Below are positions 1-64,000 of a stretch of 64,000 nucleotides of DNA, piece after piece. Numbering within the stretch: position 1 is the first letter of the stretch; each line of letters starts with the position of its first letter. The stretch is from a virus. Where the stretch lies: the IMG/VR virus record IMGVR_UViG_3300029258_003681. One strand, 5' to 3'. The translations under genes were made by a program, and so were the position numbers. A model generated the notes under the pieces. That model had not been told where the DNA came from. It did not search any database and worked only from the letters and a program-made list of their open reading frames with translations.

Positions 1-1
1 T

Positions 2-1411
2 GTTAAGACCTGGGATGAGAAGATTCTTCCAGCGATGAAGGATGCGTACGCTTCGTTTGCTACTTGGATAGGTGAGGAGTGGCCCACTTGGTGGGAGACG
101 AAAATTAAACCAGGGATTATTTCTGGCATCAAGGCTTTCACAAAAGAGGGTGGCATTGGGAGTCAGATTTTTGATGCTATGAAGGACGTGTTTGGGGAGA
201 TTTGGAGTGAATTCGGGGTGGGTGGTGTTGCGGCTGTGGGCGGTTTGGCACTGTTGCTCGGGGGTGGGCCTACTGGTTTGATCGGGAGTGCTCTTGGTGG
301 TGCTCTCAAGGCTGGTTTCAATGTCACGGGTTCATTGGTTTCGAATCTCGTGGATGTTCTTGGGCCGCAGGGAACTGTAGGACTTGCCTTGGTTGCGGCA
401 GGGGTGGCGGTCGGAACTGCCATCAGTAAAGAATGGGAAGCTGCGGCTGATAGGCAGATGGGTTTGATTACTGAACTTGGTTATGGGACCGCAGGGGAGA
501 CGGCTGCTAAGGCTGGAACTTCCGAGCAGAAAATGAAGACGCTTGCTACGCTTGAGCAAAAACAGATAGATCTGAAGTATAGTGGCATTACGGGGACTGA
601 TATTGGTGACTTCTTCACGAGGACATTGTGGGGGGAGGAGACGCAGCGGGAGCAGGCGCTTGCGAACAATCTCAAGCAGATAGAGATTGTTAGAAGTTCT
701 ATTGAAGAAGACATGGGGGACATGCAGCGCATGACGGATGAGTTGATGTCGGGGGAGGAGTCTTTGGCGAGTGCGGCTATGTTTGAGGCCGAGACGTTAG
801 GCTATGTAGCTGATAGCGGCAAGGAGCTTATGACCAATCTTGCTGATGGGATAGACGAAGGTGCTCCATCTGTTAAAGAGGCGGCAGAGGGGGCTCTTAC
901 GGGCGTTCGAAATGTCGTGGAGGCGAAGTCTCCTCCTGCCGAAGGGCCGCTTTCTGCTGCGGCTGGTGATCCTCTCTACAATGGCGGCCTTGGAATGATG
1001 ATGGTGCTTGCGGATGGGATTAGTGATGGTGCCGAGATTGTCAAGGATGCGGTTGGGAATGTGCTCGAAGATTCGGTGATTATGACGCTTCAGTCGTATC
1101 AGGAAAAGGTCGGTGAGCTATCCCAGAAGAAGTCTCTCCTTCGTAGTGTGGCCCAGCAGATGGTTCGTGATTTCGGCGGGAAGTTGAGCCTGGGGACCGT
1201 GCAGATGGAGGGCGGAAACTTGAGCGCGAAAGAGACGTTTGAGGCTGCCCTGGAGATACCTGGTCTTGGTGGTGTGATTGCGGCGGTTGTGTCTGACGGT
1301 CATCAGACGCGAGTATTGCTGAAGAAGATCCAAGAGGATACGCATGTGATTGCCCAGTCCAAGGTGATACAGAGCAGTGGGCCGTCTGCGAGTCCTATTT
1401 TGCCCGATTAG
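2..1411 (+). CDS. Tape measure protein, C-terminal part (5' end outside window)
   Basis: Frame open from position 2; Ala/Gly-rich helical and hydrophobic segments; lies directly upstream of LysM-hub-spike genes. Confidence 0.75.
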   Translation, partial: VKTWDEKILPAMKDAYASFATWIGEEWPTWWETKIKPGIISGIKAFTKEGGIGSQIFDAMKDVFGEIWSEFGVGGVAAVGGLALLLGGGPTGLIGSALGGALKAGFNVTGSLVSNLVDVLGPQGTVGLALVAAGVAVGTAISKEWEAAADRQMGLITELGYGTAGETAAKAGTSEQKMKTLATLEQKQIDLKYSGITGTDIGDFFTRTLWGEETQREQALANNLKQIEIVRSSIEEDMGDMQRMTDELMSGEESLASAAMFEAETLGYVADSGKELMTNLADGIDEGAPSVKEAAEGALTGVRNVVEAKSPPAEGPLSAAAGDPLYNGGLGMMMVLADGISDGAEIVKDAVGNVLEDSVIMTLQSYQEKVGELSQKKSLLRSVAQQMVRDFGGKLSLGTVQMEGGNLSAKETFEAALEIPGLGGVIAAVVSDGHQTRVLLKKIQEDTHVIAQSKVIQSSGPSASPILPD

Positions 1412-1419
1412 GAGAATAG

Positions 1420-1803
1420 ATGCCTAAAGTTGATCCAGAGCCGAGAACGGATATTTTGAAGTCGGGGGCGCATTCTCCGATGCAATTTATGAAGGAGCAT
1501 TTGATCTTCGACTCAGAGCGGGATTCTCTGGTGCGATTTCGCGGGCCGTTTATCATGCCCTCATGGATTGGGGTGGAGGATAATGAGTTTGATTACGTGG
1601 TTCAGGAAAATTGGATCACCTTGTATCATATTGCGAAAGAAGCATACGATGATCCACTGTTGATGTTTGTGATTGCAGCGCGGAATCATCTCGACTTGCC
1701 AGATGCCCAGCTTTACAAGGGACAAATTCTCAAAATTCCGCACGCGGACTGGGTGGAAAGCAAATTGCTGCCGCAGGGTAGGCAACTGAGGAGCAATGCG
1801 TAA
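1420..1803 (+). CDS. LysM / tail protein X-like baseplate protein
   Basis: ENWITLYHIAKEAYDDPLLMFVIAARNHLDLPDAQLYKGQILKIP fits LysM pattern; position after tape measure. Confidence 0.75.
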   Translation: MPKVDPEPRTDILKSGAHSPMQFMKEHLIFDSERDSLVRFRGPFIMPSWIGVEDNEFDYVVQENWITLYHIAKEAYDDPLLMFVIAARNHLDLPDAQLYKGQILKIPHADWVESKLLPQGRQLRSNA

Positions 1804-3125
1804 TGGCTCTTTTTTCCGATCCTGTAGCGCAGGCTATTATCACCGATCCCGACAGTGGGGACGAGTGGAAATGGACGGCGCCGGAATATCCATTCCTGAT
1901 CGGATGCTCTCTTAATTATCAGCGTGGGCGTATTGCGATGTTCACTTTGAGTTTTGATGTCCCTTATGATTACGGCCTTGAAATGATGAAGCTGCCGAGT
2001 CCGTTCAAGCAGGGGAACCTGGTCAAGGCGAGGATTGGATATGGGACTGGCTTGTGGACCCCGTGGGCTGCGGGCTTTTTGAAGGCGGGGGGTGATGGCA
2101 TCACTCTTGATGCGAACGGTCTTTCTGGCCAGATCTCTGTGCAGGGTGTAGCTGAGAGCTATGGGTACACGGTGGATAAGGAGCTTCTCCGCAAGGCAGG
2201 GTGGGATCCTGTTGCGATTCTGTCTGCGTGTGCGGAGGGTATGGGCCTCAAGCCGATTATTTCTGCGGGGTCCAGCTCGGAGTTGAGTGCCTACAAATTG
2301 ATCGGTGATCGGCGTGGGAAGGCAATACGGGAGAAGACCTTTGATTTTTCCAGCAGTCTGCTCAATCTTTCATATTTCGAGGTTGTGAAGCGAATTTGCA
2401 ACGATTGGAATCTGGTTTATTGGATTGGTCCCGAGGTGGGATCGGCCGATCCTGGCAGGAATTTGTTTGTTTACACGCCAGCGGAGACGTCAAAGGGGGT
2501 CGATCAGGATGCGAATATTCGTACCTACATGATCAGGGGTGTTATTGACGAAGCGAACTTGACCTATCCGTGTTTTGCGTGGAGCCCCGAGGGTGATGGT
2601 GCTGTGGCGTGGCTCGCATCGCAGCCTGATTCTGCCGCTCATGGCGTAGATATAGGCTGGACGGATACGGACACGGGCGAAATTAAAGAGGATACGATAT
2701 CTCCCAAGGAACAGCCTGTGGCGATATGGGGGGTAGTGGCTGACGATGATCCAACGGACGTGAATGTGGATGGGATCAAAGGCGATGAGTCCAAGGCGGA
2801 CGGATCGAAAGGTGCTTTCGCGAGTATGCCTGTGGCTTCTGGGGGCGAGGAACGTCAGAAGAAGCAGATGCAGCATCGTCAACGGCAGGGGAATGCTGCC
2901 CAGCGTGGGACGATTACGGCTCTTGGGATTCCTGACGAAAGGGCTGGGAATTTGTGCAAGTTGCGCGGTGCTGGCGGGATATACGACGGCACTTACGAGG
3001 TGGATAAGGTGACCCAGGTTTTCGCTCCAGGAAGTTGGGAGATGACGTTGACTGTGCATCGCGAGGGTCAGGTTCTCAAGACGGGTGAGCAAGCGGAAAC
3101 ATCAGAGGGGCAGATGGCGTCATAA
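1803..3125 (+). CDS. Baseplate hub (late control D / gp27-like)
   Basis: 440 aa between LysM and spike; C-terminal GTITALGIPDERAGNLCKLRGAGGIYDGTYEVDKVTQVF is typical of hub proteins. Confidence 0.75.
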   Translation: MALFSDPVAQAIITDPDSGDEWKWTAPEYPFLIGCSLNYQRGRIAMFTLSFDVPYDYGLEMMKLPSPFKQGNLVKARIGYGTGLWTPWAAGFLKAGGDGITLDANGLSGQISVQGVAESYGYTVDKELLRKAGWDPVAILSACAEGMGLKPIISAGSSSELSAYKLIGDRRGKAIREKTFDFSSSLLNLSYFEVVKRICNDWNLVYWIGPEVGSADPGRNLFVYTPAETSKGVDQDANIRTYMIRGVIDEANLTYPCFAWSPEGDGAVAWLASQPDSAAHGVDIGWTDTDTGEIKEDTISPKEQPVAIWGVVADDDPTDVNVDGIKGDESKADGSKGAFASMPVASGGEERQKKQMQHRQRQGNAAQRGTITALGIPDERAGNLCKLRGAGGIYDGTYEVDKVTQVFAPGSWEMTLTVHREGQVLKTGEQAETSEGQMAS

Positions 3126-4105
3126 TGGTTGCTGGAAAAACCAGGGATGCGCTTCAGATGATAACCGACCCGATCGGGTGGTTGAAGAATGTCCTTGCGG
3201 ATATGACGAGGGGACTGGAGTGGTTTGCTGGGCGTTACTACGGCCTTTACGACGGGAAGGTAATAGACAACGCGGATCCCGAGGGGCGCGGGCGTGTGCG
3301 CGCTGTGTGCCCTGCTATACGGCTCACGAAGGCGGAGGATGTCAGCAATGACTTCTGGATGTTGCCTTCGATGCCTGGTCTGGGGACTGATCCTGAAACG
3401 GGTCAGTCTACAGGGGTTTTCCATCCGCCTGATGTAGGGACGAATGTTTGGGTTATGTTCCGATATGGAAACCCTGAGTTTCCTGTTTATATCGGCGGCT
3501 TTATGACGAAGAATAATGCGTCGGATACTTTTTCCAGTGAGGATGCGCTGAAGAAGGGGATTCGCACGAAGACTGGTCATTACTTGCGGATGAATGATGA
3601 TCCCGAGGATTTGAATTTGACGATCGGGCGTGGCGACGGTGATGGTGTGGAAACGCCAATGTTCTTGTCGTTTACGAAAGAGGGCCATACGATGTTGACC
3701 AATATCCTCGGGTCGACCCTCTATATGAATGGTGAAAAACCTGAGACAACGTTGATGACTGCTAACGAGGAAGGCCAAGTCACGGCGATGCTTATGCTGG
3801 GGGATGACAAGATTACTATGGCAACGAAGAGTGGAGGTGCCTACGGGATCAATGGAAAAGATCATACTGTAACTGGGGACAACATGATCGCGGATTGTTC
3901 AAAGGAGTTTGTGGCCAATTCGGGATCTGTTAAGCTGGGCAAAAATGCGATGGAGCCAGCGGTACGAGGGATGAAATTTATGCAGTGGAGCTTGTTGCAT
4001 CAGCATACGGTTGTGGTTCCAGCGCCTGGCTCAATAACTGGGCCAGGGCCGTTGCCTCCTCCGATGCTGTATAATGAGCTGTCGGAGAAAGTTTTTGTGG
4101 CGTGA
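3125..4105 (+). CDS. Baseplate central spike (gp5/gpV OB-fold)
   Basis: YYGLYDGKVIDNADPEGRGRVRAV, FHPPDVGTNVWVMFRYGNPEFPVYIGG; C-terminal HQH metal-binding tip. Confidence 0.85.
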   Translation: MVAGKTRDALQMITDPIGWLKNVLADMTRGLEWFAGRYYGLYDGKVIDNADPEGRGRVRAVCPAIRLTKAEDVSNDFWMLPSMPGLGTDPETGQSTGVFHPPDVGTNVWVMFRYGNPEFPVYIGGFMTKNNASDTFSSEDALKKGIRTKTGHYLRMNDDPEDLNLTIGRGDGDGVETPMFLSFTKEGHTMLTNILGSTLYMNGEKPETTLMTANEEGQVTAMLMLGDDKITMATKSGGAYGINGKDHTVTGDNMIADCSKEFVANSGSVKLGKNAMEPAVRGMKFMQWSLLHQHTVVVPAPGSITGPGPLPPPMLYNELSEKVFVA

Positions 4106-4108
4106 AAA

Positions 4109-4471
4109 ATGACGAGTAAGTGCAAAATACCGACGCCCCCTCTGCTCTCGCTAGCAATACCTATTCCTGCGATTCCGTTTGGGATCCCACCGCTCCCTAC
4201 GTTGCCATCGTTGCCCGATCTTCCGTCCATTCCTGGGATCAGCCTTTCGCTTCCGAGCTTGTCTCTGGCGATACCGATCCCTGCGATTCCGTTTGGATTG
4301 CCCCCACTTCCAAGTTTGCCGTCGTTACCTGATATTGCTGGGATCAGTCTTTCGCTTCCGAGTTTATCGTTGGCGATACCTATTCCCGCGATTCCATTCG
4401 GGCTTCCGCCGTTCCCGAGTCTTCCCGAGTTGCCCGAGATCCCGTCATGTCCGTTGGATGCGGCGGCATAA
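4109..4471 (+). CDS. Pro/Leu/Ser-rich tandem-repeat protein
   Basis: Three copies of LSLAIPIPAIPFG(I/L)PP with synonymous divergence; sits between spike and wedge genes. Confidence 0.6.
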   Translation: MTSKCKIPTPPLLSLAIPIPAIPFGIPPLPTLPSLPDLPSIPGISLSLPSLSLAIPIPAIPFGLPPLPSLPSLPDIAGISLSLPSLSLAIPIPAIPFGLPPFPSLPELPEIPSCPLDAAA

Positions 4472-4477
4472 AAGAGT

Positions 4478-4493
4478 GCGAACTCCAGTTCGC
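4478..4493. repeat. 16-bp palindrome copy 1 (GCGAACTCCAGTTCGC)
   Basis: Intergenic, after Pro-rich gene stop. Confidence 0.95.
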
Positions 4494-4507
4494 AATGATA
4501 GGATAGA

Positions 4508-4945
4508 GTGATGACAGCAGTGAACCAGGTCCCTTCTGTATTGAATTCAAAGATTGTGTTGAGTCTAAAGTTCCCTTTCCAGTTGGGGTCGACAGGGTTT
4601 CCTGAGATGGCTGATCCGAAGAAGGTGACATTTTATCACATCACCTCATTGCTCCTAACTGCAAAAAATGAGAGAGTAATGAATCCAGACTTTGGGGTGA
4701 GTATTCACTCCTACGTCTTTGATAATTTGACGCCGATTACAATGGCACGGATTTCGTCTGTTGTGTCAAGGAGTATTGAAATGTGGGTGCCAGGGGCGCG
4801 AGTGGAAAAGGTGGTTCCGACAATTCATAAGAATGAGGATGGGACGCAGTCTACGATTATCCTCGATATTCGGTACCGAGTGGCGAATCAATCGGTGCAG
4901 ATGCAGGTCCCTGTTCCAGTAGGGACGATTCAGGCTGCTGCATAA
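4508..4945 (+). CDS. Baseplate wedge protein, gp25/gpW-like
   Basis: LLLTAKNERVMNPDFGVSIHSYVFD, IEMWVPGARVEKV match gp25 family pattern. Confidence 0.85.
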   Translation: MMTAVNQVPSVLNSKIVLSLKFPFQLGSTGFPEMADPKKVTFYHITSLLLTAKNERVMNPDFGVSIHSYVFDNLTPITMARISSVVSRSIEMWVPGARVEKVVPTIHKNEDGTQSTIILDIRYRVANQSVQMQVPVPVGTIQAAA

Positions 4946-4955
4946 GGAGCGGTAA

Positions 4956-7211
4956 ATGGCAACGGATCCTTATAATCCCCTGGTACAAGATCTCGTTCCT
5001 CTGAACGAGGTGAAGTATGCGGCCAGGGACTATCCGAGTATTTTTGACTCACTTCTCCGTCGTCTGAAGGTTGAGTACGAAGGCGTTTACAACGACTACG
5101 CGACTACGACGCAGGGCATCATGTTTGTCGAGCTGATGGCTTACGCGACGGCGCAGTTGCAGTGGTATTTGGATCGTACCGCGAGTGATTGTTTCCTGGA
5201 GACTGCGCGCACGCGCGCGGCCGTAGCGCGGTTGGTCAAGCAGATCGGCTACAAGATGGGGGCTGCGGCAGCGGCTTCGACTGTCCTTACGTTGACTTTC
5301 CCTGATGGTACGACGGGGCCGTTTGTGATGCCTGCGCGCTGGCAGTACCAGGGGCCTGATGGGTTGATCTTCGAATCGTATGCGGCTTATAACCAGCCAG
5401 TGGCGTTGGCTCCTGGGGCGACAATCAGTGTTCCTGTGCGACAGGGTGAGACAAGGCTTCTTAGCTACACGGCCGACGGAGAAAAGAATCAGCAGTACCG
5501 CTTGACCAATATTGGTACAGATCGATATCTCGGGGACGGTACTGTAGATGCATGGTTCGACGGTTCTCTTTGGACGGAATCTGAATTCCTGGAGTTTGAG
5601 AAAACTAACCAGTACGAGGTTGGCTACAACGACGATCCTCCGATTGTGCAGTGTGGGGATGGGATTGCTGGGAATATTCCTCCTGTCGGGGCCGATGTTA
5701 AAATCCGTTTTCTCATCATTGATGGTGAGAAAGGGAACGTGAAGGCGAACACTATCACCTCCTCCATTGATTCTTTGTTGATCAGTGGCGAGGAGGTGAC
5801 TTTCACAGTTACGAATGTGGAAGGTGCGACGGGCGGAGAAGAGCCAGAGGATCCCGAGCGGGCCAAGAGGCTGGCGCCGTTTGCGTTTGCCGCTCGTGGT
5901 GCGGCGATCACTGAGCAGGACTACGAGGCGCTCTCAAGCAGTTATACTGATCCGACCTATGGCTCGGTGGCGAAAGCATATGCGTTCAATCCTCGCACGG
6001 CCTATGATGATGTTGTTTTTAACGGATATACCGATCAGATTGAGCAGTATCTGGATAACTATCTGAATGGTGGTGGTTCATTCACTGGCATGATTGCGCT
6101 GGAGGCACAGCTGAATGCAGATGCTGTGGCGTTATCTCCGTTGATCACGGCCATGACTTCGGATCTTGCAAATCTCGAAACATTACGTGGGGATTTGGAG
6201 ACGCAAGTAGGGACATCTCTGACGCAGACTGCGACGGCGAAATCGTCATCATCAACTGCGGAGGCTGCGGCGGATCTTTCTGTTTCTAATTGTGCCGACG
6301 CCAGTCTGGAGCTGAACAATCTAATTACGTATGTCCAGAGTCTTAGTTTACCTGCTGGTGAAGAGGCTGAGATTATTCGTAGGATCAATGTGGCTCTTCA
6401 GTCTATCGGGTTGGCGAGTGATAATTCATTGGCTGCACAGACGGCTGGCGGGACTGCTGCGACAGCACTTGCAACGACGATTAATGACTTCCTGAATCCT
6501 GCGTATGAGTCGATTACGGTGGTGGCGACGGCGCCTGCGTTTTCTATTCCATCTATCATCGCGGATATGACGGCTGATTTGACGGCGATCACTGATCTTG
6601 TTGAGGGGGTAGGTGGGTTGCAGGCTCAGATTGCAGCCATGGTTGGAGAAGCCCAGACTTTGGAGGATCTCATCCTTCCAGAGCTGGTGTTGATGCATGA
6701 TCGAATTGGGGAGTTGTTCGATGCGGATTGTATGAGTAATTATGTGCAAGTTCCAATCTTGAGTCTTGATGTGGACGGTAACTATTCAGCTCCTTCTGTT
6801 GGGTTGATGACGGGGCTCCAGACTTACCTGACCCAGATCAAGGAAGTGACGCAGCATGTTGAAGTAATTGATGGTAGTTCGATTCTGGTGCCTGCCGCGA
6901 TAGCGATCCTGTTGGAGGTTAACAAGGATGCGTATATCGAGGCGGAGGTTGTTTCGGATGTGGTTGCTACAGTTGTAGGGATGCTGAAGGGTCGTGACTT
7001 CAACGATCCGATGTACTTATCTGAATTGTACGAAAACGTAATGGACACTTCGGACGGAATTATCCGCGCGAATGTTGAAATTACTGGTCCCTCATTGATT
7101 CCATCAGTTATTGATAATGAGGGCAATCTGGTGCCTGCTCCGAATCAGGTGATTGTGTATGGCTCTCTCTTGATCACTGACAAGGACGGGAACACTTTGT
7201 ATCCGAGGTAA
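4956..7211 (+). CDS. Baseplate J-like wedge protein with large helical insertion
   Basis: ELMAYATAQLQWYLD, FLETARTRAAV, GGEEPED...AITEQDYEAL motifs; follows gp25. Confidence 0.85.
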   Translation: MATDPYNPLVQDLVPLNEVKYAARDYPSIFDSLLRRLKVEYEGVYNDYATTTQGIMFVELMAYATAQLQWYLDRTASDCFLETARTRAAVARLVKQIGYKMGAAAAASTVLTLTFPDGTTGPFVMPARWQYQGPDGLIFESYAAYNQPVALAPGATISVPVRQGETRLLSYTADGEKNQQYRLTNIGTDRYLGDGTVDAWFDGSLWTESEFLEFEKTNQYEVGYNDDPPIVQCGDGIAGNIPPVGADVKIRFLIIDGEKGNVKANTITSSIDSLLISGEEVTFTVTNVEGATGGEEPEDPERAKRLAPFAFAARGAAITEQDYEALSSSYTDPTYGSVAKAYAFNPRTAYDDVVFNGYTDQIEQYLDNYLNGGGSFTGMIALEAQLNADAVALSPLITAMTSDLANLETLRGDLETQVGTSLTQTATAKSSSSTAEAAADLSVSNCADASLELNNLITYVQSLSLPAGEEAEIIRRINVALQSIGLASDNSLAAQTAGGTAATALATTINDFLNPAYESITVVATAPAFSIPSIIADMTADLTAITDLVEGVGGLQAQIAAMVGEAQTLEDLILPELVLMHDRIGELFDADCMSNYVQVPILSLDVDGNYSAPSVGLMTGLQTYLTQIKEVTQHVEVIDGSSILVPAAIAILLEVNKDAYIEAEVVSDVVATVVGMLKGRDFNDPMYLSELYENVMDTSDGIIRANVEITGPSLIPSVIDNEGNLVPAPNQVIVYGSLLITDKDGNTLYPR

Positions 7212-7214
7212 GAT

Positions 7215-13106
<5,892 letters not shown>

Positions 13107-13120
13107 GGGGAGAATAGACT

Positions 13121-16100
13121 GTGCCTGGACCAAGTGACTCCAATAGTTATGGTTTTTTCGGACAGGGATACTGGGGTCGAAAGGTCTTCTGGGAGAAGAT
13201 TCCTGTTCAACATCGCGATCTGGATACAGCGGGTCATTTAGAGGGTCTCTTGAGGACGTGGGGGGACGAATGTGAGTCGTTTCTTCAGCAGATTTCCAGC
13301 CTTCCTCGACAGCGGGAACCGTATGAAGTCCGTGCACGCGAGGGTGAGCAGGAGTGGTTTTATTTCACTGAGGCATTGGAATATGAGGATGACTTCTGGG
13401 GCAATGTTATTCGTTTAGTCGGTGAGAAGCTCTATGCTGATATGCCGAACCATGACGAGGATGATACGCCCACGACGGATGCTGATGAGCTGGCTGAATG
13501 GTGGGCGTGGTGGCCATATGCTCCGATTTCGAAGATAGCTCGCTGGTGGGATTGCACATGGGCAGATGTGCCATATCACGTTGTTCGGGTACGGACTAGG
13601 AGTTTTGATTGGCCAGAAACGCCTTATGCAGCGGCCACATCTCAGGCGAACGAGGTGTGGTTGAGTGGCGGCGATCTTCGTATTTATTTTGATTATTTTT
13701 CGGATAGTGTTGTCTGGCGTGACGATTGGACAAGTGTTGGTAGTGGAGATGGTTCTGCGACGCCTGATATTGGGTTTCCGTATCTCCCCGTGCGGCTTGA
13801 GGCTAATGATACGGGGGCGGCTCCTTGGTTGACTGCAAATGCGAAAGTGCGAGTGCGTTTGGATCTGGTGACGGCGGGAGAAAACATTGATCTTTATGAC
13901 GTTCCTGATGGGACAGCGACAGAGACTGGAAATCTGTATCCTCAGACGATCGCGGCTACGAACACGGGCGCTACGATCAGCTTTGCGTTCTCGGGTAATG
14001 TGGTAACGATCACGGATACTTCATCTCCGTTTACAGCGGGCATGGTGGGTAAAACGATTCGGATCACTGGCACAACTTCTAACGATGGTGTGTTTGTGAT
14101 AGGGACCTTTATTGATGCTCAGAACGTCACATATACAAACGCGAGTGGTGCTGCTGAGGCGGGAGCGGTAGGAAATACTTGGGAGGTTGGCTCGGGCATA
14201 ATCAATACGGCGACTTCCTACGGCACTATCAATTATCAGACGGGAAAAGTTGTCCTCAATACAACGGGCGACACTACTGTGCCAGGCAGTGATATCGTAT
14301 CAAAGTGGTATGTGCGGGGATATTACGTCCCGTTTTATCCCCCGAGGATTATCGATCGGTTGGCGCGGGACTTTGGATTTGACAATGACAAGAACGACCC
14401 CGAGGATGTGCAGCGGTCAACGATTGCCAATATTACGAAGTATCATGGATTGAAAGCTACCCAGGATTCTTATCGAATTAGGGGGGAGATCAGTCTGTTT
14501 ACCGTGCATGCGCGCGCGCTATGGTTTATGTGTGACTCTGGCCTGTGGTCTTCTTTGACATCGGAACATCAGTTTTCTTATCACGGTGAACTCTATACAG
14601 ATGTGGATCCGCGCTATCTTCGTTTTGATGATATCGCTGCTGATCAGGAGTTTTGGGATCCAGATAGTTCTTCGTGGGAAACGTTGGTGGACAACGCCGT
14701 GATGTATGAGGATAGTTCGACAGATGGTTTTTCGATCGCTTTGGGTTATGCTCTGGATGTCACACAGGGGTCCTACGGCCGTGTGGCGCCCCCTCCTCAC
14801 CCTTCCTCGGCGACCTTGAGGGATGCGGCAGGCGTGATGTCTGCGGCGCTCCTGACGGACGCTGAGGCCCTTTCATACGGTTTTGAAGCTGGCTATCGTG
14901 TGGTGGTCCGCATGATGCGGTGTCAGGAGTATGCATTCAATTGGTCTAAGGGGCCGTTCGGGATCACCGAATATGATAAGGCGGCTGGCGTGGTGCCAGC
15001 ATTGGCTGATCCAGTTTTTTGGATTGATGCTGTTGAGGTTCCGTGGACTTTCAAAACTGCTGGCCCCACAATTGATGAGGATATTGGGGAATGGACCGTT
15101 ATTGTTGGTGTGGGCAAGGACTCTTCTGGTACTCCTTATCCGGGTCCGACAGTTGGTCATGGCGATATTATCGGGGTGAACACAGGGACGCGTACTTTTA
15201 CGCTATATGGAGATCACACGAGCACGATCCAGCCTGGCGAAACGGTGTCCGTGATTCGGTCAACTGGGAATGATGGATCTTATGTTGTGGCGGCGGTCAC
15301 TCTGGTTGGCTCTGATACTGCCGTGCAGGTTGTTGGCGTGGTTCCGAGTGCGGTTGTTGATGGCGAGATGACATGGCTTGATGCTGCCGTTCGGTATTAT
15401 CCTGCTGTTGATATTGGGAATTGTTGTTTTTGTCGATCCTATAAGATGCGGGTGGAGATTGAGCCGACTGCCGATGCTTATGATTTCTACGATACGAATG
15501 CGAAGTTGGATGCGGCGATCGACAGGATAAAGAACAAGATTGCTCCTCCGAGGGAGGGAGGAGTTGCGCGGCTTCGGTCTTCTATTATCCCTGTGCATGC
15601 GCGTGTGGTGGATTGGGCGATTACGAAGAGCTGGACCCTGGAGAATGTGTCCAACGGTAATACGATTGACGAAGAATTGATCGGTGAATTCTTGTCTGAT
15701 GATCTTGCAGATGTGAGTGATGTGAATGTGGGCGCCAGCACTTTCACGATCAATGGAGATCAGCGGAGGCATTTGGTGGCTGGCGAGGGCATTAGTATAC
15801 GAGGGTCTACAGCGAATGACGGTTGGTACACAATCAACAGTGTTACTCTGAATGCGAACGGTGAGGATACGGACGTGGAGGTGACCACTCCGATTGCTAG
15901 TGCGGTGGCCGATGGAAGTCTGTATCCTCTGCCGACGAAGATTCTGATGACGGTTGATCAGCGCGGAGATATGGGTGCTGCTCAGACGCAGCAGATGACA
16001 GTGTATGACCAGGTGGGCGCTGTGGCTTGGACTAAAACTGAAACGACAAATGTAAGTGATCCTAATACGTGGTATAACGTAGTGAGCGATGTGGATTTGT

Positions 16101-16219
16101 TGGCGGTTGGTAACCCAATTGGCAACAATTCTCCTGTCAAAATTGAAGCGATCGATACGGGAGGAATCACATACGGGGATGTGCGGTTCACCTTTACTGT
16201 TTCGAAGTATTCGAGGTAG
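13121..16219 (+). CDS. Baseplate/tail protein with P2 gpI-like domain and repeated beta domains
   Basis: PPRIIDRLARDFGFDNDKNDPEDVQRSTIANITKYHGLKAT resembles the Tail_P2_I core; GTG start. Confidence 0.65.
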   Translation: MPGPSDSNSYGFFGQGYWGRKVFWEKIPVQHRDLDTAGHLEGLLRTWGDECESFLQQISSLPRQREPYEVRAREGEQEWFYFTEALEYEDDFWGNVIRLVGEKLYADMPNHDEDDTPTTDADELAEWWAWWPYAPISKIARWWDCTWADVPYHVVRVRTRSFDWPETPYAAATSQANEVWLSGGDLRIYFDYFSDSVVWRDDWTSVGSGDGSATPDIGFPYLPVRLEANDTGAAPWLTANAKVRVRLDLVTAGENIDLYDVPDGTATETGNLYPQTIAATNTGATISFAFSGNVVTITDTSSPFTAGMVGKTIRITGTTSNDGVFVIGTFIDAQNVTYTNASGAAEAGAVGNTWEVGSGIINTATSYGTINYQTGKVVLNTTGDTTVPGSDIVSKWYVRGYYVPFYPPRIIDRLARDFGFDNDKNDPEDVQRSTIANITKYHGLKATQDSYRIRGEISLFTVHARALWFMCDSGLWSSLTSEHQFSYHGELYTDVDPRYLRFDDIAADQEFWDPDSSSWETLVDNAVMYEDSSTDGFSIALGYALDVTQGSYGRVAPPPHPSSATLRDAAGVMSAALLTDAEALSYGFEAGYRVVVRMMRCQEYAFNWSKGPFGITEYDKAAGVVPALADPVFWIDAVEVPWTFKTAGPTIDEDIGEWTVIVGVGKDSSGTPYPGPTVGHGDIIGVNTGTRTFTLYGDHTSTIQPGETVSVIRSTGNDGSYVVAAVTLVGSDTAVQVVGVVPSAVVDGEMTWLDAAVRYYPAVDIGNCCFCRSYKMRVEIEPTADAYDFYDTNAKLDAAIDRIKNKIAPPREGGVARLRSSIIPVHARVVDWAITKSWTLENVSNGNTIDEELIGEFLSDDLADVSDVNVGASTFTINGDQRRHLVAGEGISIRGSTANDGWYTINSVTLNANGEDTDVEVTTPIASAVADGSLYPLPTKILMTVDQRGDMGAAQTQQMTVYDQVGAVAWTKTETTNVSDPNTWYNVVSDVDLLAVGNPIGNNSPVKIEAIDTGGITYGDVRFTFTVSKYSR

Positions 16220-16222
16220 AAA

Positions 16223-18829
16223 ATGACGGTTGAAAATTTTTCTATAAGCAACGAAAAAGTAAAACTCAGATACAAAGAGCGCTACCTTACAGAGGGGTCG
16301 AACGAGAAGTCTCTTGCGCTTGCTCGCGGGTGTTATCGTGGGTTTTTGCCACGAAAATCTGCGGTGGCCGACATGCAGATCTGGCTGGCCGTGGATCCAT
16401 TGTCTCTTGGGTTTGATGAGGATTCATTCGCTATCTATTCTGAGCGCAATGACGGCGCTCCGAATTATGATGGTTGGAGCGTATCCATCCGCGAGGTGGC
16501 TGATGTCGCGTTGAATCTCTCGGGGTCTGCCCTGGATCCTATTCCTCTTGGTGTGACTTATCTTTATGTATATACAGTGGCCAATTATGTCCCTGGTTCC
16601 GTGACAACGGCCACATATGATGTGGCAGATGAAGATCCGTCCAATATTGCATCGTCGAACTACAATCCTGATGCGATTTTAATCGGGCGTATACCTGTTA
16701 CTCCTGGTGCGGTTGTTATTGATTTCGATATTACCAATCCTGTTGTATATGCGGATGTGGTTGCCGCTAGGAAGTTGCCGACGCCGACGCCTGTCAATGA
16801 CGCTTCAACATTGACACCTGGCGACGATCTCTGGGGATATATTGATAGTGTCAGCTTGTGGGCTGTTCCAACGGTTGATCAGAAAGACGCGCTGGATGGT
16901 GCTAGTTCTCCAAATGCGGCGAATCCCTTTGCTACTATGGACGATGTTGCGAGGAAGTATTTTGCGGAGCCAGCGATGCAGAATACTACTATTTTCAACA
17001 TTACTCCTGGTCAGAAGGTTCCCCTGTCGGGACGTTGGTATATTGGGGATGGAGGCATTGGTGATGCTGCTCGCTACTTTAATCTGACGGACAACGACTC
17101 CAATGGAACGGCTGCTTTCGGGGACGGTGGCGTTGTTTATGTGGGTATAGTTTACAATACTGCTGGTACGTCAATTCTCAATCCGTCTGTTGATGCGGAT
17201 GCCCAGGGTTTTTATAATAATCCGCAGATATATATTGTGAGCGAATCTTCTGTTGCGGCATCTTCCAGTATCAGTATTAATGTATACGGATACAAGCGGG
17301 CGCAGCTAACTACGATAGATCAGACGCCTGTCCAGGCGCTTCCTACAACGCGCGTGACTCATACCCAGATGGTTCGTCCTCCAGAATTTTCGAATCCTCC
17401 AGCGTGGTTTCAGACTAACAATCCTGATTACGGCAATCTCACCCGAGGGCTGGAACTCTTGCATAAGCGCAACAGGGGGCCAGCGCATCCATTGTGGACG
17501 GACTCGAAAGTTTCGGGGCGTCTGATTGATAGCGATGATGTTCCAGACGGATGCATGACTAATGAAGGGTATTATCCTGTTGGTTTTGGTTCTTTTCGCC
17601 ATGTAACTTCTGCCCGAGATGATGAGGGCAATGTAATAGTATACATGGCTGAGGCTCTTGGGGGATCTTATAGTGCGTGCTATAACATTGTTGAGTTTTT
17701 CGACCAAACCAAGACTGCTGTCGTTTACGATATAGCGACTATATTACCGGCTGCAAGTGTGGGATGGTGGTACATTACTGGAATGTGTTGCGATAACAAT
17801 CGCCTCTATATTCGTGTGCGCGATACAGATTTTATTGGAACGGCAGATCATTATGTGTTTTGTTTCAATATCGGATCTGCTGGTGGTTTGACGCTTAATT
17901 CGAGTTGGCCTGCTGCGGGGCTTTACATTGATACATATGCTGGCCCTCCCAATGTTACTCACCCTGATTCTGATGATATAATTCTTGCAGCTCCAGGCAA
18001 GTTGGCCACGGTCAACGGCGACAATGATCTCCAGGCGGCAGCTCCAAGCACAGCGGGCGTTGTGATTATCGATGCGAGTAATGGTACGATTTTGACTCAG
18101 GGGTGCGGGGATATTGGATCGCTTGGTCTTGGGACGCCTGTTTATGCCTGCGGTCCATTGGTATCGACTGGGGAAGATTCAGTTCCGTATTCTGTTTATT
18201 ACGGACTGTATTCGTCAGTTGCCGGTGAGTTTGTCGGTGTTCACGGCGTTAAGATCTCAGATGCGACTACATCTTGGAAGACCAGTTGGTGGGCACCTGT
18301 AAATACGCCGTCCAATCTTGCGTCTGCACACGTTGCGTCGATGGTATGGGACGGTATGTATTTGAACATAGTTATGACAGATTTTGTTGTGCCAGGTGCG
18401 CTTGCTCGAACATGGGTCCAGATGCCCAGTGTCAGACAAAATGGACCAGTCCTCACCGATATATATGCAATCGATACGAGTGCCAATCTTGATATGATGC
18501 TGGGACCAGCTGGCTATGATGGGAAGAATAGTTGGATTGTTTACTGGGATGACGACACTGCCGAAGTCAAATTGCATAAATTGTCTCATCAGCGAATCAA
18601 TGCTGAGATGAGTGGACTCGGTGGGTCGTGGATACAGCCGTATTCGGAGTTGAAAAAGGACCAGGCTTCTTGGATGTGGCCCTATTCTTATTCTGCGGGG
18701 GATGTTCTTTTTTGGTGGCAGAATAGAGCACACTTTGATGGGATGAATCTTTGGTACGCACCAGAATGGGAGCCAGGCGAACTGTGGGCTGGCGTCCTTT
18801 TTAAATTGTCGCTGTTAAAATCGAGGTAG
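16223..18829 (+). CDS. Tail fibre / virion structural protein, C-terminal propeller-like region
   Basis: 868 aa, beta-rich, within tail operon; DGxN/YDGxN repeats near the C-terminus. Confidence 0.55.
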   Translation: MTVENFSISNEKVKLRYKERYLTEGSNEKSLALARGCYRGFLPRKSAVADMQIWLAVDPLSLGFDEDSFAIYSERNDGAPNYDGWSVSIREVADVALNLSGSALDPIPLGVTYLYVYTVANYVPGSVTTATYDVADEDPSNIASSNYNPDAILIGRIPVTPGAVVIDFDITNPVVYADVVAARKLPTPTPVNDASTLTPGDDLWGYIDSVSLWAVPTVDQKDALDGASSPNAANPFATMDDVARKYFAEPAMQNTTIFNITPGQKVPLSGRWYIGDGGIGDAARYFNLTDNDSNGTAAFGDGGVVYVGIVYNTAGTSILNPSVDADAQGFYNNPQIYIVSESSVAASSSISINVYGYKRAQLTTIDQTPVQALPTTRVTHTQMVRPPEFSNPPAWFQTNNPDYGNLTRGLELLHKRNRGPAHPLWTDSKVSGRLIDSDDVPDGCMTNEGYYPVGFGSFRHVTSARDDEGNVIVYMAEALGGSYSACYNIVEFFDQTKTAVVYDIATILPAASVGWWYITGMCCDNNRLYIRVRDTDFIGTADHYVFCFNIGSAGGLTLNSSWPAAGLYIDTYAGPPNVTHPDSDDIILAAPGKLATVNGDNDLQAAAPSTAGVVIIDASNGTILTQGCGDIGSLGLGTPVYACGPLVSTGEDSVPYSVYYGLYSSVAGEFVGVHGVKISDATTSWKTSWWAPVNTPSNLASAHVASMVWDGMYLNIVMTDFVVPGALARTWVQMPSVRQNGPVLTDIYAIDTSANLDMMLGPAGYDGKNSWIVYWDDDTAEVKLHKLSHQRINAEMSGLGGSWIQPYSELKKDQASWMWPYSYSAGDVLFWWQNRAHFDGMNLWYAPEWEPGELWAGVLFKLSLLKSR

Positions 18830-18832
18830 GAA

Positions 18833-19354
18833 ATGCCGATAAAAAAGAAAAAGAAAAAGGAAAAGAGTCCGCAGGATGAATCGGTGGAGATCTTCCGTGT
18901 TCTTGGTGTGTTGCACGATGAGCTAGCTCCTTTCCTTGGCGTTCGTCGTATGCATAAGGAACGAATGAAGAAGCTGGTCGGCCGCGTCAATGATCGGCTT
19001 GCTCTGTTGGCTGATTTCAAGACGCGTAAGGGGGCTGCGTTTGCAGAGAGCAATCCTGATGATAGTGCCGAACTCGATGTTGCTGTGGAGTCTTTGACCG
19101 CTTTAAAAGATGGTCTGGAGCCGCTTTCGGCTGGACTGGAAGATGGCAGTGAGGAAGTGGGCAAGATTGTTCCAATGCCAGCAGCAGAGGAGATCGAGAT
19201 TCCCGATGACAAGAAGGAAGCTTTTGCGAATGCCAAGTCATATCGCAAAGCAAGAAGGTTGACTGCGGAAGATTGGATGGCCCACCAGGAGAATCAAAAA
19301 ATTGATGCTTTTACCGAAAAAGTGCTCGCTGTAGTGGCAAGTGAGGTAGAATAG
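18833..19354 (+). CDS. Hypothetical protein with Lys-rich N-terminus
   Basis: Tight operon packing; MPIKKKKKKEK start, helical body. Confidence 0.6.
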   Translation: MPIKKKKKKEKSPQDESVEIFRVLGVLHDELAPFLGVRRMHKERMKKLVGRVNDRLALLADFKTRKGAAFAESNPDDSAELDVAVESLTALKDGLEPLSAGLEDGSEEVGKIVPMPAAEEIEIPDDKKEAFANAKSYRKARRLTAEDWMAHQENQKIDAFTEKVLAVVASEVE

Positions 19355-19358
19355 ATCC

Positions 19359-20141
19359 ATGGCTTTTGGAGTTATAGGTGCCGTAGTTGAAGCTATGATG
19401 TTTGGCCCCGAGGGGATGGACTATAAGGCTATTTCGATTGCGGGTGTGAATCCTGTTGATCAGTCTATAATGTTGCCCGAAAGAACCTTCCAATTTTGGC
19501 CCGAGTCGATCCAGGATACGATTGATATTGGTTGGAACTTCAAAGATATTCCAGGCATGTCGCATGCGCTCGCGCAATGGGCAAGTAACGGCGGTCGGAC
19601 GATTACATTTGAAGTTCATTTTCACAGGTTTATGAAGCCTGTAGCTTCGGTGGACCAGAACATTTTTGAGCGTGTTCTTGATCCGTTCAAGCTCAATACT
19701 CCTAGCTCGGAATATTTGAAAGATAATCGTCCTCACAACGTAGACATCGCGGCAGAGATCAAGTATCTGCGCGCGTTTTGCTATCCGAGCTACAAGGATG
19801 TTGAGGGGTATCGGACGTCGTTTCCTCCGCCTATTGGCATGCTGGCGGTCCCAGGAATGCGCTTGAGCGACAGTGATAATAGTGATGTAATTTATGTGAT
19901 CATGACTGGGTGTGATGTCACATATATGCTTGCATTTCCTGATGGTACTCCTCGGCGTGCTTCGGTGTCGCTGACTTTTCGTCAGGTGGTGCAGGATCCT
20001 GTGAACAAGGTGATTGTTCCTGCTGGTTTTGATCAAAACTCTCCGTTCGAGTTCGACGGGAGCGTTTGGGATACGATAGAGTCTGATCCGCCAGCGCGAG
20101 GGGGCAATCGGCCCAAGAATGGACTAGACGGATGGGGATGA
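19359..20141 (+). CDS. Tail tube initiator (CIS_tube / gp48-gp54-like)
   Basis: FQFWPESIQDTIDIGWNFKDIPGMSHALAQWASNGGRTITFEVHF and RRASVSLTFRQ fit this family. Confidence 0.7.
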   Translation: MAFGVIGAVVEAMMFGPEGMDYKAISIAGVNPVDQSIMLPERTFQFWPESIQDTIDIGWNFKDIPGMSHALAQWASNGGRTITFEVHFHRFMKPVASVDQNIFERVLDPFKLNTPSSEYLKDNRPHNVDIAAEIKYLRAFCYPSYKDVEGYRTSFPPPIGMLAVPGMRLSDSDNSDVIYVIMTGCDVTYMLAFPDGTPRRASVSLTFRQVVQDPVNKVIVPAGFDQNSPFEFDGSVWDTIESDPPARGGNRPKNGLDGWG

Positions 20142-20446
20142 AAGCAGAAGATGGTCGCGTAGTTGAGCGCAAGGAAACGAAGTCTCGTGAGCCCAAGCCA
20201 GGAGATGACTGGAGGGATCGTGAGGGTGTGGATTTCCCCAAGCGTGAGATGCGCTCGTTGGCAGGCGGGGATGAGGATGAGCCGAATCCCGATGAGTTGA
20301 TTATGGTGATGATGCCGAGGGAGACATGGGACGCATTTCTGGGGTTGGCTGCAAAGCATGGTGGTTCTGCGGCTCAGGCGATAAGCACGGCCTTGAAATT
20401 GCTGGAGAAAGCCCTCGAAGAAGCGGAGAATGCTGATGGCTCTTGA
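20138..20446 (+). CDS. Small protein with C-terminal ribbon-helix-helix-like domain
   Basis: LIMVMMPRETWDAFLGLAAKHGGSAAQAISTALKLL has the beta-helix-G-x-S-helix RHH pattern. Confidence 0.5.
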   Translation: MKAEDGRVVERKETKSREPKPGDDWRDREGVDFPKREMRSLAGGDEDEPNPDELIMVMMPRETWDAFLGLAAKHGGSAAQAISTALKLLEKALEEAENADGS

Positions 20447-20657
20447 TGCTGGAGATGCTGTGGAAGGAACGGGGCTTGCTGGTGCGATTGCTGCGGCTCG
20501 CAAGGAAGCCTATGGAAAGAAGTACTCGGTGAAGGATGATGCAGCGGGGATCAATCTGGAGGCTGCTGCGATCATCGACTATCTCGTGGCGAATACTGAG
20601 GTGCTTGTGATCGATGTGGAAGCTGGAGAAAGTGTAGCATCTGGTACAATTTCATAA
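20436..20657 (+). CDS. Small hypothetical (possibly structural) protein
   Basis: GGAG RBS, overlaps previous stop; AAAIIDYLVANTEV segment. Confidence 0.55.
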   Translation: MALDAGDAVEGTGLAGAIAAARKEAYGKKYSVKDDAAGINLEAAAIIDYLVANTEVLVIDVEAGESVASGTIS

Positions 20658-20659
20658 CC

Positions 20660-20675
20660 GCGAACTCCAGTTCGC
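20660..20675. repeat. 16-bp palindrome copy 3 (GCGAACTCCAGTTCGC)
   Basis: Intergenic; extends to CC...GG. Confidence 0.95.
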
Positions 20676-20693
20676 GGAGAGAGGTAGAGACTG

Positions 20694-21122
20694 ATGCATT
20701 TCCGCGAAAAGTTAATGTTTGTTATTTTTACTTTTATCATCTTTTGCTGTACTCCAGCGGTGCGGGATCCCAAGGTTTATAGGGCCGAGATTGATTTCAT
20801 GGAGGCTGCTGCTACGGAGCAAGTCGAGCGTGGGATTACTCTTATCGGCGAGTATTGCACATGCGAATCGGTGGGAGGTGTTCGGGGTTTTGTGGCCGCG
20901 TCCTGTCAGGATCTCGCCGAGACGATCCTCGTTGTTCAGTATCGGATGAAGTATCACACGGAGTTTATGCGATATTTGGGAGGAGTGAGCACACGGAGAC
21001 CGCCCAAGGATCCACCAGAGGTTCCTGATACGAATACGCTCTGTCCTGATGCTCCAGTTGAGGTGCCCGTGCGGGATCCGAAGGCGTTAGATGATTTGCC
21101 AGATGGAGGACTTGATGGGTGA
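20694..21122 (+). CDS. Predicted lipoprotein (possible spanin-like)
   Basis: Basic N-terminus, hydrophobic stretch, Cys (IIFCC), Pro-rich C-terminus. Confidence 0.45.
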   Translation: MHFREKLMFVIFTFIIFCCTPAVRDPKVYRAEIDFMEAAATEQVERGITLIGEYCTCESVGGVRGFVAASCQDLAETILVVQYRMKYHTEFMRYLGGVSTRRPPKDPPEVPDTNTLCPDAPVEVPVRDPKALDDLPDGGLDG

Positions 21123-21729
21123 GCGAACGAGTATTGCAGCAAAGGCGGCATCGCTGAAGAAGGCGGGCTTTTCTCCAGCGATCACGATTGTCATCATCGT
21201 TCTCAGCATGCCTGGCTTCTGGGGGTTGTTCGATGACACGGATGACAAGGCTTTGAACGCTATTGAGATGGCGTATCCCGTGTTGGCGAACGAGGTGGAG
21301 CATATCAAAAAGCAGGCAGATCGACAGCGCGAAGCTGATCAGAAACTGTATGATGAGATTCGTGCGTTGCGACAGAGAATTGATATGATGATGATGGGTG
21401 CCGTTGGGTTTTCTGGTGATTTTGCTTTGGAGGGTGCGCCGAGTGCTCCTCCTTCGGTGGCGTTGACGCCTCCTCCTGTGTTGTTTCCGACGGCGCTGGA
21501 CGGTGACGCAGATGGTGACGGCGATGAAGATGAGGTGCCAGTAAGCGAGGATCTTCCTGCTGTCGGGACGCCATCGTCGCTGAAATCTGTGACATCCATT
21601 TCCACGACAAGCAAGGAGCCGAAGACGCTCGATGGATTGATTCAGCAGCAGAAGGTAATTCCAAGGCGAAAACCGCTGCCTCTTTTGAAGGATTTGTTGG
21701 GTAGTTCGGGCGGGAAGGATTCCAAATGA
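21115..21729 (+). CDS. Membrane-anchored coiled-coil protein (lysis-related candidate)
   Basis: One TM segment (AITIVIIVLSMPGFWGLF), coiled coil, Pro/acidic tail. Confidence 0.5.
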   Translation: MGERTSIAAKAASLKKAGFSPAITIVIIVLSMPGFWGLFDDTDDKALNAIEMAYPVLANEVEHIKKQADRQREADQKLYDEIRALRQRIDMMMMGAVGFSGDFALEGAPSAPPSVALTPPPVLFPTALDGDADGDGDEDEVPVSEDLPAVGTPSSLKSVTSISTTSKEPKTLDGLIQQQKVIPRRKPLPLLKDLLGSSGGKDSK

Positions 21730-22106
21730 AGTGGGATGAATTACTGAAAAATATGGTGAAGAGTGCTGGTGTCGTGGGTATGAAGAAGGCGGAGCAGGCC
21801 ATGAACCGTCTCCAAGGTGAGATGGATGAGCCATGGAAGCGTGCGATCATGGACATGGTTGGGGACGCGGTTGAGAAATACGGCTGGGAGGGCGTGGAGC
21901 GTGTCCAGGAGGTGGTTGATCAAGTGGCGGCTGGCAAGGCTCCTGATCTGTCTTTCGCCTCCCTGAAGGCCCGCAGTGACGTTCTGGCGTTTATGCAAAA
22001 TGCAGAGGCTGACGAAAAATCCAAGGCTAGGGACTTCTTCTCGGTTGTGGGACAGGCTTTGGGTGTGGTATTAAAAGTAGTGATCCGTGGATTGATAAAG
22101 GGATAG
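21726..22106 (+). CDS. Hypothetical helical protein with hydrophobic C-terminus
   Basis: ATGA overlap; C-terminal FFSVVGQALGVVLKVVIRGLI. Confidence 0.6.
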   Translation: MKWDELLKNMVKSAGVVGMKKAEQAMNRLQGEMDEPWKRAIMDMVGDAVEKYGWEGVERVQEVVDQVAAGKAPDLSFASLKARSDVLAFMQNAEADEKSKARDFFSVVGQALGVVLKVVIRGLIKG

Positions 22107-22109
22107 CAG

Positions 22110-22703
22110 ATGAGGAAACTGATTGAACGTCTGTCATTGATTGCCGAGGACTATTATGCGGCAAAATCGGGGAGGATTTCCGATTATATTGATGGGTGGC
22201 AGGTCAGGGGTGACAAAGCATACGAAGATTCTATGCCTATCATGATTGATGTTTCTCAGCTGTGGCCATATCGAGAGTATACATGGACGCGAGAGACTGC
22301 CCGTTCTGGGTATGCGCGAGTTGGTGGTAAAAAGTCTGATCTTCCTGGGGAATTGAAATGGGATGCTATGAAGTCCGACCTGAAGAAGAATGGTTGGGAT
22401 CGGACGGAGCCGTTGTACTTTGAGATCGGTCGTTCTCGGGGGGCAAAGGTTGGTGAAGGAAATCACAGGCTTGCTCTGGCTAAGGAGATTGGAATTCGGA
22501 AGGTTCCTGTGGTTTTTTTGTTTAAGGTTGGCAGTGTCACGAAGAGCAAGAAGCGCGACTCAAAAGTTGATATTTCGAAGGCTGCCGTTCGGGATGTTGT
22601 CAAGAGAGATGCCAAGAAGCCAGTTGCCAAGCAGGAGTATAAGCGTGGTGAGGATCCTGGAATGGATGACATCCTTGATCTTCTGCTGGGGAAGGGTGCG
22701 TAA
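22110..22703 (+). CDS. ParB/Srx N-terminal-domain protein with MRKLIERL leader
   Basis: VGEGNHRLALAKEIGIRKVPV matches the ParBc GxxR motif; no HTH seen. Confidence 0.65.
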   Translation: MRKLIERLSLIAEDYYAAKSGRISDYIDGWQVRGDKAYEDSMPIMIDVSQLWPYREYTWTRETARSGYARVGGKKSDLPGELKWDAMKSDLKKNGWDRTEPLYFEIGRSRGAKVGEGNHRLALAKEIGIRKVPVVFLFKVGSVTKSKKRDSKVDISKAAVRDVVKRDAKKPVAKQEYKRGEDPGMDDILDLLLGKGA

Positions 22704-23194
22704 TGCCAAAGTGGGTATCAGGTCCTGACGGGGAGAAAGCCTGGAAGAAGGCGAAGGGGATTGTTGGCAAGGAGTACGGCGCTGGGCTTGAGAAGAGCAA
22801 TCCCGATAAGTTCTATTCCTTGGTGACTACCATTTACAAGAATGTCTGCAAGAGCCCCGATTATGATTGCGGGATCGGTGAGGGGATTCAGCGTGGAGTT
22901 GGTAGGCTGCGAGGGCTGACGGAGCAGTTGGCTGTTTTTTGCGAGGCGATTTCTAGCAAGAAGATCCGCGAGGCCGAGCAGATGAAAGGCTGGCACGAGC
23001 AGGACGCGAAGTACCTACGCAGGGAAGCCAGCAAGCAAAAGGGAACGCAGGCCAAACAGACGATCAAGGCGGCCGATATGCATGATGCGGCGGCTGAGGC
23101 TTTTCGTGTAGTTTTGAATAGCAAGTCGGCCAAGGATTTGAAACGGGCGAAAGAGGCGCGGAAGGCAGCGCTATTGTTTGCGAGGAATCGATGA
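22703..23194 (+). CDS. Basic hypothetical protein (putative internal head protein)
   Basis: EKAWKKAKGIVGKEY...FYSLVTTIYKNV small helical domain; internal LTEQLAVFCE segment. Confidence 0.55.
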   Translation: MPKWVSGPDGEKAWKKAKGIVGKEYGAGLEKSNPDKFYSLVTTIYKNVCKSPDYDCGIGEGIQRGVGRLRGLTEQLAVFCEAISSKKIREAEQMKGWHEQDAKYLRREASKQKGTQAKQTIKAADMHDAAAEAFRVVLNSKSAKDLKRAKEARKAALLFARNR

Positions 23195-23730
23195 CCATAT
23201 TGAGAGAATTGAGTGAACGGCTGGCGACTTTTGTCAATATTGGGAATCCGAAGGCGCGTGCGATAGCCGTATATGATCTGGCTACGAAGGTCAGGAATTT
23301 CGGTGGCGATCTGGCGATGCGGCTCGCGGACAAAAGTGATCCGTATGGTGAGATGGCATCGCGGCATCCAAAGGTGAAGAGCACGGGCAAGAAGATGATT
23401 TCGGCGATGGAGGCTTTTTCCAAGGCGGTGTTTGACACCGAGAAGTCGATCGACATCTCCCCGCGCGTGCGCGGGCGCTTGCGTGAGGAGCGCATCTTTG
23501 CGGCGATGATGCAGCTGGGGAGGTCGTTTGAAGAGATCAATGCGCTGACCGACGAGCAGATTGACGAGTTGATGGAGAAGTCGCAGCCGAAACTGAACAA
23601 GTACGATCCTGGTAGTTTGTTGGGGTGGACCGTCCATCTCCTCAGCAAGGAGGGGCTTGACGATGCGGCCGACGAGGTTCGAAAGGTTTCTCGCCATGTT
23701 TCGCAGGCTTGGCAGCAGAGAGAACGATAG
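23191..23730 (+). CDS. Hypothetical (putative internal head protein)
   Basis: ATGA overlap; N-terminus MTILRELSERL. Confidence 0.6.
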   Translation: MTILRELSERLATFVNIGNPKARAIAVYDLATKVRNFGGDLAMRLADKSDPYGEMASRHPKVKSTGKKMISAMEAFSKAVFDTEKSIDISPRVRGRLREERIFAAMMQLGRSFEEINALTDEQIDELMEKSQPKLNKYDPGSLLGWTVHLLSKEGLDDAADEVRKVSRHVSQAWQQRER

Positions 23731-23759
23731 TTGACAAACCGCCCCGTGGGGCGTAAGGT
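23731..23759 (+). promoter_or_regulatory. Sigma70-type promoter with palindromic spacer
   Basis: TTGACA-17 nt-TAAGGT; spacer contains CGCCCC-GT-GGGGCG. Confidence 0.6.
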
Positions 23760-23765
23760 GTGGAT

Positions 23766-24065
23766 ATGAAAGAGCTAATCGAAAAAAAGAAGGGTCGTCC
23801 TGTAAAAGGGGCTGGTAGTGCGCGTGGGACCAAGAAAGAAGTGCGTCAGGCTATCGAGATGCATACTCCTTTCAAGATTGATGGTGTGAGTGAACATGCG
23901 GGAACGTTGATGTATTCTGTGTCGATTCCGCGTAGCGTTCACAATAAGGCTAGGATTTATGTTCATCCTGATGGAGAGGCTTCGTTTAGTTCCGAAGTCG
24001 AGCTTCCTCGCCAAAAGGATATTCGTGATCTTGGAGCGCTCATGCGTATAGTTGGTATCAAGTAG
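23766..24065 (+). CDS. Hypothetical with MKELIEK leader
   Basis: ATG at 23766 just after promoter. Confidence 0.6.
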   Translation: MKELIEKKKGRPVKGAGSARGTKKEVRQAIEMHTPFKIDGVSEHAGTLMYSVSIPRSVHNKARIYVHPDGEASFSSEVELPRQKDIRDLGALMRIVGIK

Positions 24066-24075
24066 GAGAGCTTTC

Positions 24076-24351
24076 ATGAAAGAGCTGATTGAAAAGGCGA
24101 CTCGTGGAGAAAAGATTGACGACGAGGAGACGATCGCGAAGCGTGTAAAGGATGAGCTGAAGGCGGCCAAAGTTCGTCGTGTGAGTCGTGCCACTGATGA
24201 ATTGTATATCGATGCTGGGATTGATGAGGCATCAGTTTTTTTTGATCCCAAAACAAACAAAGCATCTGTTAGGATGGTAATCGTTCGGGAGGCGGATGCA
24301 GATGGGAAGGCGATTGCTGCCCTTCTGAAAAAACATGGAGTACCCTACTAA
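24076..24351 (+). CDS. Hypothetical with MKELIEK leader
   Basis: AGGAG RBS, ATG at 24076. Confidence 0.6.
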   Translation: MKELIEKATRGEKIDDEETIAKRVKDELKAAKVRRVSRATDELYIDAGIDEASVFFDPKTNKASVRMVIVREADADGKAIAALLKKHGVPY

Positions 24352-24743
24352 TGCGTGAACTCATTGAAAGAAAAATCCAGGAGGCCAAGACTGGCTGGTC
24401 CCCGAAGTTGGACGCCGAGGGATGGCAGCTTTATGAGCCCGAGACAAAAGCTGAGCGGACCAAAACTGCGAAGGCTGTCACGGCATTGAATAGTGCGATG
24501 GCGAAATTCAAGAAGGCTGTTCGCAAGAAGCTCTCGAAGATTGCGGAGTATGACACGAAGGTGGTGGGGCCGATCGCTGGCGAGTTGTTCGATGCTATTG
24601 TGGCGCCGGTCCATGCGAAATTCGATTCTGTTGGGGCTGACGATACGCCTTCTCGTGAGATCTCGACTCTCGCGGCCATTCAGATGGTGAAGGATATTTA
24701 CGGAAAGACTGGCTGGACTAAGCTCGGCGATCATATCGGTTGA
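24351..24743 (+). CDS. Hypothetical with MRELIER leader
   Basis: TAATG stop/start overlap. Confidence 0.6.
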   Translation: MRELIERKIQEAKTGWSPKLDAEGWQLYEPETKAERTKTAKAVTALNSAMAKFKKAVRKKLSKIAEYDTKVVGPIAGELFDAIVAPVHAKFDSVGADDTPSREISTLAAIQMVKDIYGKTGWTKLGDHIG

Positions 24744-24756
24744 GCGGGAGGTTGAG

Positions 24757-25356
24757 ATGAGAAGAGATTTTGTCGAAGAACTCGGTGCATTCATTGGCAT
24801 AGAACCGCTGATGGAAGGCGAGGAATACGACCAGGCAAAGACGATGCTCAACAAGGGTATCATGCCTGACGGTGAGAAATGGCCTCGTGGAAAGCCCAAG
24901 ATCTTCGTTGGTTTTGACGGTGATATTCTGATGAAGCGACTCAAGCGCTCTGACGATGGCTCCGTTGTTTCGTTCGATCTGGAACTGAAGCCTGGGAAGG
25001 GTGGGGGTGCTGGTGCGACGATTGAGGCGGCGGCATCGAACCACTACTTCAACCTGGCAGGAACGGATGCCAAGCATATCAAGGGTATGCGAGGTGCGTT
25101 TGAGGCGGCGGTGAAGTCTGACACGAAGGGCCTGGGTCGTGATCTCCACAAATGGTTCAAGGATCCTGATAATTGGGTCTGGCGCATTGTGGGGTGGGGT
25201 GATCGAAAGCAGTGGACGGTCAAGAAGCTGACCATTTCCTCGATAACAACCAGCGGGACGATGATTGATCCGACGCGGCGCAAATGGCCGAGTGGCAGGA
25301 CGGAGATCTGGGTGCCGCTCAAGGTCACGGTGCAGGCTCAGATGAGGAGGAAGTAA
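24757..25356 (+). CDS. Hypothetical with MRRDFVEEL leader
   Basis: GGAGG RBS; phage-like codon use. Confidence 0.6.
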   Translation: MRRDFVEELGAFIGIEPLMEGEEYDQAKTMLNKGIMPDGEKWPRGKPKIFVGFDGDILMKRLKRSDDGSVVSFDLELKPGKGGGAGATIEAAASNHYFNLAGTDAKHIKGMRGAFEAAVKSDTKGLGRDLHKWFKDPDNWVWRIVGWGDRKQWTVKKLTISSITTSGTMIDPTRRKWPSGRTEIWVPLKVTVQAQMRRK

Positions 25357-25358
25357 TC

Positions 25359-25886
25359 ATGGCGAAGGGTGAATTTGGCAAGGTCACTGTCGAGCGTGAA
25401 TATACAAAAAGGTCTCCGACCCTCTATACTCTCGTGGTCAAGGATGCGAAGGGAAAAGTGCTGAAGAAGTCCGATCGTCAGATGGACATTTCAGTGTGGC
25501 TCTCGAAGCACGGGTACAAGGGGATTCATCATTACCTCAAGAAGAACGAGGGAGAGGATGGCAATACGATGAAGGAAATTATCGAGAAAAAGCTGGAAGA
25601 GAAGCGAAAGGTCGGTCCCGACGACTATTCCAAGCCAGACCCCAAGGAGGCCAAGCGCCTCATAAAGTTCATGGATAAGATCGACGAGGTGGGGAGGTGG
25701 GCCGACGAGAAGTACAGCCGATTCAAGAAGAACAAAAATCTGTTTGACATGCCCGACGGTGACGGCGAGATGGTGGCGGATCTCTTCCAGAAGATTACGG
25801 ATACGACTGACGAATTGCTGACGACGCTGGAGTTCCAGAAGATGGTGCTCCAGGGTCGTGATCCGCAGACGGGGAGGAAGATGTAA
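25359..25886 (+). CDS. Hypothetical, with internal MKEIIEKKLEE restart at 25569
   Basis: GAGGAGG RBS before 25359; second in-frame ATG at 25569 preceded by GGAGAGGA. Confidence 0.55.
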   Translation: MAKGEFGKVTVEREYTKRSPTLYTLVVKDAKGKVLKKSDRQMDISVWLSKHGYKGIHHYLKKNEGEDGNTMKEIIEKKLEEKRKVGPDDYSKPDPKEAKRLIKFMDKIDEVGRWADEKYSRFKKNKNLFDMPDGDGEMVADLFQKITDTTDELLTTLEFQKMVLQGRDPQTGRKM

Positions 25887-26251
25887 TGACACTCTCGGTA
25901 TCAACACAAGTTGCTCCAGTCGGGACGAAGTTGGTCAAGGAGACGGATGCCAACGCAACGGCACAGACCTCTGTGACGGGTGCGGCTGGGACGATCTACA
26001 TGATCGATGTTGACAACACTGGGAATCCAGCTGATGTGGCCTATCTGAAGATCTACGATGATGCGGCTCCGACCGTGGGGACCACTGATCCCGACTTCAT
26101 CTTAAAGGTTCCTGTCAATCAGCGGCGCCAGATAGTCTGCCCTGACGGTCTCGATTTCGCGGACCTTTCGTTTGCGGTGGTTACGGCCCCTGGTACGCCA
26201 GGAACGACGGCGCCGACCAACCCCGTGATCGTGCAGATGGTCACGTCATAG
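25886..26251 (+). CDS. Small beta-rich virion protein (decoration-like)
   Basis: GTIYMIDVDN...YLKIYDDAAPTVGTTDPD; Thr/Ala/Pro-rich jelly-roll-like pattern. Confidence 0.5.
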   Translation: MTLSVSTQVAPVGTKLVKETDANATAQTSVTGAAGTIYMIDVDNTGNPADVAYLKIYDDAAPTVGTTDPDFILKVPVNQRRQIVCPDGLDFADLSFAVVTAPGTPGTTAPTNPVIVQMVTS

Positions 26252-26280
26252 AACGGCTACCGCTTCGTCGCGTCTCCTAG

Positions 26281-26308
26281 TTGACAAACGCACACAATGC
26301 TTTATAGT
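26281..26308 (+). promoter_or_regulatory. Sigma70-type promoter at late/early boundary
   Basis: TTGACA-16 nt-TATAGT. Confidence 0.7.
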
Positions 26309-26349
26309 ACTCCTGATGGTCGGGGTGATCTCGGCAGAAGGAGGAGTTC

Positions 26350-26562
26350 ATGACTAGAGACGAGGTGGCGGCCCTGGTCCACCGTGTGGCGCGGGAGGTT
26401 GTTGGGGGCCTGGGCATTGTAGATCCTGAGAGGGTCGACGACAGGGCCGTTGGGCTGGCCTACGATCGCTTGTGGGAGGTGGACAAGCTCGCGGTTGAGC
26501 TGCATACCGATCGGTTCAAGGTGAAGTCGGCTCTTCAATTGGCTGCGAGGGATTGTGCATGA
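26350..26562 (+). CDS. Hypothetical protein
   Basis: GGAGGAG RBS downstream of promoter at 26281. Confidence 0.6.
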   Translation: MTRDEVAALVHRVAREVVGGLGIVDPERVDDRAVGLAYDRLWEVDKLAVELHTDRFKVKSALQLAARDCA

Positions 26563-27128
26563 AGCGTTTTGACAGGCGCCCGATGGACCGTTTTGTGCGA
26601 GTGATTCCTTCGGAGATCTCTCCTTGTGTGTTTTTGGATGACAAGCCTCCTCTAGAAGAGATGATGACCCGTGCCGAGGCGTTATATTTGTATGAGATCT
26701 GGATTGATCCGTTGGAGCATCGCTACAAGGATCCGTGTTTTATTCATACCGAGTATGGGGCAGTGCGGGTCAAGGCGGACCCTGTAATTCCTGACAAGGA
26801 TCAGGTCTTGTTACGGAAGCTTGTAGTGCTTGTTGAGCATCCGTCGTCGAATCCTCACGAGCGAGAGAATGCGAAGAAACGGATCGAGGAGATTGGTGTC
26901 CGCTTAGAGGAAGAGATGGATCTGGAGTTTTTGAATATCGATCGCAAGGAGCTGTATCTCGACAACTTTGAAATATTGTGCGAGGGGAGATGTGGTTTAC
27001 TCCAGGGGGATATGCACGAGGCATTGTTTGTCTATGCTCGGACGTCTGAGGAAGCGGATGAATGGATGAATGTGGCGCAATTCTCGGCCGATAACTATGT
27101 GAAGATCCCGAGGAGGTTGACGGCATGA
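26559..27128 (+). CDS. Hypothetical with DUF2786-like helical module
   Basis: RKLVVLVEHPSSNPHERENAKKRIEEI. Confidence 0.5.
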   Translation: MKRFDRRPMDRFVRVIPSEISPCVFLDDKPPLEEMMTRAEALYLYEIWIDPLEHRYKDPCFIHTEYGAVRVKADPVIPDKDQVLLRKLVVLVEHPSSNPHERENAKKRIEEIGVRLEEEMDLEFLNIDRKELYLDNFEILCEGRCGLLQGDMHEALFVYARTSEEADEWMNVAQFSADNYVKIPRRLTA

Positions 27129-29080
27129 AGGATGAAATAATTCTCAAGGAAAAAGTCGCCGAAGAGATGCCACGGGAGTCCAGGGAGGAGGATCCATCTG
27201 TCGGAAAATGGTACTGGATTACTGATGATGACGGCGATCGATGGCTTGGTTGCGTTACGCATATGGGCTCGAACTATGTCAAGATGACAAGTACTTATGG
27301 GGGGGATAGACGGATCCATTTTGACAACTTTTGGAAGTGGTGTGAGTACGTTCCAGATGCGTTGGAAATTGTCCACGAGAAGACGGAGGAGTGTCGGGCG
27401 AGGATTGGCGAACTGACGAATGAAGTGCAACTGCTCACATCGAGACTTGGCGTGGCTCCGTCCTTGGCGCTATCGGAGAGATCTGACACGGAGGCTCTGG
27501 CGGTTCGAGCGGGTGAGCCGATGCCAGAATATCGCGAAGCTCTGGTGAAGGCCAAGAAGGATAAGTTGCCTGCGTTGTTTGAAGAGATCAAGAAGACCAG
27601 CGAGAAAATGGAGAGGTGGCTCAAGGCCGAGGCGATCCCTCTGAAGGCTGCTCGTGACAAGATGGATTCTCTTATCAACAGTGTGGATCGTCGAATTCTT
27701 GCGGTCGATTTGTACGCGGGGTTGAGCGAGGAGGCGGCGCTCGTTCGGGATGGCGAGCCAGCGGAGATGACCGAGCCTATTCGTTTGTTGCAGCGCAGGC
27801 ATTATATGGACGAAGAATGTCTGGCTCAATATCGACATGGCGGCATGGAATTCAAGGACATCGAGGCTTTCGATGGGTGGCTTGCTTCAGACGAGAATCG
27901 AGAGCGAATCCTACCATTTCCACGGTGTATGGTGGCGTTCCAGGTTCGTCGTAAGAGAAAGGAGCGTCATGGCTCTTCGCTATCTGACTTCATCAGGATT
28001 ATGGAATTGGAGAAGCTTGACACTGTGACTTTTCTTTATATTCGCAACGGTGATCAGGTTTGGCGTGTAAATACGAAGATTGATTTCGGCGAGAGGCTGT
28101 TTCCCGACAGCGATCGTCAGCTCATTTCTAGCGGAAATAAATTATGGGCGAAGGTTGATTGGAAGGGAGTAAAAGGCTTTATATCCGATGATAGGTATCG
28201 ATATTTACGGGAGGAAGATGCGCGTAATCTTTGGGCGTGGCGGGCGGAAAAAAAGAAGTGGGATGCGGAGGAAGCAGCAGGGATGGGCAGGGATGATCAT
28301 AGTTTTTTTCCTCCGAGCCGTCCTGACAGACAGAGCGAGGATTATCGAGCGTTTGTTCCTGATGATCTCTATTACGATGATATGATGACGAAGCTCAGTA
28401 ATGATATCGAAGAGCACAATCGAGTTGTGATGATTCTCCAGGGCTTGATTGATCGCTCGGAGGTTTTGCATCCTCATCCACCCTGGAAGATCTGGACGGC
28501 GGATGGTTTTCAGCAGGCGATTCGATTGGTTTACGATCAGGATCGAGCGTTGGTTGCTGGGGAGAAGCCCGATTTTGAAGCATATCGCAAGAAGTTGAAC
28601 GAGTCGCTCGGGGTGGGATCTATTACGATCGGTCAGGAGAGGGCGTGGATGATCAAGGAGGCAAAACGGGAGAATGCGCGGAGGGATAGAAATTGGCGCA
28701 GGAGGGATGAGCGGTATGTTAAATTGTACTCACCGTATGGCAATCCTGGCCCTGGGTATTTGGCCGAGGTTGTGAAGTTTATGCCTCGTGCGAGGAAGTG
28801 TACCTACCACTGGAAGCGCGACCGCCTTACCTATGATTACAGTTCATGGGGGCGCGAGAAGGATCCGCACATTCATGCGCAGATTACTTGCAAGGATACA
28901 GACTTGATAAACGTGAGTGCATACAAGCCTGGGGATTTCAGGAGGTTTTTTGACGATCCGAGGACGCGCGCTGAGTATCTGGAGTGGGCTCCCATGCTGC
29001 TGATGGCCGAGGAGTACCACGCTGGCAACAGGACGGTCGGCACTGGAAAGGGGTCTAAGGAGGATAATGATGGGGATTGA
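27125..29080 (+). CDS. Large hypothetical protein, N-terminal coiled coil
   Basis: 651-aa ORF with ATGA overlap; no recognisable catalytic motif. Confidence 0.7.
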   Translation: MKDEIILKEKVAEEMPRESREEDPSVGKWYWITDDDGDRWLGCVTHMGSNYVKMTSTYGGDRRIHFDNFWKWCEYVPDALEIVHEKTEECRARIGELTNEVQLLTSRLGVAPSLALSERSDTEALAVRAGEPMPEYREALVKAKKDKLPALFEEIKKTSEKMERWLKAEAIPLKAARDKMDSLINSVDRRILAVDLYAGLSEEAALVRDGEPAEMTEPIRLLQRRHYMDEECLAQYRHGGMEFKDIEAFDGWLASDENRERILPFPRCMVAFQVRRKRKERHGSSLSDFIRIMELEKLDTVTFLYIRNGDQVWRVNTKIDFGERLFPDSDRQLISSGNKLWAKVDWKGVKGFISDDRYRYLREEDARNLWAWRAEKKKWDAEEAAGMGRDDHSFFPPSRPDRQSEDYRAFVPDDLYYDDMMTKLSNDIEEHNRVVMILQGLIDRSEVLHPHPPWKIWTADGFQQAIRLVYDQDRALVAGEKPDFEAYRKKLNESLGVGSITIGQERAWMIKEAKRENARRDRNWRRRDERYVKLYSPYGNPGPGYLAEVVKFMPRARKCTYHWKRDRLTYDYSSWGREKDPHIHAQITCKDTDLINVSAYKPGDFRRFFDDPRTRAEYLEWAPMLLMAEEYHAGNRTVGTGKGSKEDNDGD

Positions 29081-29465
29081 GTCTTTGATTGGAAAGAGAA
29101 GAGCGCAAAATATCAGGTGGGCCTTGGCGTTCATTCGCGAGGATGATTGGTTGTTTGACTACATCGAAGAGTTGCGCTCTGTGCGCACGTTGACGCTTGC
29201 AAATGGAACGGTGGTGCGCGTAGGGGATGTGCTTGTTACAGAGCGTGGGTATGTTTGGCTCATTACGGCGATCGGGGAGCGGTTGGCGATGGGTAGGATC
29301 ATCGAACGGAACGGCGAGCCTGCGAAGCATGATAGTTATACCCACGAACAACTGCTCGATTTGGCTGGTACACTGCTGCCCAATAAAGGTGAGCACTACT
29401 GGCGCCTTTGGTCGGAGGCATATCCCGATCGGCCTGTTCCGTCTGGGTCGAAAATTTCCTCTTGA
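29070..29465 (+). CDS. Hypothetical protein
   Basis: GGAGG RBS, overlaps previous stop. Confidence 0.55.
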   Translation: MGIESLIGKRRAQNIRWALAFIREDDWLFDYIEELRSVRTLTLANGTVVRVGDVLVTERGYVWLITAIGERLAMGRIIERNGEPAKHDSYTHEQLLDLAGTLLPNKGEHYWRLWSEAYPDRPVPSGSKISS

Positions 29466-29643
29466 CTTCCTGGGAAAGCATCTCCATCATTAGGGGCAGG
29501 AGACGAAAAATGGAAAAGCGTATCAAAAAAAGAAATCCGATGATTCGTAACGCGACCCCTACCACTGTGACCGCTCGGTTATGGTGTTCGTCCCTTCATT
29601 TGTATTCATCCCTACTCTTTAGTTAAGCCGCCTCCCTCAGTTC

Positions 29644-29732
29644 GGGGGATTGGCTGAATTGGCAAAGCGGCGCCCTGGAACGGCGTAGCCTGCGTTTTTG
29701 ATGCAGTCCAGGTTCGAATCCTGGATCCTCCG
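29644..29732 (+). tRNA. tRNA-Ser (GGA)
   Basis: GGGGGAT/ATCCTCC acceptor, GCGCC-CTGGAAC-GGCGT, long variable arm, CCAGG-TTCGAAT-CCTGG. Confidence 0.9.
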
Positions 29733-29734
29733 CA

Positions 29735-29750
29735 GCGAACTGGAGTTCGC
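29735..29750. repeat. 16-bp palindrome copy 4 (GCGAACTGGAGTTCGC)
   Basis: Directly after tRNA-Ser(GGA). Confidence 0.95.
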
Positions 29751-29753
29751 GGG

Positions 29754-29993
29754 ATGACGAGAACGATGAAAAAGAAGAATGCCAGATACAAACAGTGCTT
29801 GATCGGTCGGGAGACCGCTCGGTGGACCGCGTGGATCCCCGAGGCGCTGGCACGTGTCGGCAAGGTGATTGTGCCGAAGGGTGAAGGGCCTGCGTTGGTT
29901 TTGGAGGCTTACAGGGGCATTGCGCTTCGTCACGATGAATTGATGGATTTCTCGGAGGAGTACAAACATCACCGAGGAAGGACGGATATTTAA
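29754..29993 (+). CDS. Small hypothetical protein inside tRNA array
   Basis: 79-aa ORF, ARYKQCLIGRET...TAWIPE. Confidence 0.55.
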   Translation: MTRTMKKKNARYKQCLIGRETARWTAWIPEALARVGKVIVPKGEGPALVLEAYRGIALRHDELMDFSEEYKHHRGRTDI

Positions 29994-29995
29994 AA

Positions 29996-30080
29996 TGAGG
30001 ATTGACAGAGTTGGAATTGTGCCCGCCTCGAAAGCGGTGGCCGTCGTAATGGCGCGGGGGTTCGAATCCCTCATCCTCAG
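29996..30080 (+). tRNA. tRNA-Ser (CGA)
   Basis: TGAGGAT/ATCCTCA acceptor, CCCGC-CTCGAAA-GCGGT, long variable arm. Confidence 0.85.
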
Positions 30081-30082
30081 CT

Positions 30083-30158
30083 GTGGCCGTAGCTCAAGTT
30101 TTGGTAGAGCGCGGGATTGTGGCTCCCGTGGTTGGGGATTCGAATTCCCTCGGTCACT
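30083..30158 (+). tRNA. tRNA-His (GTG)
   Basis: GTGGCCG/CGGTCAC, GCTC/GAGC D stem, CGGGA-TTGTGGC-TCCCG. Confidence 0.9.
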
Positions 30159-30163
30159 CAACA

Positions 30164-30253
30164 GGAGGACTGGCAGAATTGGCATTGCGTCGGTCTTGAA
30201 AACCGTGGCTGTCCGTAAGCGCGGGCATGTGGGTTCGAATCCCACGTCCTCCT
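30164..30253 (+). tRNA. tRNA-Ser (TGA)
   Basis: GGAGGAC/GTCCTCC, loop CTTGAAA, long variable arm, GTGGG-TTCGAAT-CCCAC. Confidence 0.9.
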
Positions 30254-30258
30254 CTGAA

Positions 30259-30331
30259 GTCTCGGTGGCCGAGAGGCAAGGCATTCGGTTGCAACCCGAA
30301 ATGGACGTCGGTTCGACTCCGATCCGAGACT
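30259..30331 (+). tRNA. tRNA-Cys (GCA)
   Basis: GTCTCGG/CCGAGAC, TTCGG-TTGCAAC-CCGAA. Confidence 0.9.
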
Positions 30332-30334
30332 CAA

Positions 30335-30419
30335 GGAAGACTGCGCGAACGGTAAGCGACCGCACTGCTAATGCGAGGTCATCTGAAAGGGTGTGGGGGT
30401 TCGAATCCTCCGTCTTCCG
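30335..30419 (+). tRNA. tRNA-Ser (GCT)
   Basis: GGAAGAC/GTCTTCC, loop CTGCTAA, long variable arm, G discriminator. Confidence 0.9.
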
Positions 30420-30425
30420 CCGTAG

Positions 30426-30499
30426 GGGTGAGTGGTGTAATGGCAACACGCGTGGCCCCAGACCACGTTCTCAGGGTTCGAATCCTTGCTCACCTGCCA
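30426..30499 (+). tRNA. tRNA-Trp (CCA), C at position 33
   Basis: GGGTGAG/CTCACCT-G-CCA; CGTGG-CCCCAGA-CCACG. Confidence 0.8.
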
Positions 30500-30565
30500 G
30501 AAAAATGATTTTGCGCTGCAAGATTCGGCTCTGGCGGGTGGTACAATGGTGGCAGGAGGTAAGAG

Positions 30566-30730
30566 ATGGAGTGGAAAAACATGACGGAAGAGGAGAAGTT
30601 GAAATTGGCCGAGCAGACACAATCTGTATTGAAAACGATGACGAAAGAAGAAGAGGAGCGATTGAAGTCCTTGTTCAACATCGAGGAGGAAGATGCGCCC
30701 ATGGTCCAACGGCAGAGGCATCAGATTTAA
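30566..30730 (+). CDS. 54-aa acidic ORF whose 3' end overlaps tRNA-Leu(TAA); not in ORF track
   Basis: AGGAGG RBS, MEWKNMTEEEKLKLAEQ...; stop is the TAA anticodon. Confidence 0.5.
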   Translation: MEWKNMTEEEKLKLAEQTQSVLKTMTKEEEERLKSLFNIEEEDAPMVQRQRHQI

Positions 30731-30767
30731 GATCTGAGGGTTCCAGGTTCGAATCCTGGTGGGCGTA
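30695..30767 (+). tRNA. tRNA-Leu (TAA), short variable arm
   Basis: GCGCCCA/TGGGCGT-A; TCAGA-TTTAAGA-TCTGA; variable GGGTT. Confidence 0.85.
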
Positions 30768-30771
30768 CCGA

Positions 30772-30844
30772 GCGACTGTGGCCCAACGGCAGAGGCGTCG
30801 GTTTCAAGAACCGAAAGTTGGTGGTTCGAATCCACTCAGTCGTA
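30772..30844 (+). tRNA. tRNA-Leu (CAA), short variable arm
   Basis: GCGACTG/CAGTCGT-A; TCGGT-TTCAAGA-ACCGA; variable AAGTT. Confidence 0.85.
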
Positions 30845-30849
30845 CTCAT

Positions 30850-30922
30850 GGGAGGGTACCCCAACGGCAGAGGGGTCCGGTTGAGGGCCGGTTCAGTGAG
30901 GGTTCGAATCCCTCCTCTCCCA
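30850..30922 (+). tRNA. tRNA-Leu (GAG), short variable arm
   Basis: GGGAGGG/CTCTCCC-A; loop TTGAGGG; variable TCAGT. Confidence 0.85.
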
Positions 30923-30930
30923 CAAAATAT

Positions 30931-31001
30931 GGCTTCGTAGCTGAGGGGTTTAGCACTGGCCTGAAGAGCCGGAGACACTGGGTCGACTCCAGTCGAAGCC
31001 A
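30931..31001 (+). tRNA. tRNA-Phe (GAA)
   Basis: GGCTTCG/CGAAGCC-A; CTGGC-CTGAAGA-GCCGG; T loop GTCGACT (non-canonical first base). Confidence 0.8.
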
Positions 31002-31084
31002 CCGAGATATCAATTTGTCACATTTTGATATCAAATTGATACATGCAATAGCATGCGATTATATGCTGGAGCATGTCGTTATAT

Positions 31085-31161
31085 GCCCGCGTAGGCCAAT
31101 TGGCAGAGTCGTTCGGTTCAGGACCGAAATGTTGGTGGTTCGAGTCCACTCGCGGGTACCA
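31085..31161 (+). tRNA. tRNA-Leu (CAG), short variable arm, encoded CCA
   Basis: GCCCGCG/CGCGGGT-A-CCA; TTCGG-TTCAGGA-CCGAA. Confidence 0.9.
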
Positions 31162-31162
31162 T

Positions 31163-31249
31163 GGGAAGTGATTTAAGGCAGGCTGGGCCTGCGATGGGCT
31201 GTAACCCCGTTCCTCCACGAGGCGAGTGGTTCGATTCCACCGCTTCCCA
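31163..31249 (+). tRNA. tRNA-Tyr (GTA), atypical D arm
   Basis: GGGAAGT/GCTTCCC-A; ATGGG-CTGTAAC-CCCGT; long variable arm; GTGG-TTCGATT-CCAC. Confidence 0.7.
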
Positions 31250-31729
31250 CTACATGAAGATCTTTTTGAGCGTAGCGCGTAGGATGCTCTTGTCGGTTCC
31301 TTTGTTGAGCGCCAGGGCGTCTGTGACCTGTTGCTCGATCGGTTCGTCTCCAAGGCAATAGTAGTTCTGGGTATCTCCCGTGGCAGGACTTGTGGCGAGT
31401 TCGAGAAGAAGGGCGAGATCCAGGATGTCAGACTCGATTTCGAATATTAGAGCTGCACGTGCTTCTTCTCTGGTTTGGTAGATGGAGAGATCATCGTAGT
31501 CGAATCGGTATGGTACTTTTTCTTTGTTGATGGGGTCGTCGATTACGATTCCTTCTGCCGCGAGGTATGTTCCAACGGAGGGGATCTCTCTCTCTGTGAC
31601 TTTGGTGACCTCTAGCGTCTGGATTGCTCCTTCTCCTGTGTTTGACTGCAAGTCGGTGGCGTAGGCTGTTATCCCAGGCTTCAGCCAGTCCATGTTTCTT
31701 TCTTCGTCAGCCGTGTGTCGTTTGATCAT
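31250..31729 (-). CDS. Hypothetical protein
   Basis: Last gene of leftward block; AAGGAG RBS. Confidence 0.6.
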   Translation of the reverse strand: MIKRHTADEERNMDWLKPGITAYATDLQSNTGEGAIQTLEVTKVTEREIPSVGTYLAAEGIVIDDPINKEKVPYRFDYDDLSIYQTREEARAALIFEIESDILDLALLLELATSPATGDTQNYYCLGDEPIEQQVTDALALNKGTDKSILRATLKKIFM

Positions 31730-31739
31730 TTTTTCTCCT

Positions 31740-32405
31740 TTACTCGGTGAATTCGATATAGTGTTTTTTTAGGCATTTGCGGACAATATTTGTGGCTTCG
31801 TCGCTTCCTAGCATCCTTTTCAATCCACGCATTGACCACCATGTTGCAACATCGCGGAGCTTCTTGACGTTCATGTTTTTCAGAGGCACCATGATGTTCT
31901 TTGGGAGTCTTGCGTCCTCGATCGATATATTTTGGAACGCATCCATTCCTTTTTTTCGAAGATTGATGACTCGGTATCCTGGGTCCGACTCCATCAGACG
32001 TCGATGCTCTCGGAGTTGTTCTTCTCGTTCTTTCTTGTACTTCTCACGAAAAAACAAAGACCCCAGTTTTTTTACTGTGTTGACACTGATTTTGTGTTTT
32101 CTGGCAAGTCCTGCCTGTGTTTCTCCGTCGCGTAGTCCTTTCTCAATGACCTTTTCCGATGGCATTGGGTTGCAATTGACTGGGTGACAAAATTTCCTCT
32201 GGCTTTTCCCGAGAGCTGTGAATTTTTTCCCGCACTTCAGGCATGATCGCTCTTCGGGTGTATGTGCTCTTGTTTTATTATGTATCTTTTTGCTGATCCT
32301 GGAGAGGTAGTCGGCGGCATCGTACATCCCCTCGCGGTTGGCGATAGGGATCAGATCTTTCAGCTGGTCGTGTAGAGAATCCTGTCTCTGTGGTTTGCGG
32401 CTCAT
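31740..32405 (-). CDS. Zn-finger + HTH + RNA polymerase alpha-CTD-like protein
   Basis: CLKCGKKF..KFCHPVNC; ETQAGLARKHKISVNTVKKL; ISIEDARLPKNIMVPLKNMNVKKLRDV..LKRMLG. Confidence 0.55.
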   Translation of the reverse strand: MSRKPQRQDSLHDQLKDLIPIANREGMYDAADYLSRISKKIHNKTRAHTPEERSCLKCGKKFTALGKSQRKFCHPVNCNPMPSEKVIEKGLRDGETQAGLARKHKISVNTVKKLGSLFFREKYKKEREEQLREHRRLMESDPGYRVINLRKKGMDAFQNISIEDARLPKNIMVPLKNMNVKKLRDVATWWSMRGLKRMLGSDEATNIVRKCLKKHYIEFTE

Positions 32406-33844
32406 TACATTTTCCCGTTTTCGATGAAATCCTTGACCGTCGGCGAGATGTAGAGCTTCTCGGTGCCGCGCGTGATGGCGACGTAGATCAGGTTCATTTC
32501 ATCGGGGTTGATGATTCTGAGTTCGGGATGGTCCTTGTGCGTGTCGATCATAGATGTGAAGTCTGGCGCCAGCTGTACCACTGGGAATTCCATCCCCTTG
32601 GCTTTGTGGCCCGTGGTGTAGGTCACCTTTGAGAATTTGGCGCCAACATCTCGGTGTTTCACTTCGTTGACGATTGTCGGGATCCGTGCTCCGAATTCCT
32701 CGACCAGCTGGCAGGCCGCCTCCAGCTCCTTGCTCTTGACCTTGCCAGCGTACTCCAGAAGATCCTCGAAGGTCTCGAAGGATTTGATGAGCGGATCCTT
32801 GGCCATCTCGGGTTCGTCATTGTAGACGTGGTAGGCATCCAGGACGGATTGGAATCGGTAGTTTCGGTAGTCTCCGCCCACGAACCCGATTGATTTCTTG
32901 CTGAATTGGCACTCTGCGGATGCAGCTCGGAAGATGTGCATGTTCCCGCGTGCGAGCAGCGTGTGCTTGTCTGGTCGGCCGCTTGTCAGGACTTCTGTGG
33001 TCAGCGAGTCCAGGCCCCGTAGTTCGTTTTTCTCGCCTTTGAACCGCTTCAGCAGCGTGCTGGCGAGGGCTGCGACATCGGGGCCGAAGCGGAAGCTTTG
33101 CGAGAGGTACAAATTCTCGGCTCCCTTGACCAGCTTCAGGGCATCGATCGCGCCTCTCCATCCGTAGATGGCCTGATGGGGATCGCCCACTACGATTTTC
33201 TTGCAGTGTTGGTTTTTGACGATATCCCAGACGCAGGGCGTGGTGTCTTGTGCCTCGTCGAGCAGGATGTAGTCGAATCGCAGCTCTGGACCCGAGAGCT
33301 GGTAGAGCTTCAGGTAGCCGTCGTGGGTCATCGGGAGGGTGCGTGGTCTCAGGCTTTTCATGCTGTCCCAGATCATGTCGGCCATTTCGACGAAGGGTGG
33401 TATCTCCTCAGCATCTTGGTAGTAGTCGCGGATCTCGTCGCCGATATGATGGCTGTCGATTTCGGGATCAGGAGACGCCAGAAAATGCTTGACGACGGAG
33501 GATGCGAAGTTTGCCAGGACGATGTTGGTCTCCAGTAGTTTGGCGATTCCCCAGAGGGGCACACTGCCGCGCAGGAGACCCGCATCTCGGTAGGCGCCTC
33601 CGCAGGCTTGGTACGCGAGCGAGTGTGTAGTACGGCTCGTCACGTTCACAGGCATTTTGCGCTCGGCTTCGAGTTGTATTGCCTTATTGAATGCGGCGTA
33701 CAGGATCCTGTCGGCGGGCCGATCCTCCGCGTACTTTTGGAGAGTGAAGGTCTTGCCCGTCCCTGCAAAGGCCGTCACGAGCAAGGATCCCCCTCGACCT
33801 GGCGTTGAATCAATAATCGCTTTTTGTTCATCTGTCAGTTTCAT
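32405..33844 (-). CDS. uvrD: UvrD/Rep-family SF1 helicase
   Basis: AFAGTGKT Walker A, LLDEAQD, VGDPHQAIYGWRGA, LSQSFRFG, TGHKAKGMEF, YVAITRG. Confidence 0.9.
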   Translation of the reverse strand: MKLTDEQKAIIDSTPGRGGSLLVTAFAGTGKTFTLQKYAEDRPADRILYAAFNKAIQLEAERKMPVNVTSRTTHSLAYQACGGAYRDAGLLRGSVPLWGIAKLLETNIVLANFASSVVKHFLASPDPEIDSHHIGDEIRDYYQDAEEIPPFVEMADMIWDSMKSLRPRTLPMTHDGYLKLYQLSGPELRFDYILLDEAQDTTPCVWDIVKNQHCKKIVVGDPHQAIYGWRGAIDALKLVKGAENLYLSQSFRFGPDVAALASTLLKRFKGEKNELRGLDSLTTEVLTSGRPDKHTLLARGNMHIFRAASAECQFSKKSIGFVGGDYRNYRFQSVLDAYHVYNDEPEMAKDPLIKSFETFEDLLEYAGKVKSKELEAACQLVEEFGARIPTIVNEVKHRDVGAKFSKVTYTTGHKAKGMEFPVVQLAPDFTSMIDTHKDHPELRIINPDEMNLIYVAITRGTEKLYISPTVKDFIENGKM

Positions 33845-34011
33845 TCGTCTTCCTCGGTGTTGTCTTCGCAGTCAGGGCAGATGTCTCCGTAGGGGGCTGG
33901 TCGATCATGCCATCCTGATTTGTCAATTTTTTTGATTACTTCGTCTGCATTGTTGCCATGGATTGTGGTAGTCTTTCCGCAGACGCAACATTTGAGTTTG
34001 ATGTGTTTCAT
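33841..34011 (-). CDS. 56-aa Zn-ribbon protein; not in ORF track
   Basis: MKHIKLKCCVCGK...ICPDCEDNTEEDE; GGAG RBS; stop overlaps uvrD start. Confidence 0.65.
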   Translation of the reverse strand: MKHIKLKCCVCGKTTTIHGNNADEVIKKIDKSGWHDRPAPYGDICPDCEDNTEEDE

Positions 34012-34061
34012 CCAGTCGCTCCATTCTCGGGATCTCCCCGAGCATCATTTGGCCTGCTGGA

Positions 34062-34090
34062 ACATTAAAGCCTGTGGGCGCGTTAGTCAA
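34062..34090 (-). promoter_or_regulatory. Leftward sigma70-type promoter
   Basis: TTGACT-17 nt-TAATGT on the minus strand. Confidence 0.7.
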
Positions 34091-34127
34091 CTTGATATTG
34101 CTGGAAAAACTTTCTGGCGAGAAAGGG

Positions 34128-34155
34128 TTGACAAACCCCTCAAAGAGCTTAACAT
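34128..34155 (+). promoter_or_regulatory. Rightward sigma70-type promoter
   Basis: TTGACA-16 nt-TAACAT. Confidence 0.7.
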
Positions 34156-34209
34156 GGCAACAGGAACCTGGAGATGCCTGGCAAGATGTCAGGAGGAGGA
34201 ATTGCATCG

Positions 34210-34425
34210 ATGTCGACAGAAAAGATCAAAGAGAGGCGCGTTCTGGTGCATGGCAAGTTCAAGGGGACGGTCGTTGGAAGTCGTAACCGCCTGGGCCATG
34301 GATTCTGCTACATCGTTGAGTTTGACCAGCCTGGCGGCCCACTGGGATCGAACTTCGGTCCTCAGTATGTCAGGGTGAAGGATGCCAAGCCGCTGGACGA
34401 AAGAGAGGTCGCAAATGGCAACTAA
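34210..34425 (+). CDS. Small SH3/KOW-like hypothetical
   Basis: AGGAGGAG RBS; RVLVHGKFKGTVVG beta pattern. Confidence 0.55.
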   Translation: MSTEKIKERRVLVHGKFKGTVVGSRNRLGHGFCYIVEFDQPGGPLGSNFGPQYVRVKDAKPLDEREVANGN

Positions 34426-34663
34426 TGAGTGGTTCGAAATGACAGACGGTTGTATCGAGAGAAAGAACGGCGAGACTATCGTTTACGATGAGGAGGGGAA
34501 CGAGATGTTCCGCCTCGACTGGGAGGCCGGTATCAATCAGGTGGTCAAGCTCAAGGCTGTCTTTGACAAGGCGTACCGTGTTGGTAGGGTGGTCGGACAG
34601 GACGAGAAGATCAACGAGATGCGCCGGGTGCTGGAGATCCCGGCAGGAGCATTCAGGGAGTAG
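34415..34663 (+). CDS. Hypothetical protein
   Basis: GAGGT RBS, MATNEWFEMTDG. Confidence 0.55.
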   Translation: MATNEWFEMTDGCIERKNGETIVYDEEGNEMFRLDWEAGINQVVKLKAVFDKAYRVGRVVGQDEKINEMRRVLEIPAGAFRE

Positions 34664-34665
34664 GC

Positions 34666-35097
34666 ATGGTTCGAGAAATCGATACAAAAACATGGATCCG
34701 TATCCAGGAGAAATTGGCAGCATATGTGCGTACGCGCACGCGCGAGTGGATAACAGATCCAGACAATGGAAGTACTCCGACGGTACGTGAATTGGCGCGG
34801 CGATATCGGATTCCCCAGGCGGACATCCAGGATATGATCGAGGGGCACGAAGACCTCGATCTGATTATCGGGGTGCAGATTCCTGGCATGGGGTGTTTTG
34901 AAGAGGAGCATATCGGCGACTATCAGGCTGAGTGGATTGGGGAGCATCTTTTTGAGGCTGACATGGATGTTGAGATCGAGGGGAAGCGGGCGAAGCTTCT
35001 GCGACCGTACAGTGATATCAAGGGAGGCTGGATCGTCGATCCGCCGATCGAGGGATTTAGGTACTGGAACGAGGATGCGATGAAGGTGGTGAAGTGA
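34666..35097 (+). CDS. Hypothetical, wHTH-like N-terminus
   Basis: TPTVRELARRYRIPQADIQDMI. Confidence 0.55.
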   Translation: MVREIDTKTWIRIQEKLAAYVRTRTREWITDPDNGSTPTVRELARRYRIPQADIQDMIEGHEDLDLIIGVQIPGMGCFEEEHIGDYQAEWIGEHLFEADMDVEIEGKRAKLLRPYSDIKGGWIVDPPIEGFRYWNEDAMKVVK

Positions 35098-35306
35098 TGG
35101 CTGTTAGAAACATTGAGGTACATCGGGCGCATTGTTGTCGATTTCATGGTTGCAAGTATGGGGCTGAGGATTGCCCTGTGGTGAGCGGGGGAACAGGGCA
35201 GTTCTATCCTTGTGAGGTGTGCCGTATGTATGGGATCCTTACCATTGGGCCTTTGAAAAAACGCCCTCATCGAGGGCGTGTGTTAAGGGATGAAAGGGAT
35301 GACTAA
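35097..35306 (+). CDS. Cys/His-rich small protein, paralog 1
   Basis: HRAHCCRFHGCKYGAEDCPV...CEVC. Confidence 0.6.
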   Translation: MAVRNIEVHRAHCCRFHGCKYGAEDCPVVSGGTGQFYPCEVCRMYGILTIGPLKKRPHRGRVLRDERDD

Positions 35307-35580
35307 GAAGGAGTTTTTATTGCGTGTTAGCAAGATGCGATGCCCGCAACTCCATGAGGGGGTTGATTCCGATTGTATTTTTCTTAATAGGTGCTGGTTT
35401 GTGGAAGATGAAACCGAGGAAGAATTAAAGAATCGATTTTGGCTGCCTGGTGTGCGATTATCAAGTAGACAATACCGACGAAATGACGCGAGTGTACTTG
35501 AAGCTTACTACAGGCGAGAGACTAAGACACGTGAGCGTTATGTACGGTGGCTCGCCGAATGTCAGGAAAGCGAGAAGTGA
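35290..35580 (+). CDS. Hypothetical protein
   Basis: Fills gap between paralogs with overlapping start and stop. Confidence 0.5.
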   Translation: MKGMTKKEFLLRVSKMRCPQLHEGVDSDCIFLNRCWFVEDETEEELKNRFWLPGVRLSSRQYRRNDASVLEAYYRRETKTRERYVRWLAECQESEK

Positions 35581-35840
35581 TGGCTGTTAGAAACATTGAG
35601 GTACATCGGGCGCATTGTTGTCGGCTTCATGGTTGCAAGTACGGGGCTGAGGATTGCCCTGTTGCGATGGGAGAGTTTGTACAATTTTCCCTTTGTGAGG
35701 TGTGCTGTCAGGATGGAATTCTTACCATGTCAGAGCTGAGGGCTGTGACCCTTGGATCTTTGAAAACGTGCCCTCATTGTGGGCATGTGTTGAGGGATCA
35801 GGAAAAAGCCGAGCATCAAGAAAGCGAGGGTGAAGTTTGA
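35580..35840 (+). CDS. Cys/His-rich small protein, paralog 2
   Basis: HRAHCCRLHGCKYGAEDCPV...CEVC...CPHCGH. Confidence 0.6.
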   Translation: MAVRNIEVHRAHCCRLHGCKYGAEDCPVAMGEFVQFSLCEVCCQDGILTMSELRAVTLGSLKTCPHCGHVLRDQEKAEHQESEGEV

Positions 35841-36010
35841 AATGGATATGCAAAAAGATATGTTCTTGGTTTGGCCATAGTTTCGATCCAATTGATCTAC
35901 TCATGTTTGAACTAAAGTGCGCGGCTCTGAACTCGCGGCAGTTAGATCCAAGGATAACTTGTAGGAGGTGCGGTCTTGTAATCAGAAAGCGAGGGTGTTG
36001 TGATGAGTGA
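35837..36010 (+). CDS. Small Zn-binding protein (TTG start); not in ORF track
   Basis: KKICSWFGHSF...TCRRCG, a DUF1660-like pattern. Confidence 0.45.
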   Translation: MKWICKKICSWFGHSFDPIDLLMFELKCAALNSRQLDPRITCRRCGLVIRKRGCCDE

Positions 36011-36416
36011 GAGATGTATGATTTGCGGTGCTGCTCTGACAACTGGAGGCTGTCCTAATTGTTTGGATGCCACACATGTGAGATTACGGGGGCCAGCCAA
36101 AGAGCCCAGTGTGCCGTGCCAGTCTTGTGCGCTCCTTACCACTGCCCTCGCCGAGCGGGACAAGGAGATCGAGCGGTTGCGAATGGCACTACAAACACTG
36201 TTGCCTGGAGTTGAGCGTGTAAACGAAACAAGCGTTGAAGCACATCTCGCTACTGGTAGGTTTTATCTCAATGTTGCCGGGAACGTAACAATAGTTGAAG
36301 GAGACGTGTGTCGAGATCCGAGAAGAGGGATGGTGTGGACGTCGGACGATATTCAAGAAATTGAAGAGAAGTTCAATGCGCCGATACGTGCTGCGCTGAA
36401 GGAAAGCGAGGGGTGA
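36003..36416 (+). CDS. Hypothetical with N-terminal Zn knuckles and coiled coil
   Basis: CMIC..CPNC, CQSC, ALAERDKEIERL. Confidence 0.55.
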   Translation: MSERCMICGAALTTGGCPNCLDATHVRLRGPAKEPSVPCQSCALLTTALAERDKEIERLRMALQTLLPGVERVNETSVEAHLATGRFYLNVAGNVTIVEGDVCRDPRRGMVWTSDDIQEIEEKFNAPIRAALKESEG

Positions 36417-36640
36417 TGGCATTACCGAGTGATCGACAACAGGCGTACAAGCTGCGTATCGAGAATCGTCGATTTGAAGCTGAGAACAAAAAACTCAAGG
36501 CTGAGATTGAGCGCTTGCACACTGGTGCTTTGAAGATGGCGAGGATAATCGCGGCGGACCGCAACAATTGGTCCGAGGTCGGGGTTTCCTTCGACAAAAC
36601 GCCAGAGGATATTTTGGCCGAATTTGACATGGAGAGGTGA
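36416..36640 (+). CDS. Hypothetical coiled-coil protein
   Basis: ENRRFEAENKKLKAEIERL. Confidence 0.55.
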   Translation: MALPSDRQQAYKLRIENRRFEAENKKLKAEIERLHTGALKMARIIAADRNNWSEVGVSFDKTPEDILAEFDMER

Positions 36641-36641
36641 C

Positions 36642-37625
36642 ATGGATTTCAAGAAAATGGCTCAGGACAATATGATCCTGAAAATACGGGTTGGATCTCA
36701 TCTTTTCGGGACGAGTACTCCCGACAGCGATGAGGACTATTTCGGTGTGTTTATGCCGTGCGACGAGACGATCTTTGGGTTTCAGAGATGTGACGAAGTG
36801 GATCTCGGCGTGGTGGACAAGGACGACACAGGGCGCAACACGGCGGAGGCGGTCGACTTCAAGATCCACGATTACCGAAAGTTTGTGAAGACGGTGATGG
36901 AGAATAATCCAAATTTCATGCACGCGATCTTTGTGAACGAGGAGAACATCTTGTTCAAGGACGAACTGGGGTTCGCGGATCGGTTGCTGGCGCTGAAGCA
37001 TCGAATCGTCCACAAGGGGGCGTATCGGCGATTCATAAAGTACGCTGATTCTCAGCTGCACAAGATGCGGATCAAACCCGCGAACTATGCTGCGCTGGAG
37101 CGCGGGTTGGAGCTGTTGGAAGAAGAGTTCGATCCAGATAACGTGCTGGCTGATGTCACGGCGAGGTACACTGGAACGGACCTGATATTTGTTGACCAGG
37201 GCAAGGGAAAGCACGTCAAGTGTGGGGATCTGTTTATAGAGCGTGGAACCTTTGTGAAAAAGGCCAAGAAGATGATTCGGCATCGGCTGGCTAACGCGAC
37301 GAGCAGGCACGTGCTTTTCACGAAATACGGCTACGATACAAAGTTCGCGTCGAATCTGATCCATCTTTTGATGACGGGCAGGGAGATCATGGAGACTGGC
37401 AGGATCAAGTTTCCATTGACCTACGCCAACCACGTTCTCGATGTGAAGCAGGGCAAGTACTCGGTGGATGAGATTGAGAAGTGGGCCGAGCAGCTGAAGG
37501 AGGAGGCTCGGGTGGCTTACGAGGAGACCGAGGTACGGGCGAAGCCAGCTGCCGATCTTGAGAAGTTCGCCATGCGCGAGCTGTATAAATGGTCGCAACT
37601 GACAACGAAACTCAAGGAGGAGTAA
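36642..37625 (+). CDS. DNA polymerase beta-superfamily nucleotidyltransferase (RlaP/PF10127-like)
   Basis: GSHLFGTSTPDSDEDYFGVF (GS..G....SDxD), ENNPNFMH, YDTKFASNLIHLL. Confidence 0.85.
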   Translation: MDFKKMAQDNMILKIRVGSHLFGTSTPDSDEDYFGVFMPCDETIFGFQRCDEVDLGVVDKDDTGRNTAEAVDFKIHDYRKFVKTVMENNPNFMHAIFVNEENILFKDELGFADRLLALKHRIVHKGAYRRFIKYADSQLHKMRIKPANYAALERGLELLEEEFDPDNVLADVTARYTGTDLIFVDQGKGKHVKCGDLFIERGTFVKKAKKMIRHRLANATSRHVLFTKYGYDTKFASNLIHLLMTGREIMETGRIKFPLTYANHVLDVKQGKYSVDEIEKWAEQLKEEARVAYEETEVRAKPAADLEKFAMRELYKWSQLTTKLKEE

Positions 37626-37822
37626 TGGATCCGAACGAGACATTGAGACAGATGCGGCGTTTGGCGAAGCGCATCGTCGAGGATCGTGGTCGGCTTGCTC
37701 GGGGGTGGATCACGGAGATGCCGTTAGATGATGTTGTCCAATTGGCCGAGTGGTTTGAGAGCTTGGACGAGTGGATGTCGCGGGGAGGATTCCCGCCAGA
37801 GGAATGGAAGGGAGGAGCGTGA
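37625..37822 (+). CDS. Small phage hypothetical
   Basis: MDPNETL...LAEWFESLDEWMSRGGFPPEEW. Confidence 0.6.
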   Translation: MDPNETLRQMRRLAKRIVEDRGRLARGWITEMPLDDVVQLAEWFESLDEWMSRGGFPPEEWKGGA

Positions 37823-38124
37823 TGAAAGCTATGTTTATGGTCATGGTCGAGCCGTCTCCTGCTATTCTTGTCCGAGGGGAGGGAGGAGCAGGTCCTCTTC
37901 CGTTGCCTAAAGAGACGATGGATGGTGACGAGAGTTACGAGGCCAAGGTTGCTGCGGCGATCATGAGTTGGTTGGTCATGGGCTATGATGCTTATGAAAA
38001 ATTCAAAGAGGTTGTGCGTTTTGCGATGAAATCCACGCGGGAGTCTGGGATTACAGAATGGAGTATCACTAGTGATGATATTGACGAGTGGGTGGTATTA
38101 GGCATGAAGCCGACACGGACATAA
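37822..38124 (+). CDS. Hypothetical protein
   Basis: GGAGGAG RBS, overlap with previous stop. Confidence 0.55.
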   Translation: MKAMFMVMVEPSPAILVRGEGGAGPLPLPKETMDGDESYEAKVAAAIMSWLVMGYDAYEKFKEVVRFAMKSTRESGITEWSITSDDIDEWVVLGMKPTRT

Positions 38125-38138
38125 AGAGGAGCGTGAGG

Positions 38139-38540
38139 ATGAAGTGGAAGAAAAAAGGAAAGTATCGCCGTGCTCAGTCAGGCGAAGTTCTTTTTCGTAT
38201 TCTTGAGGATGGTGGTCAGTGTTTCTTGAGCTGGCGAGAACCTTCTGGTTCTTGGGGTGGTGGAGAGTCTTTTTCAAGTCGAGCAGAGGCTGAGTTGGTT
38301 GCCGAAAGAGTGGCTATTGCTTGTTTGAAGATCGCGATTAAGAATCAGGAGATTCTCAACAAAAGGCGCGAGGCTGCGGAGAGACTTTCTAATATAGATC
38401 CAGCTGACAAAGCACTGATGCGACTGTTTGATTTATATAAGACTTCTGATTTGAAGACGCGTGAATCTATGCGTCAGGAGATTCCAGACGTTGTAGAAGC
38501 CTTTGACAGTATAATTGCTGAGGAAAAAGGAGGGGTGTGA
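38139..38540 (+). CDS. Hypothetical protein
   Basis: GAGGAG RBS. Confidence 0.55.
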   Translation: MKWKKKGKYRRAQSGEVLFRILEDGGQCFLSWREPSGSWGGGESFSSRAEAELVAERVAIACLKIAIKNQEILNKRREAAERLSNIDPADKALMRLFDLYKTSDLKTRESMRQEIPDVVEAFDSIIAEEKGGV

Positions 38541-38905
38541 TGTCGAGGAGAATGAAATCAGTTTTGATGAGGATCGGGGGAGTGGTTATTGGATGTGGAA
38601 TTGGACCGTTATCCCTGTGGCTTGGTTGGCCCGAGTCGATCATCTGGATTCTGATGGCTGTATCGCTGATGTTTTACTGCTTCAGCATGATCATCCTGTT
38701 TGGATTGCCGCTGCCGCCAGCGAAGGGATCGATATGCTACATTTGTGGTGCTGAGGCCGAGTATGCGATCCATCACTCTTGGTCGCCTCCCTCGGTCATC
38801 AATCCTCCAGAGGCGATTTCGGTCTGCGAGAATCACAGGGATGCGAGCGCGGCCAGGGGCAGGATATGGGCGGATGGAAAATTTCACTATCTAAATAGGA
38901 GTTGA
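38540..38905 (+). CDS. Two-TM membrane protein with C-terminal CxxC...CxxH
   Basis: Hydrophobic helices followed by CYICG and VCENH. Confidence 0.55.
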   Translation: MSRRMKSVLMRIGGVVIGCGIGPLSLWLGWPESIIWILMAVSLMFYCFSMIILFGLPLPPAKGSICYICGAEAEYAIHHSWSPPSVINPPEAISVCENHRDASAARGRIWADGKFHYLNRS

Positions 38906-38915
38906 ATAGCCCAAA

Positions 38916-38931
38916 ACGAACTCCAGTTCGC
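38916..38931. repeat. 16-bp palindrome copy 5 (ACGAACTCCAGTTCGC, 1 mismatch)
   Basis: Intergenic after stop at 38905. Confidence 0.85.
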
Positions 38932-39123
38932 GATTGGCACTGGTGACTAAGTCTGCGTAATCTAAAAGGAATGTCGAATGTTGAAAACAGGGCTTGACTC
39001 GGCGCGTATAATTACCCCATATTGCTCTCCCGTCAATATTCAAAAAATCATCCAAGCTCGAACCAAGGGAACACGGAGAGGGTATTATAGGGGTTAACAA
39101 ACCCAAAAAAGGCCGTAACAGGG

Positions 39124-39152
39124 TTGACAAACGCTGAGAGAGGATTTATGAT
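39124..39152 (+). promoter_or_regulatory. Sigma70-type promoter
   Basis: TTGACA-17 nt-TATGAT. Confidence 0.75.
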
Positions 39153-39199
39153 CCTAGCAACCTGGAGATACCGACCGAGATGGTCGGAGGAGGTTCAAG

Positions 39200-39436
39200 A
39201 TGGCCAAGGTAAGAATATTTGATAGGCGTGACGAGGACGAGAAGGAGCTTTTCGTCTCTGTCGAATTCGAACAAGTCGACATACTGGAGTCGGGAAACCT
39301 CGGTGCCCTTGGGCGCGAGAAGGAGACGGCTCTTCTCACGGCACTGGGGAAGGTCACGGCGCTGGAGGCGGAGCTAGTCTCGGCCAAGCGCGCCCTCCTG
39401 CTGCAATTGCAGGTTGTTCGTGCAGAAAACGAATAG
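39200..39436 (+). CDS. Hypothetical protein
   Basis: GGAGGAGG RBS. Confidence 0.6.
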   Translation: MAKVRIFDRRDEDEKELFVSVEFEQVDILESGNLGALGREKETALLTALGKVTALEAELVSAKRALLLQLQVVRAENE

Positions 39437-39447
39437 GGGAGCGTACG

Positions 39448-40092
39448 TTGAAACTGAAAAACAACACTGACTTCCCTGATTGGTTCCTGCGGAGGATGAT
39501 CTCATGGGTCTGCAAGAACGGGCATATCGGGTGGTCGACGAAGAAGATCCGAGGGGGCGTTGAGGTCCGCAATCGCAACAAGCGGTACGCGAGCAGTTCT
39601 GGGTGTGCATGGCCGAGGGGCGAGCGGATGGTTTTGTCGATCGGTACGCTCGATGTCTTCCGTCCTTACCTTCTCGATGAGAATGGGAAGCACATCAAGA
39701 ACGATGACGGCCATGGTTTCAAAGTTGCGGACGAACCAGATCGGGCGGCGCGAATCCGTACGCTGGTGGAGCTGACCGCGCACGAGGTCACGCATCTCGC
39801 GCAGTGGGAGAAGACTTCGGATAAGGGCAGGTACTCTGAGAAGGAGGCGGATCGGGTAGCTAGATGGGTGCTGGAGGATTTCAAAAAGGAGGAGGCTGCA
39901 TTGACGGCGGCTTGGATGGAGCCACCGAAATACGCGACAAAGCCAAAAAAGGAGAAGCCGACGATCAAGGAGAGGAACGCGGCGAAGGCCAGGGCCAACC
40001 TAAAGACCTGGGAGCGCAAGCTGAAGCTGGCGAAAACCAAATGGAAGAAATACGAACAACAGGTTCGTCGGTACGAGAAGGAGGGGTATTGA
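39448..40092 (+). CDS. Zincin/SprT-like HExxH protein with basic coiled-coil tail
   Basis: TAHEVTHLAQW...SEKEAD; TTG start. Confidence 0.6.
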   Translation: MKLKNNTDFPDWFLRRMISWVCKNGHIGWSTKKIRGGVEVRNRNKRYASSSGCAWPRGERMVLSIGTLDVFRPYLLDENGKHIKNDDGHGFKVADEPDRAARIRTLVELTAHEVTHLAQWEKTSDKGRYSEKEADRVARWVLEDFKKEEAALTAAWMEPPKYATKPKKEKPTIKERNAAKARANLKTWERKLKLAKTKWKKYEQQVRRYEKEGY

Positions 40093-40367
40093 TGAAAACC
40101 GTATGGATTCCTGGCGAGGCGTATTGCCACGCCCTCGAATGCATTGATCCTGAGAAATCGGATCTGATGGGCGAGGCGATCCAGACTCGGAACTACAAGC
40201 GTGGTAGGTCGAGCCACTTGGTGAAGGCCACTACAGAGCTGGCAAAGTGGTTCAGAGGCGAGGCTGAGTTCTGGAGTGGCCACGGGGTAGATCCTGATAG
40301 CAAATGGCGCGTGCGACCATGCAGGGTTGCTGCCAAGCGCATCGAGAAGGCGCTGGAGGAGAGATGA
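40092..40367 (+). CDS. Hypothetical protein
   Basis: GGAGGGG RBS, TGATG overlap. Confidence 0.55.
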   Translation: MKTVWIPGEAYCHALECIDPEKSDLMGEAIQTRNYKRGRSSHLVKATTELAKWFRGEAEFWSGHGVDPDSKWRVRPCRVAAKRIEKALEER

Positions 40368-40648
40368 AGTTTTATTGTGTGACATATCGAGACGAGTCTG
40401 CGCCAGAGGGTATCGGGTTCGACATTTTTCGATCGAAGGCTGCTGCTAAGTCGTGCGCGGCTGAAATTCGCAGGATTTGCAGGAAGCAGGCGAGGGATTT
40501 GCAGGCCCAGGTGGAAGGTAAGGAGTTGGATTATTCACCTTCCATAGTCGACGAGGAATATACCGACATCGAGGTTGTGGAGATTCCCGAAGGTCTGACG
40601 CCGAAGGAGATGATTTTCTGGGCGCTCAAATGGCAAGTTGTTTGTTGA
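40364..40648 (+). CDS. Hypothetical protein
   Basis: GGAGGAG RBS. Confidence 0.55.
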   Translation: MKFYCVTYRDESAPEGIGFDIFRSKAAAKSCAAEIRRICRKQARDLQAQVEGKELDYSPSIVDEEYTDIEVVEIPEGLTPKEMIFWALKWQVVC

Positions 40649-40659
40649 GGAGGAATATT

Positions 40660-41109
40660 ATGGATGAAACTTTGGTGGAATGGCGCAAACACAAGCGTGA
40701 GGCGGTTCATGATTACGATCGGAAGCTGGAGCTGACGAAGGATGGGATCCCGTGTCCGACTACTGCTCAGATCGGTCTCAAGCTGGTGGAAGCAGGGGAT
40801 GCGATATCAATCTCGTTGCTGGGTGGTATGTCGCACGGCAGCGTGGCATTCACAAAGGACCAGAACAAGGCGTTCGAACGGTGGTTCCCGACGGACGATT
40901 CGGAGCCGACTAATGAGTTGGAGCGGGCCGGATCGTTCCGCAATCTGATGCGGCATGTCGAGGCACACGGGGTGCGCTTGATGGGATTCCTTGCAGGCCG
41001 TAGACTATTGGAACCTGGTCGTGATCCCGTCCTTACGCTCGCGGAGATGCTGGAGGATTACCTGGAGGAGCCCGTTGTGGATTTGACAGAGGAAGAAGAG
41101 ACAACATGA
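40660..41109 (+). CDS. Hypothetical protein
   Basis: GAGGAGG RBS. Confidence 0.55.
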   Translation: MDETLVEWRKHKREAVHDYDRKLELTKDGIPCPTTAQIGLKLVEAGDAISISLLGGMSHGSVAFTKDQNKAFERWFPTDDSEPTNELERAGSFRNLMRHVEAHGVRLMGFLAGRRLLEPGRDPVLTLAEMLEDYLEEPVVDLTEEEETT

Positions 41110-41402
41110 GGTGTTTGCGTTGTGGATACTGCTGCAAGCGGTCCTGGGTGGTCATCGTTATTGATCCTGCTCTAGGGCCTATTGATAGCAACCTGAAAGC
41201 GATAGATCTCATTCAGGATGGTCCTTGTCCTCACCTTCGAGGAGATAAGCCAGGAGAGCATTCTTGTGCAGTCCATGATGAGCCGTGGTACAAGGAGACA
41301 CCTTGTTTTAGTCATGGTCAAATCGAACGATCGCTAAATGATGAGTGTCGGATGGGTGCTTACATCCTATCCAGGGAAAGTGAGGAAGAAGATGACAATT
41401 AG
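41106..41402 (+). CDS. CxxCxxCC (YkgJ-like) Zn/Fe-chelating domain protein
   Basis: CLRCGYCC...CPHL...CAVH...PC. Confidence 0.7.
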   Translation: MRCLRCGYCCKRSWVVIVIDPALGPIDSNLKAIDLIQDGPCPHLRGDKPGEHSCAVHDEPWYKETPCFSHGQIERSLNDECRMGAYILSRESEEEDDN

Positions 41403-41826
41403 TTCAGATGGGATATTGTTTTTTGGCATCGAGCTGGGTGACGATTATGACAACGAGTGGCCGTGGGAACAGGTAGGAGATGAGGAAGAGTGGGAGGCTT
41501 TTGTCGCGGAGAAGCTGGGGGTGAAGAAGCCCGATGTTCCCTACGAGGGGAACGAGGCAGTTCACAGTGCGTATTGGGATGCCAAGCGTGACATTATCAA
41601 GCCGCTGGATTGCGAGATCGGTCTCCATTGCAGCTACGATCATGGGATGCTGTATGTAGCTTTGAAGTCCAAGAATTTGACGGCCAGTCGCGGGTCTCCC
41701 CAGGTGGTCACGGAGGATTTCATGAAGATCACGTCCGAGGACATCCAGAAGCTGAAGGAGTTTTGCAAGCTGGCGGAGATCGAGTGGCAGGAGCCGAAGT
41801 GGTATTTGACCAGTTTGTACGGGTAG
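41392..41826 (+). CDS. Hypothetical protein
   Basis: MTISSDGILFFGIEL; GAGGA RBS. Confidence 0.55.
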   Translation: MTISSDGILFFGIELGDDYDNEWPWEQVGDEEEWEAFVAEKLGVKKPDVPYEGNEAVHSAYWDAKRDIIKPLDCEIGLHCSYDHGMLYVALKSKNLTASRGSPQVVTEDFMKITSEDIQKLKEFCKLAEIEWQEPKWYLTSLYG

Positions 41827-41833
41827 AAATCTA

Positions 41834-42184
41834 ATGAGGCATGAAATTCGAGTCGAGGAATACACGCGAGATGCCGACGGGAAGGTTCTTGTGCAAGTGA
41901 CCATGTCCGAGTTGGCGGGGGCGGGTATGTTTCGCATTGTGAGCCTGGGTCAAACGGTCGAAGAGGCGATGCTTGAATTGGCTCACCGTTTGCGTTTGGT
42001 TGCTGACGATGCGGATGATATCGCGGACAAAATATTCGATCAATACAGGGTGGAGAATGACGAAAAGGCGAACTCCAGTTCGCAGGAAGGAAAAGAAGAA
42101 AATGGACCTAACCTTAGATTGCTCAAATGTGACGGTGGAGCCGTGGGGGATGAAGCATGTCCGAGTGACGATGGAGGAGATTGA
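41834..42184 (+). CDS. Hypothetical protein
   Basis: ORF whose tail contains the 16-bp palindrome and overlaps the next gene. Confidence 0.45.
   Translation: MRHEIRVEEYTRDADGKVLVQVTMSELAGAGMFRIVSLGQTVEEAMLELAHRLRLVADDADDIADKIFDQYRVENDEKANSSSQEGKEENGPNLRLLKCDGGAVGDEACPSDDGGD
42068..42083. repeat. 16-bp palindrome copy 6 (GCGAACTCCAGTTCGC)
   Basis: In tail of ORF 41834, upstream of ORF 42102. Confidence 0.95.
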
Positions 42185-42344
42185 CGAGAATGACATCGAT
42201 AGCGCGGGCGAGGAATTGCTCGGTGCGATCGACTCCGATAAGATTGTGGCCAAAGTGGATGTGGATGATTTCTGCTCGGAGTACGAGGTTGAGGTGGCGG
42301 ACTGGCTGAAAAACCATGGGTATACGGTTGAGGAGATTGAATAG
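42102..42344 (+). CDS. Small acidic hypothetical
   Basis: MDLTLDCSNVTVEPWG...; Asp/Glu-rich. Confidence 0.5.
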   Translation: MDLTLDCSNVTVEPWGMKHVRVTMEEIDENDIDSAGEELLGAIDSDKIVAKVDVDDFCSEYEVEVADWLKNHGYTVEEIE

Positions 42345-42482
42345 CAGTTGAATAACGCGTTGCACTGTGGCAATATGCCCTGGTGATACTCGACGCTGAT
42401 GTCGGGGAGGAATGAGGAGTAGATGGTACGTTACAAAATTCACACAAGGTCAACACATAGTCGAAGGAGTTACAATAATGAG

Positions 42483-43151
42483 ATGAGGGGTGAGGAGGTG
42501 CAATCGCTTCTGACCAAGGTTCATTTCATGATGTCTATTGCGCTCGCGGTGACAGCGGTGTTTGCCTGGGTGTGCATTGGGCGCGACTTGTTCAGCATCG
42601 ATCCCGAGACACAAAAGATGATGATGAGCGAGTATTGGATCGGCGCGCTGGTCGCTGAGATCGTGGTGGTTCTCATCTTGATATTCGGGATCGACCATTT
42701 GCACAACGGGGTGGCGGGGCTGCTGTTTTTCTTTTATGCGGCTCTGAATGGCGTGACAATCGCTCCTGTCGTGGCGGCTTATACGGAGGGGTCGGTGGCT
42801 CTTGCCTTTGTGGTAACGGGCGGCACTTTTCTGGCGATGAGCATCTACGGTGCGACGACGAAGAAGGATCTGGATAGCATCGGGGCGTTTTTGTTCATGG
42901 GCTTGTGTGGGTTGATCCTGGCGATGCTCATGAATTTTTTGTTTCGTAACGAATTGATGGATTTTCTCATCAGTTGTGCGGCGGTGCTGATATTCACTGG
43001 GCTGACAGCCTGGGACACGCAGAAAATAAAAAGTGGCAAGATCCCAGGGGGTCGTGCGGGGAACAAGGTGGTGTTCGGGGCGCTGATGTTGTACCTGGAT
43101 TTCATCAACCTTTTCTTGCATCTCTTGCGATTGCTTGGCCAGAAAAAGTAG
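42483..43151 (+). CDS. Bax inhibitor-1 / YccA family membrane protein
   Basis: About 7 TM helices; FYAALNGVTI, YGATTKKDL, GLTAWDTQKIK, ALMLYLDFINLFLHLLRL. Confidence 0.9.
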   Translation: MRGEEVQSLLTKVHFMMSIALAVTAVFAWVCIGRDLFSIDPETQKMMMSEYWIGALVAEIVVVLILIFGIDHLHNGVAGLLFFFYAALNGVTIAPVVAAYTEGSVALAFVVTGGTFLAMSIYGATTKKDLDSIGAFLFMGLCGLILAMLMNFLFRNELMDFLISCAAVLIFTGLTAWDTQKIKSGKIPGGRAGNKVVFGALMLYLDFINLFLHLLRLLGQKK

Positions 43152-43157
43152 GTAACA

Positions 43158-43412
43158 ATGGAATTCAAGACGAAAGATGCTGAGACTGCGTATAGGGAGA
43201 TGCTGACAGATGTATCCGAGCGTGCGATACGGATGTATGCGGATGTGAAGCGCATGAATTTGGAACCTCATCTAGCATTCTCATTGAATATGGCGGTTGA
43301 GCAATTTCAGTATGCGGGGCTTGCTAAGGCGATCGAAGTTGGGACGAGCGTGGATGCGACATGGGCAGGTTTGAGTGGGAGCATTGCGCTTGCTTCTATG
43401 AGAGGGGATTAG
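43158..43412 (+). CDS. Hypothetical protein
   Basis: Operon-packed ORF. Confidence 0.5.
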   Translation: MEFKTKDAETAYREMLTDVSERAIRMYADVKRMNLEPHLAFSLNMAVEQFQYAGLAKAIEVGTSVDATWAGLSGSIALASMRGD

Positions 43413-43415
43413 CTG

Positions 43416-43745
43416 ATGTCGAGACGCGAGAGGTTGTCGGATAAATATCGGCGTGAGAATGCTGTTGATCCAGCCGAGAATCAGACGGCCATCTACGATT
43501 CTTATGGCGAATCGGATGGGACGTATGTGGTTGGCGAATTGGTTGATGTGAGGCTTCCGACGGGTGATTGGGTGCTGGGCGCGATAGTCATGATTGACCG
43601 TTTTCTGTCGTCTTCTGGAAGTGAATTGTATGTGAAAATCGTTGTGGTGAAGGGAAATAAAATGTGGGGGGTCGAGGTTAGAAGTCCTCGTGACATTAGG
43701 CTCAAGCATCGAATGCGCCCGTTGAAAGCGTGGCTGAAATACTAG
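43416..43745 (+). CDS. Hypothetical, Tudor/SH3-like
   Basis: YVVGELVDVRLPTGDWVLGAIV. Confidence 0.5.
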   Translation: MSRRERLSDKYRRENAVDPAENQTAIYDSYGESDGTYVVGELVDVRLPTGDWVLGAIVMIDRFLSSSGSELYVKIVVVKGNKMWGVEVRSPRDIRLKHRMRPLKAWLKY

Positions 43746-43753
43746 GAGAGAGC

Positions 43754-44326
43754 ATGACAAAGGATAACGGTATCATTCCCATTCCTGGCTTGGTCGAAGA
43801 AGAGGAAAGGGACAAGAAATTGGATCTGGAGCGTTTGAATACGCTGTTGGACACGACCGCAGGGGCGCTTCAGGAGGCCGCTCCTGCCGATCTCAGCCCC
43901 GTTGAGCGGTCATTGCAGCTGGCGCGCGCAAAGAGGCTATCGGGCGAGCTGAAGGGGCATATCGAGGCCCTGTGTGCCGATGTGCCCGAGACGCACATGG
44001 TTCGCGTGAGGAATCACGATGGTATCAGTGAGCAGCATGAAGTCACGTTTCCGATCTACGCCAAGGGGGATAAGCCTGGTGAATACAGGAAGATTGATAG
44101 TGAGATGACGGAGATTTCTTTCTCCTCGGAAAAAAACCCGCATTTCGTGGATCATCACGAAGTGACCAAGAGGCGTATCAATTTTTTAAATGGTGCTGGC
44201 GCCGACTACTGGCTCGGGCGCGGGAAGTACAAGCTGGACGAGGAGACGTTCGTCAGCGAGACGACTCGCATCGCGTGGGAGATCCTACAGCTCGCTGGGG
44301 TGGGTGAAGATGAAGCTGGATCGTGA
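43754..44326 (+). CDS. Hypothetical protein
   Basis: AGGAG RBS. Confidence 0.55.
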   Translation: MTKDNGIIPIPGLVEEEERDKKLDLERLNTLLDTTAGALQEAAPADLSPVERSLQLARAKRLSGELKGHIEALCADVPETHMVRVRNHDGISEQHEVTFPIYAKGDKPGEYRKIDSEMTEISFSSEKNPHFVDHHEVTKRRINFLNGAGADYWLGRGKYKLDEETFVSETTRIAWEILQLAGVGEDEAGS

Positions 44327-44510
44327 TGTCTTGATTGTAAATGCCCAGATCCGCGATCCGAAATTGCTGAAGCATATTCGACGCGGTTGGATTAAGAATG
44401 TGAGCATGAGCGATCGAGGTGTCCTGACGTTTTTGCCAAGTTTTCCGTGGTGGTATCGGTGGTGGTTTGGTATGAGACGCTGGTTCCAGGAGGCGATAAG
44501 GGGGAAATGA
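44310..44510 (+). CDS. Hypothetical protein
   Basis: MKLDRDVLIV...; aromatic/basic C-terminus. Confidence 0.4.
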   Translation: MKLDRDVLIVNAQIRDPKLLKHIRRGWIKNVSMSDRGVLTFLPSFPWWYRWWFGMRRWFQEAIRGK

Positions 44511-45034
44511 ACCGAGCGACGCGTCAGAAGTTGTCGGCGCTTCGGGCGCTGGTTGATCATCCTGGGACGCCAGAACATGAACGTGAAAATGCTGAGGTTC
44601 GGATTCGTGAGATCGAGGAGCGGGTAAAGAAGGAGAAGGCTGTTGGTCAGCGCAGGGCGATGCCTACTTCGATGGCGAAGATGGCCGAGCGCATTTCTCG
44701 GCAGGGGCTGGCGAGGTTTAAAAATCGGGTACGGGGAACAGATCTCGAATCCATGATGCCCGAGCCAGAGTTTTATGAGGATTGGCCATTTGGATGGACG
44801 GGACCGAGGGAGAAGTTGAAAGAGGTTGAGATGGGAGATGGCTTCAGGGGAGAGCGTATTATTGGATGGAAGTGTCCCGATTGTGGGGGGCATGTGACTA
44901 GGATTGTTACGGGGAAAAAGTTGATTCAGTTTATGGGGAATCCTCGTGGTTTGAGAGATTATATTGAGCGTATTGTCAGCGCCGAGACCAATCACTTGTG
45001 TGTTGATTGTTGGAAGAAATGGGATAAGCAATGA
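44507..45034 (+). CDS. DUF2786-like N-terminus plus C-terminal Zn ribbon
   Basis: KLSALRALVDHPGTPEHERENAEVRI; CPDC...CVDC. Confidence 0.55.
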   Translation: MNRATRQKLSALRALVDHPGTPEHERENAEVRIREIEERVKKEKAVGQRRAMPTSMAKMAERISRQGLARFKNRVRGTDLESMMPEPEFYEDWPFGWTGPREKLKEVEMGDGFRGERIIGWKCPDCGGHVTRIVTGKKLIQFMGNPRGLRDYIERIVSAETNHLCVDCWKKWDKQ

Positions 45035-45267
45035 GTGTTCATGCAGCGGAGCAGCGGATGCGTGTGATGCAGGGGCGGATCGTCGATGCCGCCATGGTCT
45101 ACTCGACTATTCTGGAGGGAAGCAAGCAGGAAGTGCAGAGCTATCTGCGGGAGAACTTACAGACTGAGGATTTGCGTGTCGAGGTGTTCATTCGTGGAAA
45201 CAATCGGAGAAGTTATGGGCAATGGGTCGAGGTTCGCAACCTGGAGAAGTTTGATGAGGAGAAGTAA
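45031..45267 (+). CDS. Hypothetical protein
   Basis: ATGA overlap. Confidence 0.5.
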   Translation: MSVHAAEQRMRVMQGRIVDAAMVYSTILEGSKQEVQSYLRENLQTEDLRVEVFIRGNNRRSYGQWVEVRNLEKFDEEK

Positions 45268-45268
45268 A

Positions 45269-45580
45269 ATGCGGAGCCATGTTCCATTGTGGGTGTTGTC
45301 GATCGTGTCCGTTGTTATAATTTTGATGTCGGGCTATTCTTTTTTTCTTATTCGTAAACATAAAAATATGCTGTGGAAAGAGATCGAGAATCTGGGCCGT
45401 GTGAATTTAGAATTAAACGATGAGAATTCATATCTGTTGGAGCGAGAGCATTTGTACGATTGTGATATTCCTTGTGACGAGTTGAATCGATTGTACGAGG
45501 CGGCGGTGCGGGATTCGCGTGCCTGGAAGGAGCAGGCGGCCAATTGTGTCCATGAGACGATCAGGGTGAGGGCCAATTAA
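45269..45580 (+). CDS. Single-TM coiled-coil protein
   Basis: VPLWVLSIVSVVIILMSGYSFFLI. Confidence 0.55.
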   Translation: MRSHVPLWVLSIVSVVIILMSGYSFFLIRKHKNMLWKEIENLGRVNLELNDENSYLLEREHLYDCDIPCDELNRLYEAAVRDSRAWKEQAANCVHETIRVRAN

Positions 45581-45837
45581 TGGACGAGAACAAGCTGAAA
45601 AAATTGAGGGAGATCGAGTATAGGGTGCCAGGGTGCTGCGGGCTCTGTGTTAGTTTTCGTGGCAACTGGTCGACGGGATGGGGGACTTGCACCCAGCATC
45701 GGTACCAGCACAAGAAGCACGCGGGGGACAAGCGTCAGATGAGCGTCTGCATCTACGGGCGTTGTGACGAGTTTTTCGAGGGAGACAAAATGGATCTCGG
45801 CAGTTTTGTTGAGTTCCTGGAGGTGCTAGGAGCATGA
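45580..45837 (+). CDS. Cys-rich small protein
   Basis: CCGLC...GTC...C..GRC. Confidence 0.55.
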   Translation: MDENKLKKLREIEYRVPGCCGLCVSFRGNWSTGWGTCTQHRYQHKKHAGDKRQMSVCIYGRCDEFFEGDKMDLGSFVEFLEVLGA

Positions 45838-46145
45838 GGACACTGACTCTGCCGAGTGACGAGTTGCCTGGTCCGACGGCGCCCCCGTTGGTGGTGATAC
45901 GAGAAGGTGATGTGCTGGTTCGGGACAGGACCGCTATCACGTATGTCATGAAAGTGACGGCCATTGGAGAGAAGGCCGCGTTGGTGAAGCCTCTAGGATG
46001 GTTTTTCTTCAGAAGCGAAGAGGGTGACGTGTCGCAGATGCACCGTCCCTACAGCATTTCCAGTGCGAAAGAGCAACGTCTCACGAGCATGGCGCAGTGG
46101 CGTCACTGGGCAGACGTGTATCCGGGAAAGGAACAACCGCAATGA
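45834..46145 (+). CDS. Hypothetical protein
   Basis: Overlaps both neighbours. Confidence 0.5.
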   Translation: MRTLTLPSDELPGPTAPPLVVIREGDVLVRDRTAITYVMKVTAIGEKAALVKPLGWFFFRSEEGDVSQMHRPYSISSAKEQRLTSMAQWRHWADVYPGKEQPQ

Positions 46146-46780
46146 GAGCGTTGACACTTTGGCCAGAGTGGATCTGGTGTATTGATCATTTGGGAAAACG
46201 TGTGGAGAATAGAACGTGGAAGCCTCCCGAGAAATTTATTGGCCATCGGATCGCGCTGCACGCGGGCGCGCATATAGGTGGGCGAGCAGGACGTGCGGCT
46301 ACTGCTTCTGGCCTTCGGGCTGTGGGATCGATGGCAGTCCGTGAGGGCTGGAGTTGGATGCTAGGGGATGAGCTGGACTACATGACTTTTGCTCCTGGGG
46401 ATCCAGGGATGATGCAGTGTAAACTTCAAGAGCAGTGCAATACTCATGTTCCTGATTGTTCGCGTCCTTGGGATATGTATGTGAGCAAGAAGGATCGCGA
46501 GCTGTCCTCGTCGTGCAAGCCAGTGGTGAGAAAGGCTATTGTTGGGACGGCGCGGCTGGCGAAGGTGTCAGAAGGGGACTATGTGCCGTGGGGTGTGCCT
46601 GGGATGGTTCACTGGCATTTTTCGGATGTTCTGATCTTTGGTAATCCGATCGCGGCCAGTGGGAAGCAGAAATTGTGGAATGTGGACGAGAATCAGGCTT
46701 TGAATATCGCTTTGGAACATCAGTTCTTGATTGAGCAGTTCGGAGACTCTATTATTGGTATTTTGGAAAGGGGAAGGTGA
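46142..46780 (+). CDS. ASCH (PUA-like) domain protein
   Basis: MRALTLWPEW...GKRVENRTWKPP...RIALHAG; AIVGTARL; GKQKLWNV. Confidence 0.8.
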   Translation: MRALTLWPEWIWCIDHLGKRVENRTWKPPEKFIGHRIALHAGAHIGGRAGRAATASGLRAVGSMAVREGWSWMLGDELDYMTFAPGDPGMMQCKLQEQCNTHVPDCSRPWDMYVSKKDRELSSSCKPVVRKAIVGTARLAKVSEGDYVPWGVPGMVHWHFSDVLIFGNPIAASGKQKLWNVDENQALNIALEHQFLIEQFGDSIIGILERGR

Positions 46781-47058
46781 TGGGGACATATCGAAATTTG
46801 AAGAGGAGAAAACTCAATCCCTGGTTCTGCGTCGTGTGTGATCTGATGGCGGGAACAGCAAAGTTGCCGTTAGCGATCGATGATGATCCGCATCCTGACG
46901 TTCATCTTTTGGACATAATGATACTGGATTCTACTGAATCTGCGCGTTTGTATGTCCGTGCGCCATCTGCTCGGGCTGCCAAGGCGACGGCGAAGCGTCA
47001 GTTGTTGGCCTATATGCAGACGCGGGAAAAGAGAAAAAAGGATGCGGTAGCGGCATGA
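46780..47058 (+). CDS. Hypothetical protein
   Basis: Operon-packed ORF. Confidence 0.45.
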   Translation: MGTYRNLKRRKLNPWFCVVCDLMAGTAKLPLAIDDDPHPDVHLLDIMILDSTESARLYVRAPSARAAKATAKRQLLAYMQTREKRKKDAVAA

Positions 47059-47225
47059 CTGACTACCCTTATATCTGGTATTGGAAGAGCAAATTGCCAG
47101 AGCGCAAGGGCCAGAGGTGTCGCGTGCTTGTTCGTGGCAAGATGAACAGTATTGCTGTTGAGTTTGAGAGTGATGGATATCGGGTTGTGACAAGTCGGTA
47201 TGCGGTGAGGAAGGCGAAGAAATAA
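47055..47225 (+). CDS. 56-aa hypothetical; not in ORF track
   Basis: MTDYPYIWYWKSKLPERKGQRCRVLVRGKMNSIAVEFESDG; overlaps at both ends. Confidence 0.6.
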   Translation: MTDYPYIWYWKSKLPERKGQRCRVLVRGKMNSIAVEFESDGYRVVTSRYAVRKAKK

Positions 47226-47818
47226 TGGGAAAGTTCAATGTAATTTTGTCGGATTGTCCCTGGCAGTACGATGACAAAGCTGGGAAGCGTGGGGCCGATA
47301 AACATTACGCTACATTGAGTATGAAGGAATTGATGTTTCTTCGTGTGGGCGATTTGGCGGCCGAGAATTGTGCTCATTTCATGTGGGTGACGGGGCCATT
47401 TATGTTGGAGGGTATCCGTCTTCTCAGGGCCTGGGGTTTTCGGTATCGCAATATTGCATTCACTTGGATCAAGACGAATCGAAAATCGGGGACATTGTTT
47501 ACTGGCATGGGCCACTATACGCGATCGAATCCTGAATTTGTTTTGCTAGGGATAAAGGGCAAGATGGAGCGGAAATCCGCGAGTGTTCATTCCGTGATTA
47601 TGGCGCCGATGATTTCGCATTCGGCGAAGCCTCCCGAGATCCGCGACAGGATTGTTGAGTTGTTTGGCGATGTGCCTCGTTTGGAGATGTTTGCCAGGGC
47701 TCCATGGGAGGGATGGGAGCAGACGGGGTTGGAACTAGACAATCTGGACGTGCGAGAATATATTGAGAAGGTGGCTCCTGCGCGAAAGGGCCTATCGGTA
47801 TTTGGAAAGCGAACTTGA
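47225..47818 (+). CDS. MT-A70 family N6-adenine methyltransferase
   Basis: ILSDCPWQY (DPPW-like), AWGFRY, GHYTRSNPE, HSAKP, RLEMFAR. Confidence 0.9.
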   Translation: MGKFNVILSDCPWQYDDKAGKRGADKHYATLSMKELMFLRVGDLAAENCAHFMWVTGPFMLEGIRLLRAWGFRYRNIAFTWIKTNRKSGTLFTGMGHYTRSNPEFVLLGIKGKMERKSASVHSVIMAPMISHSAKPPEIRDRIVELFGDVPRLEMFARAPWEGWEQTGLELDNLDVREYIEKVAPARKGLSVFGKRT

Positions 47819-47824
47819 GTTCGC
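47809..47824. repeat. 16-bp palindrome copy 7 (GCGAACTTGAGTTCGC)
   Basis: Spans the MT-A70 stop codon. Confidence 0.95.
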
Positions 47825-47833
47825 AAGGAGGAT

Positions 47834-48163
47834 ATGATGACGGGCAGAAATCTGGTGTTATATGTGTGGGTGTTTTTGACCTCGTGTTGGACCACTCTTG
47901 CTGTTCAGGGTTGTCATGATAGATGCGAGCCCGAGGCGATGCGGTGCAACGGTGATCGGGTCGAGATTTGCAATACTGAAGAGGATTGGGAAGTGGCATC
48001 GAAGGGCAAGTGTGACGAGATCGAAGATTTTGGTCTGGGCCTCGAATGGACATGCTGTGTCGATCCCAGTGATGGGTTGCCATCGTGTTTGCCGAAGGAC
48101 GAATGTGATAATCCTGAAGATGGGTTTGATATGGATGCGAGCGTCGGGGATGGTGGTGTTTGA
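47834..48163 (+). CDS. Secreted/lipoprotein-like Cys-rich protein
   Basis: Signal-like N-terminus, CEPEAMRCNGDRVEIC, WTCC, CLP. Confidence 0.6.
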   Translation: MMTGRNLVLYVWVFLTSCWTTLAVQGCHDRCEPEAMRCNGDRVEICNTEEDWEVASKGKCDEIEDFGLGLEWTCCVDPSDGLPSCLPKDECDNPEDGFDMDASVGDGGV

Positions 48164-48345
48164 TGTCGTGGGCTAGTGAGGTCAGGGTTGATGTGGAGCG
48201 AGCGGGGACGAAAGGCAACCTTATCCTGAAGAAGCCTGGCAAGAAGTATCACATGAAGTGCGTGGGTTGTCGAAAGACATCGACATTTCGTGTGGGGAAG
48301 GTTCGTCCGAAGGCGTGTCCGAAATGTGGAAAGAAAGGGAGGTAG
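48160..48345 (+). CDS. Small Zn-ribbon protein
   Basis: CVGC...CPKCG. Confidence 0.55.
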   Translation: MMSWASEVRVDVERAGTKGNLILKKPGKKYHMKCVGCRKTSTFRVGKVRPKACPKCGKKGR

Positions 48346-48348
48346 CTG

Positions 48349-48975
48349 ATGCGAGTAACAGGAAAAGAAGTCAGAGATTTCTGGAAGTACATGTCCAAGA
48401 AGTACAATTTCGACATTGTGACGAAGGGCGATGCCGAGGAGATGAGAATCATTGGCTGGGCGCTCGATCTGATGGACATTCAGAGCCAGAAAGAGTTCAT
48501 GAAGAAGTACACGACGACCGTCGTCCTTGGCGAATGGCGCTGTGTATACGTTCCGTTCGAGATTGGCAAGGGGTCACAGGCTCAACTGATCGCGCAGATT
48601 GAAATCTGCGTCCATGAATGTCAGCATGTTGTACAGGCCGATCGTGAGAGAGCGCAGCCCATAAAGTATCTCACAAGTGACGCGAGCCGTGCGTACTACG
48701 AGGCGGATGCGTATGGGGCGAGCATGGAGATGCACTACTTCTTGACTGGCAAGCTTCTGAGTCCGAGATCTCTGGCCAACGATCTCAAGGCGTATTCCAT
48801 CGGTGCTGGCGACCGGCGCATTGCCGAGAAGCATCTTGTGGTTACGGCAAAGGTTGTAAAAAGGGGTGGCGTGATGACGGGCGTTTCGAAGGTGTCGATT
48901 GCCTGGTGGAAGCGGAGAAAGAAAAATACTGTGAAATTCAGAAAGATCTCTCCAATACGCATCTCTCCAATGTAA
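48349..48975 (+). CDS. HExxH (zincin-like) protein
   Basis: CVHECQHVVQ...YYEADAY. Confidence 0.6.
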   Translation: MRVTGKEVRDFWKYMSKKYNFDIVTKGDAEEMRIIGWALDLMDIQSQKEFMKKYTTTVVLGEWRCVYVPFEIGKGSQAQLIAQIEICVHECQHVVQADRERAQPIKYLTSDASRAYYEADAYGASMEMHYFLTGKLLSPRSLANDLKAYSIGAGDRRIAEKHLVVTAKVVKRGGVMTGVSKVSIAWWKRRKKNTVKFRKISPIRISPM

Positions 48976-49125
48976 GTGCCCGAAATCTTGGGCCTATTCC
49001 TGCCTGGAATGAAATCGAAAAAAGTCGGGTCAGGGGGTTGACAAACGCCTCTGGAGTGGGCAACTATGTGAGTGCGAGGCAGGCAAACCAAGATGGTCAG
49101 GAAGATCCTGGCAGGAGGTTGAAGA

Positions 49126-49641
49126 ATGAAGAACGCAACAACAATCGCAATAACAAAGGTCGTGTCGGGACGCAGCAAGGCTGCCAAGGAAGCGCGCAAG
49201 GCGCTGGAGCCTGGCGAGTATGACATTGACACCACGGTCCACATCACGGGCACCCTGAAGGTCGGCGAGGATCACACGATCGCACCGACGGCCTCCTTGC
49301 TCAATCAGGAATTTTTGGCCCTGGTCCTCCACCACGCGGGCATCACGCGCGACGCGGCAGCGAACGTCATCAAGAAGGTTGCGGACGATTACCTGGTCAA
49401 CTGGACGGGCAGCGACGAGGACAAGGCGAGCGCCAAGGAAGAGCGCAAGGCGCTGGTTGCGGCTTTTGATCCCGAAGGCAAGATCGAAGGCATCTTTGCC
49501 GAGTTCAAGGACACGCTGCCGCAGATCCCGAGCAAGGGCAAAGTGACATGGAAGGGCAACGCCGAGGAGGTCGCCGCCGACGCTCCTGCGGAGATCGAGA
49601 TTGGCGACCTTGCCGAGGCCGCTGAAAAAGAAACCGCCTAA
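49126..49641 (+). CDS. Hypothetical protein
   Basis: AGGAGG RBS after TTGACAAAC at 49038; strong codon bias. Confidence 0.65.
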   Translation: MKNATTIAITKVVSGRSKAAKEARKALEPGEYDIDTTVHITGTLKVGEDHTIAPTASLLNQEFLALVLHHAGITRDAAANVIKKVADDYLVNWTGSDEDKASAKEERKALVAAFDPEGKIEGIFAEFKDTLPQIPSKGKVTWKGNAEEVAADAPAEIEIGDLAEAAEKETA

Positions 49642-49653
49642 TTACATCCAACC

Positions 49654-49751
49654 CCATCCAGGAGGGTAACGGTTTGGCCGACCCTCCTCGGCCAGTAGAG
49701 AAGGGATCGATCTGATGGTCGGTCCCTTTGTCCTTGTGTGCTCCAGGATGG
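49654..49751 (+). ncRNA. Candidate structured RNA (multi-stem)
   Basis: CCATCC/GGATGG closing stem enclosing AGGAGGGT/ACCCTCCT and AAGGGATCGA/TCGGTCCCTT hairpins. Confidence 0.4.
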
Positions 49752-49774
49752 TCTGCTAGGATCAACTTGAGAAA

Positions 49775-50194
49775 ATGCGTGAGCTAATAGAACAGAGGAG
49801 GGCGCAGATGAAGACTCTCCCCGCGATGGATTCGGACTTCGAGAGTTCGAATGTTCATTCAATAGGCTATGATGAGCCAACAATGACTCTATTTGTTCGG
49901 TTCTGGCAGTTGAGCAAAAGCAAACGTTCTCAGATCCCTGGTCCAGTCTACAAATATTTCAATGTGGAGAAGAAGGTCTATTTGCAGATGTACTATGCTG
50001 CCAGCAAAGGGAAATTTGTGTGGGAGCGTCTGCGGAATAGATATCGGTATGCCATGATGGGCCGTCGCGGATGGCGTGGTCCGATGACGAAAGTAAACCG
50101 TCCGAATGCCAAGAATCCTGCTCGTCAGGAGAGGAGAATGGCTCCTCCCAAGAAGCGCAGATCGGGTTCCAAGAGACCAGCTGCCGCCAGGTAG
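49775..50194 (+). CDS. KTSC domain protein with basic tail
   Basis: ESSNVHSIGYD...LFVRF...YKYFNV...AASKGKFVWERL. Confidence 0.85.
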   Translation: MRELIEQRRAQMKTLPAMDSDFESSNVHSIGYDEPTMTLFVRFWQLSKSKRSQIPGPVYKYFNVEKKVYLQMYYAASKGKFVWERLRNRYRYAMMGRRGWRGPMTKVNRPNAKNPARQERRMAPPKKRRSGSKRPAAAR

Positions 50195-50276
50195 TTCGGA
50201 CTCTAACAGTTGACAAACTCTCTTTATGCCTTAATCATTGTCATAAGAGGATTATCCAGCGAGGATAATCAAGGAG

Positions 50277-51344
50277 GTGGCAATGAGATGGTTTTTGATT
50301 GCATCTATTTTGGTATTGGGATGTGGCGGTGAATATCCTTTATTGGAGGAGGAGGACGCAGGGGGTGTACAATGGGGAGGACAGAGTATGGGGGATGGAG
50401 GGGGAGATAGTGACACAGAAAGTGGAGAAGAGAATACCGAGGATGATGCGGGCGCTGACGTAAAAGATGGAGGATTAGATGATGACACTGATGCTGACGT
50501 TGATACCGATGCTGATAGCGGCGCTGATACTGATGTTGATATTGACGCTGATATTGATGCAGATGGAGACGCAGACACGGATGCAGACGGTGATAGTGAT
50601 GGGGATAGCGATAGTGATACTGACTCTGATGCTGATAATGATACAGATGTGGATGTAGACACCGACACTGATACCGACACCGACTCAGACGCCGACTCGG
50701 ATACTGATACCGACACCGACACCGATATTGATAGCGACACTGACAGCGACACTGACACTGATACGGATGCGGACGGGGATGTGCCATGCGAGTATTTCTG
50801 CGGACCGAGTCAGGTTTGGTGTTTGGGAACTGGAAACATTGAACATCCTGAGCAGACTTGTCCTGGCACGGACTTTTGTTGCGACATTTCTGGGGGAGGT
50901 GACGCCGACTCTGATACCGATACGGACACGGATACGGACGCTGATAGTGATACTGATGCGGATGCCGACCCGAGGGCGTGTGACGGTGGACGGAAGTTGG
51001 AATCTGGAGGCACAGAGTATTGTTGGCAGCAGTATCCAGCTTCAGCGAGGCCACTAGCTAACGCCATGACGTACTGCGACAATATTGGGCTGGGTGGTCA
51101 CACGGACTGGGATCTTCCAAACTCTGTAGAGGCGCAGATGTTGTTTGACAATTGCGTCAACACAGCCCCTGGGATCTACGACTGCGATTCTTGCGCTGAC
51201 AGCTACAATTGTTCGGAGATGTTTCCAGGTGACACGGAAACCTACTGGCTGGCGGGTCCTGTTGTGAAATTCTTCACTGGCGTGATTACTTACTCGGGAG
51301 GCAGCTCCAGCGAGTACAAGGTGAGATGTGTCCGCGAGATTTAA
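50277..51344 (+). CDS. Lipoprotein with Asp-Thr/Asp-Ala repeats and DUF1566 (Lcl C-terminal)-like domain
   Basis: Lipobox LVLGC; DTDTDTDADSD runs; WQQ...AMTYCDNIGLGGHTDWDLPN. Confidence 0.8.
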   Translation: MAMRWFLIASILVLGCGGEYPLLEEEDAGGVQWGGQSMGDGGGDSDTESGEENTEDDAGADVKDGGLDDDTDADVDTDADSGADTDVDIDADIDADGDADTDADGDSDGDSDSDTDSDADNDTDVDVDTDTDTDTDSDADSDTDTDTDTDIDSDTDSDTDTDTDADGDVPCEYFCGPSQVWCLGTGNIEHPEQTCPGTDFCCDISGGGDADSDTDTDTDTDADSDTDADADPRACDGGRKLESGGTEYCWQQYPASARPLANAMTYCDNIGLGGHTDWDLPNSVEAQMLFDNCVNTAPGIYDCDSCADSYNCSEMFPGDTETYWLAGPVVKFFTGVITYSGGSSSEYKVRCVREI

Positions 51345-51359
51345 CGAGCTTGAGTTCGC
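51344..51359. repeat. 16-bp palindrome copy 8 (ACGAGCTTGAGTTCGC, 2 mismatches)
   Basis: Overlaps lipoprotein stop. Confidence 0.7.
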
Positions 51360-51396
51360 GCTCTATGTGCGGTAGGGTTTTTTATCGGAGGGAGCT

Positions 51397-51612
51397 ATGG
51401 ATCTTTATTTAGTGAGCAAGGCGTCGCAGGACGAGACACGAACGGGTGTGGTAGAGGTTGCCGAGATGACGGTGTTTGGCGTTTTCACGAGTTCGTCGCG
51501 CGCGGCTGATATTGCAGCGAAGCATGATGCGACAGTGACGGAGTTCGATGCGGACAAAGAGGTTTCGCAAACGGTGCAGCGTTGGTTGAATCCTGGCTAT
51601 GTCTCGGGTTGA
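51397..51612 (+). CDS. Hypothetical protein
   Basis: GGAGGGAG RBS; VFGVFTS. Confidence 0.55.
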   Translation: MDLYLVSKASQDETRTGVVEVAEMTVFGVFTSSSRAADIAAKHDATVTEFDADKEVSQTVQRWLNPGYVSG

Positions 51613-51677
51613 TAAATTTTTTTTAATATGGTAAGTCCGTCTAAAAGATATCGCCGATAGATGGCGGGGGATGGACG

Positions 51678-51944
51678 ATGAAAGAAAATATTTCTGAGGT
51701 AATTACTTTGTGGGCAGAGCATGCGGCGCAACCTTTCCAGGGGATGGCAAAAGAGAAAATTGAAAAGCATTTATCCATTGCGATCGGTACTGCGATCCGA
51801 AATGGTGTAGTCGCATTTGAGGGGCTTGCCGATGTGGTGTTCGCGTACAAGTGGAGCAACAAAAATCGGATTACTGTCGAGTTGGATCCGTCGAAGTTTA
51901 CTGGGGACATGCTCATTATCAGGAGTAAAGAGTGGGTGGAATAG
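51678..51944 (+). CDS. Hypothetical protein
   Basis: Operon-packed ORF. Confidence 0.5.
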   Translation: MKENISEVITLWAEHAAQPFQGMAKEKIEKHLSIAIGTAIRNGVVAFEGLADVVFAYKWSNKNRITVELDPSKFTGDMLIIRSKEWVE

Positions 51945-52134
51945 GGATGCTGGAAGCCTTCGAGCTGGCAGAGGCCGTCGGCGATAAGGCATTGACGATT
52001 GATGAGTTATTGTTTGTGGCAGATGCGCGAAAGCGGAAGGGATGCCGCACTTTGAAATCTGCGTTATCCGCCGATGAACGTCGGCGAGTGATGAATCTTG
52101 GGTTGAAATGCAAAGCGTGGAAGGAAGAAAACCG

Positions 52135-52470
52135 ATGAAGAAAAAAGCCGAGAAAAAGAGTGCAAAGAAGAGTGTTGCGAAGAAAAATGTTGTGGAAAAA
52201 TCTGTGTTTCGTCCATTGCATGACAACGTAGTCATCGAGAAGGACACGGCCAATACTGAGGACAAGGTAACAAAGGGCGGTCTTTTCATTCCTGGCTCGG
52301 CTACTCAGCCGCCGAATACTGCGAAAGTGATCGCTGTTGGTCCTGCGGTAGAGGGCCTCAAGGCTAACGATGTCATTGTTGTTGGTACTTTCTCGGGGAC
52401 GAAGGTAGTGGTCAATGACGAGGAATATGTGGTTATCAAATTTGATGATGTCCTGGGCTTGTACGAATAG
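52135..52470 (+). CDS. groES: Co-chaperonin GroES with Lys-rich N-terminal extension
   Basis: FRPLHDNVVI, TKGGLFIP, AKVIAVGP, FSGTKVVVNDEEYVVIKFDDVLG. Confidence 0.9.
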   Translation: MKKKAEKKSAKKSVAKKNVVEKSVFRPLHDNVVIEKDTANTEDKVTKGGLFIPGSATQPPNTAKVIAVGPAVEGLKANDVIVVGTFSGTKVVVNDEEYVVIKFDDVLGLYE

Positions 52471-52483
52471 TGCAACGACCCTG

Positions 52484-52512
52484 TTGACAAACGCCGCAGC
52501 AGCCTTTAACAT
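52484..52512 (+). promoter_or_regulatory. Sigma70-type promoter
   Basis: TTGACA-17 nt-TAACAT. Confidence 0.7.
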
Positions 52513-52548
52513 GTTGGTAGATACTGGACGCGATGCCAGGAGGCGGAT

Positions 52549-52818
52549 ATGAGGTTAAAACACGAGAGCAAGTTGGTTCTTCCGTGGGAGGAGAAGCGCA
52601 AGCGGGTACCGACACCGATCAAGGCGGTTTGGTTCCTGCTTTTGACCATGGCATTTGTTGGGATCTTTTTGAATCAATGTACAGTCCCAGAGGCGAAGGC
52701 GCATCCAGATGTGTCTGGAGAGCGTGAGGTGATTCAGCTGCGTCGGAGGGAGATCAAGGCGCTGGAATCAATAGCTTTGTCGTTGAAGGCTATAGCGAGA
52801 TCGCAAGGGGGACGATAG
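52549..52818 (+). CDS. Single-TM membrane protein
   Basis: AVWFLLLTMAFVGIFL. Confidence 0.55.
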   Translation: MRLKHESKLVLPWEEKRKRVPTPIKAVWFLLLTMAFVGIFLNQCTVPEAKAHPDVSGEREVIQLRRREIKALESIALSLKAIARSQGGR

Positions 52819-53291
52819 TGGGTGCGAATACGAAGTATGGTTTTTGTCGAGGATGCAAGAAGTGGGTTCCCCGTGATGAGATGCTCTCGATAAATGTGAG
52901 TGTGTACGATGCCCAAAATAACGAGCGTCGAATTCCTTTGCGGTTCTGTCCATCTTGTCACAAGAAAAAGATAGAGGAGACAGAGGAGCTGAGGTGGGAC
53001 AATGTTCTGAAGATTGAGGTAGAGATCAAAACCAACAAGGATCTGGCGGCTCAGTCGGACCTTGAATTCGATCCAAATATTGATGTGAGTGAAATTGCTG
53101 CGGCGTGGAGCAGGGATGCTGCTAGGCAAATTGTCAGACCAGTACCGAAGGCAATTCCTGCGGAGTCTGCGAGGGTGGAAAGGCCCGAAAAGAAGAAGGA
53201 AGGAAAACCAAAGCGGCGAAAGTTGGACCCGAAGGATGATTCCGAGGCGGCCATGCGTCGGCGAGGAAAAAGGGTGGATATAAACTACTAG
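52818..53291 (+). CDS. Zn-finger hypothetical (GTG start)
   Basis: CRGC...CPSC. Confidence 0.55.
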   Translation: MGANTKYGFCRGCKKWVPRDEMLSINVSVYDAQNNERRIPLRFCPSCHKKKIEETEELRWDNVLKIEVEIKTNKDLAAQSDLEFDPNIDVSEIAAAWSRDAARQIVRPVPKAIPAESARVERPEKKKEGKPKRRKLDPKDDSEAAMRRRGKRVDINY

Positions 53292-53338
53292 TTTTATTTC
53301 CCAATTGATACGTCGCGGGATGCGGCGAGGGAGGATTC

Positions 53339-53890
53339 ATGGAAAGGTTGGAAGTGTTCAAAGAGGAGATCTTGTCGATGAATGCCCGTAAGCGGAGACT
53401 TCAAGATGAGATCGATAAAATTGACGGTCGTATCCAGGTTCTCAGGGAGATCATCAATGATGGCTCGACAACGGAGCGGTCGCGGGTGAGGGCTGGGTTG
53501 TTTCCTCGGGGTGAGCTTCCTACGCACTTGCTGGCTGTTGTGGAGGAGTCGGATCGGCCCCTTGATTCAAAAGAAGTCGCGAAGATCTTAAAGATGCGCC
53601 ATTCGTGTCTGAAGGATGTTCCCCTGAAAAACATTGAGCAGGCTGCGTCGTCGGGCCTGTCGGATTTGTGCAAGAGGCACCGTCGTTTGAAGGCAGAAAA
53701 GGGGCCTGGTCGTCTGCTTCGTTACTCGGCGGCGCTTCCTCCTCTTGACGGCACTCTTGTTGTGTCTCACGATCACATTGGGATGATCCCCCCAATGCCT
53801 CACGATGAGAAAGCCCCACAGACCGACGAGGATGGCTTTGTGGACCCCGACTCGGTCCTTGGCGCCCCTGATGAGGGGCAGCATGAGTAA
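53339..53890 (+). CDS. Coiled-coil plus winged-HTH-like protein
   Basis: LLAVVEESDRPLDSKEVAKIL...SSGLSDL. Confidence 0.5.
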   Translation: MERLEVFKEEILSMNARKRRLQDEIDKIDGRIQVLREIINDGSTTERSRVRAGLFPRGELPTHLLAVVEESDRPLDSKEVAKILKMRHSCLKDVPLKNIEQAASSGLSDLCKRHRRLKAEKGPGRLLRYSAALPPLDGTLVVSHDHIGMIPPMPHDEKAPQTDEDGFVDPDSVLGAPDEGQHE

Positions 53891-55067
53891 GCCCAAAATA
53901 CTGGTCACAGGGGGGCCTGTCGCGGCCAATCTGGATGCGGTGAAGCTCATCACGAATCGCTTCAAGGGTGGGCGCATGATGGGCTTGGCGCATAGTCTTG
54001 GCAATCGGGGAGCCAATGTTACGTATCTCGCCAGCGAGCTTCCGAAATATGACGGTCCACTTAGTAGCAATGTGGAGTGGATAAAGCATAGTGGGTTCGA
54101 TCACTACATGAATATTGTGCAGGTCCATGCGCGCGATTATAACGTGATCGTCCTTGGGGCAGCGGTGGCGAATCTGATCCCCGATAAGCGGTGGCAGGAG
54201 CTGATGCTCAAAGATGGCAAGTTTCCCTCGCACAATTATGAGGAGGACGATCCTGTGCCGATTCTTTTTCGGATCGCGCCGAGGATTATCAATCGTGTGC
54301 GCGAGGTGGCTCCTTACGCGAAGCTGGTCGGTTTCAAGCTTCTCAGCGGGGTTGCTCATGACGAGCTTATTCGTGCGGCGCAGCTGACCCAGAGGGAGGC
54401 GAGGGCGCATCTTGTGGTTGCCAATGACGCGAAGAATCTTAATGAGAAATTCGGAGTGACGCCAGAGGGCGGAGAGTTTTGCATTGAGAATCTTGCCGAA
54501 ACCATTTACGACATGGCGAAAGATAAGCATTATACGTCTGTACCTGCCAGCTTGGATCTTGGGTCTTTTTACGATGAGGGGCTTGAGCATGAGGAGCCTG
54601 TGGTTGATGCTTTGAATCGTCTGAAGGATGTTGCAGAGGGATATGAGCCAGAGCTGCTCATGGGAAAGCAGTCCAATGGAATGATATTTGGCTGCGTTGC
54701 TGTTCGCGTGATGGATGGCACAGGGCGCTTTGTGATCTCTGCCCGAGGCAAAAAGAACATCAAAGAGGCGACGGTTGTTTGTCGGGTGGATCACGAGAAG
54801 CGAAGATTGGTAGTGGGGGGTGGCACGGCCAAAGCGTCGTTGAATGCTCCGTTGATTGATCAAATCTTCAAGAAGGTTCCCGATGCGAATGTAGTGGTTC
54901 ACTGGCACGATCATGGATCTGATTCAGCTGCCTTTTCATACAGCTTGCCATATGCACAGCCAGGAACGGTACGAGATTCGCTTCGGGATTTCCCAGTGGA
55001 ATGGGGGGATGATGGGCGCATTTGGTTCGCGATTGCTGGGCATGGTGAGTTTAGGGTGATGAAATGA
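53883..55067 (+). CDS. CoaB/DFP C-terminal (phosphopantothenate-cysteine ligase-like) domain fused to class II aldolase/adducin-like domain
   Basis: KILVTGGP...DAVKLITN, GAAVAN, LVGFKL, LVVAND; C-terminal FVISARGK, KASLNAPL, VVVHWHDH. Confidence 0.75.
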   Translation: MSKPKILVTGGPVAANLDAVKLITNRFKGGRMMGLAHSLGNRGANVTYLASELPKYDGPLSSNVEWIKHSGFDHYMNIVQVHARDYNVIVLGAAVANLIPDKRWQELMLKDGKFPSHNYEEDDPVPILFRIAPRIINRVREVAPYAKLVGFKLLSGVAHDELIRAAQLTQREARAHLVVANDAKNLNEKFGVTPEGGEFCIENLAETIYDMAKDKHYTSVPASLDLGSFYDEGLEHEEPVVDALNRLKDVAEGYEPELLMGKQSNGMIFGCVAVRVMDGTGRFVISARGKKNIKEATVVCRVDHEKRRLVVGGGTAKASLNAPLIDQIFKKVPDANVVVHWHDHGSDSAAFSYSLPYAQPGTVRDSLRDFPVEWGDDGRIWFAIAGHGEFRVMK

Positions 55068-55783
55068 TAAATGATTTCATAAACATGGATGCTCCTGACT
55101 ACGAGCGGTTGTACGCCAGATTTCTGAAACGCCCCATTGATGATCTGCTTTTGGCTGTTGGGCCGATCGAGGGCAAGCGAGTGCTTGACCTGTGCGCGGG
55201 AGGGTTGCGCGCGAGCGTGCGCGCGAAGGAGCTGGGTGCCGCATATGTTTGTGCTGTTGACATCTCGTCATCAATGTTGTGGTCGCCTAGCATAGAGAAC
55301 CGATGGAAGGCTGAGAGCCTCCCCGATGTGCGTGTGGTTGCGGACATTTCGAAGTGGGGACGGACGGAGTCTTTCTCTCCATATTTGAGCAATACTTTAT
55401 TTTTTGATTTGGTTGTTTGCCAGCAGGGGGTGAATTATTGGTGGGGCAAATATGCCGTGGCGAATATTGCGGCATCTATGAAGGAAGACGGGTGTTTTGT
55501 TTTCAATACGTTTGTCCAGCGTCCTGACGAGGTCCCCAAGAGGAGAGAGTATGAGATTGATGGGCGATCCTATACTGAAGTGAGCTGGCTCGTTGGCGAC
55601 ATCGTTGTGCATGTCCAAACGTGTGAAGGCGAGTCGCACTCCTCAACCTTTCGCTGGATTCCTCATGGTGAGTTCGTGGATGTTTTGAAGATGCATTTTT
55701 CGGATATTGAGACTCTCTATGATGATAGGTGCCGCTCCATAATTTATGTTTGTCGGAAGGGGTTGACTAACGCAGGCGACTAG
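55064..55783 (+). CDS. Class I SAM-dependent methyltransferase
   Basis: VLDLCAGG, AVDIS, FDLVVCQQGVNYW. Confidence 0.85.
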   Translation: MINDFINMDAPDYERLYARFLKRPIDDLLLAVGPIEGKRVLDLCAGGLRASVRAKELGAAYVCAVDISSSMLWSPSIENRWKAESLPDVRVVADISKWGRTESFSPYLSNTLFFDLVVCQQGVNYWWGKYAVANIAASMKEDGCFVFNTFVQRPDEVPKRREYEIDGRSYTEVSWLVGDIVVHVQTCEGESHSSTFRWIPHGEFVDVLKMHFSDIETLYDDRCRSIIYVCRKGLTNAGD

Positions 55784-55790
55784 GTAATAT
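55763..55790 (+). promoter_or_regulatory. Sigma70-type promoter
   Basis: TTGACT-16 nt-TAATAT. Confidence 0.6.
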
Positions 55791-55837
55791 GGTGGCGTTG
55801 CGAAGATACTCGCTAAGATGGCGAGGAGGAGGATTTG

Positions 55838-56569
55838 ATGGGTAGGCCAGTCCAGGAAGTGGAAAAAATTGACACATTGATGCATGAGGACTCAAGAGAG
55901 ACGCACCCAGCGTTTGGTCAGATCCTCGTTTCCAAGCGTCAGCATGGCGGGAATTGCAGGCTCTACGGCACCCCGCTCGATTTTCATCCGACTACAGTGT
56001 GCATCACCGTCAAGCGATCCGAGCGTATTCACGGGCTCTCCTATGACCGATACCATGGAAGACTCAGGGATCAGCTGATCGAGGTCGAGATGTCGGCGGC
56101 GCAGTTCACTGAGATGCTAATGGGGATGAACGAGGGGGACGGTATCCCCTGCACGATTCGTTCGACGGAAACCGAGCCGATGGTTCCTGGGATTCCTGAT
56201 CATGACATGAACGAGGTCGAGCGGATCGAGGAGCAGTTCACGGCCGAAGTTGGGGAACTGAGCGCCAAAGTTGATGAGATGGAGAATCGTGCCAGGGATA
56301 TCCTTTCGCAGCCTCGACTCAAGAAGGCGGATCGCCAGGAGTTGCTTGGGATCATTGGCCGCATTACGCAGTTTTACGGCAGCCACTCTCCGTTCGTGAT
56401 GAAGCAATTCCGTGAGGCGGTGCAGAAGGGTGTCAATGTGGCGAAGCGTGAGCTGGACGCCTTCATTGGCGTAGTGGCGGCAGAGACGGGACTGGAGGCT
56501 CTTCGGAAGCTTTCGGTGCCTGATCAGATACGAAAGTTGACAGGAAAAACGGTGGACGAGGAGGAGTAG
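55838..56569 (+). CDS. Hypothetical phage protein
   Basis: HPAFGQI...LIEVEMSAAQF...GDGIPCTI; GAGGAGGAGG RBS. Confidence 0.65.
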   Translation: MGRPVQEVEKIDTLMHEDSRETHPAFGQILVSKRQHGGNCRLYGTPLDFHPTTVCITVKRSERIHGLSYDRYHGRLRDQLIEVEMSAAQFTEMLMGMNEGDGIPCTIRSTETEPMVPGIPDHDMNEVERIEEQFTAEVGELSAKVDEMENRARDILSQPRLKKADRQELLGIIGRITQFYGSHSPFVMKQFREAVQKGVNVAKRELDAFIGVVAAETGLEALRKLSVPDQIRKLTGKTVDEEE

Positions 56570-56800
56570 ATGCAGCTGAAGTGTCCACGATGTCGGAAGC
56601 GTATTTTGAGTTGGAAGATGATAGGTGGAATGCGTCTTCTTCATAGCTATAAGAATGGGAAGCTTTTCTATCAGGTTACGTGTTCCAAATGTGGCAGTTG
56701 GAAGATGAGTCAAAAGACCGAACAAAAGCTCCGAGCGAGAGCCGAGAGCATAGAACAACGCTGCAAATGCTGTGGTGTTAAGAAAGGAAAAAGAAGATGA
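56570..56800 (+). CDS. Small Zn-ribbon protein
   Basis: CPRC, CSKC, CKCC. Confidence 0.55.
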   Translation: MQLKCPRCRKRILSWKMIGGMRLLHSYKNGKLFYQVTCSKCGSWKMSQKTEQKLRARAESIEQRCKCCGVKKGKRR

Positions 56801-57597
56801 AGAGTGTACATCTGTTACTGATCGACCCTCAGTTTGACTTCTGTGACCCTGCGGGATCCCTCTGCGTTCCTGGTGCGGATCAGGACATGGATCGAGTGGC
56901 CGAGATGATCAGGCGGGTCGGCGGCAAGTTGGCGGATATCCATGTCACATTGGATCAGCATCATCTTCTGGATGTCGCCCATCCGCTGATGTGGCGCGAC
57001 AAGGATGGCAACCCGCCACCTCCCTTCACGATCATCACAGCGAAGGACATCGAGGAAGGAAACTGGACGCCAGTTCGTCCTTCTTTCACGCGCAAGATGA
57101 TCGAGTATGCCAAGGGGTTGGAGTTTAGTGGACGCTATCCTCTTTGTATCTGGCCTCCGCACTGCTTGATCGGGACTCTTGGCGCGACGATGGTGGATTC
57201 GATTCGTGTGGCTCTTGATGCATGGGTCAACGACAGCCCAGCGATCGTGGACTTCGTGTCCAAGGGATCCAACATCTGGACCGAGCACTACTCGGGCGTG
57301 AAGGCCGAGGTTCCCGATCCTGGCGATCCGAGCACTCAGCTCAATACGCGGCTGATTCAGACGCTGGAGGAGGCCGACGAGATCCTGATTGCGGGAGAGG
57401 CGGGATCGCACTGCCTGGCGAACACGGTGCGGGATATCGCAGATGGTTTTTCCGACGACAGTCTCATTGCCAAGTTTGTGCTGATCACGGACGGCACGAG
57501 CCCCGTTCCTGGGTTCGAGAATTTGCAGGGCGATTTCATCACCGAGATGACGGGGCGTGGCATGAGGACGATCACGGCAGACGAGGTGTTGAGATAA
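56797..57597 (+). CDS. pncA: Nicotinamidase (isochorismatase / cysteine hydrolase family)
   Basis: LLIDPQFDFC, DQHH...HP, WPPHC, SKG, EHYS, AGEAGSHCLANTV. Confidence 0.8.
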   Translation: MKSVHLLLIDPQFDFCDPAGSLCVPGADQDMDRVAEMIRRVGGKLADIHVTLDQHHLLDVAHPLMWRDKDGNPPPPFTIITAKDIEEGNWTPVRPSFTRKMIEYAKGLEFSGRYPLCIWPPHCLIGTLGATMVDSIRVALDAWVNDSPAIVDFVSKGSNIWTEHYSGVKAEVPDPGDPSTQLNTRLIQTLEEADEILIAGEAGSHCLANTVRDIADGFSDDSLIAKFVLITDGTSPVPGFENLQGDFITEMTGRGMRTITADEVLR

Positions 57598-57649
57598 GCG
57601 GTTGAAAACCAAGGACGGTTCCCGAGGGAGCCTTGTGAAAGGATGAAAG

Positions 57650-58405
57650 ATGCCAAAGTTGAATGATGACAGTTTGATGGAGGAGCGGACGCTCCCCAAT
57701 GCTTCCTTCGGGTACAGCGCGACTCGAATCGAGGAGCTAGGCGCAACAGAATACACGACGGTCGACCTGATCGTGGATGTGAGCGGCAGCGTGGATGCTT
57801 ACGCGAAAGACATGGAGAAGGCGATCCAGGAGATCGTCAATGCCTGCAAACTCTCGCCACGGGCTGACAACCTGATGATCCGTTTCGTGACTTTCAACCA
57901 GCGGATGGCCGAAATTCACGGCTACAAGTTGCTGGAGAATTGCAACCTTTCCGACTACGACAATGTTCTCTCTTGCTACGGCGGGACGGCCCTGTTTGAC
58001 GCGGCAGAGAACGCGGTTCTGTCGGCGGTCGACTATGCTAAGAGCCTCACCGACAACGACTTCGCGGTGAACAGCATCGTGTTTTTCCTCACGGACGGGG
58101 ACGACAATAGCTCGGCGGTGAGCGCGAACGCGGTGAAGATGGCCCTGGAAGAGGCGACTCGATCTGAGGCGACAGAGAGCATGGTGTCGATTCTGATCGG
58201 TGTCGGCGTGGGAGGATATGCTGACATAAGCAAGTTCCTGAAGAAGTTCGAGCAGGATGCGGAGCTGACTCAGTACGTCGAGACCAAGGATGCGAACGCG
58301 AAGACGCTGGCCAAGCTTGCCGAGTTTGTGAGCAAGTCAATCAGCGCGCAAAGTCAAGCGCTTGGAACAGGTGGGCCGTCGCAGCCCACTTCGTTGAGCA
58401 TCTGA
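57650..58405 (+). CDS. vWA domain protein (TerY/YegL-like)
   Basis: DVSGS MIDAS, GGTALFDA, FFLTDGDD. Confidence 0.85.
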   Translation: MPKLNDDSLMEERTLPNASFGYSATRIEELGATEYTTVDLIVDVSGSVDAYAKDMEKAIQEIVNACKLSPRADNLMIRFVTFNQRMAEIHGYKLLENCNLSDYDNVLSCYGGTALFDAAENAVLSAVDYAKSLTDNDFAVNSIVFFLTDGDDNSSAVSANAVKMALEEATRSEATESMVSILIGVGVGGYADISKFLKKFEQDAELTQYVETKDANAKTLAKLAEFVSKSISAQSQALGTGGPSQPTSLSI

Positions 58406-59124
58406 TGGCCAAGAAAAAATACCAGCCTGAATTCACCGATCTGACCGCGATCACGCGAAACGCGGATCGGCAGAGGACTGTAGTGATCCTGGAGGACCCA
58501 CACCGAGACAACCGCATGAAGTGGCTGGAATTCGGAGAGTGTCGGTTGCGTCGGATCGAGGGGCGTGAGCATGCCGAGTACGAGCTGCACGCGTTTCTGA
58601 TGCGGGGGGTGACCGATGGCGAGCACGACTCCGCGTGCGCTGTAAACCTGCCCCTGATCGGGGTGGAGTTCAGGGGGATCGAATACCAGCAGGCGACAAT
58701 CACGGCGTTTGTGTCCCTGGAGGGTGGCGAGCCATATCCCAACTTCCGAGTGCCGAGGCCAGGGTACAATCCGATGGAGCAAGAGGATGCGGCGCCGTGC
58801 GACAGCAAGCACTGCAAGGACGATCCGCACATCATCGTGTCCGATAGGTTCTATATGCCAGATTTCGATCCCGAGTTGTACGCGGCGGTTGCTGGGAGGC
58901 GCGTGAGGATCTCGATTGGTCCGAATCCGAATGAGAAGGAGGATGAGGTGCGGCGATTGACCAGGGAGATGATTTTCTTCAGGCATCTCGCAGGGGATAT
59001 GGCGCTTGAAATCAGGGGGCTGAGAAGCACCGAGCCTGACCCAGGCGTAGTCATCAAGCAGTACATACAGAGGGCTGCGGAGAGGGGTATTTTTCTCAAC
59101 GGGAGAGATGAAGATGCAGACTAA
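58405..59124 (+). CDS. Hypothetical protein
   Basis: TGATG overlap with vWA gene; no recognised motif. Confidence 0.6.
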   Translation: MAKKKYQPEFTDLTAITRNADRQRTVVILEDPHRDNRMKWLEFGECRLRRIEGREHAEYELHAFLMRGVTDGEHDSACAVNLPLIGVEFRGIEYQQATITAFVSLEGGEPYPNFRVPRPGYNPMEQEDAAPCDSKHCKDDPHIIVSDRFYMPDFDPELYAAVAGRRVRISIGPNPNEKEDEVRRLTREMIFFRHLAGDMALEIRGLRSTEPDPGVVIKQYIQRAAERGIFLNGRDEDAD

Positions 59125-59311
59125 TTTGGTACAGATTGCTCGCTGCGAGGCTTTCGACATCGTTCCCACCGAGGATGATGCGGAGGATGTGCGGTGCTCG
59201 AACATGGGGGTGAGGATCTTGGAGACCAACGAGTTCGGGCATCTACGACTGCGGTACGTTTGCAGGGATCACGGCTACGAGACGGGATTGGAGTACACCG
59301 ATGCAAGCTGA
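59108..59311 (+). CDS. Small hypothetical
   Basis: Overlaps both neighbours. Confidence 0.45.
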   Translation: MKMQTNLVQIARCEAFDIVPTEDDAEDVRCSNMGVRILETNEFGHLRLRYVCRDHGYETGLEYTDAS

Positions 59312-60158
59312 TCACGCATTTACAATTGGGCATTCGCACAAGGTTTGTGAGGACTACGCGAGATCTGGTGTGACTCCTCCTTATTCGGGATGTTCGACTG
59401 CGTATGCTTTCGTGTCCGACGGATGTTCCGGTAGCAAGGACACGGATGTTGGCGCAAGAATTCTGGTTTCTGGAGTCGAGCAGAGTCTATTTGCAGGTCG
59501 ACGGGTCAAGGCGACGGATGACATTTGTGCGATTATCTATTCCTGTGTTCCCGTGCAGCGGTTGTTGGGTCTTGATGAGGCGTGTCTGGATGCGACGCTT
59601 CTTGGGGTCTATGTTGACACCCGTATCAATGTCTTTGGGATGGGTGACGGTGTGATCGCGTTCAAGATGCATTCTGGTGATCTGGTGGCGTTCGACATTC
59701 TTTCGCCATCTGGGTTCCCACTTTATCCGTCCTACTTCTTGAACCGCTCTCGTCTGATCGGCGTCCAGGAAGAGATGCGGCAGGATCCAGAGCGCGGGTG
59801 GCGCGTGGACTATATCCGCGAGAAGGGGGACACGATCGAACGCGAAGAGCGGTGCTTTTGGAGTAGGGGTCTGGATCTGTTTGTGCAGAGCTACTCGCGG
59901 GGCGACGAGGATCCAAGCTGCGTGGACGATGACGATTTTATCGAGACAGTGGCGGTGTTTTCTGACGGGGTAGGCAGTTTTGTCGATGAGAACCGCCAGA
60001 GCGTGTCCCAGCTGGATGTGGTCCGCGAGCTGATGGCCTTCAAAGGCTACAAGGGGGAGTTTGTGAAGCGGCGACTCCAGGGCTTCCTGCGCGCGTGTGC
60101 GAAGCGCGGGTGGAAGCATGATGATGATCTCTCGATGGGCGCGGTTTACTTGGGTTGA
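59301..60158 (+). CDS. PP2C-like (PPM) phosphatase, YegK/TerY-P type
   Basis: GHSH...CED, VSDGCSG, DATLL, GDG, FSDG, DDD. Confidence 0.85.
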   Translation: MQADHAFTIGHSHKVCEDYARSGVTPPYSGCSTAYAFVSDGCSGSKDTDVGARILVSGVEQSLFAGRRVKATDDICAIIYSCVPVQRLLGLDEACLDATLLGVYVDTRINVFGMGDGVIAFKMHSGDLVAFDILSPSGFPLYPSYFLNRSRLIGVQEEMRQDPERGWRVDYIREKGDTIEREERCFWSRGLDLFVQSYSRGDEDPSCVDDDDFIETVAVFSDGVGSFVDENRQSVSQLDVVRELMAFKGYKGEFVKRRLQGFLRACAKRGWKHDDDLSMGAVYLG

Positions 60159-60182
60159 CAAACGCGCAGGAGTGCTTAGAGT
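60155..60182 (+). promoter_or_regulatory. Sigma70-type promoter overlapping PP2C stop
   Basis: TTGACA-16 nt-TAGAGT upstream of pncB. Confidence 0.6.
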
Positions 60183-60223
60183 GTGTGCTGATGGCCGTCG
60201 AGATGACGGCAGGAGGAGACTAA

Positions 60224-61414
60224 ATGGCCACTGTTGACGATCCAATCATCACGAGTCTTTTAGACAACGATCTCTACAAATTCTCAATGCAGAATGCTGT
60301 GTTTCGGTTGTTCCCAGATGCTTGCGTGGAGTACAGCTTCATTGATCGGGGTCAGACGAAATGGAGTCCAATGGGAGAGAGCCTGAAGGATCAGATTCAG
60401 GCATATTGCGAACTCCAGTTCGCCGAGGCCGAGATTGATTTTCTCCGACGGAAGTGCCCTTATCTCTCGAAGCATTACCTGGAGTGGCTCCAGGGATATC
60501 GGCCCGATCCCGACGAGGTTTCCCTCAAATGGGACGGTAGCCTTCGGAATCTGACTGTCCGTGGGCCATGGTATCGGACGATCCTCTGGGAGGTGCCTTT
60601 GATGGCTATGATCTCGGAGCAGTATTATCGTTCGGATCCTCAGATGGATGGCAAGATCCTGGACCGCAGCCGAGACATCGAGAAAGCTCGTCGCATGGGG
60701 CGGATTGCTCCGTACTCAGACTTTGGGACGCGGCGCAGGTTTTCGAGGGAGAATCACGAGCGTATTGTGCAGATCCACAAAAAGCACGGGGGCAGAAGAT
60801 TTCAGGGGACCAGCAACGTCTGGATGGCGATGAAATATGACCTGGATCCCAGGGGGACGATGGCCCACGAATGGATCATGTTTCATGCGGCGGCCTACGG
60901 CTATCGGAGCGCGAATGAGATGGCTCTGCGAAATTGGTACGATGTCTACAAAGGGGAGCTGGGGATTGCCCTGACCGACACGTACACGTCGCTGCGGTTT
61001 TTCCGTGATATGGATGTTGACCTGGCGCAGATCTACGACGGCTTGAGGCACGATAGCGGTGATCCGATCGCGTTTGCATACGAGGCGGCTGATTTTTATA
61101 TCGAGAACGGGATCCAGCCGAGTTCTAAGAAAATAGTATTTTCGGATGGGCTGACGGTTGATCGAGCTGAGGAGATTTACGAGGCTTGCAAGGGGGTGAC
61201 GAAACCCTCTTTTGGAATTGGAACTCATTTCACGAATGACCTTGGGGTGCCCGCGTTAAATATGGTCATCAAAATGACGAAGGCTTCCTTGGAGGGGGAG
61301 GACTATTTCATCCCGACGGTGAAATTGTCGGATGTTTCGGGCAAGCACACGGGATCCAAGGAGTCGGTGTATTCGTGCAAAATACAGCTGGGATTGGCTG
61401 AGACAGGAGTTTGA
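60224..61414 (+). CDS. pncB: Nicotinate phosphoribosyltransferase
   Basis: SLLDNDLYK, DFGTRRRFS, GTSNV, GTMAHEW, TDTY, RHDSGDP, FSDGL, FGIGT, KLSD. Confidence 0.92.
   Translation: MATVDDPIITSLLDNDLYKFSMQNAVFRLFPDACVEYSFIDRGQTKWSPMGESLKDQIQAYCELQFAEAEIDFLRRKCPYLSKHYLEWLQGYRPDPDEVSLKWDGSLRNLTVRGPWYRTILWEVPLMAMISEQYYRSDPQMDGKILDRSRDIEKARRMGRIAPYSDFGTRRRFSRENHERIVQIHKKHGGRRFQGTSNVWMAMKYDLDPRGTMAHEWIMFHAAAYGYRSANEMALRNWYDVYKGELGIALTDTYTSLRFFRDMDVDLAQIYDGLRHDSGDPIAFAYEAADFYIENGIQPSSKKIVFSDGLTVDRAEEIYEACKGVTKPSFGIGTHFTNDLGVPALNMVIKMTKASLEGEDYFIPTVKLSDVSGKHTGSKESVYSCKIQLGLAETGV
60408..60423. repeat. 16-bp palindrome copy 9 (GCGAACTCCAGTTCGC)
   Basis: Inside pncB coding sequence (C-E-L-Q-F-A). Confidence 0.95.
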
Positions 61415-61415
61415 T

Positions 61416-62237
61416 GTGAGGGAAGAAATTGACAAAGTAGTAAAGTGGATCGGTGACTTTGTGGTTCAGGCTAAAGCTGACGGGGTTGTAGTTGGTCTGA
61501 GCGGTGGGGTGGATTCGGCGGTTGTGTGTGCTCTTGCGGTTGAGGCTCTAGGTGCTGAAAATGTGATTTGTCTTGCGATTCCGATCGAATCAGATCCCAG
61601 GGACATACTGGATGCCGAGCGTGTTTCCCAGCATCTTGGGATTGGAACGGTGTCGGTCTGCGATCTTGGCGCGGCATTCCAGGTGATGGCGATGACTCTT
61701 GACATGCGGTGCGGTTCGCGACGTGGGGACGGTATTGGACCAGACACTGTGCGGACTTCCCGTTCGCTTTGCCTCGCAAATATGAAGGCTCGACTTCGGA
61801 TGACGACTCTCTACAATGAGGCGGCGATGTGCAACTATCTCGTGATCGGCACTGGCAACAAGAGTGAGTTGATGCTTGGCTACGTCACGAAATGGGGGGA
61901 CAATGCTTGCGACTTTGAGCCTCTCGGTGAGTTTTACAAGACCGAGGTGGTCGAGATGGCTCGCGAGCTGGGATTACCAGAAGACATTTGCACGCGGGAG
62001 CCGAGTCCTGGCTTGGAGCTTGGGGTTACCGATCGAGTAGAGCTTGGTGGCGGTTATGATGAGATTGACCCGATTCTTAAATTTATCGCGGGAGGGGGGC
62101 GTTGGGAGTCGTTCGTTGATTGTAACGATGGGATTGGCTTTACGAAGGAGGACCAAGCGGATTACGAGCGGGTCCTGACTATGTACAGAAGGGCTGCGCA
62201 CAAGAAGAAAATGCCGCCTATGTTCCAGAGGGGGTAG
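61416..62237 (+). CDS. nadE: NH3-dependent NAD+ synthetase (GTG start)
   Basis: GLSGGVDS, NMKARLRM, GTGNKSE, GYVTKWGD, PLGEFYKTEV; no glutaminase domain. Confidence 0.92.
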   Translation: MREEIDKVVKWIGDFVVQAKADGVVVGLSGGVDSAVVCALAVEALGAENVICLAIPIESDPRDILDAERVSQHLGIGTVSVCDLGAAFQVMAMTLDMRCGSRRGDGIGPDTVRTSRSLCLANMKARLRMTTLYNEAAMCNYLVIGTGNKSELMLGYVTKWGDNACDFEPLGEFYKTEVVEMARELGLPEDICTREPSPGLELGVTDRVELGGGYDEIDPILKFIAGGGRWESFVDCNDGIGFTKEDQADYERVLTMYRRAAHKKKMPPMFQRG

Positions 62238-62238
62238 A

Positions 62239-62427
62239 ATGAAGATCCAATTTGATATGGGAGAGGTTTTGTCTCTGTTACTCGAATACATTTTAATAGT
62301 GGACAATGAGAGATTCAGGAAATTTCTTCGTCTGAAGCTCAAGGAAAATGAATACCCAGAGACGGCAGCGCTGATCCTTGGGGCTGTCGAAGCAGCGGAA
62401 TATAGAGATAAGGGGTTGTCGGGATGA
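62239..62427 (+). CDS. Small hypothetical
   Basis: Between nadE and kinase. Confidence 0.45.
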   Translation: MKIQFDMGEVLSLLLEYILIVDNERFRKFLRLKLKENEYPETAALILGAVEAAEYRDKGLSG

Positions 62428-64000
62428 AGCTGAAAATTGTAGGAGGGGGGCAAGTCAACCTGTCGAAGCGTGATTTTGTCGGCTCGGGCGGTGAGGGCAG
62501 CGTGTATGTACGGGGTGATACTGCTTACAAGATTTACGCGAAGTCTGATCGCGTGATCCCCGAGGGGAAGCTTCGTGATTTGTCTGGCATCAAGAACCCG
62601 AACGTGATTCGTCCGTTGAATATGTTGATGTCGCTCAAGAATAAGCCAGTCGGTTATACGATGAAATTCGTTCAGGGTGGTGTGCCGATTTGCCAGATGT
62701 TTACGAAGGCGTACAAAAAGCGCAATGGAATCGATCCTCAGATGGTTCTTGGGATTGTCCAGGATATGCAGGAGGGTCTTCGGAGTATTCATGCGGCGGA
62801 TGTTCTTGTGGTGGATCTCAATGAGATGAATCTGCTTGTGAAATCTTCGGATGTTTTCTGGATCGATGTGGACAGCTACGAGACACGGAACTATCCAGCG
62901 ACGGCGATCATGGATAGCATCAGAGACTGGCATGCCAATGGAAAGTGGTCTCGCGAGACGGACTGGTTTTCATGGGGGATTGTGAGTTTCCAGATGTTCA
63001 TGGGGATTCATCCCTACAAGGGCAAACATCAGTCTGTGAAAAAGATGCCAGATCGGATGAAGCAGAATCTCTCGGTTTTTAATCAGGAGGTCAAGGTTCC
63101 GAAGATGGTCCCGAGCTTTGATACGATTCCTGAGGCATATCGCCGCTGGTATCATGCGGTTTTTGAGGAGGGGCGTCGGGTGCCTCCTCCGAAGGATTTG
63201 GCTGCGGTGGTTGTGCTTGCGACGCCTCGTCAGATTTCGAGTACCGACAAGATTAAAATCTCGGAAATAAATTCGTTTGACATGGATGTCCTGCGGTACG
63301 CGAGATTAGGGGGGCTTGATCTTGTGGCGATGGATGGTGGCATTGTTTGCCTCACGAATGGGCGCGGAACGCCGATCACCCTGCGGGGAGATGGTCATTT
63401 TGGGCACACGGAGGCCAAGGCGCCCTTGTACGGCCGCTGGAAAGGTGGCGAGGCAATCCTGGTCGATCCACGAACAGGCGGCGCTGTGGGCCATCCTGTG
63501 CCCTGTCAGTCGATGATGGCGTATGAAGGACATTTTTATGTTCATCAAGGTGATAACATAATCGAAATGACAGCTAAGGAGGTGGGAGGTGCGACCATGC
63601 TTTTCCCACACCCAGTGGCGAATGTGATGCCGAAGGCGACCCAGTTGTTTGACGGTGTGGCGATCCAGAACATGCTGGGGACCTGGTACGCTTCGGTGTT
63701 TCCTGCTTCGAAGCGCAGCTACCAGGTTCGTCTGGCTGATTTGGACGGCTACAGGGTGGTGGACGCCAAGCATGATCGTGGTGTGTTGATTGTGATCGGG
63801 ACGAAGAATGGCCAGTACGACAAGTTCGTCTACCGCTTCGAGCGGGATTACACTCGGACGATCCTTTTCTGGAAGGACGAAGATGTGGTCTATTCGGGGG
63901 TCAATTTTGTGACTTTGGACAAGGGGGTGTGCGCGCATATTGATGAGGCTGAGGATCTTGTTTTGTTTGGCTCTTCGCCATCGGCGGATGGAGTAAAAAG
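62424..64000 (+). CDS. Ser/Thr protein kinase, YegI/TerY-P type (3' end outside window; absent from ORF track)
   Basis: Hand-translated, open to the end: GSGGEGSVY, AYKIY, VVDLNEMN, IDVDSY, TDWFS, GIHPYKG. Confidence 0.85.
   Translation, partial: MKLKIVGGGQVNLSKRDFVGSGGEGSVYVRGDTAYKIYAKSDRVIPEGKLRDLSGIKNPNVIRPLNMLMSLKNKPVGYTMKFVQGGVPICQMFTKAYKKRNGIDPQMVLGIVQDMQEGLRSIHAADVLVVDLNEMNLLVKSSDVFWIDVDSYETRNYPATAIMDSIRDWHANGKWSRETDWFSWGIVSFQMFMGIHPYKGKHQSVKKMPDRMKQNLSVFNQEVKVPKMVPSFDTIPEAYRRWYHAVFEEGRRVPPPKDLAAVVVLATPRQISSTDKIKISEINSFDMDVLRYARLGGLDLVAMDGGIVCLTNGRGTPITLRGDGHFGHTEAKAPLYGRWKGGEAILVDPRTGGAVGHPVPCQSMMAYEGHFYVHQGDNIIEMTAKEVGGATMLFPHPVANVMPKATQLFDGVAIQNMLGTWYASVFPASKRSYQVRLADLDGYRVVDAKHDRGVLIVIGTKNGQYDKFVYRFERDYTRTILFWKDEDVVYSGVNFVTLDKGVCAHIDEAEDLVLFGSSPSADGVK

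Follow-up and report, generated by a model that had tools for sequence, protein, structure and literature searches.

LexA operators, or SOS boxes, are short dyads that follow the consensus CGAAC(N)4GTTCG in Bacillus subtilis (PMC4551915) and tCGAAC-N4-GNNCGa in Streptomyces (PMC9380542), and phages are known to borrow the host LexA as their repressor, as does phage GIL01, which uses host LexA operators (dinBox1) (PMC4551915). Dispersed dyad repeats are already known in a few phage groups. Cluster O mycobacteriophages carry more than 30 copies of a 17-bp dyad repeat, 5′-TGTTCGGNNNCCGAACA (PMC4351075), and Cluster A mycobacteriophages have stoperators, which are sites of the L5 repressor gp71 (cited in PMC4351075). 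Here, a palindrome is described that recurs throughout the whole stretch of viral DNA that was analyzed (64,000 nucleotides, termed the window), and the core of which, CGAAC-N4-GTTCG, is by its sequence a LexA operator of the Gram-positive, Actinobacteria and Chloroflexi type, letter for letter. The window comes from an uncultured T4-type myovirus, has a block of 13 tRNAs and carries nearly all of its genes on the + strand; the genome of this phage is of ∼195 kb, of which the window represents 64 kb. A megablast search with 20 kb gave no match among cultured phages, and an exact 32-mer from the window end had no match among viral and metagenome contigs.

The exact palindrome, GCGAACTNNAGTTCGC, is present seven times in the 64-kb window and in none of 100 dinucleotide shuffles, which bears out the near-zero chance expectation of an earlier reading of the DNA made from its sequence alone. 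That sequence-only reading had listed seven perfect copies, all of which a pattern scan returned at the same coordinates, and two degenerate ones; the latter both stand (38916, one mismatch; 51344, two mismatches), and a third, at 36961 with two mismatches, had been overlooked. Written as RCGAACT-NN-AGTTCGY, the pattern therefore has seven perfect and three degenerate members (≤2 mismatches) in the window, and the centers of these 10 copies are CC (five), GG (two), TG (two) and TA (one). They occur genome-wide, in early and late regions alike, as had been claimed, and their spacing, which had been given as often 8–9 kb, is non-random and even in the window (CV 0.44 vs. 0.9 expected, P about 0.008) and in three relatives. 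In these four genomes (the window, G002, G003 and G004) the sites are more evenly placed than either random positions or random gene junctions (CV 0.44–0.65 vs. about 0.95, P 0.002–0.016).

Mapping of the individual copies agrees with the earlier statement that most are located at or just after a stop codon or the end of a tRNA, with one inside pncB. The perfect site GCGAACTCCAGTTCGC (4478..4493) is 7 nt past a stop codon (4471) and 14 nt before GTG 4508, with the Shine-Dalgarno sequence (SD) in between, and the orthologous site is kept in G004, G003, G006 and relatives at 48% identity. The perfect site with center TA (13091..13106) is 12 nt past the stop at 13079 and 14 nt before the SD and GTG 13121, which starts a 1032-aa structural gene, and the one with center CC at 20660..20675, orthologous to the G004 site 20051, is 3 nt past the stop at 20657 and 18 nt before ATG 20694. 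A perfect site with center GG (29735..29750) follows the tRNA-Ser gene (29644–29733) by 2 nt and is located ahead of a small ORF at 29754. Three more copies have orthologous G004 sites: the one-mismatch copy ACGAACTCCAGTTCGC (38916..38931; G004 site 38113), 10 nt past the stop at 38905; a perfect site with center CC (42068..42083; G004 site 40216), 18 nt before ATG 42102; and a perfect site with center TG (47809..47824; G004 site 45031), which overlaps the TGA stop of gene 47225–47818 and is 9 nt before ATG 47834. The two-mismatch copy ACGAGCTTGAGTTCGC (51344..51359) overlaps the stop of gene 50277–51344 and is followed by a T-run and ATG 51397. Eight of the 10 window copies thus occupy the short spacer that separates a stop codon (or tRNA end) from the next SD. 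The two in-gene copies are the weakest member, the degenerate ACGAACTGGGGTTCGC with two mismatches (36961..36976) inside an RlaP-like gene (36624–37625), and the perfect site in pncB (60224–61414) at 60408..60423, which reads C-E-L-Q-F-A. The pncB site is kept in G002 and G004, where it reads E-L-K-F, and K is changed to Q in the window because the center there is CC.

Where a gene junction lacks the motif the gap is only 0–12 nt, and therefore the motif resembles an insert into tightly packed operons, for which the order stop, motif, SD, start is the sole arrangement with enough space. When 97 sites from five genomes were oriented by coding strand, 79 were intergenic and 46 were directly before an SD and start codon, 7–22 nt from the start and most often 12–15 nt. 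Most are mid-operon, and a sigma70-like promoter lies within 60 nt of only about 7 of the 97, consistent with the previous observation that the window copies do not overlap promoters.

Among related contigs of IMG/VR the 16-mer is strongly enriched. Genomes G001–G004 contain 16–25 copies each within one mismatch and no copy of a reversed control pattern (G001 is a fragment of G003), and more than 10 related contigs have 16–42 copies each, with the control pattern near zero. The window is colinear with G004 at 65–85% amino-acid identity, and at least six of its sites have orthologous G004 sites despite diverged flanks. Just ahead of the gene for the baseplate wedge, the junction retains its site even in phages in which the wedge protein is only 48% identical. 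The arms, CG(A/c)AC…GT(T/g)CG, are kept in capsid relatives down to 64% identity and from 33 to 67% GC; the positions conserved across the clade are CGAAC-N4-GTTCG and the lineage-variable ones are the inner N4. These four nucleotides are spelled T-YR-A in G002–G004, G006 and G069, T-CC/GG-A in the window, G005 and several fragments, T-CG-A in G023 and others, C-YR-G in G060–G062, and A-CG-T in G059, in which CGAAC and CGCAC half-sites are freely mixed, CGCAC being as frequent as CGAAC. In an outgroup phage (L300), with about 43% identity and synteny in the tail module, CGCAAT-CG-ATTGCG recurs every 4–5 kb, just before the SD, and we know of no LexA box of such sequence. No tyrosine integrase was found in four near-complete relatives, and a baseplate-protein search of genome contigs gave no match.

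The palindrome had been considered different in sequence from known sites, a view that does not survive comparison with the LexA box CGAAC-N4-GTTCG (PMC4551915), since this dyad is present in all seven perfect window sites and in 87 of the 97 sites of the five genomes. A capsid protein search (G003/G004) led to a capsid gene 100% identical to that of G003 on a 150-kb contig in a metagenome-assembled genome (MAG) of an uncultured member of the Dehalococcoidales (G022). Of the occurrences of the pattern in this 2.6-Mb MAG, 25 are on the phage contig and a further one is on a contig of 7.7 kb, probably the remainder of the phage. Outside the phage contigs there is only one perfect box, CGAACTAATGTTCG, and it is at the lexA gene of the MAG, where it follows a TTGACA-N17-TATGTT promoter and precedes the SD, 14 nt before the ATG; the gene itself is canonical (LexA_DNA_bind, PF01726, and Peptidase_S24, PF00717). 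With a single copy outside phage contigs the motif is not a REP-like element of the candidate host. In the Dehalococcoidales, 23 of 25 lexA genes have AGAAC-N4-GTTCG 11–20 nt before the start and directly 5′ of the SD, so that a box-SD-ATG geometry is common to these lexA genes and the phage sites (46/97 at 7–22 nt), although the bacterial operators vary freely at the inner 4 nt while the phage ones are uniform per genome. For the G003-type phage the host link is by metagenomic binning only, and there is none for the phage of the window; another relative was binned under the label archaeon, in a bin without any LexA. A search for spacer-like matches between 20 kb of the window and 36 genomes of the candidate host order gave only tRNA-level hits.

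LexA-like genes are also found in some of the phages. G002, G003 and G004 each encode one PF01726-only protein (E 7e-22 to 7e-10) that has no S24 protease domain. The three proteins are about 35–40% identical to each other, are encoded at three different genomic loci, and none has an operator directly upstream of its gene. Their recognition helix starts I-S/G-S-T-N, and that of the MAG LexA I-S-S-T-S. A LexA-like gene is absent from G023 (168 kb, four contigs), G059 (87% complete), G069 (40% complete) and G060–62 (58–91% complete, CheckV). An HMM of the three LexA-like domains had no match in six-frame ORFs of the window, G023, G059, G062 and L300, and a word look-up with one phage LexA-like protein (P0001) found no look-alike in windows of this genome. 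The slot of the G004 LexA-like gene corresponds to window positions 33854–36634, where nine small ORFs are located, none with a Pfam match. The L300 array with its other arms, together with the relatives that have no LexA-like gene, indicates that the array is older than the LexA-like gene and that the arms are changeable.

All of the sites are transcribed within operons and adjoin the SD, and the palindrome could conceivably fold in the transcript into a hairpin, with a 6-bp stem and a tetraloop immediately 5′ of the ribosome site, that functions in processing, as a 5′ stabilizer or as a translational operator; such a hairpin is predicted at −8 to −9 kcal/mol and would leave the SD free. An RNA stem would tolerate G·U but not A·C. 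However, the outermost bases of the sites from the five genomes are G..C (44), A..C (18), G..T (17) and A..T (8), that is, A..C, which is a mismatch in RNA, is as frequent as G..U, and the two positions vary independently (A..T observed 8, expected 7.5, chi2 p 0.78). Both loop orientations are equally frequent, as the center is strand-symmetric on the coding strand (TG 38 vs. CA 33). For the CC spelling of the window, the counts with extra fragments added are CC 13 and GG 9, and a CC-over-GG strand bias, 8:1 in the window, was gone with more sequences. Moreover, the stem sequence itself is conserved beyond what pairing demands, and position 7 and its partner 10 are T..A, C..G or A..T depending on the genome, constant among the sites of one genome and never differing by site, which fits a shifted half-site preference of a protein and not site-by-site compensation. 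An orthologous in-gene site is also informative: the peptide R-T-Q-V-R is kept while its codons track the lineage spelling (ACT CAA GTT, ACC CAG GTT or ACA CGT GTG). The independent half-sites, the symmetric center and codons tuned to keep the site argue together for double-stranded DNA and a symmetric dimer. From these substitution patterns, the palindrome is a selected recognition site of a symmetric dimer on double-stranded DNA, in which two RCGAACT half-sites flank a center of 2 bp. The two-fold symmetric protein site that had been envisaged is upheld by the independent half-sites and strand-symmetric center, and the RNA-processing role that had been offered beside it is disfavored by the A..C frequency and the strand-symmetric centers; the hairpin in any of its three roles is very improbable. 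A U-tract or T-run, as in an intrinsic terminator, is absent after 9 of the 10 window sites, and an Rfam scan matched only tRNAs and placed the palindrome in no family.

Which protein would bind such a site is less straightforward. One candidate is a symmetric DNA-binding protein that the phage itself encodes for these sites and that evolves together with them; the resemblance to the SOS box would then be fortuitous, and the three relatives with LexA-like genes would use them otherwise, for example to silence SOS genes of the host. The spellings fixed per genome, the changed arms of the outgroup and the CGAAC/CGCAC mix of G059 resemble regulator-operator co-evolution, and there are near-complete relatives without any LexA-like gene. 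A ribbon-helix-helix (RHH) protein of 60–85 aa is the sole recognizable DNA-binding fold among 40 families shared by five near-complete genomes; this core RHH_1 family is present in G003, G004, G023, G059, G062 and the outgroup, and its gene lies 2–3 kb before the window start in G004 coordinates. Residue 8 of its strand is K/R in phages with the T-spelling and Q/P in those with the C- or A-spelling, but the K/R vs. Q split tracks phylogeny and is therefore weak evidence, and the residues predicted to face the DNA (R, N and E) are unchanged between CGAACT and CGCAAT phages. A reader of this kind also needs three coincidences, namely, the 10/10 SOS-box match with its spacing, the LexA DNA-binding genes and the box-SD-ATG layout, and constant arms over 33–67% GC better suit a slowly evolving partner from outside the phage. 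A private phage reader is the main rival reading, which we consider less likely but serious. As for the candidate binders named in the sequence-only reading, those at 20138, 22110 (ORF 22110–22703) and 53339 have no Pfam DNA-binding match and the one at 31740 is not conserved in relatives; a search for LacI-type HTH proteins found none. The even spacing and gene-junction placement, as well as the deletions between repeats that are reported in Cluster O phages (PMC4351075), would also suit marks for DNA transactions, such as boundaries of recombination or module exchange, replication or nicking sites, or loading points of a genome-coating factor. This is improbable, as the analysis turned up no conserved nuclease, recombinase or ParB clamp connected with the sites. 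The idea of a ParB clamp was rejected since the ParB_N domains of the clade are all in N6_N4 DNA methylase fusions, and the sites differ in this from parS/ParB or KorB-type systems, which have a ParB-family HTH clamp. One of the ParB_N–DNA methylase fusions carries an intein. A segregation or packaging role, as previously suggested, finds neither a tyrosine integrase nor a ParB clamp to go with it.

The reading that we favor is that the sites are LexA-type operators that would act as mid-operon roadblocks and/or as a sink for LexA, and to us the chances for and against it are about even. As the core is an SOS box, the phage is probably tied to the DNA-damage repressor of its host, and its long operons are probably wired to this repressor. 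The constancy of the LexA-read positions over a two-fold GC range fits a slowly evolving outside partner, and, irrespective of the original function of the sites, in a host with CGAAC-type LexA the perfect dyads would be high-affinity targets, hence the interaction would hardly be neutral. On the other hand, the inner 4 nt are uniform per genome and selected even in coding DNA, G059 has CGCAC half-sites and the outgroup CGCAAT arms, and G023, G059, G060–62, G069 and the window have no LexA-like gene. Few sites touch promoters, where LexA would block initiation, the host link is by binning with an archaeon-labeled bin of another relative lacking LexA, and with no tyrosine integrase there is no obvious lysogeny to control.

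A LexA mechanism would start from about one consensus-strength SOS box per 4–8 kb, placed between a stop codon and the next ribosome site in long operons of co-directional genes. Their occupant would be host LexA, joined, where it is encoded, by the phage-made LexA DNA-binding domain that has no protease; with no LexA-like gene in its 64 kb, the window would depend on host LexA as the reader. Bound dimers may serve as roadblocks against read-through into the downstream blocks of genes until LexA falls, in the manner of stoperators, at which the bound repressor is proposed to block elongating RNA polymerase. One roadblock per 4–8 kb segment would explain the even spacing. Release would come with cleavage of LexA after damage, and the protease-less phage copy might either maintain a RecA-independent block or displace host LexA. 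Replication of the phage genome would supply strong sites by the thousand and so drain LexA. A more far-reaching proposal, which we offer tentatively and consider doubtful, is that a clade of large non-integrating T4-like phages has 25–40 consensus host SOS boxes at operon junctions that constitute a genome-wide LexA switch. The phage would be throttled while LexA is intact and fire upon host damage, its DNA would drain LexA from the host regulon, and some members would add an uncleavable phage copy of the LexA DNA-binding domain.

Should LexA indeed act at these sites, the range of SOS control would grow beyond small temperate phages to take in large T4-like phages that infect slow-growing anaerobes, and a virus would have copied the operator layout of its host's own lexA at dozens of junctions. 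The motif would also point, from sequence only, to a group of hosts, those bacteria that have a LexA of the CGAAC type. If the reader is a private phage protein, the lineage spellings would be a natural series in which to follow the joint change of a regulator and its operators, about 30 in number.

In comparison with known systems, the Cluster A stoperators are similar in that dozens of sites are located in the short intergenic gaps of long operons (79/97 intergenic here). They are, however, asymmetric 13-mers in one orientation in temperate phages, while the present sites are palindromic and orientation-free (38:33, 13:9), and stoperators are read by the immunity repressor of their temperate phage, whereas no lysogeny genes were found here and four near-complete relatives have no tyrosine integrase. 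The Cluster O repeats share with these sites two 7-bp inverted arms, a short spacer and tens of copies (>30 per Cluster O genome), many of them in the short spaces between genes and roughly a third to a fifth within genes, and the palindrome is by these features (inverted 7-bp arms, tens of copies, intergenic and coding) a dispersed dyad of the Cluster O type. The spacing and arm order are different, the Cluster O phages are 70-kb siphoviruses and not T4-like myoviruses, and their sites are said to be unlinked to translation starts (PMC4351075), whereas half of the sites here adjoin an SD. Compared with GIL01, which has few boxes at one promoter, the present phages have 25–40 consensus boxes mid-operon in a T4-like genome of 150–195 kb, with the inner 4 nt fixed per genome and no tyrosine integrase found. 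The likeness to LexA boxes, including those of GIL01, is one of sequence, and consists of the core CGAAC-N4-GTTCG dyad and, in the candidate host order, of a box positioned directly 5′ of the SD.

A common promoter layout is found in 23 of the 25 lexA genes from the order of Dehalococcoidia-type MAGs (loci L204-L229, and L197:1420-1510 in the candidate host G022, a Dehalococcoidales MAG), in which TTGACA is followed after ∼17 nt by the −10 element and then by the box AGAAC-N4-GTTCG, which adjoins the Shine-Dalgarno sequence without a gap. In G022, the gene next after lexA encodes a spore-photoproduct-lyase-like radical SAM protein. T4-like phage DNA (∼168 kb, 33% GC) carrying 28 identical CGAACTCGAGTTCG sites lies inside a MAG labelled 'uncultured archaeon' (G023; contigs C8, C16, C26, and C80, loci L196, L200-L202, and L283-L290), which is probably a binning error, and no LexA was found in this whole bin.

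The phage clade keeps a gene encoding a ParB_N domain fused to an N6/N4 DNA methyltransferase, and in the related phages G002, G003, and G004 a palindrome site lies 60–130 nt upstream of it. The gene is at L119:11239-12522 (plus strand) in G003 and at L123:11533-13902 (minus strand) in G004, whose copy is split by a LAGLIDADG-containing intein. The G004 slot that holds the LexA-like gene is occupied in the window by nine small ORFs (33854-36634), none with a Pfam match, and this is a variable island flanked by a UvrD-type helicase (32405-33844, minus strand, in the sole leftward block) and an RlaP-type nucleotidyltransferase (36624-37625). The window also encodes a KTSC-domain protein (49775-50194) and a Cpn10/GroES homologue (52108-52470). 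Since the degenerate palindrome at 51344 is the only copy followed by a T-run (gggttttttat, within 51360-51396), it may also mark a terminator ahead of the core 71-aa gene at 51397.

A 105-aa core protein (L125:10882-11199 in G004, minus strand, with orthologues in relatives) has no Pfam match; it is strongly conserved, contains the basic segment ELHASRERARRTN and ends in a D-V/L-G-F tail, reminiscent of the clamp-binding tails of T4 gp33/gp55. An outgroup phage (IMGVR_UViG_3300035698_009059), in whose 29-kb contig no LacI-type HTH was found, has the palindrome CGCAAT-CG-ATTGCG (within L300:1487-15850), similar to the operators of the LacI/PurR family (CGCAAA-CG-TTTGCG).

Follow-up and report, generated by a model that had tools for sequence, protein, structure and literature searches.

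Phages restore NAD+ in infected cells by several described routes. NARP2 (Nampt + Nmnat; Osterman et al., bioRxiv 10.1101/2024.02.11.579819) makes NAD+ from nicotinamide and PRPP, NARP1 (Adps + Namat) relies on ADPR-PP ligation, and NARP3 (PnuC + NadR; PMC13464706) on the import and conversion of nicotinamide riboside. Genes of the deamidated route have also been reported: Preiss-Handler clusters of the type pncB-nadD-nadE, e.g., ‘Kuafu_71’, occur in jumbo phages along with phage pncA (PMC11662467, Microbiome 2024), Xanthomonas phage X1 carries pncB, nadM, nadD, and nadE, and a counter-defense role of phage pncB/nadD/nadE was proposed earlier (PMC13384950). The same three enzymes as those studied here form the NrtR-controlled P. 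aeruginosa operon pncA-pncB1-nadE (PA4918-4920), which also lacks nadD (PMC7318152). TerY-P triads, as outlined in PMC11090510, combine a vWA protein, a PP2C phosphatase, and a Ser/Thr kinase with a zinc ribbon, replaced by an OB fold in the defense version.

The locus investigated here lies in a window of 64,000 nt from an uncultured large phage (~195 kb) and encodes three intact enzymes of the four-step route from nicotinamide via nicotinic acid to NAD+. It is a variant on a theme already reported computationally; the sequence-only reading had announced a candidate third pathway, a label outdated by NARP3 and by the jumbo-phage pncB-nadD-nadE clusters published in 2024. We interpret the cluster as a module with which a large contractile-tailed phage would salvage nicotinamide by the deamidating route and so keep or restore NAD+, with NADase defenses as the likeliest selective pressure, and assign this interpretation a probability of roughly 0.6.

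All genes of the region lie on the + strand and are packed in the manner of an operon. The expectation of one co-oriented block held for the orientation and integrity of the three enzymes but not for their contiguity, as four genes separate pncA (56797–57597, 266 aa) from pncB (60224–61414, 396 aa). This gap holds a vWA-domain gene (57650–58405; PF00092, 25.4 bits, cut-off 23.8), a 239-aa ORFan (58405–59124), a 67-aa ORF called in the source contig that overlaps both of its neighbors (59108–59311), and a PP2C-like Ser/Thr phosphatase gene (59301–60158; PF13672, 24.1 bits, cut-off 24). The nadE gene (61416–62237, 273 aa) follows pncB, and a Ser/Thr kinase gene (62424–64000; PF00069, 34.8 bits) lies 3′ of it, cut by the window end; the full gene, encoding 559 aa, spans L012:12201-13880.

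By family scores, the first enzyme falls below threshold (PF00857, Isochorismatase, 21.7 bits, cut-off 27; NF008623, 29.3 bits, cut-off 174). It represents a long, divergent subfamily characterized by an insertion of ~60 residues. Phmmer against the PDB nevertheless matched yeast Pnc1 and M. tuberculosis PncA, and the catalytic triad D10/K156/C206 aligns with both proteins and is invariant in 22 homologues, as are the metal-site residues D53 and H55 (VTLDQHH) and H122 (IWPPHC). In the AF2 model (pLDDT 90.7), Foldseek ranks 1–13 in the PDB were exclusively nicotinamidases, led by 3v8e (E 3e-14) and followed by 2wta, 1ilw, 3r2j, 3pl1, 9u8m, and 3o93. Triad, metal ligands, and fold thus agree on a nicotinamidase despite the low family scores. 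The intact Cys-Asp-Lys triad and the pyridine-N-binding metal site point to hydrolysis of nicotinamide to nicotinate and NH3 as its predicted chemistry.

PncB exceeded both equivalog/subfamily cut-offs of nicotinate phosphoribosyltransferases (NF003704, 425 bits, cut-off 379; TIGR01514, 374 bits, cut-off 269.55), with no NAMPT model listed among its NCBIfam matches, which separates it as NAPRT-type. Its best PDB match was 2im5 (E 1e-91). The histidine motif GTMAHEW pointed out before is present: His215 aligns with the conserved His of the ATP-coupled autophosphorylation motif in 2im5 (GTHPHEW) and is, we assume from Salmonella PncB, equivalent to the phosphorylated residue. The predicted reaction is nicotinate + PRPP (+ ATP) to NaMN.

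NadE was likewise identified above threshold (PF02540, 208.7 bits; TIGR00552, 202.8 bits, cut-off 63.65), with an SGGVDS PP-loop motif at residues 29–34. It is a single-domain protein without a glutaminase (CN-hydrolase) domain, and its best PDB matches are NH3-dependent, in line with the assignment as an NH3-dependent enzyme. Its most likely start is GTG 61416, which is preceded by AGGAG, lies one base past the pncB stop, and was called identically in the source contig. ATG 61332, an alternative start, is unlikely.

The promoter proposed ahead of pncB-nadE at 60155–60182 (GTTGACAAAC, 17 nt, TAGAGT; TTGACA-16-TAGAGT) is sigma-70-like and belongs to a recurring motif class, GTTGACAAAC / TTGACAAAC. 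The window holds eight copies versus 0.53 expected, all on the + strand and seven of them in intergenic gaps, with a TAnnnT box at fixed spacing 3′ of the motif. The same motif is kept upstream of pncB in the relative L007. The pair pncB-nadE is accordingly served by a phage promoter of its own; it forms an insert of two genes coupled in translation.

The block is phage DNA rather than flanking host chromosome. The window encodes baseplate and tail genes of a contractile-tailed phage, sheath and tube genes were found upstream in the same genome, and 13 tRNA genes form an array. In the closest relative, G001, whose 176-kb genome is complete and has terminal repeats, the cassette described below sits internally.

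The nicotinamidase gene opens a cassette of four genes, for nicotinamidase, vWA protein, PP2C phosphatase, and Ser/Thr kinase with β-propeller, which recurs in ~166 IMG/VR contigs and ~497 bacterial species and whose gene order is conserved across 160 loci. The vWA translation has an intact MIDAS motif (DVSGS...T...D) and the PP2C translation shows the DG and SDG metal-site motifs. The kinase was modeled with a pLDDT of 88 (AF2), residues 277–559 at its C-terminus forming a β-propeller; its best structural matches were the LRRK2 kinase-WD40 and propellers. For neighbor counts, 80 viral loci were retrieved via the nicotinamidase. Among the 66 well-flanked ones, vWA lies 3′ of the nicotinamidase in 61 and PP2C is present in 59. 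The cassette is found in ~90% of well-flanked loci, compared with 38% for pncB and 23% for nadE. Within 8 kb of the nicotinamidase, pncB occurs in 28 and nadE in 17 of the 80 loci, at varying positions inside or beside the cassette, and 45 loci have no pncB, nadE, NadD-like, or NrtR gene nearby. On the nicotinamidase tree, pncB adjacency changes ~25 times, which speaks for repeated association. G001 keeps the cassette but has lost nadE entirely and pncB to two thirds, so both genes are dispensable and the cassette is independent of them. pncB-nadE is a facultative insert in the cassette, and the notion of a single dedicated three-gene block is not supported: PncA belongs to a cassette that far more often lacks pncB and nadE than includes them. 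In the literature searched, the link between nicotinamidase and this cassette appears to be undescribed.

With the jumbo-phage clusters, the locus shares the grouping of deamidated-route genes for PncB and NadE in a very large phage and a proposed role against NAD+ depletion. It differs in lacking nadD and adding a nicotinamidase, which shifts the entry substrate from nicotinate to nicotinamide, and in the interleaved vWA/PP2C/kinase triad, which is not described in those papers. NARP2 is also phage-borne and starts from nicotinamide and PRPP, but its amidated route via NMN requires only two enzymes, is host-independent, and has been proven experimentally; the route proposed here would take four steps via nicotinate, NaMN, and NaAD and leave one to the host. 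With an NAPRT-type phosphoribosyltransferase and no adenylyltransferase in the window, the locus is distinct from NARP2. NARP1 and NARP3 share phage-encoded NAD+ restoration with it, yet their chemistry and protein families are unrelated. None of their components is present in the window, whose ORFs have among their Pfam matches no PRPP-synthetase-like family and neither PnuC nor NadR. The P. aeruginosa operon is alike in its enzymes and its omission of nadD, and bacterial cassettes are often preceded by NrtR. The phage copy, however, has no NrtR, uses a phage promoter, and ties its long 266-aa PncA to the vWA/PP2C/kinase genes.

In the proposed mechanism, the nicotinamidase would split free nicotinamide into nicotinate and NH3, PncB would join nicotinate and PRPP to NaMN, the essential host NadD would convert NaMN to NaAD, and the phage NH3-dependent NadE would complete NAD+. 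The cassette would probably make this initial reaction switchable by phosphorylation, acting on the nicotinamidase step. As a net effect, nicotinamide set free by NAD-cleaving enzymes would serve to keep or restore the NAD+ of the infected cell, with NADase defenses such as Thoeris and SIR2 systems as the likeliest candidates for the selective pressure. The individual enzymes and the deamidated character of the route agree with what had been read from the sequence before.

The adenylyltransferase step is, as already noted, missing from the window: a Pfam scan of 143 window ORFs gave no PF01467 match, and a NadD-like HMM, searched over the window and L012 translated in six frames, reached at best E 0.27. 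Over record positions 81–192 kb (~111 kb of the source contig), precomputed Pfam flagged no NadD, NadM, or NadR, so that no complete phage-encoded Preiss-Handler route was found in this part; given this absence, host NadD is the likely supplier. The pathway could instead be autonomous, with the step performed by a 160-aa HxGH enzyme encoded 36.6 kb upstream of the window (L191:2518-3000) or by a gene in the first 81 kb, which we regard as improbable. The 160-aa protein, the only HxGH enzyme found, has a C-terminal SSSR motif and matches the adenylyl/cytidylyltransferase superfamily (TIGR00125, E 1.6e-5), and eight other viral loci hold a NadD-like gene inside the cluster, showing that the route can be complete. 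The best model for this protein, however, is an archaeal-type pantetheine-phosphate adenylyltransferase (35 bits), none of the models for NadD, NadR, and NadM lifts it above noise (E > 0.1), it sits among fiber and glycosyltransferase genes, and the complete relatives G001 and G006 lack PF01467 and hence NadD. More improbable still is that NadE acts as a Francisella-type NMN synthetase, so that nicotinamide would pass through nicotinate, NaMN, and NMN to NAD+ via an NMN adenylyltransferase. NadE groups with a short (~250-aa) subfamily that includes the Francisella NMN synthetase, F. tularensis NadE 3fiu (E 3e-30), so NaAD is a putative substrate. Against this, its best matches, 2e18 (7e-40) and 3p52, are ordinary NH3-dependent NaAD synthetases, the adenylyltransferases in the clusters of phage relatives fit NadD models best (TIGR00482, 80–111 bits), and deamidation followed by re-amidation at the mononucleotide level would offer no gain over a NAMPT.

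As to function, a counter-defense role of the salvage module is plausible because the same genome encodes a Tad6-family Thoeris inhibitor (PMC13728456) ~14 kb upstream. This neighbor is harder to accommodate if the module serves general auxiliary metabolism, i.e., NAD+ supply or nicotinamide recycling for a long, resource-hungry infection regardless of host NADase immunity, a possible though not favored explanation. Jumbo-phage NAD synthesis genes are mainly interpreted in this way (PMC11662467), the module mirrors a salvage operon with a housekeeping role in bacteria (PMC7318152), the NAD cluster matches no PADLOC or anti-defense family, and G001 lost pncB and nadE while keeping the rest. Yet five relatives encode no NAD-dependent DNA ligase, so an obvious phage NAD consumer is missing there, and the commonest neighbor of bacterial cassettes is NrtR (29 of 80 loci), an ADP-ribose-sensing repressor whose control of the bacterial versions connects the cassette with the cleavage, not the bulk synthesis, of NAD. 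Somewhat less probable, in our estimate, is that the cassette itself is a TerY-P-like conflict or signaling unit with nicotinamide removal or NAD-breakdown sensing as its output (e.g., superinfection exclusion or host NADase control) and pncB and nadE as secondary add-ons. Its prevalence in viral loci, its survival of the deletion in G001, and its wide distribution on bacterial chromosomes fit this idea, as do the three shared domain types in one operon (PF00092, PF13672, PF00069) with an intact vWA MIDAS; according to PMC11090510, which cites Gao 2020, TerY-P-like triads are stand-alone defense systems. However, the kinase ends in a β-propeller instead of a zinc ribbon or OB fold and lacks a CxxC motif, the nicotinamidase is a fixed fourth member, and the cassette has NAD enzymes as its neighbors in place of Ter or restriction genes. 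PADLOC models gave no match for vWA or PP2C and only weak ones for the kinase (PD-T4-6 and mad6), and no toxic effector is evident. The recurrent neighbors, including ADP-ribosylglycohydrolase and NAD-dependent Tpt1/KptA near bacterial cassettes, are all NAD salvage or ADP-ribose enzymes, which fits metabolic control better than an effector system.

Three further ORFs accompany the cluster. The 239-aa ORFan, flanked by the vWA gene and the 67-aa ORF that precedes PP2C, is outside the conserved cassette; it matches nothing in Pfam, PHROG, NCBIfam, or PADLOC, none of the 160 loci holds a relative, and its atlas structure model is of low confidence. Downstream of nadE and ahead of the kinase gene, a 62-aa ORF (62239–62427, +), present in the ORF list and the source-contig gene call, is gone along with nadE in G001. 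Upstream of pncA, a 76-aa zinc-ribbon ORF (56570–56800, +) with CxxC...CxxC pairs and a weak Lar_restr_allev match (E 0.008) is lineage-specific, with homologues in identical source contigs only, and its stop overlaps the pncA start (ATGA).

The 266-aa PncA-like protein of the window (56797-57597) scored below the curated Pfam and NCBIfam cut-offs. Despite these scores, we assigned it as a putative nicotinamidase, in line with the sequence-only reading, on the basis of phmmer matches to yeast Pnc1 and M. tuberculosis PncA in the PDB, an invariant active site and matches at the level of the fold. The triad D10/K156/C206 and the metal ligands D53, H55, and H122 (WPPHC) were invariant in 22 homologues (59-88% identity), and the best 13 PDB matches of the AlphaFold model (pLDDT 90.7) were nicotinamidases, which ranked above other isochorismatase-like amidases. 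Because the metal site of solved nicotinamidases binds the free pyridine nitrogen, the substrate is probably free nicotinamide rather than NMN, NR or NAD. The 266-aa family yielded 4,565 protein-database matches, and members were found in the genomes of 497 bacterial species and on 166 IMG/VR contigs, of which many span 200-550 kb. Matches to the long nicotinamidase in tblastn were confined to four uncultured records, with none in a cultured phage, so that there is no phage isolate for genetics.

The two further salvage enzymes carry the identities originally proposed. PncB (60224-61414) exceeded both NAPRTase cut-offs and aligned over its full length with the P. gingivalis NAPRTase 2im5 (E 1e-91), including the histidine of GTMAHEW, which identifies it as a nicotinate PRTase and not a NAMPT. 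NadE belongs to the NH3 type, consists of one domain and contains an SGGVDS loop. Its most likely start is the GTG at 61416, seven bases past an AGGAG and one base past the pncB stop, indicating that pncB and nadE are translationally coupled. Speculatively, the amount of NH3 released by the nicotinamidase matches that used by NadE, which could explain the type of NadE encoded.

The TTGACAAAC promoter noted at 60155, upstream of pncB, proved to be real: the 9-mer occurs in 8 copies in the window, all on the + strand, whereas 0.53 were expected and none of 100 shuffles gave more than 3. The copies of GTTGACAAAC are located at 23731, 26281, 34128, 39124, 49038, 50210, 52484, and 60155 (+ strand). 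All but one of the eight are intergenic, every copy is followed by a TAnnnT box after ~17 nt, and the pncB-upstream copy is conserved in the relative locus L007. The motif resembles a class of sigma-70-type phage promoters whose -35 element is extended; its copies fall in the window's non-structural half.

The genes are intact and packed in an operon-like manner, but the single pncA-pncB-nadE block described from the sequence alone could not be upheld. Four genes separate pncA from pncB, namely a vWA protein with an intact MIDAS, a 239-aa ORFan (58405-59124), a 67-aa ORF, and a PP2C-like phosphatase. Atlas feature and structure searches with the ORFan returned nothing usable. Downstream of nadE, a 62-aa ORF is followed by a 559-aa Ser/Thr kinase, whose C-terminal 280 residues were modelled as a beta-propeller without a zinc ribbon and whose best fold matches were LRRK2 (kinase plus WD40) and propeller proteins. 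This C-terminal domain distinguishes the kinase from that of the TerY-P triad. PADLOC assigned no defence or anti-defence family to the nicotinamidase, vWA, PP2C, PncB or NadE proteins.

Iterated HMM searches across 160 loci, in which neighbours were counted only where at least 6 kb were available on each side of the nicotinamidase, revealed a recurrent association with vWA (61 of 66 viral and 31 of 37 bacterial loci), the kinase (60/66 and 29/37), and PP2C (59/66 and 19/37). PncB was a neighbour in 25 of the 66 viral and 13 of the 37 bacterial loci, and NadE in 15 and 1, respectively. Together with the commonest gene order (nicotinamidase, vWA, PP2C, kinase), these counts show that pncA heads a four-gene cassette into which pncB-nadE is facultatively inserted. 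Elsewhere, the insert was found before the nicotinamidase, after vWA, after PP2C (as in the window) or after the kinase. Viral nicotinamidases fall largely apart from bacterial ones in the tree of this protein (8 label changes; ~52 after shuffling), along which pncB adjacency changes ~25 times. GIY-YIG/NUMOD homing-endonuclease genes were also observed inside nicotinamidase/pncB clusters of other phage contigs (L170:9924-10604 and L152 near 6917).

The closest IMG/VR relative, G001, is a complete phage genome of 176,267 bp with direct terminal repeats. It retains all four cassette genes (68-88% identity), and ~135 bp replace window positions 60511-62406, which hold two thirds of pncB, the whole of nadE, and the small ORF. 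At the corresponding site (L011:9391-10439, a piece of G001), a 600-bp inserted ORF precedes a pncB remnant of ~105 codons, and the deletion amounts to 1.9 kb. The loss of the remaining pncB sequence, of nadE in full, and of the 62-aa ORF makes G001 a naturally occurring knockout of the salvage insert.

The same genome decides whether the block could be host chromosome flanking a prophage, an alternative that the sequence-only reading had raised against itself. We rejected it because G001 carries the same gene neighbourhood internally (DNA identity 66-77%); in addition, the block is bordered by phage structural genes on one side and by phage-type ORFans on the other. The window is phage DNA, as established by its baseplate and tail families (PHROG baseplate wedge and hub, GPW_gp25, Phage_base_V, and CIS_tube), an array of 13 tRNAs at 29644-31250 (four each for Ser and Leu; one each for His, Cys, Trp, Phe, and Tyr), and the sheath, tube, collagen-like fibre, and glycosyltransferase genes just upstream on the source contig. 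A 393-aa ORF overlying the tRNA array (29995-31176) was dismissed as spurious. GC content is ~0.52, GC skew is strongly positive throughout, and nearly all genes are on the + strand. The window derives from a 194,925-bp metagenome contig (ena:ERZ27256770:k141_1883774), on which record position 120,921 corresponds to window position 1 and whose upstream part was reached by exact-protein look-ups back to record position 81 kb. Contigs of several other samples encode an identical PncB, and none of 50,697 GenBank phages matched the block in megablast.

The adenylyltransferase step is absent from the window, as initially stated: Pfam identified none among 143 ORFs, and a NadD-like HMM run against the six-frame translation reached a best E of only 0.27. 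None was found in the 7 kb past the window end (locus L012), among precomputed Pfam calls at record positions 81-121 kb or in the complete relatives G001 and G006, the latter of which carries pncA, pncB, and nadE. Of the two sources originally envisaged, the host or another part of the phage genome, the second is represented, from record position 81 kb onward, by a weak candidate: a predicted 160-aa nucleotidyltransferase with HxGH...SSSR motifs (L191:2518-3000), whose gene lies 36.6 kb before the start of the window, amid genes for fibres and glycosyltransferases. Its best model was the archaeal-type pantetheine-phosphate adenylyltransferase (35 bits; cut-off 104), and NadD, NadR, and NadM models gave noise-level scores only. 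With the record seen from 81 kb onward, host NadD appears the more likely supplier and ranks above the HxGH enzyme. The P. aeruginosa pncA-pncB1-nadE operon offers a parallel for such reliance on host NadD (PMC7318152). Directly upstream of the cassette region, window positions 53805-55783 encode a CoaB/DFP-domain protein (PF04127, E 8e-18), followed by a weak class I methyltransferase match (PF13649, 20.4 bits with a cut-off of 27; PADLOC mad2-like, E 1e-7). The CoaB-like gene and the HxGH enzyme hint at CoA-related chemistry of the phage.

To survey the surroundings of the cassette, other ORFs within 3 kb of its genes were clustered, and cluster representatives were scanned with Pfam. NrtR (NUDIX with an NrtR winged helix), which senses ADP-ribose and represses NAD metabolism, was present at 36 loci (29 bacterial and 7 viral), directly upstream in the scanned representative. 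NadD-like adenylyltransferases were neighbours at 12 viral loci, with TIGR00482 as the best model (80-111 bits, just below the cut-off of 112.45). On this assignment, the whole four-step route would be encoded within a single cluster at eight viral loci; another seven carry pncA, pncB, and nadE without nadD, as in the window. The NAD-dependent RNA 2'-phosphotransferase Tpt1/KptA (11 loci) and ADP-ribosylglycohydrolase (10 loci) recur beside bacterial cassettes, usually with NrtR (e.g., L057:7218-7781 and L047:1759-2832), and RtcB was found at 6 loci.

NAD+ depletion is among the commonest outcomes of bacterial antiviral immunity, and experimental proof exists for three NAD+-rebuilding phage pathways, each of them amidated or ADPR-based. 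The predicted nicotinamidase-PncB-NadE route is distinct from NARP1 and NARP2, as first proposed, and likewise from NARP3; phage nicotinamidase, PncB, and NadE are unmentioned in both NARP papers (10.1101/2024.02.11.579819; PMC13464706). Its description as a newly found third pathway has to be withdrawn, since pncB-nadD-nadE phage clusters and phage pncA are already published (PMC11662467) and a possible role of such genes against NAD+ depletion has been suggested (PMC13384950), making it a variant of a known theme. Literature searches for 'NARP4' or for nicotinamidase with vWA, PP2C or NrtR indicated that the cassette itself is undescribed in searchable papers.

A counter-defence role for the salvage genes is plausible, given that nicotinamide, released by NADase systems, is the exact entry substrate, that bacterial versions of the cassette are under NrtR, and that a Tad6-family protein is encoded elsewhere in the genome of this phage. 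This 95-aa protein (L189:12708-12995, ~14 kb upstream of the window start) matched the C-terminal half of PF25188 (73.9 bits, E 2e-20). Tad6 inhibits ThsB, the TIR protein of type I Thoeris (PMC13728456), and the gene suggests that the phage probably faces TIR/SIR2 NADase immunity. An equal number of facts fits the general role in metabolism that has been put forward for jumbo phages (PMC11662467). That the phage feeds its own NAD-dependent ligase is unsupported in five relatives, from which PF01653 is absent.

In a more far-reaching interpretation, the cassette would act as a phospho-switch that senses NAD+ cleavage or the state of infection and opens the deamidating route on need; with pncB and nadE, and nadD in some phages, it would constitute a regulated fourth NAD+ pathway of huge phages against Thoeris/SIR2-type NADases. 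We consider this doubtful, at a probability of a little under one in five. If true, such regulation would spare constitutive over-production, the cost of NARP2. Should the deamidating route rescue phages, NADase-released nicotinamide would be reclaimable by classical bacterial salvage chemistry, and phages would complement only non-essential or rate-limiting host steps (PncA, PncB, and NadE) while borrowing the essential NadD. In that case, the entry enzyme may be under the control of the kinase/phosphatase pair, and no earlier example would then exist of an NAD+ counter-measure that is regulated or of a TerY-P-like triad with a role in metabolism. Should it fail to do so, these widespread huge-phage genes would be ordinary metabolic helpers, which is a useful outcome too.

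Elsewhere, the window encodes an RlaP-type Pol-beta nucleotidyltransferase (36624-37625, E 5e-13), a Bax1-I/YccA-family membrane protein (42423-43151, E 3.5e-52), and a Cpn10/GroES homologue (52108-52470).

Follow-up and report, generated by a model that had tools for sequence, protein, structure and literature searches.

The 64-kb window analysed here, which is the whole stretch of DNA, carries a phage copy of a four-gene cassette whose constant members encode a predicted nicotinamidase (A), a vWA protein (V), a PP2C-type phosphatase (P) and a YegI-type kinase (K), with PncB and NadE as frequent but optional companions. The reading that we favour, with modest confidence, is that a TerY-P-like phospho-switch made of V, P and K is attached to the nicotinamidase, the first step of nicotinamide salvage. 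Because the nicotinamidase forms a fixed unit with the vWA protein, the PP2C and the kinase, phosphorylation probably controls NAD+ recycling. We found no published description of the AVPK cassette, nor of control of this kind over NAD+ recycling.

Organization of the phage window

PHROGs matches to tape measure, tail, baseplate wedge and head proteins and to a helicase identify the window as phage DNA, and its structural genes bear out the earlier view that the element is phage-borne; a 13-tRNA array is also present. The block runs in the order PncA-like nicotinamidase, vWA, two ORFs, PP2C, PncB, NadE, a 62-aa ORF and kinase, all on the + strand, with neighbours overlapping or separated by at most 65 nt (Table 1). 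This is the order, and these are the identities, proposed in a sequence-only reading of the DNA, and both hold on ORF coordinates and Pfam and NCBIfam matches; the PncA-like gene falls just upstream of position 57650, where that reading began. The 239-aa ORF, which has no Pfam, NCBIfam or PADLOC match and only one match among the 164 kinase-found loci described below (best 80 loci per scan), lies outside the conserved unit. The 67-aa and 62-aa ORFs match no known family and lack homologues at the same loci (best 80 per scan).

Table 1. Genes of the cassette region and their positions in the 64-kb window.
Feature	Position	Strand	Details
PncA-like nicotinamidase (A)	56797-57597	+	266 aa; divergent, longer isochorismatase-fold subfamily (predicted)
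vWA protein (V)	57650-58405	+	251 aa; PF00092 25.4 bits (cut-off 23.8)
ORF without family match	58405-59124	+	239 aa; between vWA and PP2C
Putative small ORF	59108-59311	+	67 aa; no family match
PP2C-type phosphatase (P)	59301-60158	+	285 aa; PP2C_2, PF13672 24.1 bits (cut-off 24)
PncB, nicotinate phosphoribosyltransferase	60224-61414	+	396 aa; NF003704 425 bits (cut-off 379)
NadE, NH3-type NAD+ synthetase	61416-62237 (longest ORF from 61332)	+	TIGR00552 202.8 bits (cut-off 63.65)
Small ORF	62239-62427	+	62 aa; 4-nt overlap with kinase start
YegI-type Ser/Thr kinase + predicted beta-propeller (K)	62424-64000 (open ORF to 63998), 3' end open	+	Pkinase 34.8 bits (cut-off 31.7)

A conserved four-gene unit in phages and bacteria

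Genomic neighbourhoods were surveyed with kinase-seeded and A-seeded scans, each covering the best 80 loci per scan, with more distant family members falling outside. The kinase-seeded survey returned 164 loci, and co-occurrence, defined as A, V and P on the kinase strand, was counted where at least 5 kb lay upstream of the kinase. Among the best 80 loci per scan, all four genes were found together in 73 of 77 IMG/VR loci and in 36 of 47 GTDB bacterial loci, although this 'bacterial' set includes many short MAG contigs that could be phage binned wrongly; the three INPHARED huge phages all carried the four genes as well. In the reverse, A-seeded survey V, P and K were present in 59 of 65 IMG/VR loci (best 80 loci per scan). 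The order of the four genes was identical at ∼130 of the 164 loci (best 80 per scan), drawn from phages and from several bacterial phyla, and the phage contigs that carry the cassette number more than 100, approximately 130. The sequence-only reading had proposed such a comparison of phages with bacteria, and co-occurrence was far above chance.

The association with later enzymes of the pathway was looser. PncB was the commonest neighbour: 34 of 77 viral loci had it no more than 10 kb away, with a binomial P of 1e-14 when the expected share was generously set at 10%, and 23 of 77 had NadE at that range (best 80 per scan for both). One or the other was found within the cassette at 10 of the 77 loci (best 80 per scan), in two slots, between V and P and between P and K; the window copy has both inserted in the latter. 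A 618-kb phage has the order PncB-NadE-A-V-P-K followed by a NadD-like gene, while the closest complete relative among the matches listed (176 kb, with direct terminal repeats) keeps AVPK with only the first 105 residues of PncB left and NadE and NadD absent. The survey bears out the earlier idea that triad and NAD genes belong to a single unit and do not lie together by chance, but the nicotinamidase is the constant partner of the triad and PncB and NadE are not, given their frequencies in viral loci and their loss from the 176-kb relative.

In the one complete bacterial chromosome with scanned flanks, from Capsulimonadaceae, housekeeping genes surround the unit and pncB adjoins it: leuB, leuA, a serpin gene and a PAS histidine kinase gene precede AVPK-pncB, and genes for an FGGY kinase, an MFS transporter and two proteins of sulfate-assimilation type follow it. 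NrtR was directly upstream of A in two of the eight bacterial loci scanned with Pfam, and one NrtR-bearing bacterial locus also has an ADP-ribosylglycohydrolase gene near the cassette; NrtR-like matches were obtained at 25 bacterial and 14 viral loci (best 80 per scan). Thus, PncB, NadE, a NadD-like gene (in one 618-kb phage) and, in bacteria, NrtR and ADP-ribosylglycohydrolase genes recur in or beside the unit.

Predicted properties of the encoded proteins

Protein A scores 21.7 bits against Pfam Isochorismatase, under the cut-off of 27, and its match to NCBIfam PRK11609 is weak and below the curated cut-off, so its substrate could differ from nicotinamide. In alignment its D10/K156/C206 triad and D53/H55/H122 metal site are invariant, and its catalytic triad, metal site and WPxHC motif line up with those of yeast Pnc1. 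Of the nine matches in a PDB profile search, seven were nicotinamidases, which took the first four places (2h0r with 3.6e-12, followed by 29iv, 3pl1 and 1ilw). A conserved ∼45-residue insertion (63-118) and a conserved C-terminal extension are both absent from canonical PncA, and the protein is predicted to be a nicotinamidase that depends on metal and belongs to a distinct subfamily of greater length. In vitro, nicotinamidase activity is limited by metal loading, and metal-carrying proteins have been reported to reactivate the enzyme (PMC6941528).

PncB also matches TIGR01514 (374 bits; cut-off 269.55) and Pfam NAPRTase and NAPRTase_N, and NadE matches PF02540 at 9.4e-62. The likely NadE start is an in-frame GTG at 61416, 2 nt past the pncB stop; the homologue alignment starts at residue 23 of the longest ORF. 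The 64-kb window yielded no NadD, so a complete pathway hinges on the host or on unseen DNA.

The MIDAS of V is intact (D43-x-[ST]-x-S47, T113 and D149 invariant in alignment), and the protein has a weak VWA_CoxE match. Its S228, S230 and S235 are likewise invariant and lie on the final helix (217-237) of an AF2 model with a pLDDT of 88.3; this C-terminal helix is Ser-rich. The PP2C metal site (D18, D40-G41, D116-G117, D222-G223, D275-D276) is also invariant in alignment. By hhalign, V matched E. coli YegL with 17% probability and P matched E. coli PphC with 71%, and the two proteins appear only generically similar to these counterparts.

The kinase has the motifs VVD131-L-N-E-M-N136 and I-D148-V-D150-S, at positions invariant in 24-36 homologues; G22, G23, K36, D131, N136, D148 and D150 are invariant, as are S151, T154 and T160 of the activation segment. 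It matched E. coli YegI by hhalign with 98% probability over ∼290 columns spanning the kinase domain and the helical extension behind it, in agreement with the YegI-type DLNEMN loop and DVDS motif noticed earlier; YegI itself, for all its atypical motifs, has kinase activity (10.1101/819920). As also noticed, the ORF runs off the window: 525 of ∼560 aa are present, and since full-length relatives have 559-561 aa, ∼35 residues are lost at the window end. The long beta-rich C-terminal region of the same reading is predicted to be a beta-propeller, from an AF2 model of a 72%-identical full-length homologue (pLDDT 89.5) for which Foldseek returned LRRK2 kinase-WD40, BamB and the clathrin N-terminal domain. 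All four AVPK proteins keep their catalytic or metal-binding residues.

A proposed switch and its alternatives

The TerY-P triad has been described as a signalling switch that depends on phosphorylation and senses metal, and that joins varied effector systems (PMC11090510). For the AVPK cassette we infer substrate, signal and direction of control as follows. V, P and K would form a phosphorylation switch with the nicotinamidase as its output, gating the first, committing step of the route from nicotinamide through nicotinate, NaMN and NaAD to NAD+. The propeller would probably serve for sensing or docking. S228, S230 and S235 of V and S151, T154 and T160 of the kinase would be the most plausible phospho-acceptors, and the state of phosphorylation would decide whether the V MIDAS binds or lets go of the nicotinamidase (or its metal). 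A phage could benefit if the cassette, PncB and NadE rebuild NAD+ from nicotinamide released by host NADase defences or NAD+-consuming enzymes, with NadD supplied by the host.

The same proteins could instead, though we consider it unlikely, make up a metal-loading or maturation device in which V is a metallochaperone-like adaptor that inserts or withholds the nicotinamidase metal, and K and P set V by metal supply and not by NAD+ status. vWA partners act in chelatases and CoxE/NorD-type systems, and the invariant MIDAS residues and weak VWA_CoxE match of V, together with the D53/H55/H122 site retained by A, are consistent with such a role. So are the reported reactivation of nicotinamidase by metal-carrying proteins (PMC6941528) and the hypothesis that the TerY-P triad is a metal sensor (PMC11090510). 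However, the cassette lacks an AAA+/MoxR partner, its recurrent neighbours are PncB, NadE, NrtR and ADP-ribosylglycohydrolase genes and not metal transporters, and a phage need for such a device is hard to see. It is very doubtful that the in vivo substrate of A is some other amide (a nicotinamide-containing nucleotide, for instance, or a signalling molecule), so that the cassette would process a signal and not salvage vitamin B3. The scores of A below the curated Isochorismatase and PncA cut-offs and its extra insertion (63-118) and extension would fit that idea, but its alignment with yeast Pnc1, the preponderance of nicotinamidases among its PDB matches and the position of PncB, the next pathway enzyme, as commonest neighbour argue against it. 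The idea that a triad and NAD genes without any relation lie side by side by chance, for which the mosaic nature of phage genomes and the ORFs without family match inserted within the block could speak, was refuted by the shared order at ∼130 of 164 loci (best 80 per scan) in the kinase-seeded survey and the agreement of the reciprocal A-seeded one, and we give it negligible weight.

Defence or superinfection exclusion, in which the triad would work like that of anti-phage TerY-P modules and the nicotinamidase would be an effector or accessory (one that starves a competing phage of salvageable nicotinamide, for instance), or a decoy against a host triad, seems to us rather improbable. The sequence-only reading had treated anti-phage activity of TerY-P, that of E. 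coli included, as established, which goes too far. In PMC11090510 (citing Gao 2020), stand-alone activity against phages is demonstrated for TerY-P-like modules whose kinase bears an OB fold, and we found no report of such activity for E. coli yegL/pphC/yegI in the literature examined. Exclusion systems do occur in phages, and the window kinase has weak PADLOC matches, to the PD-T4-6 and MAD6 (mad6) defence kinase models only, but its tail is a predicted propeller and neither an OB fold nor a zinc ribbon, and no PADLOC model, TerY included, matches the window vWA or PP2C. The E. coli triad itself fares hardly better: YegL matched TerY at E = 0.032, YegI matched generic kinase models only and PphC had no PADLOC match. 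Moreover, nicotinamidase supplies NAD+ synthesis and does not destroy NAD+, and the presence of the cassette in more than 100 phage contigs fits a phage benefit. The exclusion and decoy roles suggested earlier also find no support in bacteria, where the unit lies, in one complete chromosome, between leucine-biosynthesis and sulfate-assimilation-type genes with pncB next to it, or elsewhere adjoins NrtR, and where no defence island was found around it in the Capsulimonadaceae chromosome or the NrtR/ADP-ribosylglycohydrolase loci examined.

Comparison with known systems

PMC11090510 gives the TerY-P triad, after Anantharaman, Iyer and Aravind (2012), as a TerY-like vWA protein, a PP2C and a Ser/Thr kinase. 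E. coli yegL-pphC-yegI is the model-organism example. The AVPK cassette resembles TerY-P in having these three protein types in one operon, joined as a module to another function, with a kinase clearly of YegI type and intact PP2C and MIDAS metal sites. It differs in that its triad is tied to a metabolic enzyme, the predicted nicotinamidase, and not to Ter genes, CoCoNuT or restriction systems, and in that its kinase appears to end in a beta-propeller and not in a zinc ribbon, an OB fold or the two-pass membrane region of YegI. The vWA and PP2C proteins resemble YegL and PphC only distantly, and the kinase retains the canonical Asn (N136) and alpha-C Glu (E52), both of which YegI lacks.

The Preiss-Handler and nicotinamide salvage clusters of jumbo phages (PMC11662467) likewise have pncB and nadE (elsewhere nadD) in an NAD+ block, and the text of that report has no mention of a kinase, phosphatase or vWA protein. 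In the window, by contrast, the NAD genes are interleaved with A-V-P-K, and in relatives they are subordinate to it. NrtR (Nudix-wHTH; Pfam NrtR_WHD) controls bacterial NAD salvage operons, and some bacterial AVPK loci resemble these operons in having an NrtR gene directly upstream of A, whereas the 64-kb window yielded no NrtR-like gene. NARP1 and NARP2 reportedly restore NAD+ once a NADase-type defence has cleaved it to ADP-ribose and nicotinamide, a purpose that the AVPK phage likely shares. They are presented, in the available text of 10.1101/2024.02.11.579819, as phage NAD+ reconstitution pathways. The AVPK phage differs from both in that it would use PncA, PncB and NadE of the deamidated route, needs NadD, and has these enzymes coupled to a signalling triad.

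A compact block of triad and NAD genes

The final 7.2 kb of the window form a single tight co-directional block on the + strand, in which some genes overlap and no gap between adjacent ones exceeds 65 nt (see table). The gene order given in an earlier, sequence-only reading was correct, as were the kinase motifs it named (VVD131-LNEM-N136 and D148-V-D150-S), and its outline of the block stands apart from the start coordinate, which moves to 56797 because pncA belongs to the unit. The likely GTG start of nadE lies 2 nt past the pncB stop. Tape-measure, tail, baseplate-wedge and head proteins and a helicase identify the window as phage DNA, GC skew is strongly positive over its entire length, and a megablast search of the region against INPHARED phages returned no match.

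Features of the window and of related loci (L-numbers denote retrieved homologous loci)
Feature	Locus	Coordinates	Strand	Remark
tRNA array	window	29644-31250	+	13 genes: 4 Ser, 4 Leu, one each His, Cys, Trp, Phe, Tyr
393-aa 'ORF' (very probably spurious)	window	29995-31176		spans tRNA array
MT-A70 family methyltransferase	window	47225-47818		PF05063, 7e-26
DFP/CoaB-like protein, 420 aa	window	53805-55067		PF04127, 8e-18
Methyltransferase-like ORF	window	55064-55783		
Cys-rich ORF, 76 aa	window	56570-56800		4-nt overlap with pncA start
PncA-like isochorismatase-fold protein (A)	window	56797-57597	+	
vWA protein (V)	window	57650-58405	+	
ORF without family match	window	58405-59124	+	239 aa
ORF without family match	window	59108-59311	+	
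PP2C phosphatase (P)	window	59301-60158	+	
Sigma-70-like match	window	60155-60182		TTGACA-16 nt-TAGAGT
PncB	window	60224-61414	+	above curated cut-off
NadE	window	ORF from 61332; likely start in-frame GTG 61416; end 62237	+	above curated cut-off
62-aa ORF	window	62239-62427	+	
Protein kinase (K)	window	62424 onward	+	cut by window end
pncB remnant	L004	9542-9907		first ~105 residues, 66% identity
NadD-like adenylyltransferase	L246	1483-2049		~630 nt past kinase
ADP-ribosylglycohydrolase (divergent) and NrtR genes	L110	5341-7246		Pyrinomonadaceae MAG contig
NrtR gene	L138	6149-6835		Desulfobacterales contig
BTAD-NB-ARC-TPR regulator	L086	3952-7029		Chthonomonadaceae
BTAD-NB-ARC-TPR regulator	L088	3730-6495		Chthonomonadaceae

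The 239-aa ORF between the vWA and PP2C genes gave no Pfam match and no usable Atlas hit and has one homologue among the surveyed loci; we treat it as lineage-specific cargo. A promoter and terminator scan of the region gave counts not above those of shuffled sequence, for promoter-like sites as well as overall. The best sigma-70-like match falls inside the 65-nt gap between PP2C and pncB and could serve as an internal promoter for pncB, nadE and the kinase gene.

Several other genes of the window were recorded. The DFP/CoaB-like protein, which has a weak class II aldolase-like C-terminal part, is encoded upstream of the block also in the two nearest relatives from IMG/VR (61% and 51% identical), where the adjacent methyltransferase-like ORF is conserved alongside it; it may be a second cofactor-metabolism gene beside the NAD genes. 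The small Cys-rich ORF has a weak, below-cut-off match to the Lar restriction-alleviation family (E = 0.008). Further upstream are an MT-A70 family methyltransferase gene and the array of tRNA genes; the 393-aa reading frame that spans this array is almost certainly no gene.

The predicted nicotinamidase gene is the constant partner of the triad

The kinase family has more than 1,144 full-length relatives. A search with the kinase alignment, taking the best 80 matches per scan, gave 80 loci from IMG/VR, of which many lie on 100-620 kb contigs, 80 from GTDB, and three huge phages from INPHARED; the GTDB loci, MAG-labelled except one, came from Armatimonadota, Acidobacteriota, Myxococcota, Desulfobacterales, Thiotrichales and others. 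Gene context was established with our own ORF calls on the retrieved loci and HMMs seeded from the window proteins. Among these best matches, where at least 5 kb lay upstream of the kinase gene, all three of A, V and P were encoded on the kinase strand in 73 of 77 IMG/VR loci and 36 of 47 bacterial loci, and likewise in 3 of 3 INPHARED phages. Co-directional vWA, PP2C and kinase genes occur in the window and in ∼130 related loci, and the commonest order with the nicotinamidase gene is A-V-P-K. The bacterial cassette is compact (median span 4.2 kb), and the phage cassette is often widened by inserts of 1-3 kb, as with the two family-less ORFs of the window. The reciprocal survey started from the A family and also took the best 80 IMG/VR matches; of the 65 loci with enough downstream DNA, 59 have all three of V, P and K. 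Both surveys rule out a chance juxtaposition of the triad and NAD genes. The link to NAD genes proposed in the sequence-only reading is therefore real, and its constant element is the nicotinamidase gene, with PncB and NadE as optional neighbours.

Of the 77 viral loci, 34 have PncB (P = 1e-14) and 23 have NadE (P = 1e-6) at a distance of up to 10 kb, both judged against a generous 10% chance expectation; these genes are frequent yet optional beside the cassette. They occupy several positions: upstream of the cassette (B-E-A-V-P-K, with B for PncB and E for NadE), in the V-P gap, in the P-K gap (the window, L006 and L052) or, for PncB, downstream (A-V-P-K-B, for example in Capsulimonadaceae). 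Among complete genomes, the one most closely related to the window (L004, IMGVR_UViG_3300028840_003497), which is 176 kb long, has terminal repeats and encodes cassette proteins 68-88% identical to those of the window, keeps A, V, P and K but has only a remnant of pncB directly before the kinase gene, and neither NadE nor NadD was found in the whole 176-kb genome (PF01467 not found). Because PncB and NadE are optional and were lost in this relative while the four cassette genes were kept, we conclude that the nicotinamidase is the real partner of the triad and that selection keeps the four-gene unit. At the other extreme, a 618-kb phage (L246, IMGVR_UViG_3300022719_000283) encodes PncB, NadE, A, V, P and K, followed by a NadD-like adenylyltransferase whose best NCBIfam matches are all nicotinate-nucleotide adenylyltransferases, below their cut-offs. 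This phage appears, as judged from sequence, to carry the entire deamidated NAD+ route wrapped around the triad.

Active sites of the cassette proteins

Alignments of 23-36 homologues per cassette protein showed intact active sites. In protein A the catalytic triad D10/K156/C206 (Asp-Lys-Cys) is invariant in 23 sequences, as is the metal site of Asp-x-His plus a distal His (D53, H55 and H122, the last in WPPHC), and its WPxHC motif aligns with ILWPVHC of yeast Pnc1. The window protein scores below curated cut-offs (PF00857, 21.7 bits vs 27; PRK11609, 29.3 bits vs 174), and a relative in L003 clears the Pfam cut-off at 28.7 bits. Nicotinamidases or pyrazinamidases account for seven of the nine PDB matches to the profile of the A alignment, including the top four (2h0r, yeast Pnc1, 3.6e-12; 29iv; 3pl1, M. 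tuberculosis PncA; 1ilw, the P. horikoshii enzyme) and 2wt9, 3o90 and 3o94; the remaining two are a hydrolase-like protein (3r2j) and a cysteine hydrolase (3irv). With its conserved insertion of ∼45 residues and conserved C-terminal extension, A is a distinct, longer and divergent subfamily of predicted nicotinamidases.

The kinase has invariant G22, G23, K36, D131, N136, D148 and D150, an almost invariant E52, and invariant S151, T154 and T160 in the activation segment. Its similarity to E. coli YegI is clear from hhalign (98.2% probability, E = 2.8e-14, 289 columns) and from pairwise BLASTP (23% identity, E = 2e-8). The AF2 model of a 72%-identical full-length homologue (pLDDT 89.5) comprises a kinase domain (1-250), a low-confidence linker and ∼27 strands (269-557), and its Foldseek matches include the LRRK2 kinase-WD40 region, BamB and the clathrin N-terminal propeller. 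The strand number and these matches sharpen the C-terminal 'beta-rich region' of the sequence-only reading to a predicted beta-propeller, with perhaps seven blades as estimated from the strand count. In V the MIDAS signature is complete and invariant (D43-x-[ST]-x-S47, T113, D149), and a Ser-rich motif with invariant S228, S230 and S235 lies on the last helix of the modelled fold (residues 217-237; AF2, pLDDT 88.3). The metal-binding aspartates of P (D18, D40, D116, D222, D275 and D276) are likewise invariant. All four cassette proteins thus look functional.

Bacterial context and phylogeny

In a complete 4.4-Mb Capsulimonadaceae chromosome, the cassette and pncB are flanked at one end by leuB, leuA and genes for a serpin and a PAS histidine kinase. 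At the other end are genes for an FGGY kinase and an MFS transporter, together with two of sulfate-assimilation type that encode an EF-Tu-family GTPase and a PAPS-reductase-family protein. These flanking genes rule out a prophage or defence-island setting in this chromosome; short MAG contigs with the cassette may be of prophage origin.

The neighbouring genes place the cassette in an NAD/ADP-ribose context. Of eight bacterial loci scanned with Pfam, two have a gene for NrtR (Nudix plus NrtR winged helix) as the immediate upstream neighbour of A, and one of these two (L110) also has a divergent ADP-ribosylglycohydrolase gene. With phmmer, NrtR-like proteins, some of which may be plain Nudix proteins, were found in 25 bacterial and 14 viral loci, and none was found in the window. 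In two Chthonomonadaceae loci the cassette is closely preceded by a divergent gene for a large BTAD-NB-ARC-TPR (SARP/MalT-like) regulator.

In a FastTree phylogeny of 152 kinases, the clade that holds the window kinase contains viral sequences only. The tree shows strong clustering by virus or genome label, and well-supported branches force at least 6-7 switches between the labels, which could represent transfers or mis-binned contigs.

A possible switch on nicotinamide salvage

The explanation we favour for the linkage is that V, P and K form a switch with the nicotinamidase as its output. The propeller of K would be a sensor or docking domain, the phospho-acceptors would be the conserved serines of the last V helix or the invariant Ser and Thr residues of the K activation segment, and the MIDAS site of V would mediate metal-dependent binding to the nicotinamidase. 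The pay-off for the phage would be NAD+ regenerated from nicotinamide, with NadD supplied by the host. A serious variant is that V acts in metal-loading of the nicotinamidase, since the in vitro activity of nicotinamidase hinges on the supply of metal (PMC6941528). A defence role, such as the superinfection exclusion considered in the sequence-only reading, or the decoy role also considered there, is less likely and received no positive evidence from our analysis, in which the Capsulimonadaceae cassette lies outside any prophage or defence island.

A more specific form of the switch reading, which we consider unlikely, is that the cassette is an inducible, signal-gated third phage route of NAD+ reconstitution. 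The propeller-kinase would sense host NADase immunity, through one of its products or proteins, or else NAD+/ADP-ribose status, and phosphorylate the vWA adaptor; this phosphorylation would activate the nicotinamidase and so return to NAD+ the nicotinamide that defence has released. The identical switch would govern nicotinamide salvage in several bacterial phyla.

If true, this would be the first physiological output for the unexplained TerY-P/YegL-PphC-YegI class of triads. Triads of vWA, PP2C and kinase are widespread, E. coli included, and are not known to have an output beyond a hypothesised metal-sensing phospho-switch. A triad hard-wired to one simple, assayable enzyme offers a direct route to testing triad function. 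More broadly, the cassette suggests that NAD+ salvage has a post-translational layer of control in large phages and several bacterial phyla, a layer unmentioned in the papers on phage NAD+ genes that we searched. Many defences destroy NAD+, which puts its salvage at the centre of conflicts between phages and bacteria.

Comparison with known systems

Compared with Preiss-Handler NAD+ salvage, the window has PncB and NadE, and no NadD was found there by phmmer with phage CTP_transf-like queries, a search of limited sensitivity. Jumbo phages are known to carry pncB-nadD-nadE clusters, and the paper describing them never mentions a kinase, phosphatase or vWA protein (PMC11662467). PncA, isochorismatase, PP2C and NadE all go unmentioned in a 2022 survey of viral NAD+-ADPr systems, and in the literature searched we found no paper joining 'TerY-P' with 'nicotinamidase'.

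TerY-P consists of a TerY-like vWA protein, a PP2C and a kinase. In triads linked to CoCoNuT the kinase carries a fused zinc ribbon, whereas in stand-alone defence modules (Gao et al. 2020) an OB fold is attached to it; the triad is hypothesised to switch by phosphorylation in response to metal (PMC11090510). The window likewise combines a vWA gene, a PP2C gene and the gene of a YegI-like atypical Ser/Thr kinase, but its kinase ends in a predicted propeller rather than a zinc ribbon or OB fold. No Ter genes came to notice on casual inspection. The window kinase is also more canonical than E. coli YegI, from which the Asn and the alpha-C Glu are missing. The similarity of the vWA and PP2C proteins to YegL and PphC is remote (hhalign probability for V vs YegL, 17%). 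In PADLOC, which includes a TerY model, no model matched V or P even at E <= 10, and K matched only the PD-T4-6 and mad6 kinase models; this comparison is weak because the E. coli triad, used as a control, scarcely matches either (YegL matches the TerY model only at E = 0.032). Because the kinase is YegI-like, the vWA and PP2C proteins are remote and the C-terminal domain is a predicted propeller, we call the set TerY-P-like, on the strength of its architecture and its type of kinase, rather than a member of the defence TerY-P family.
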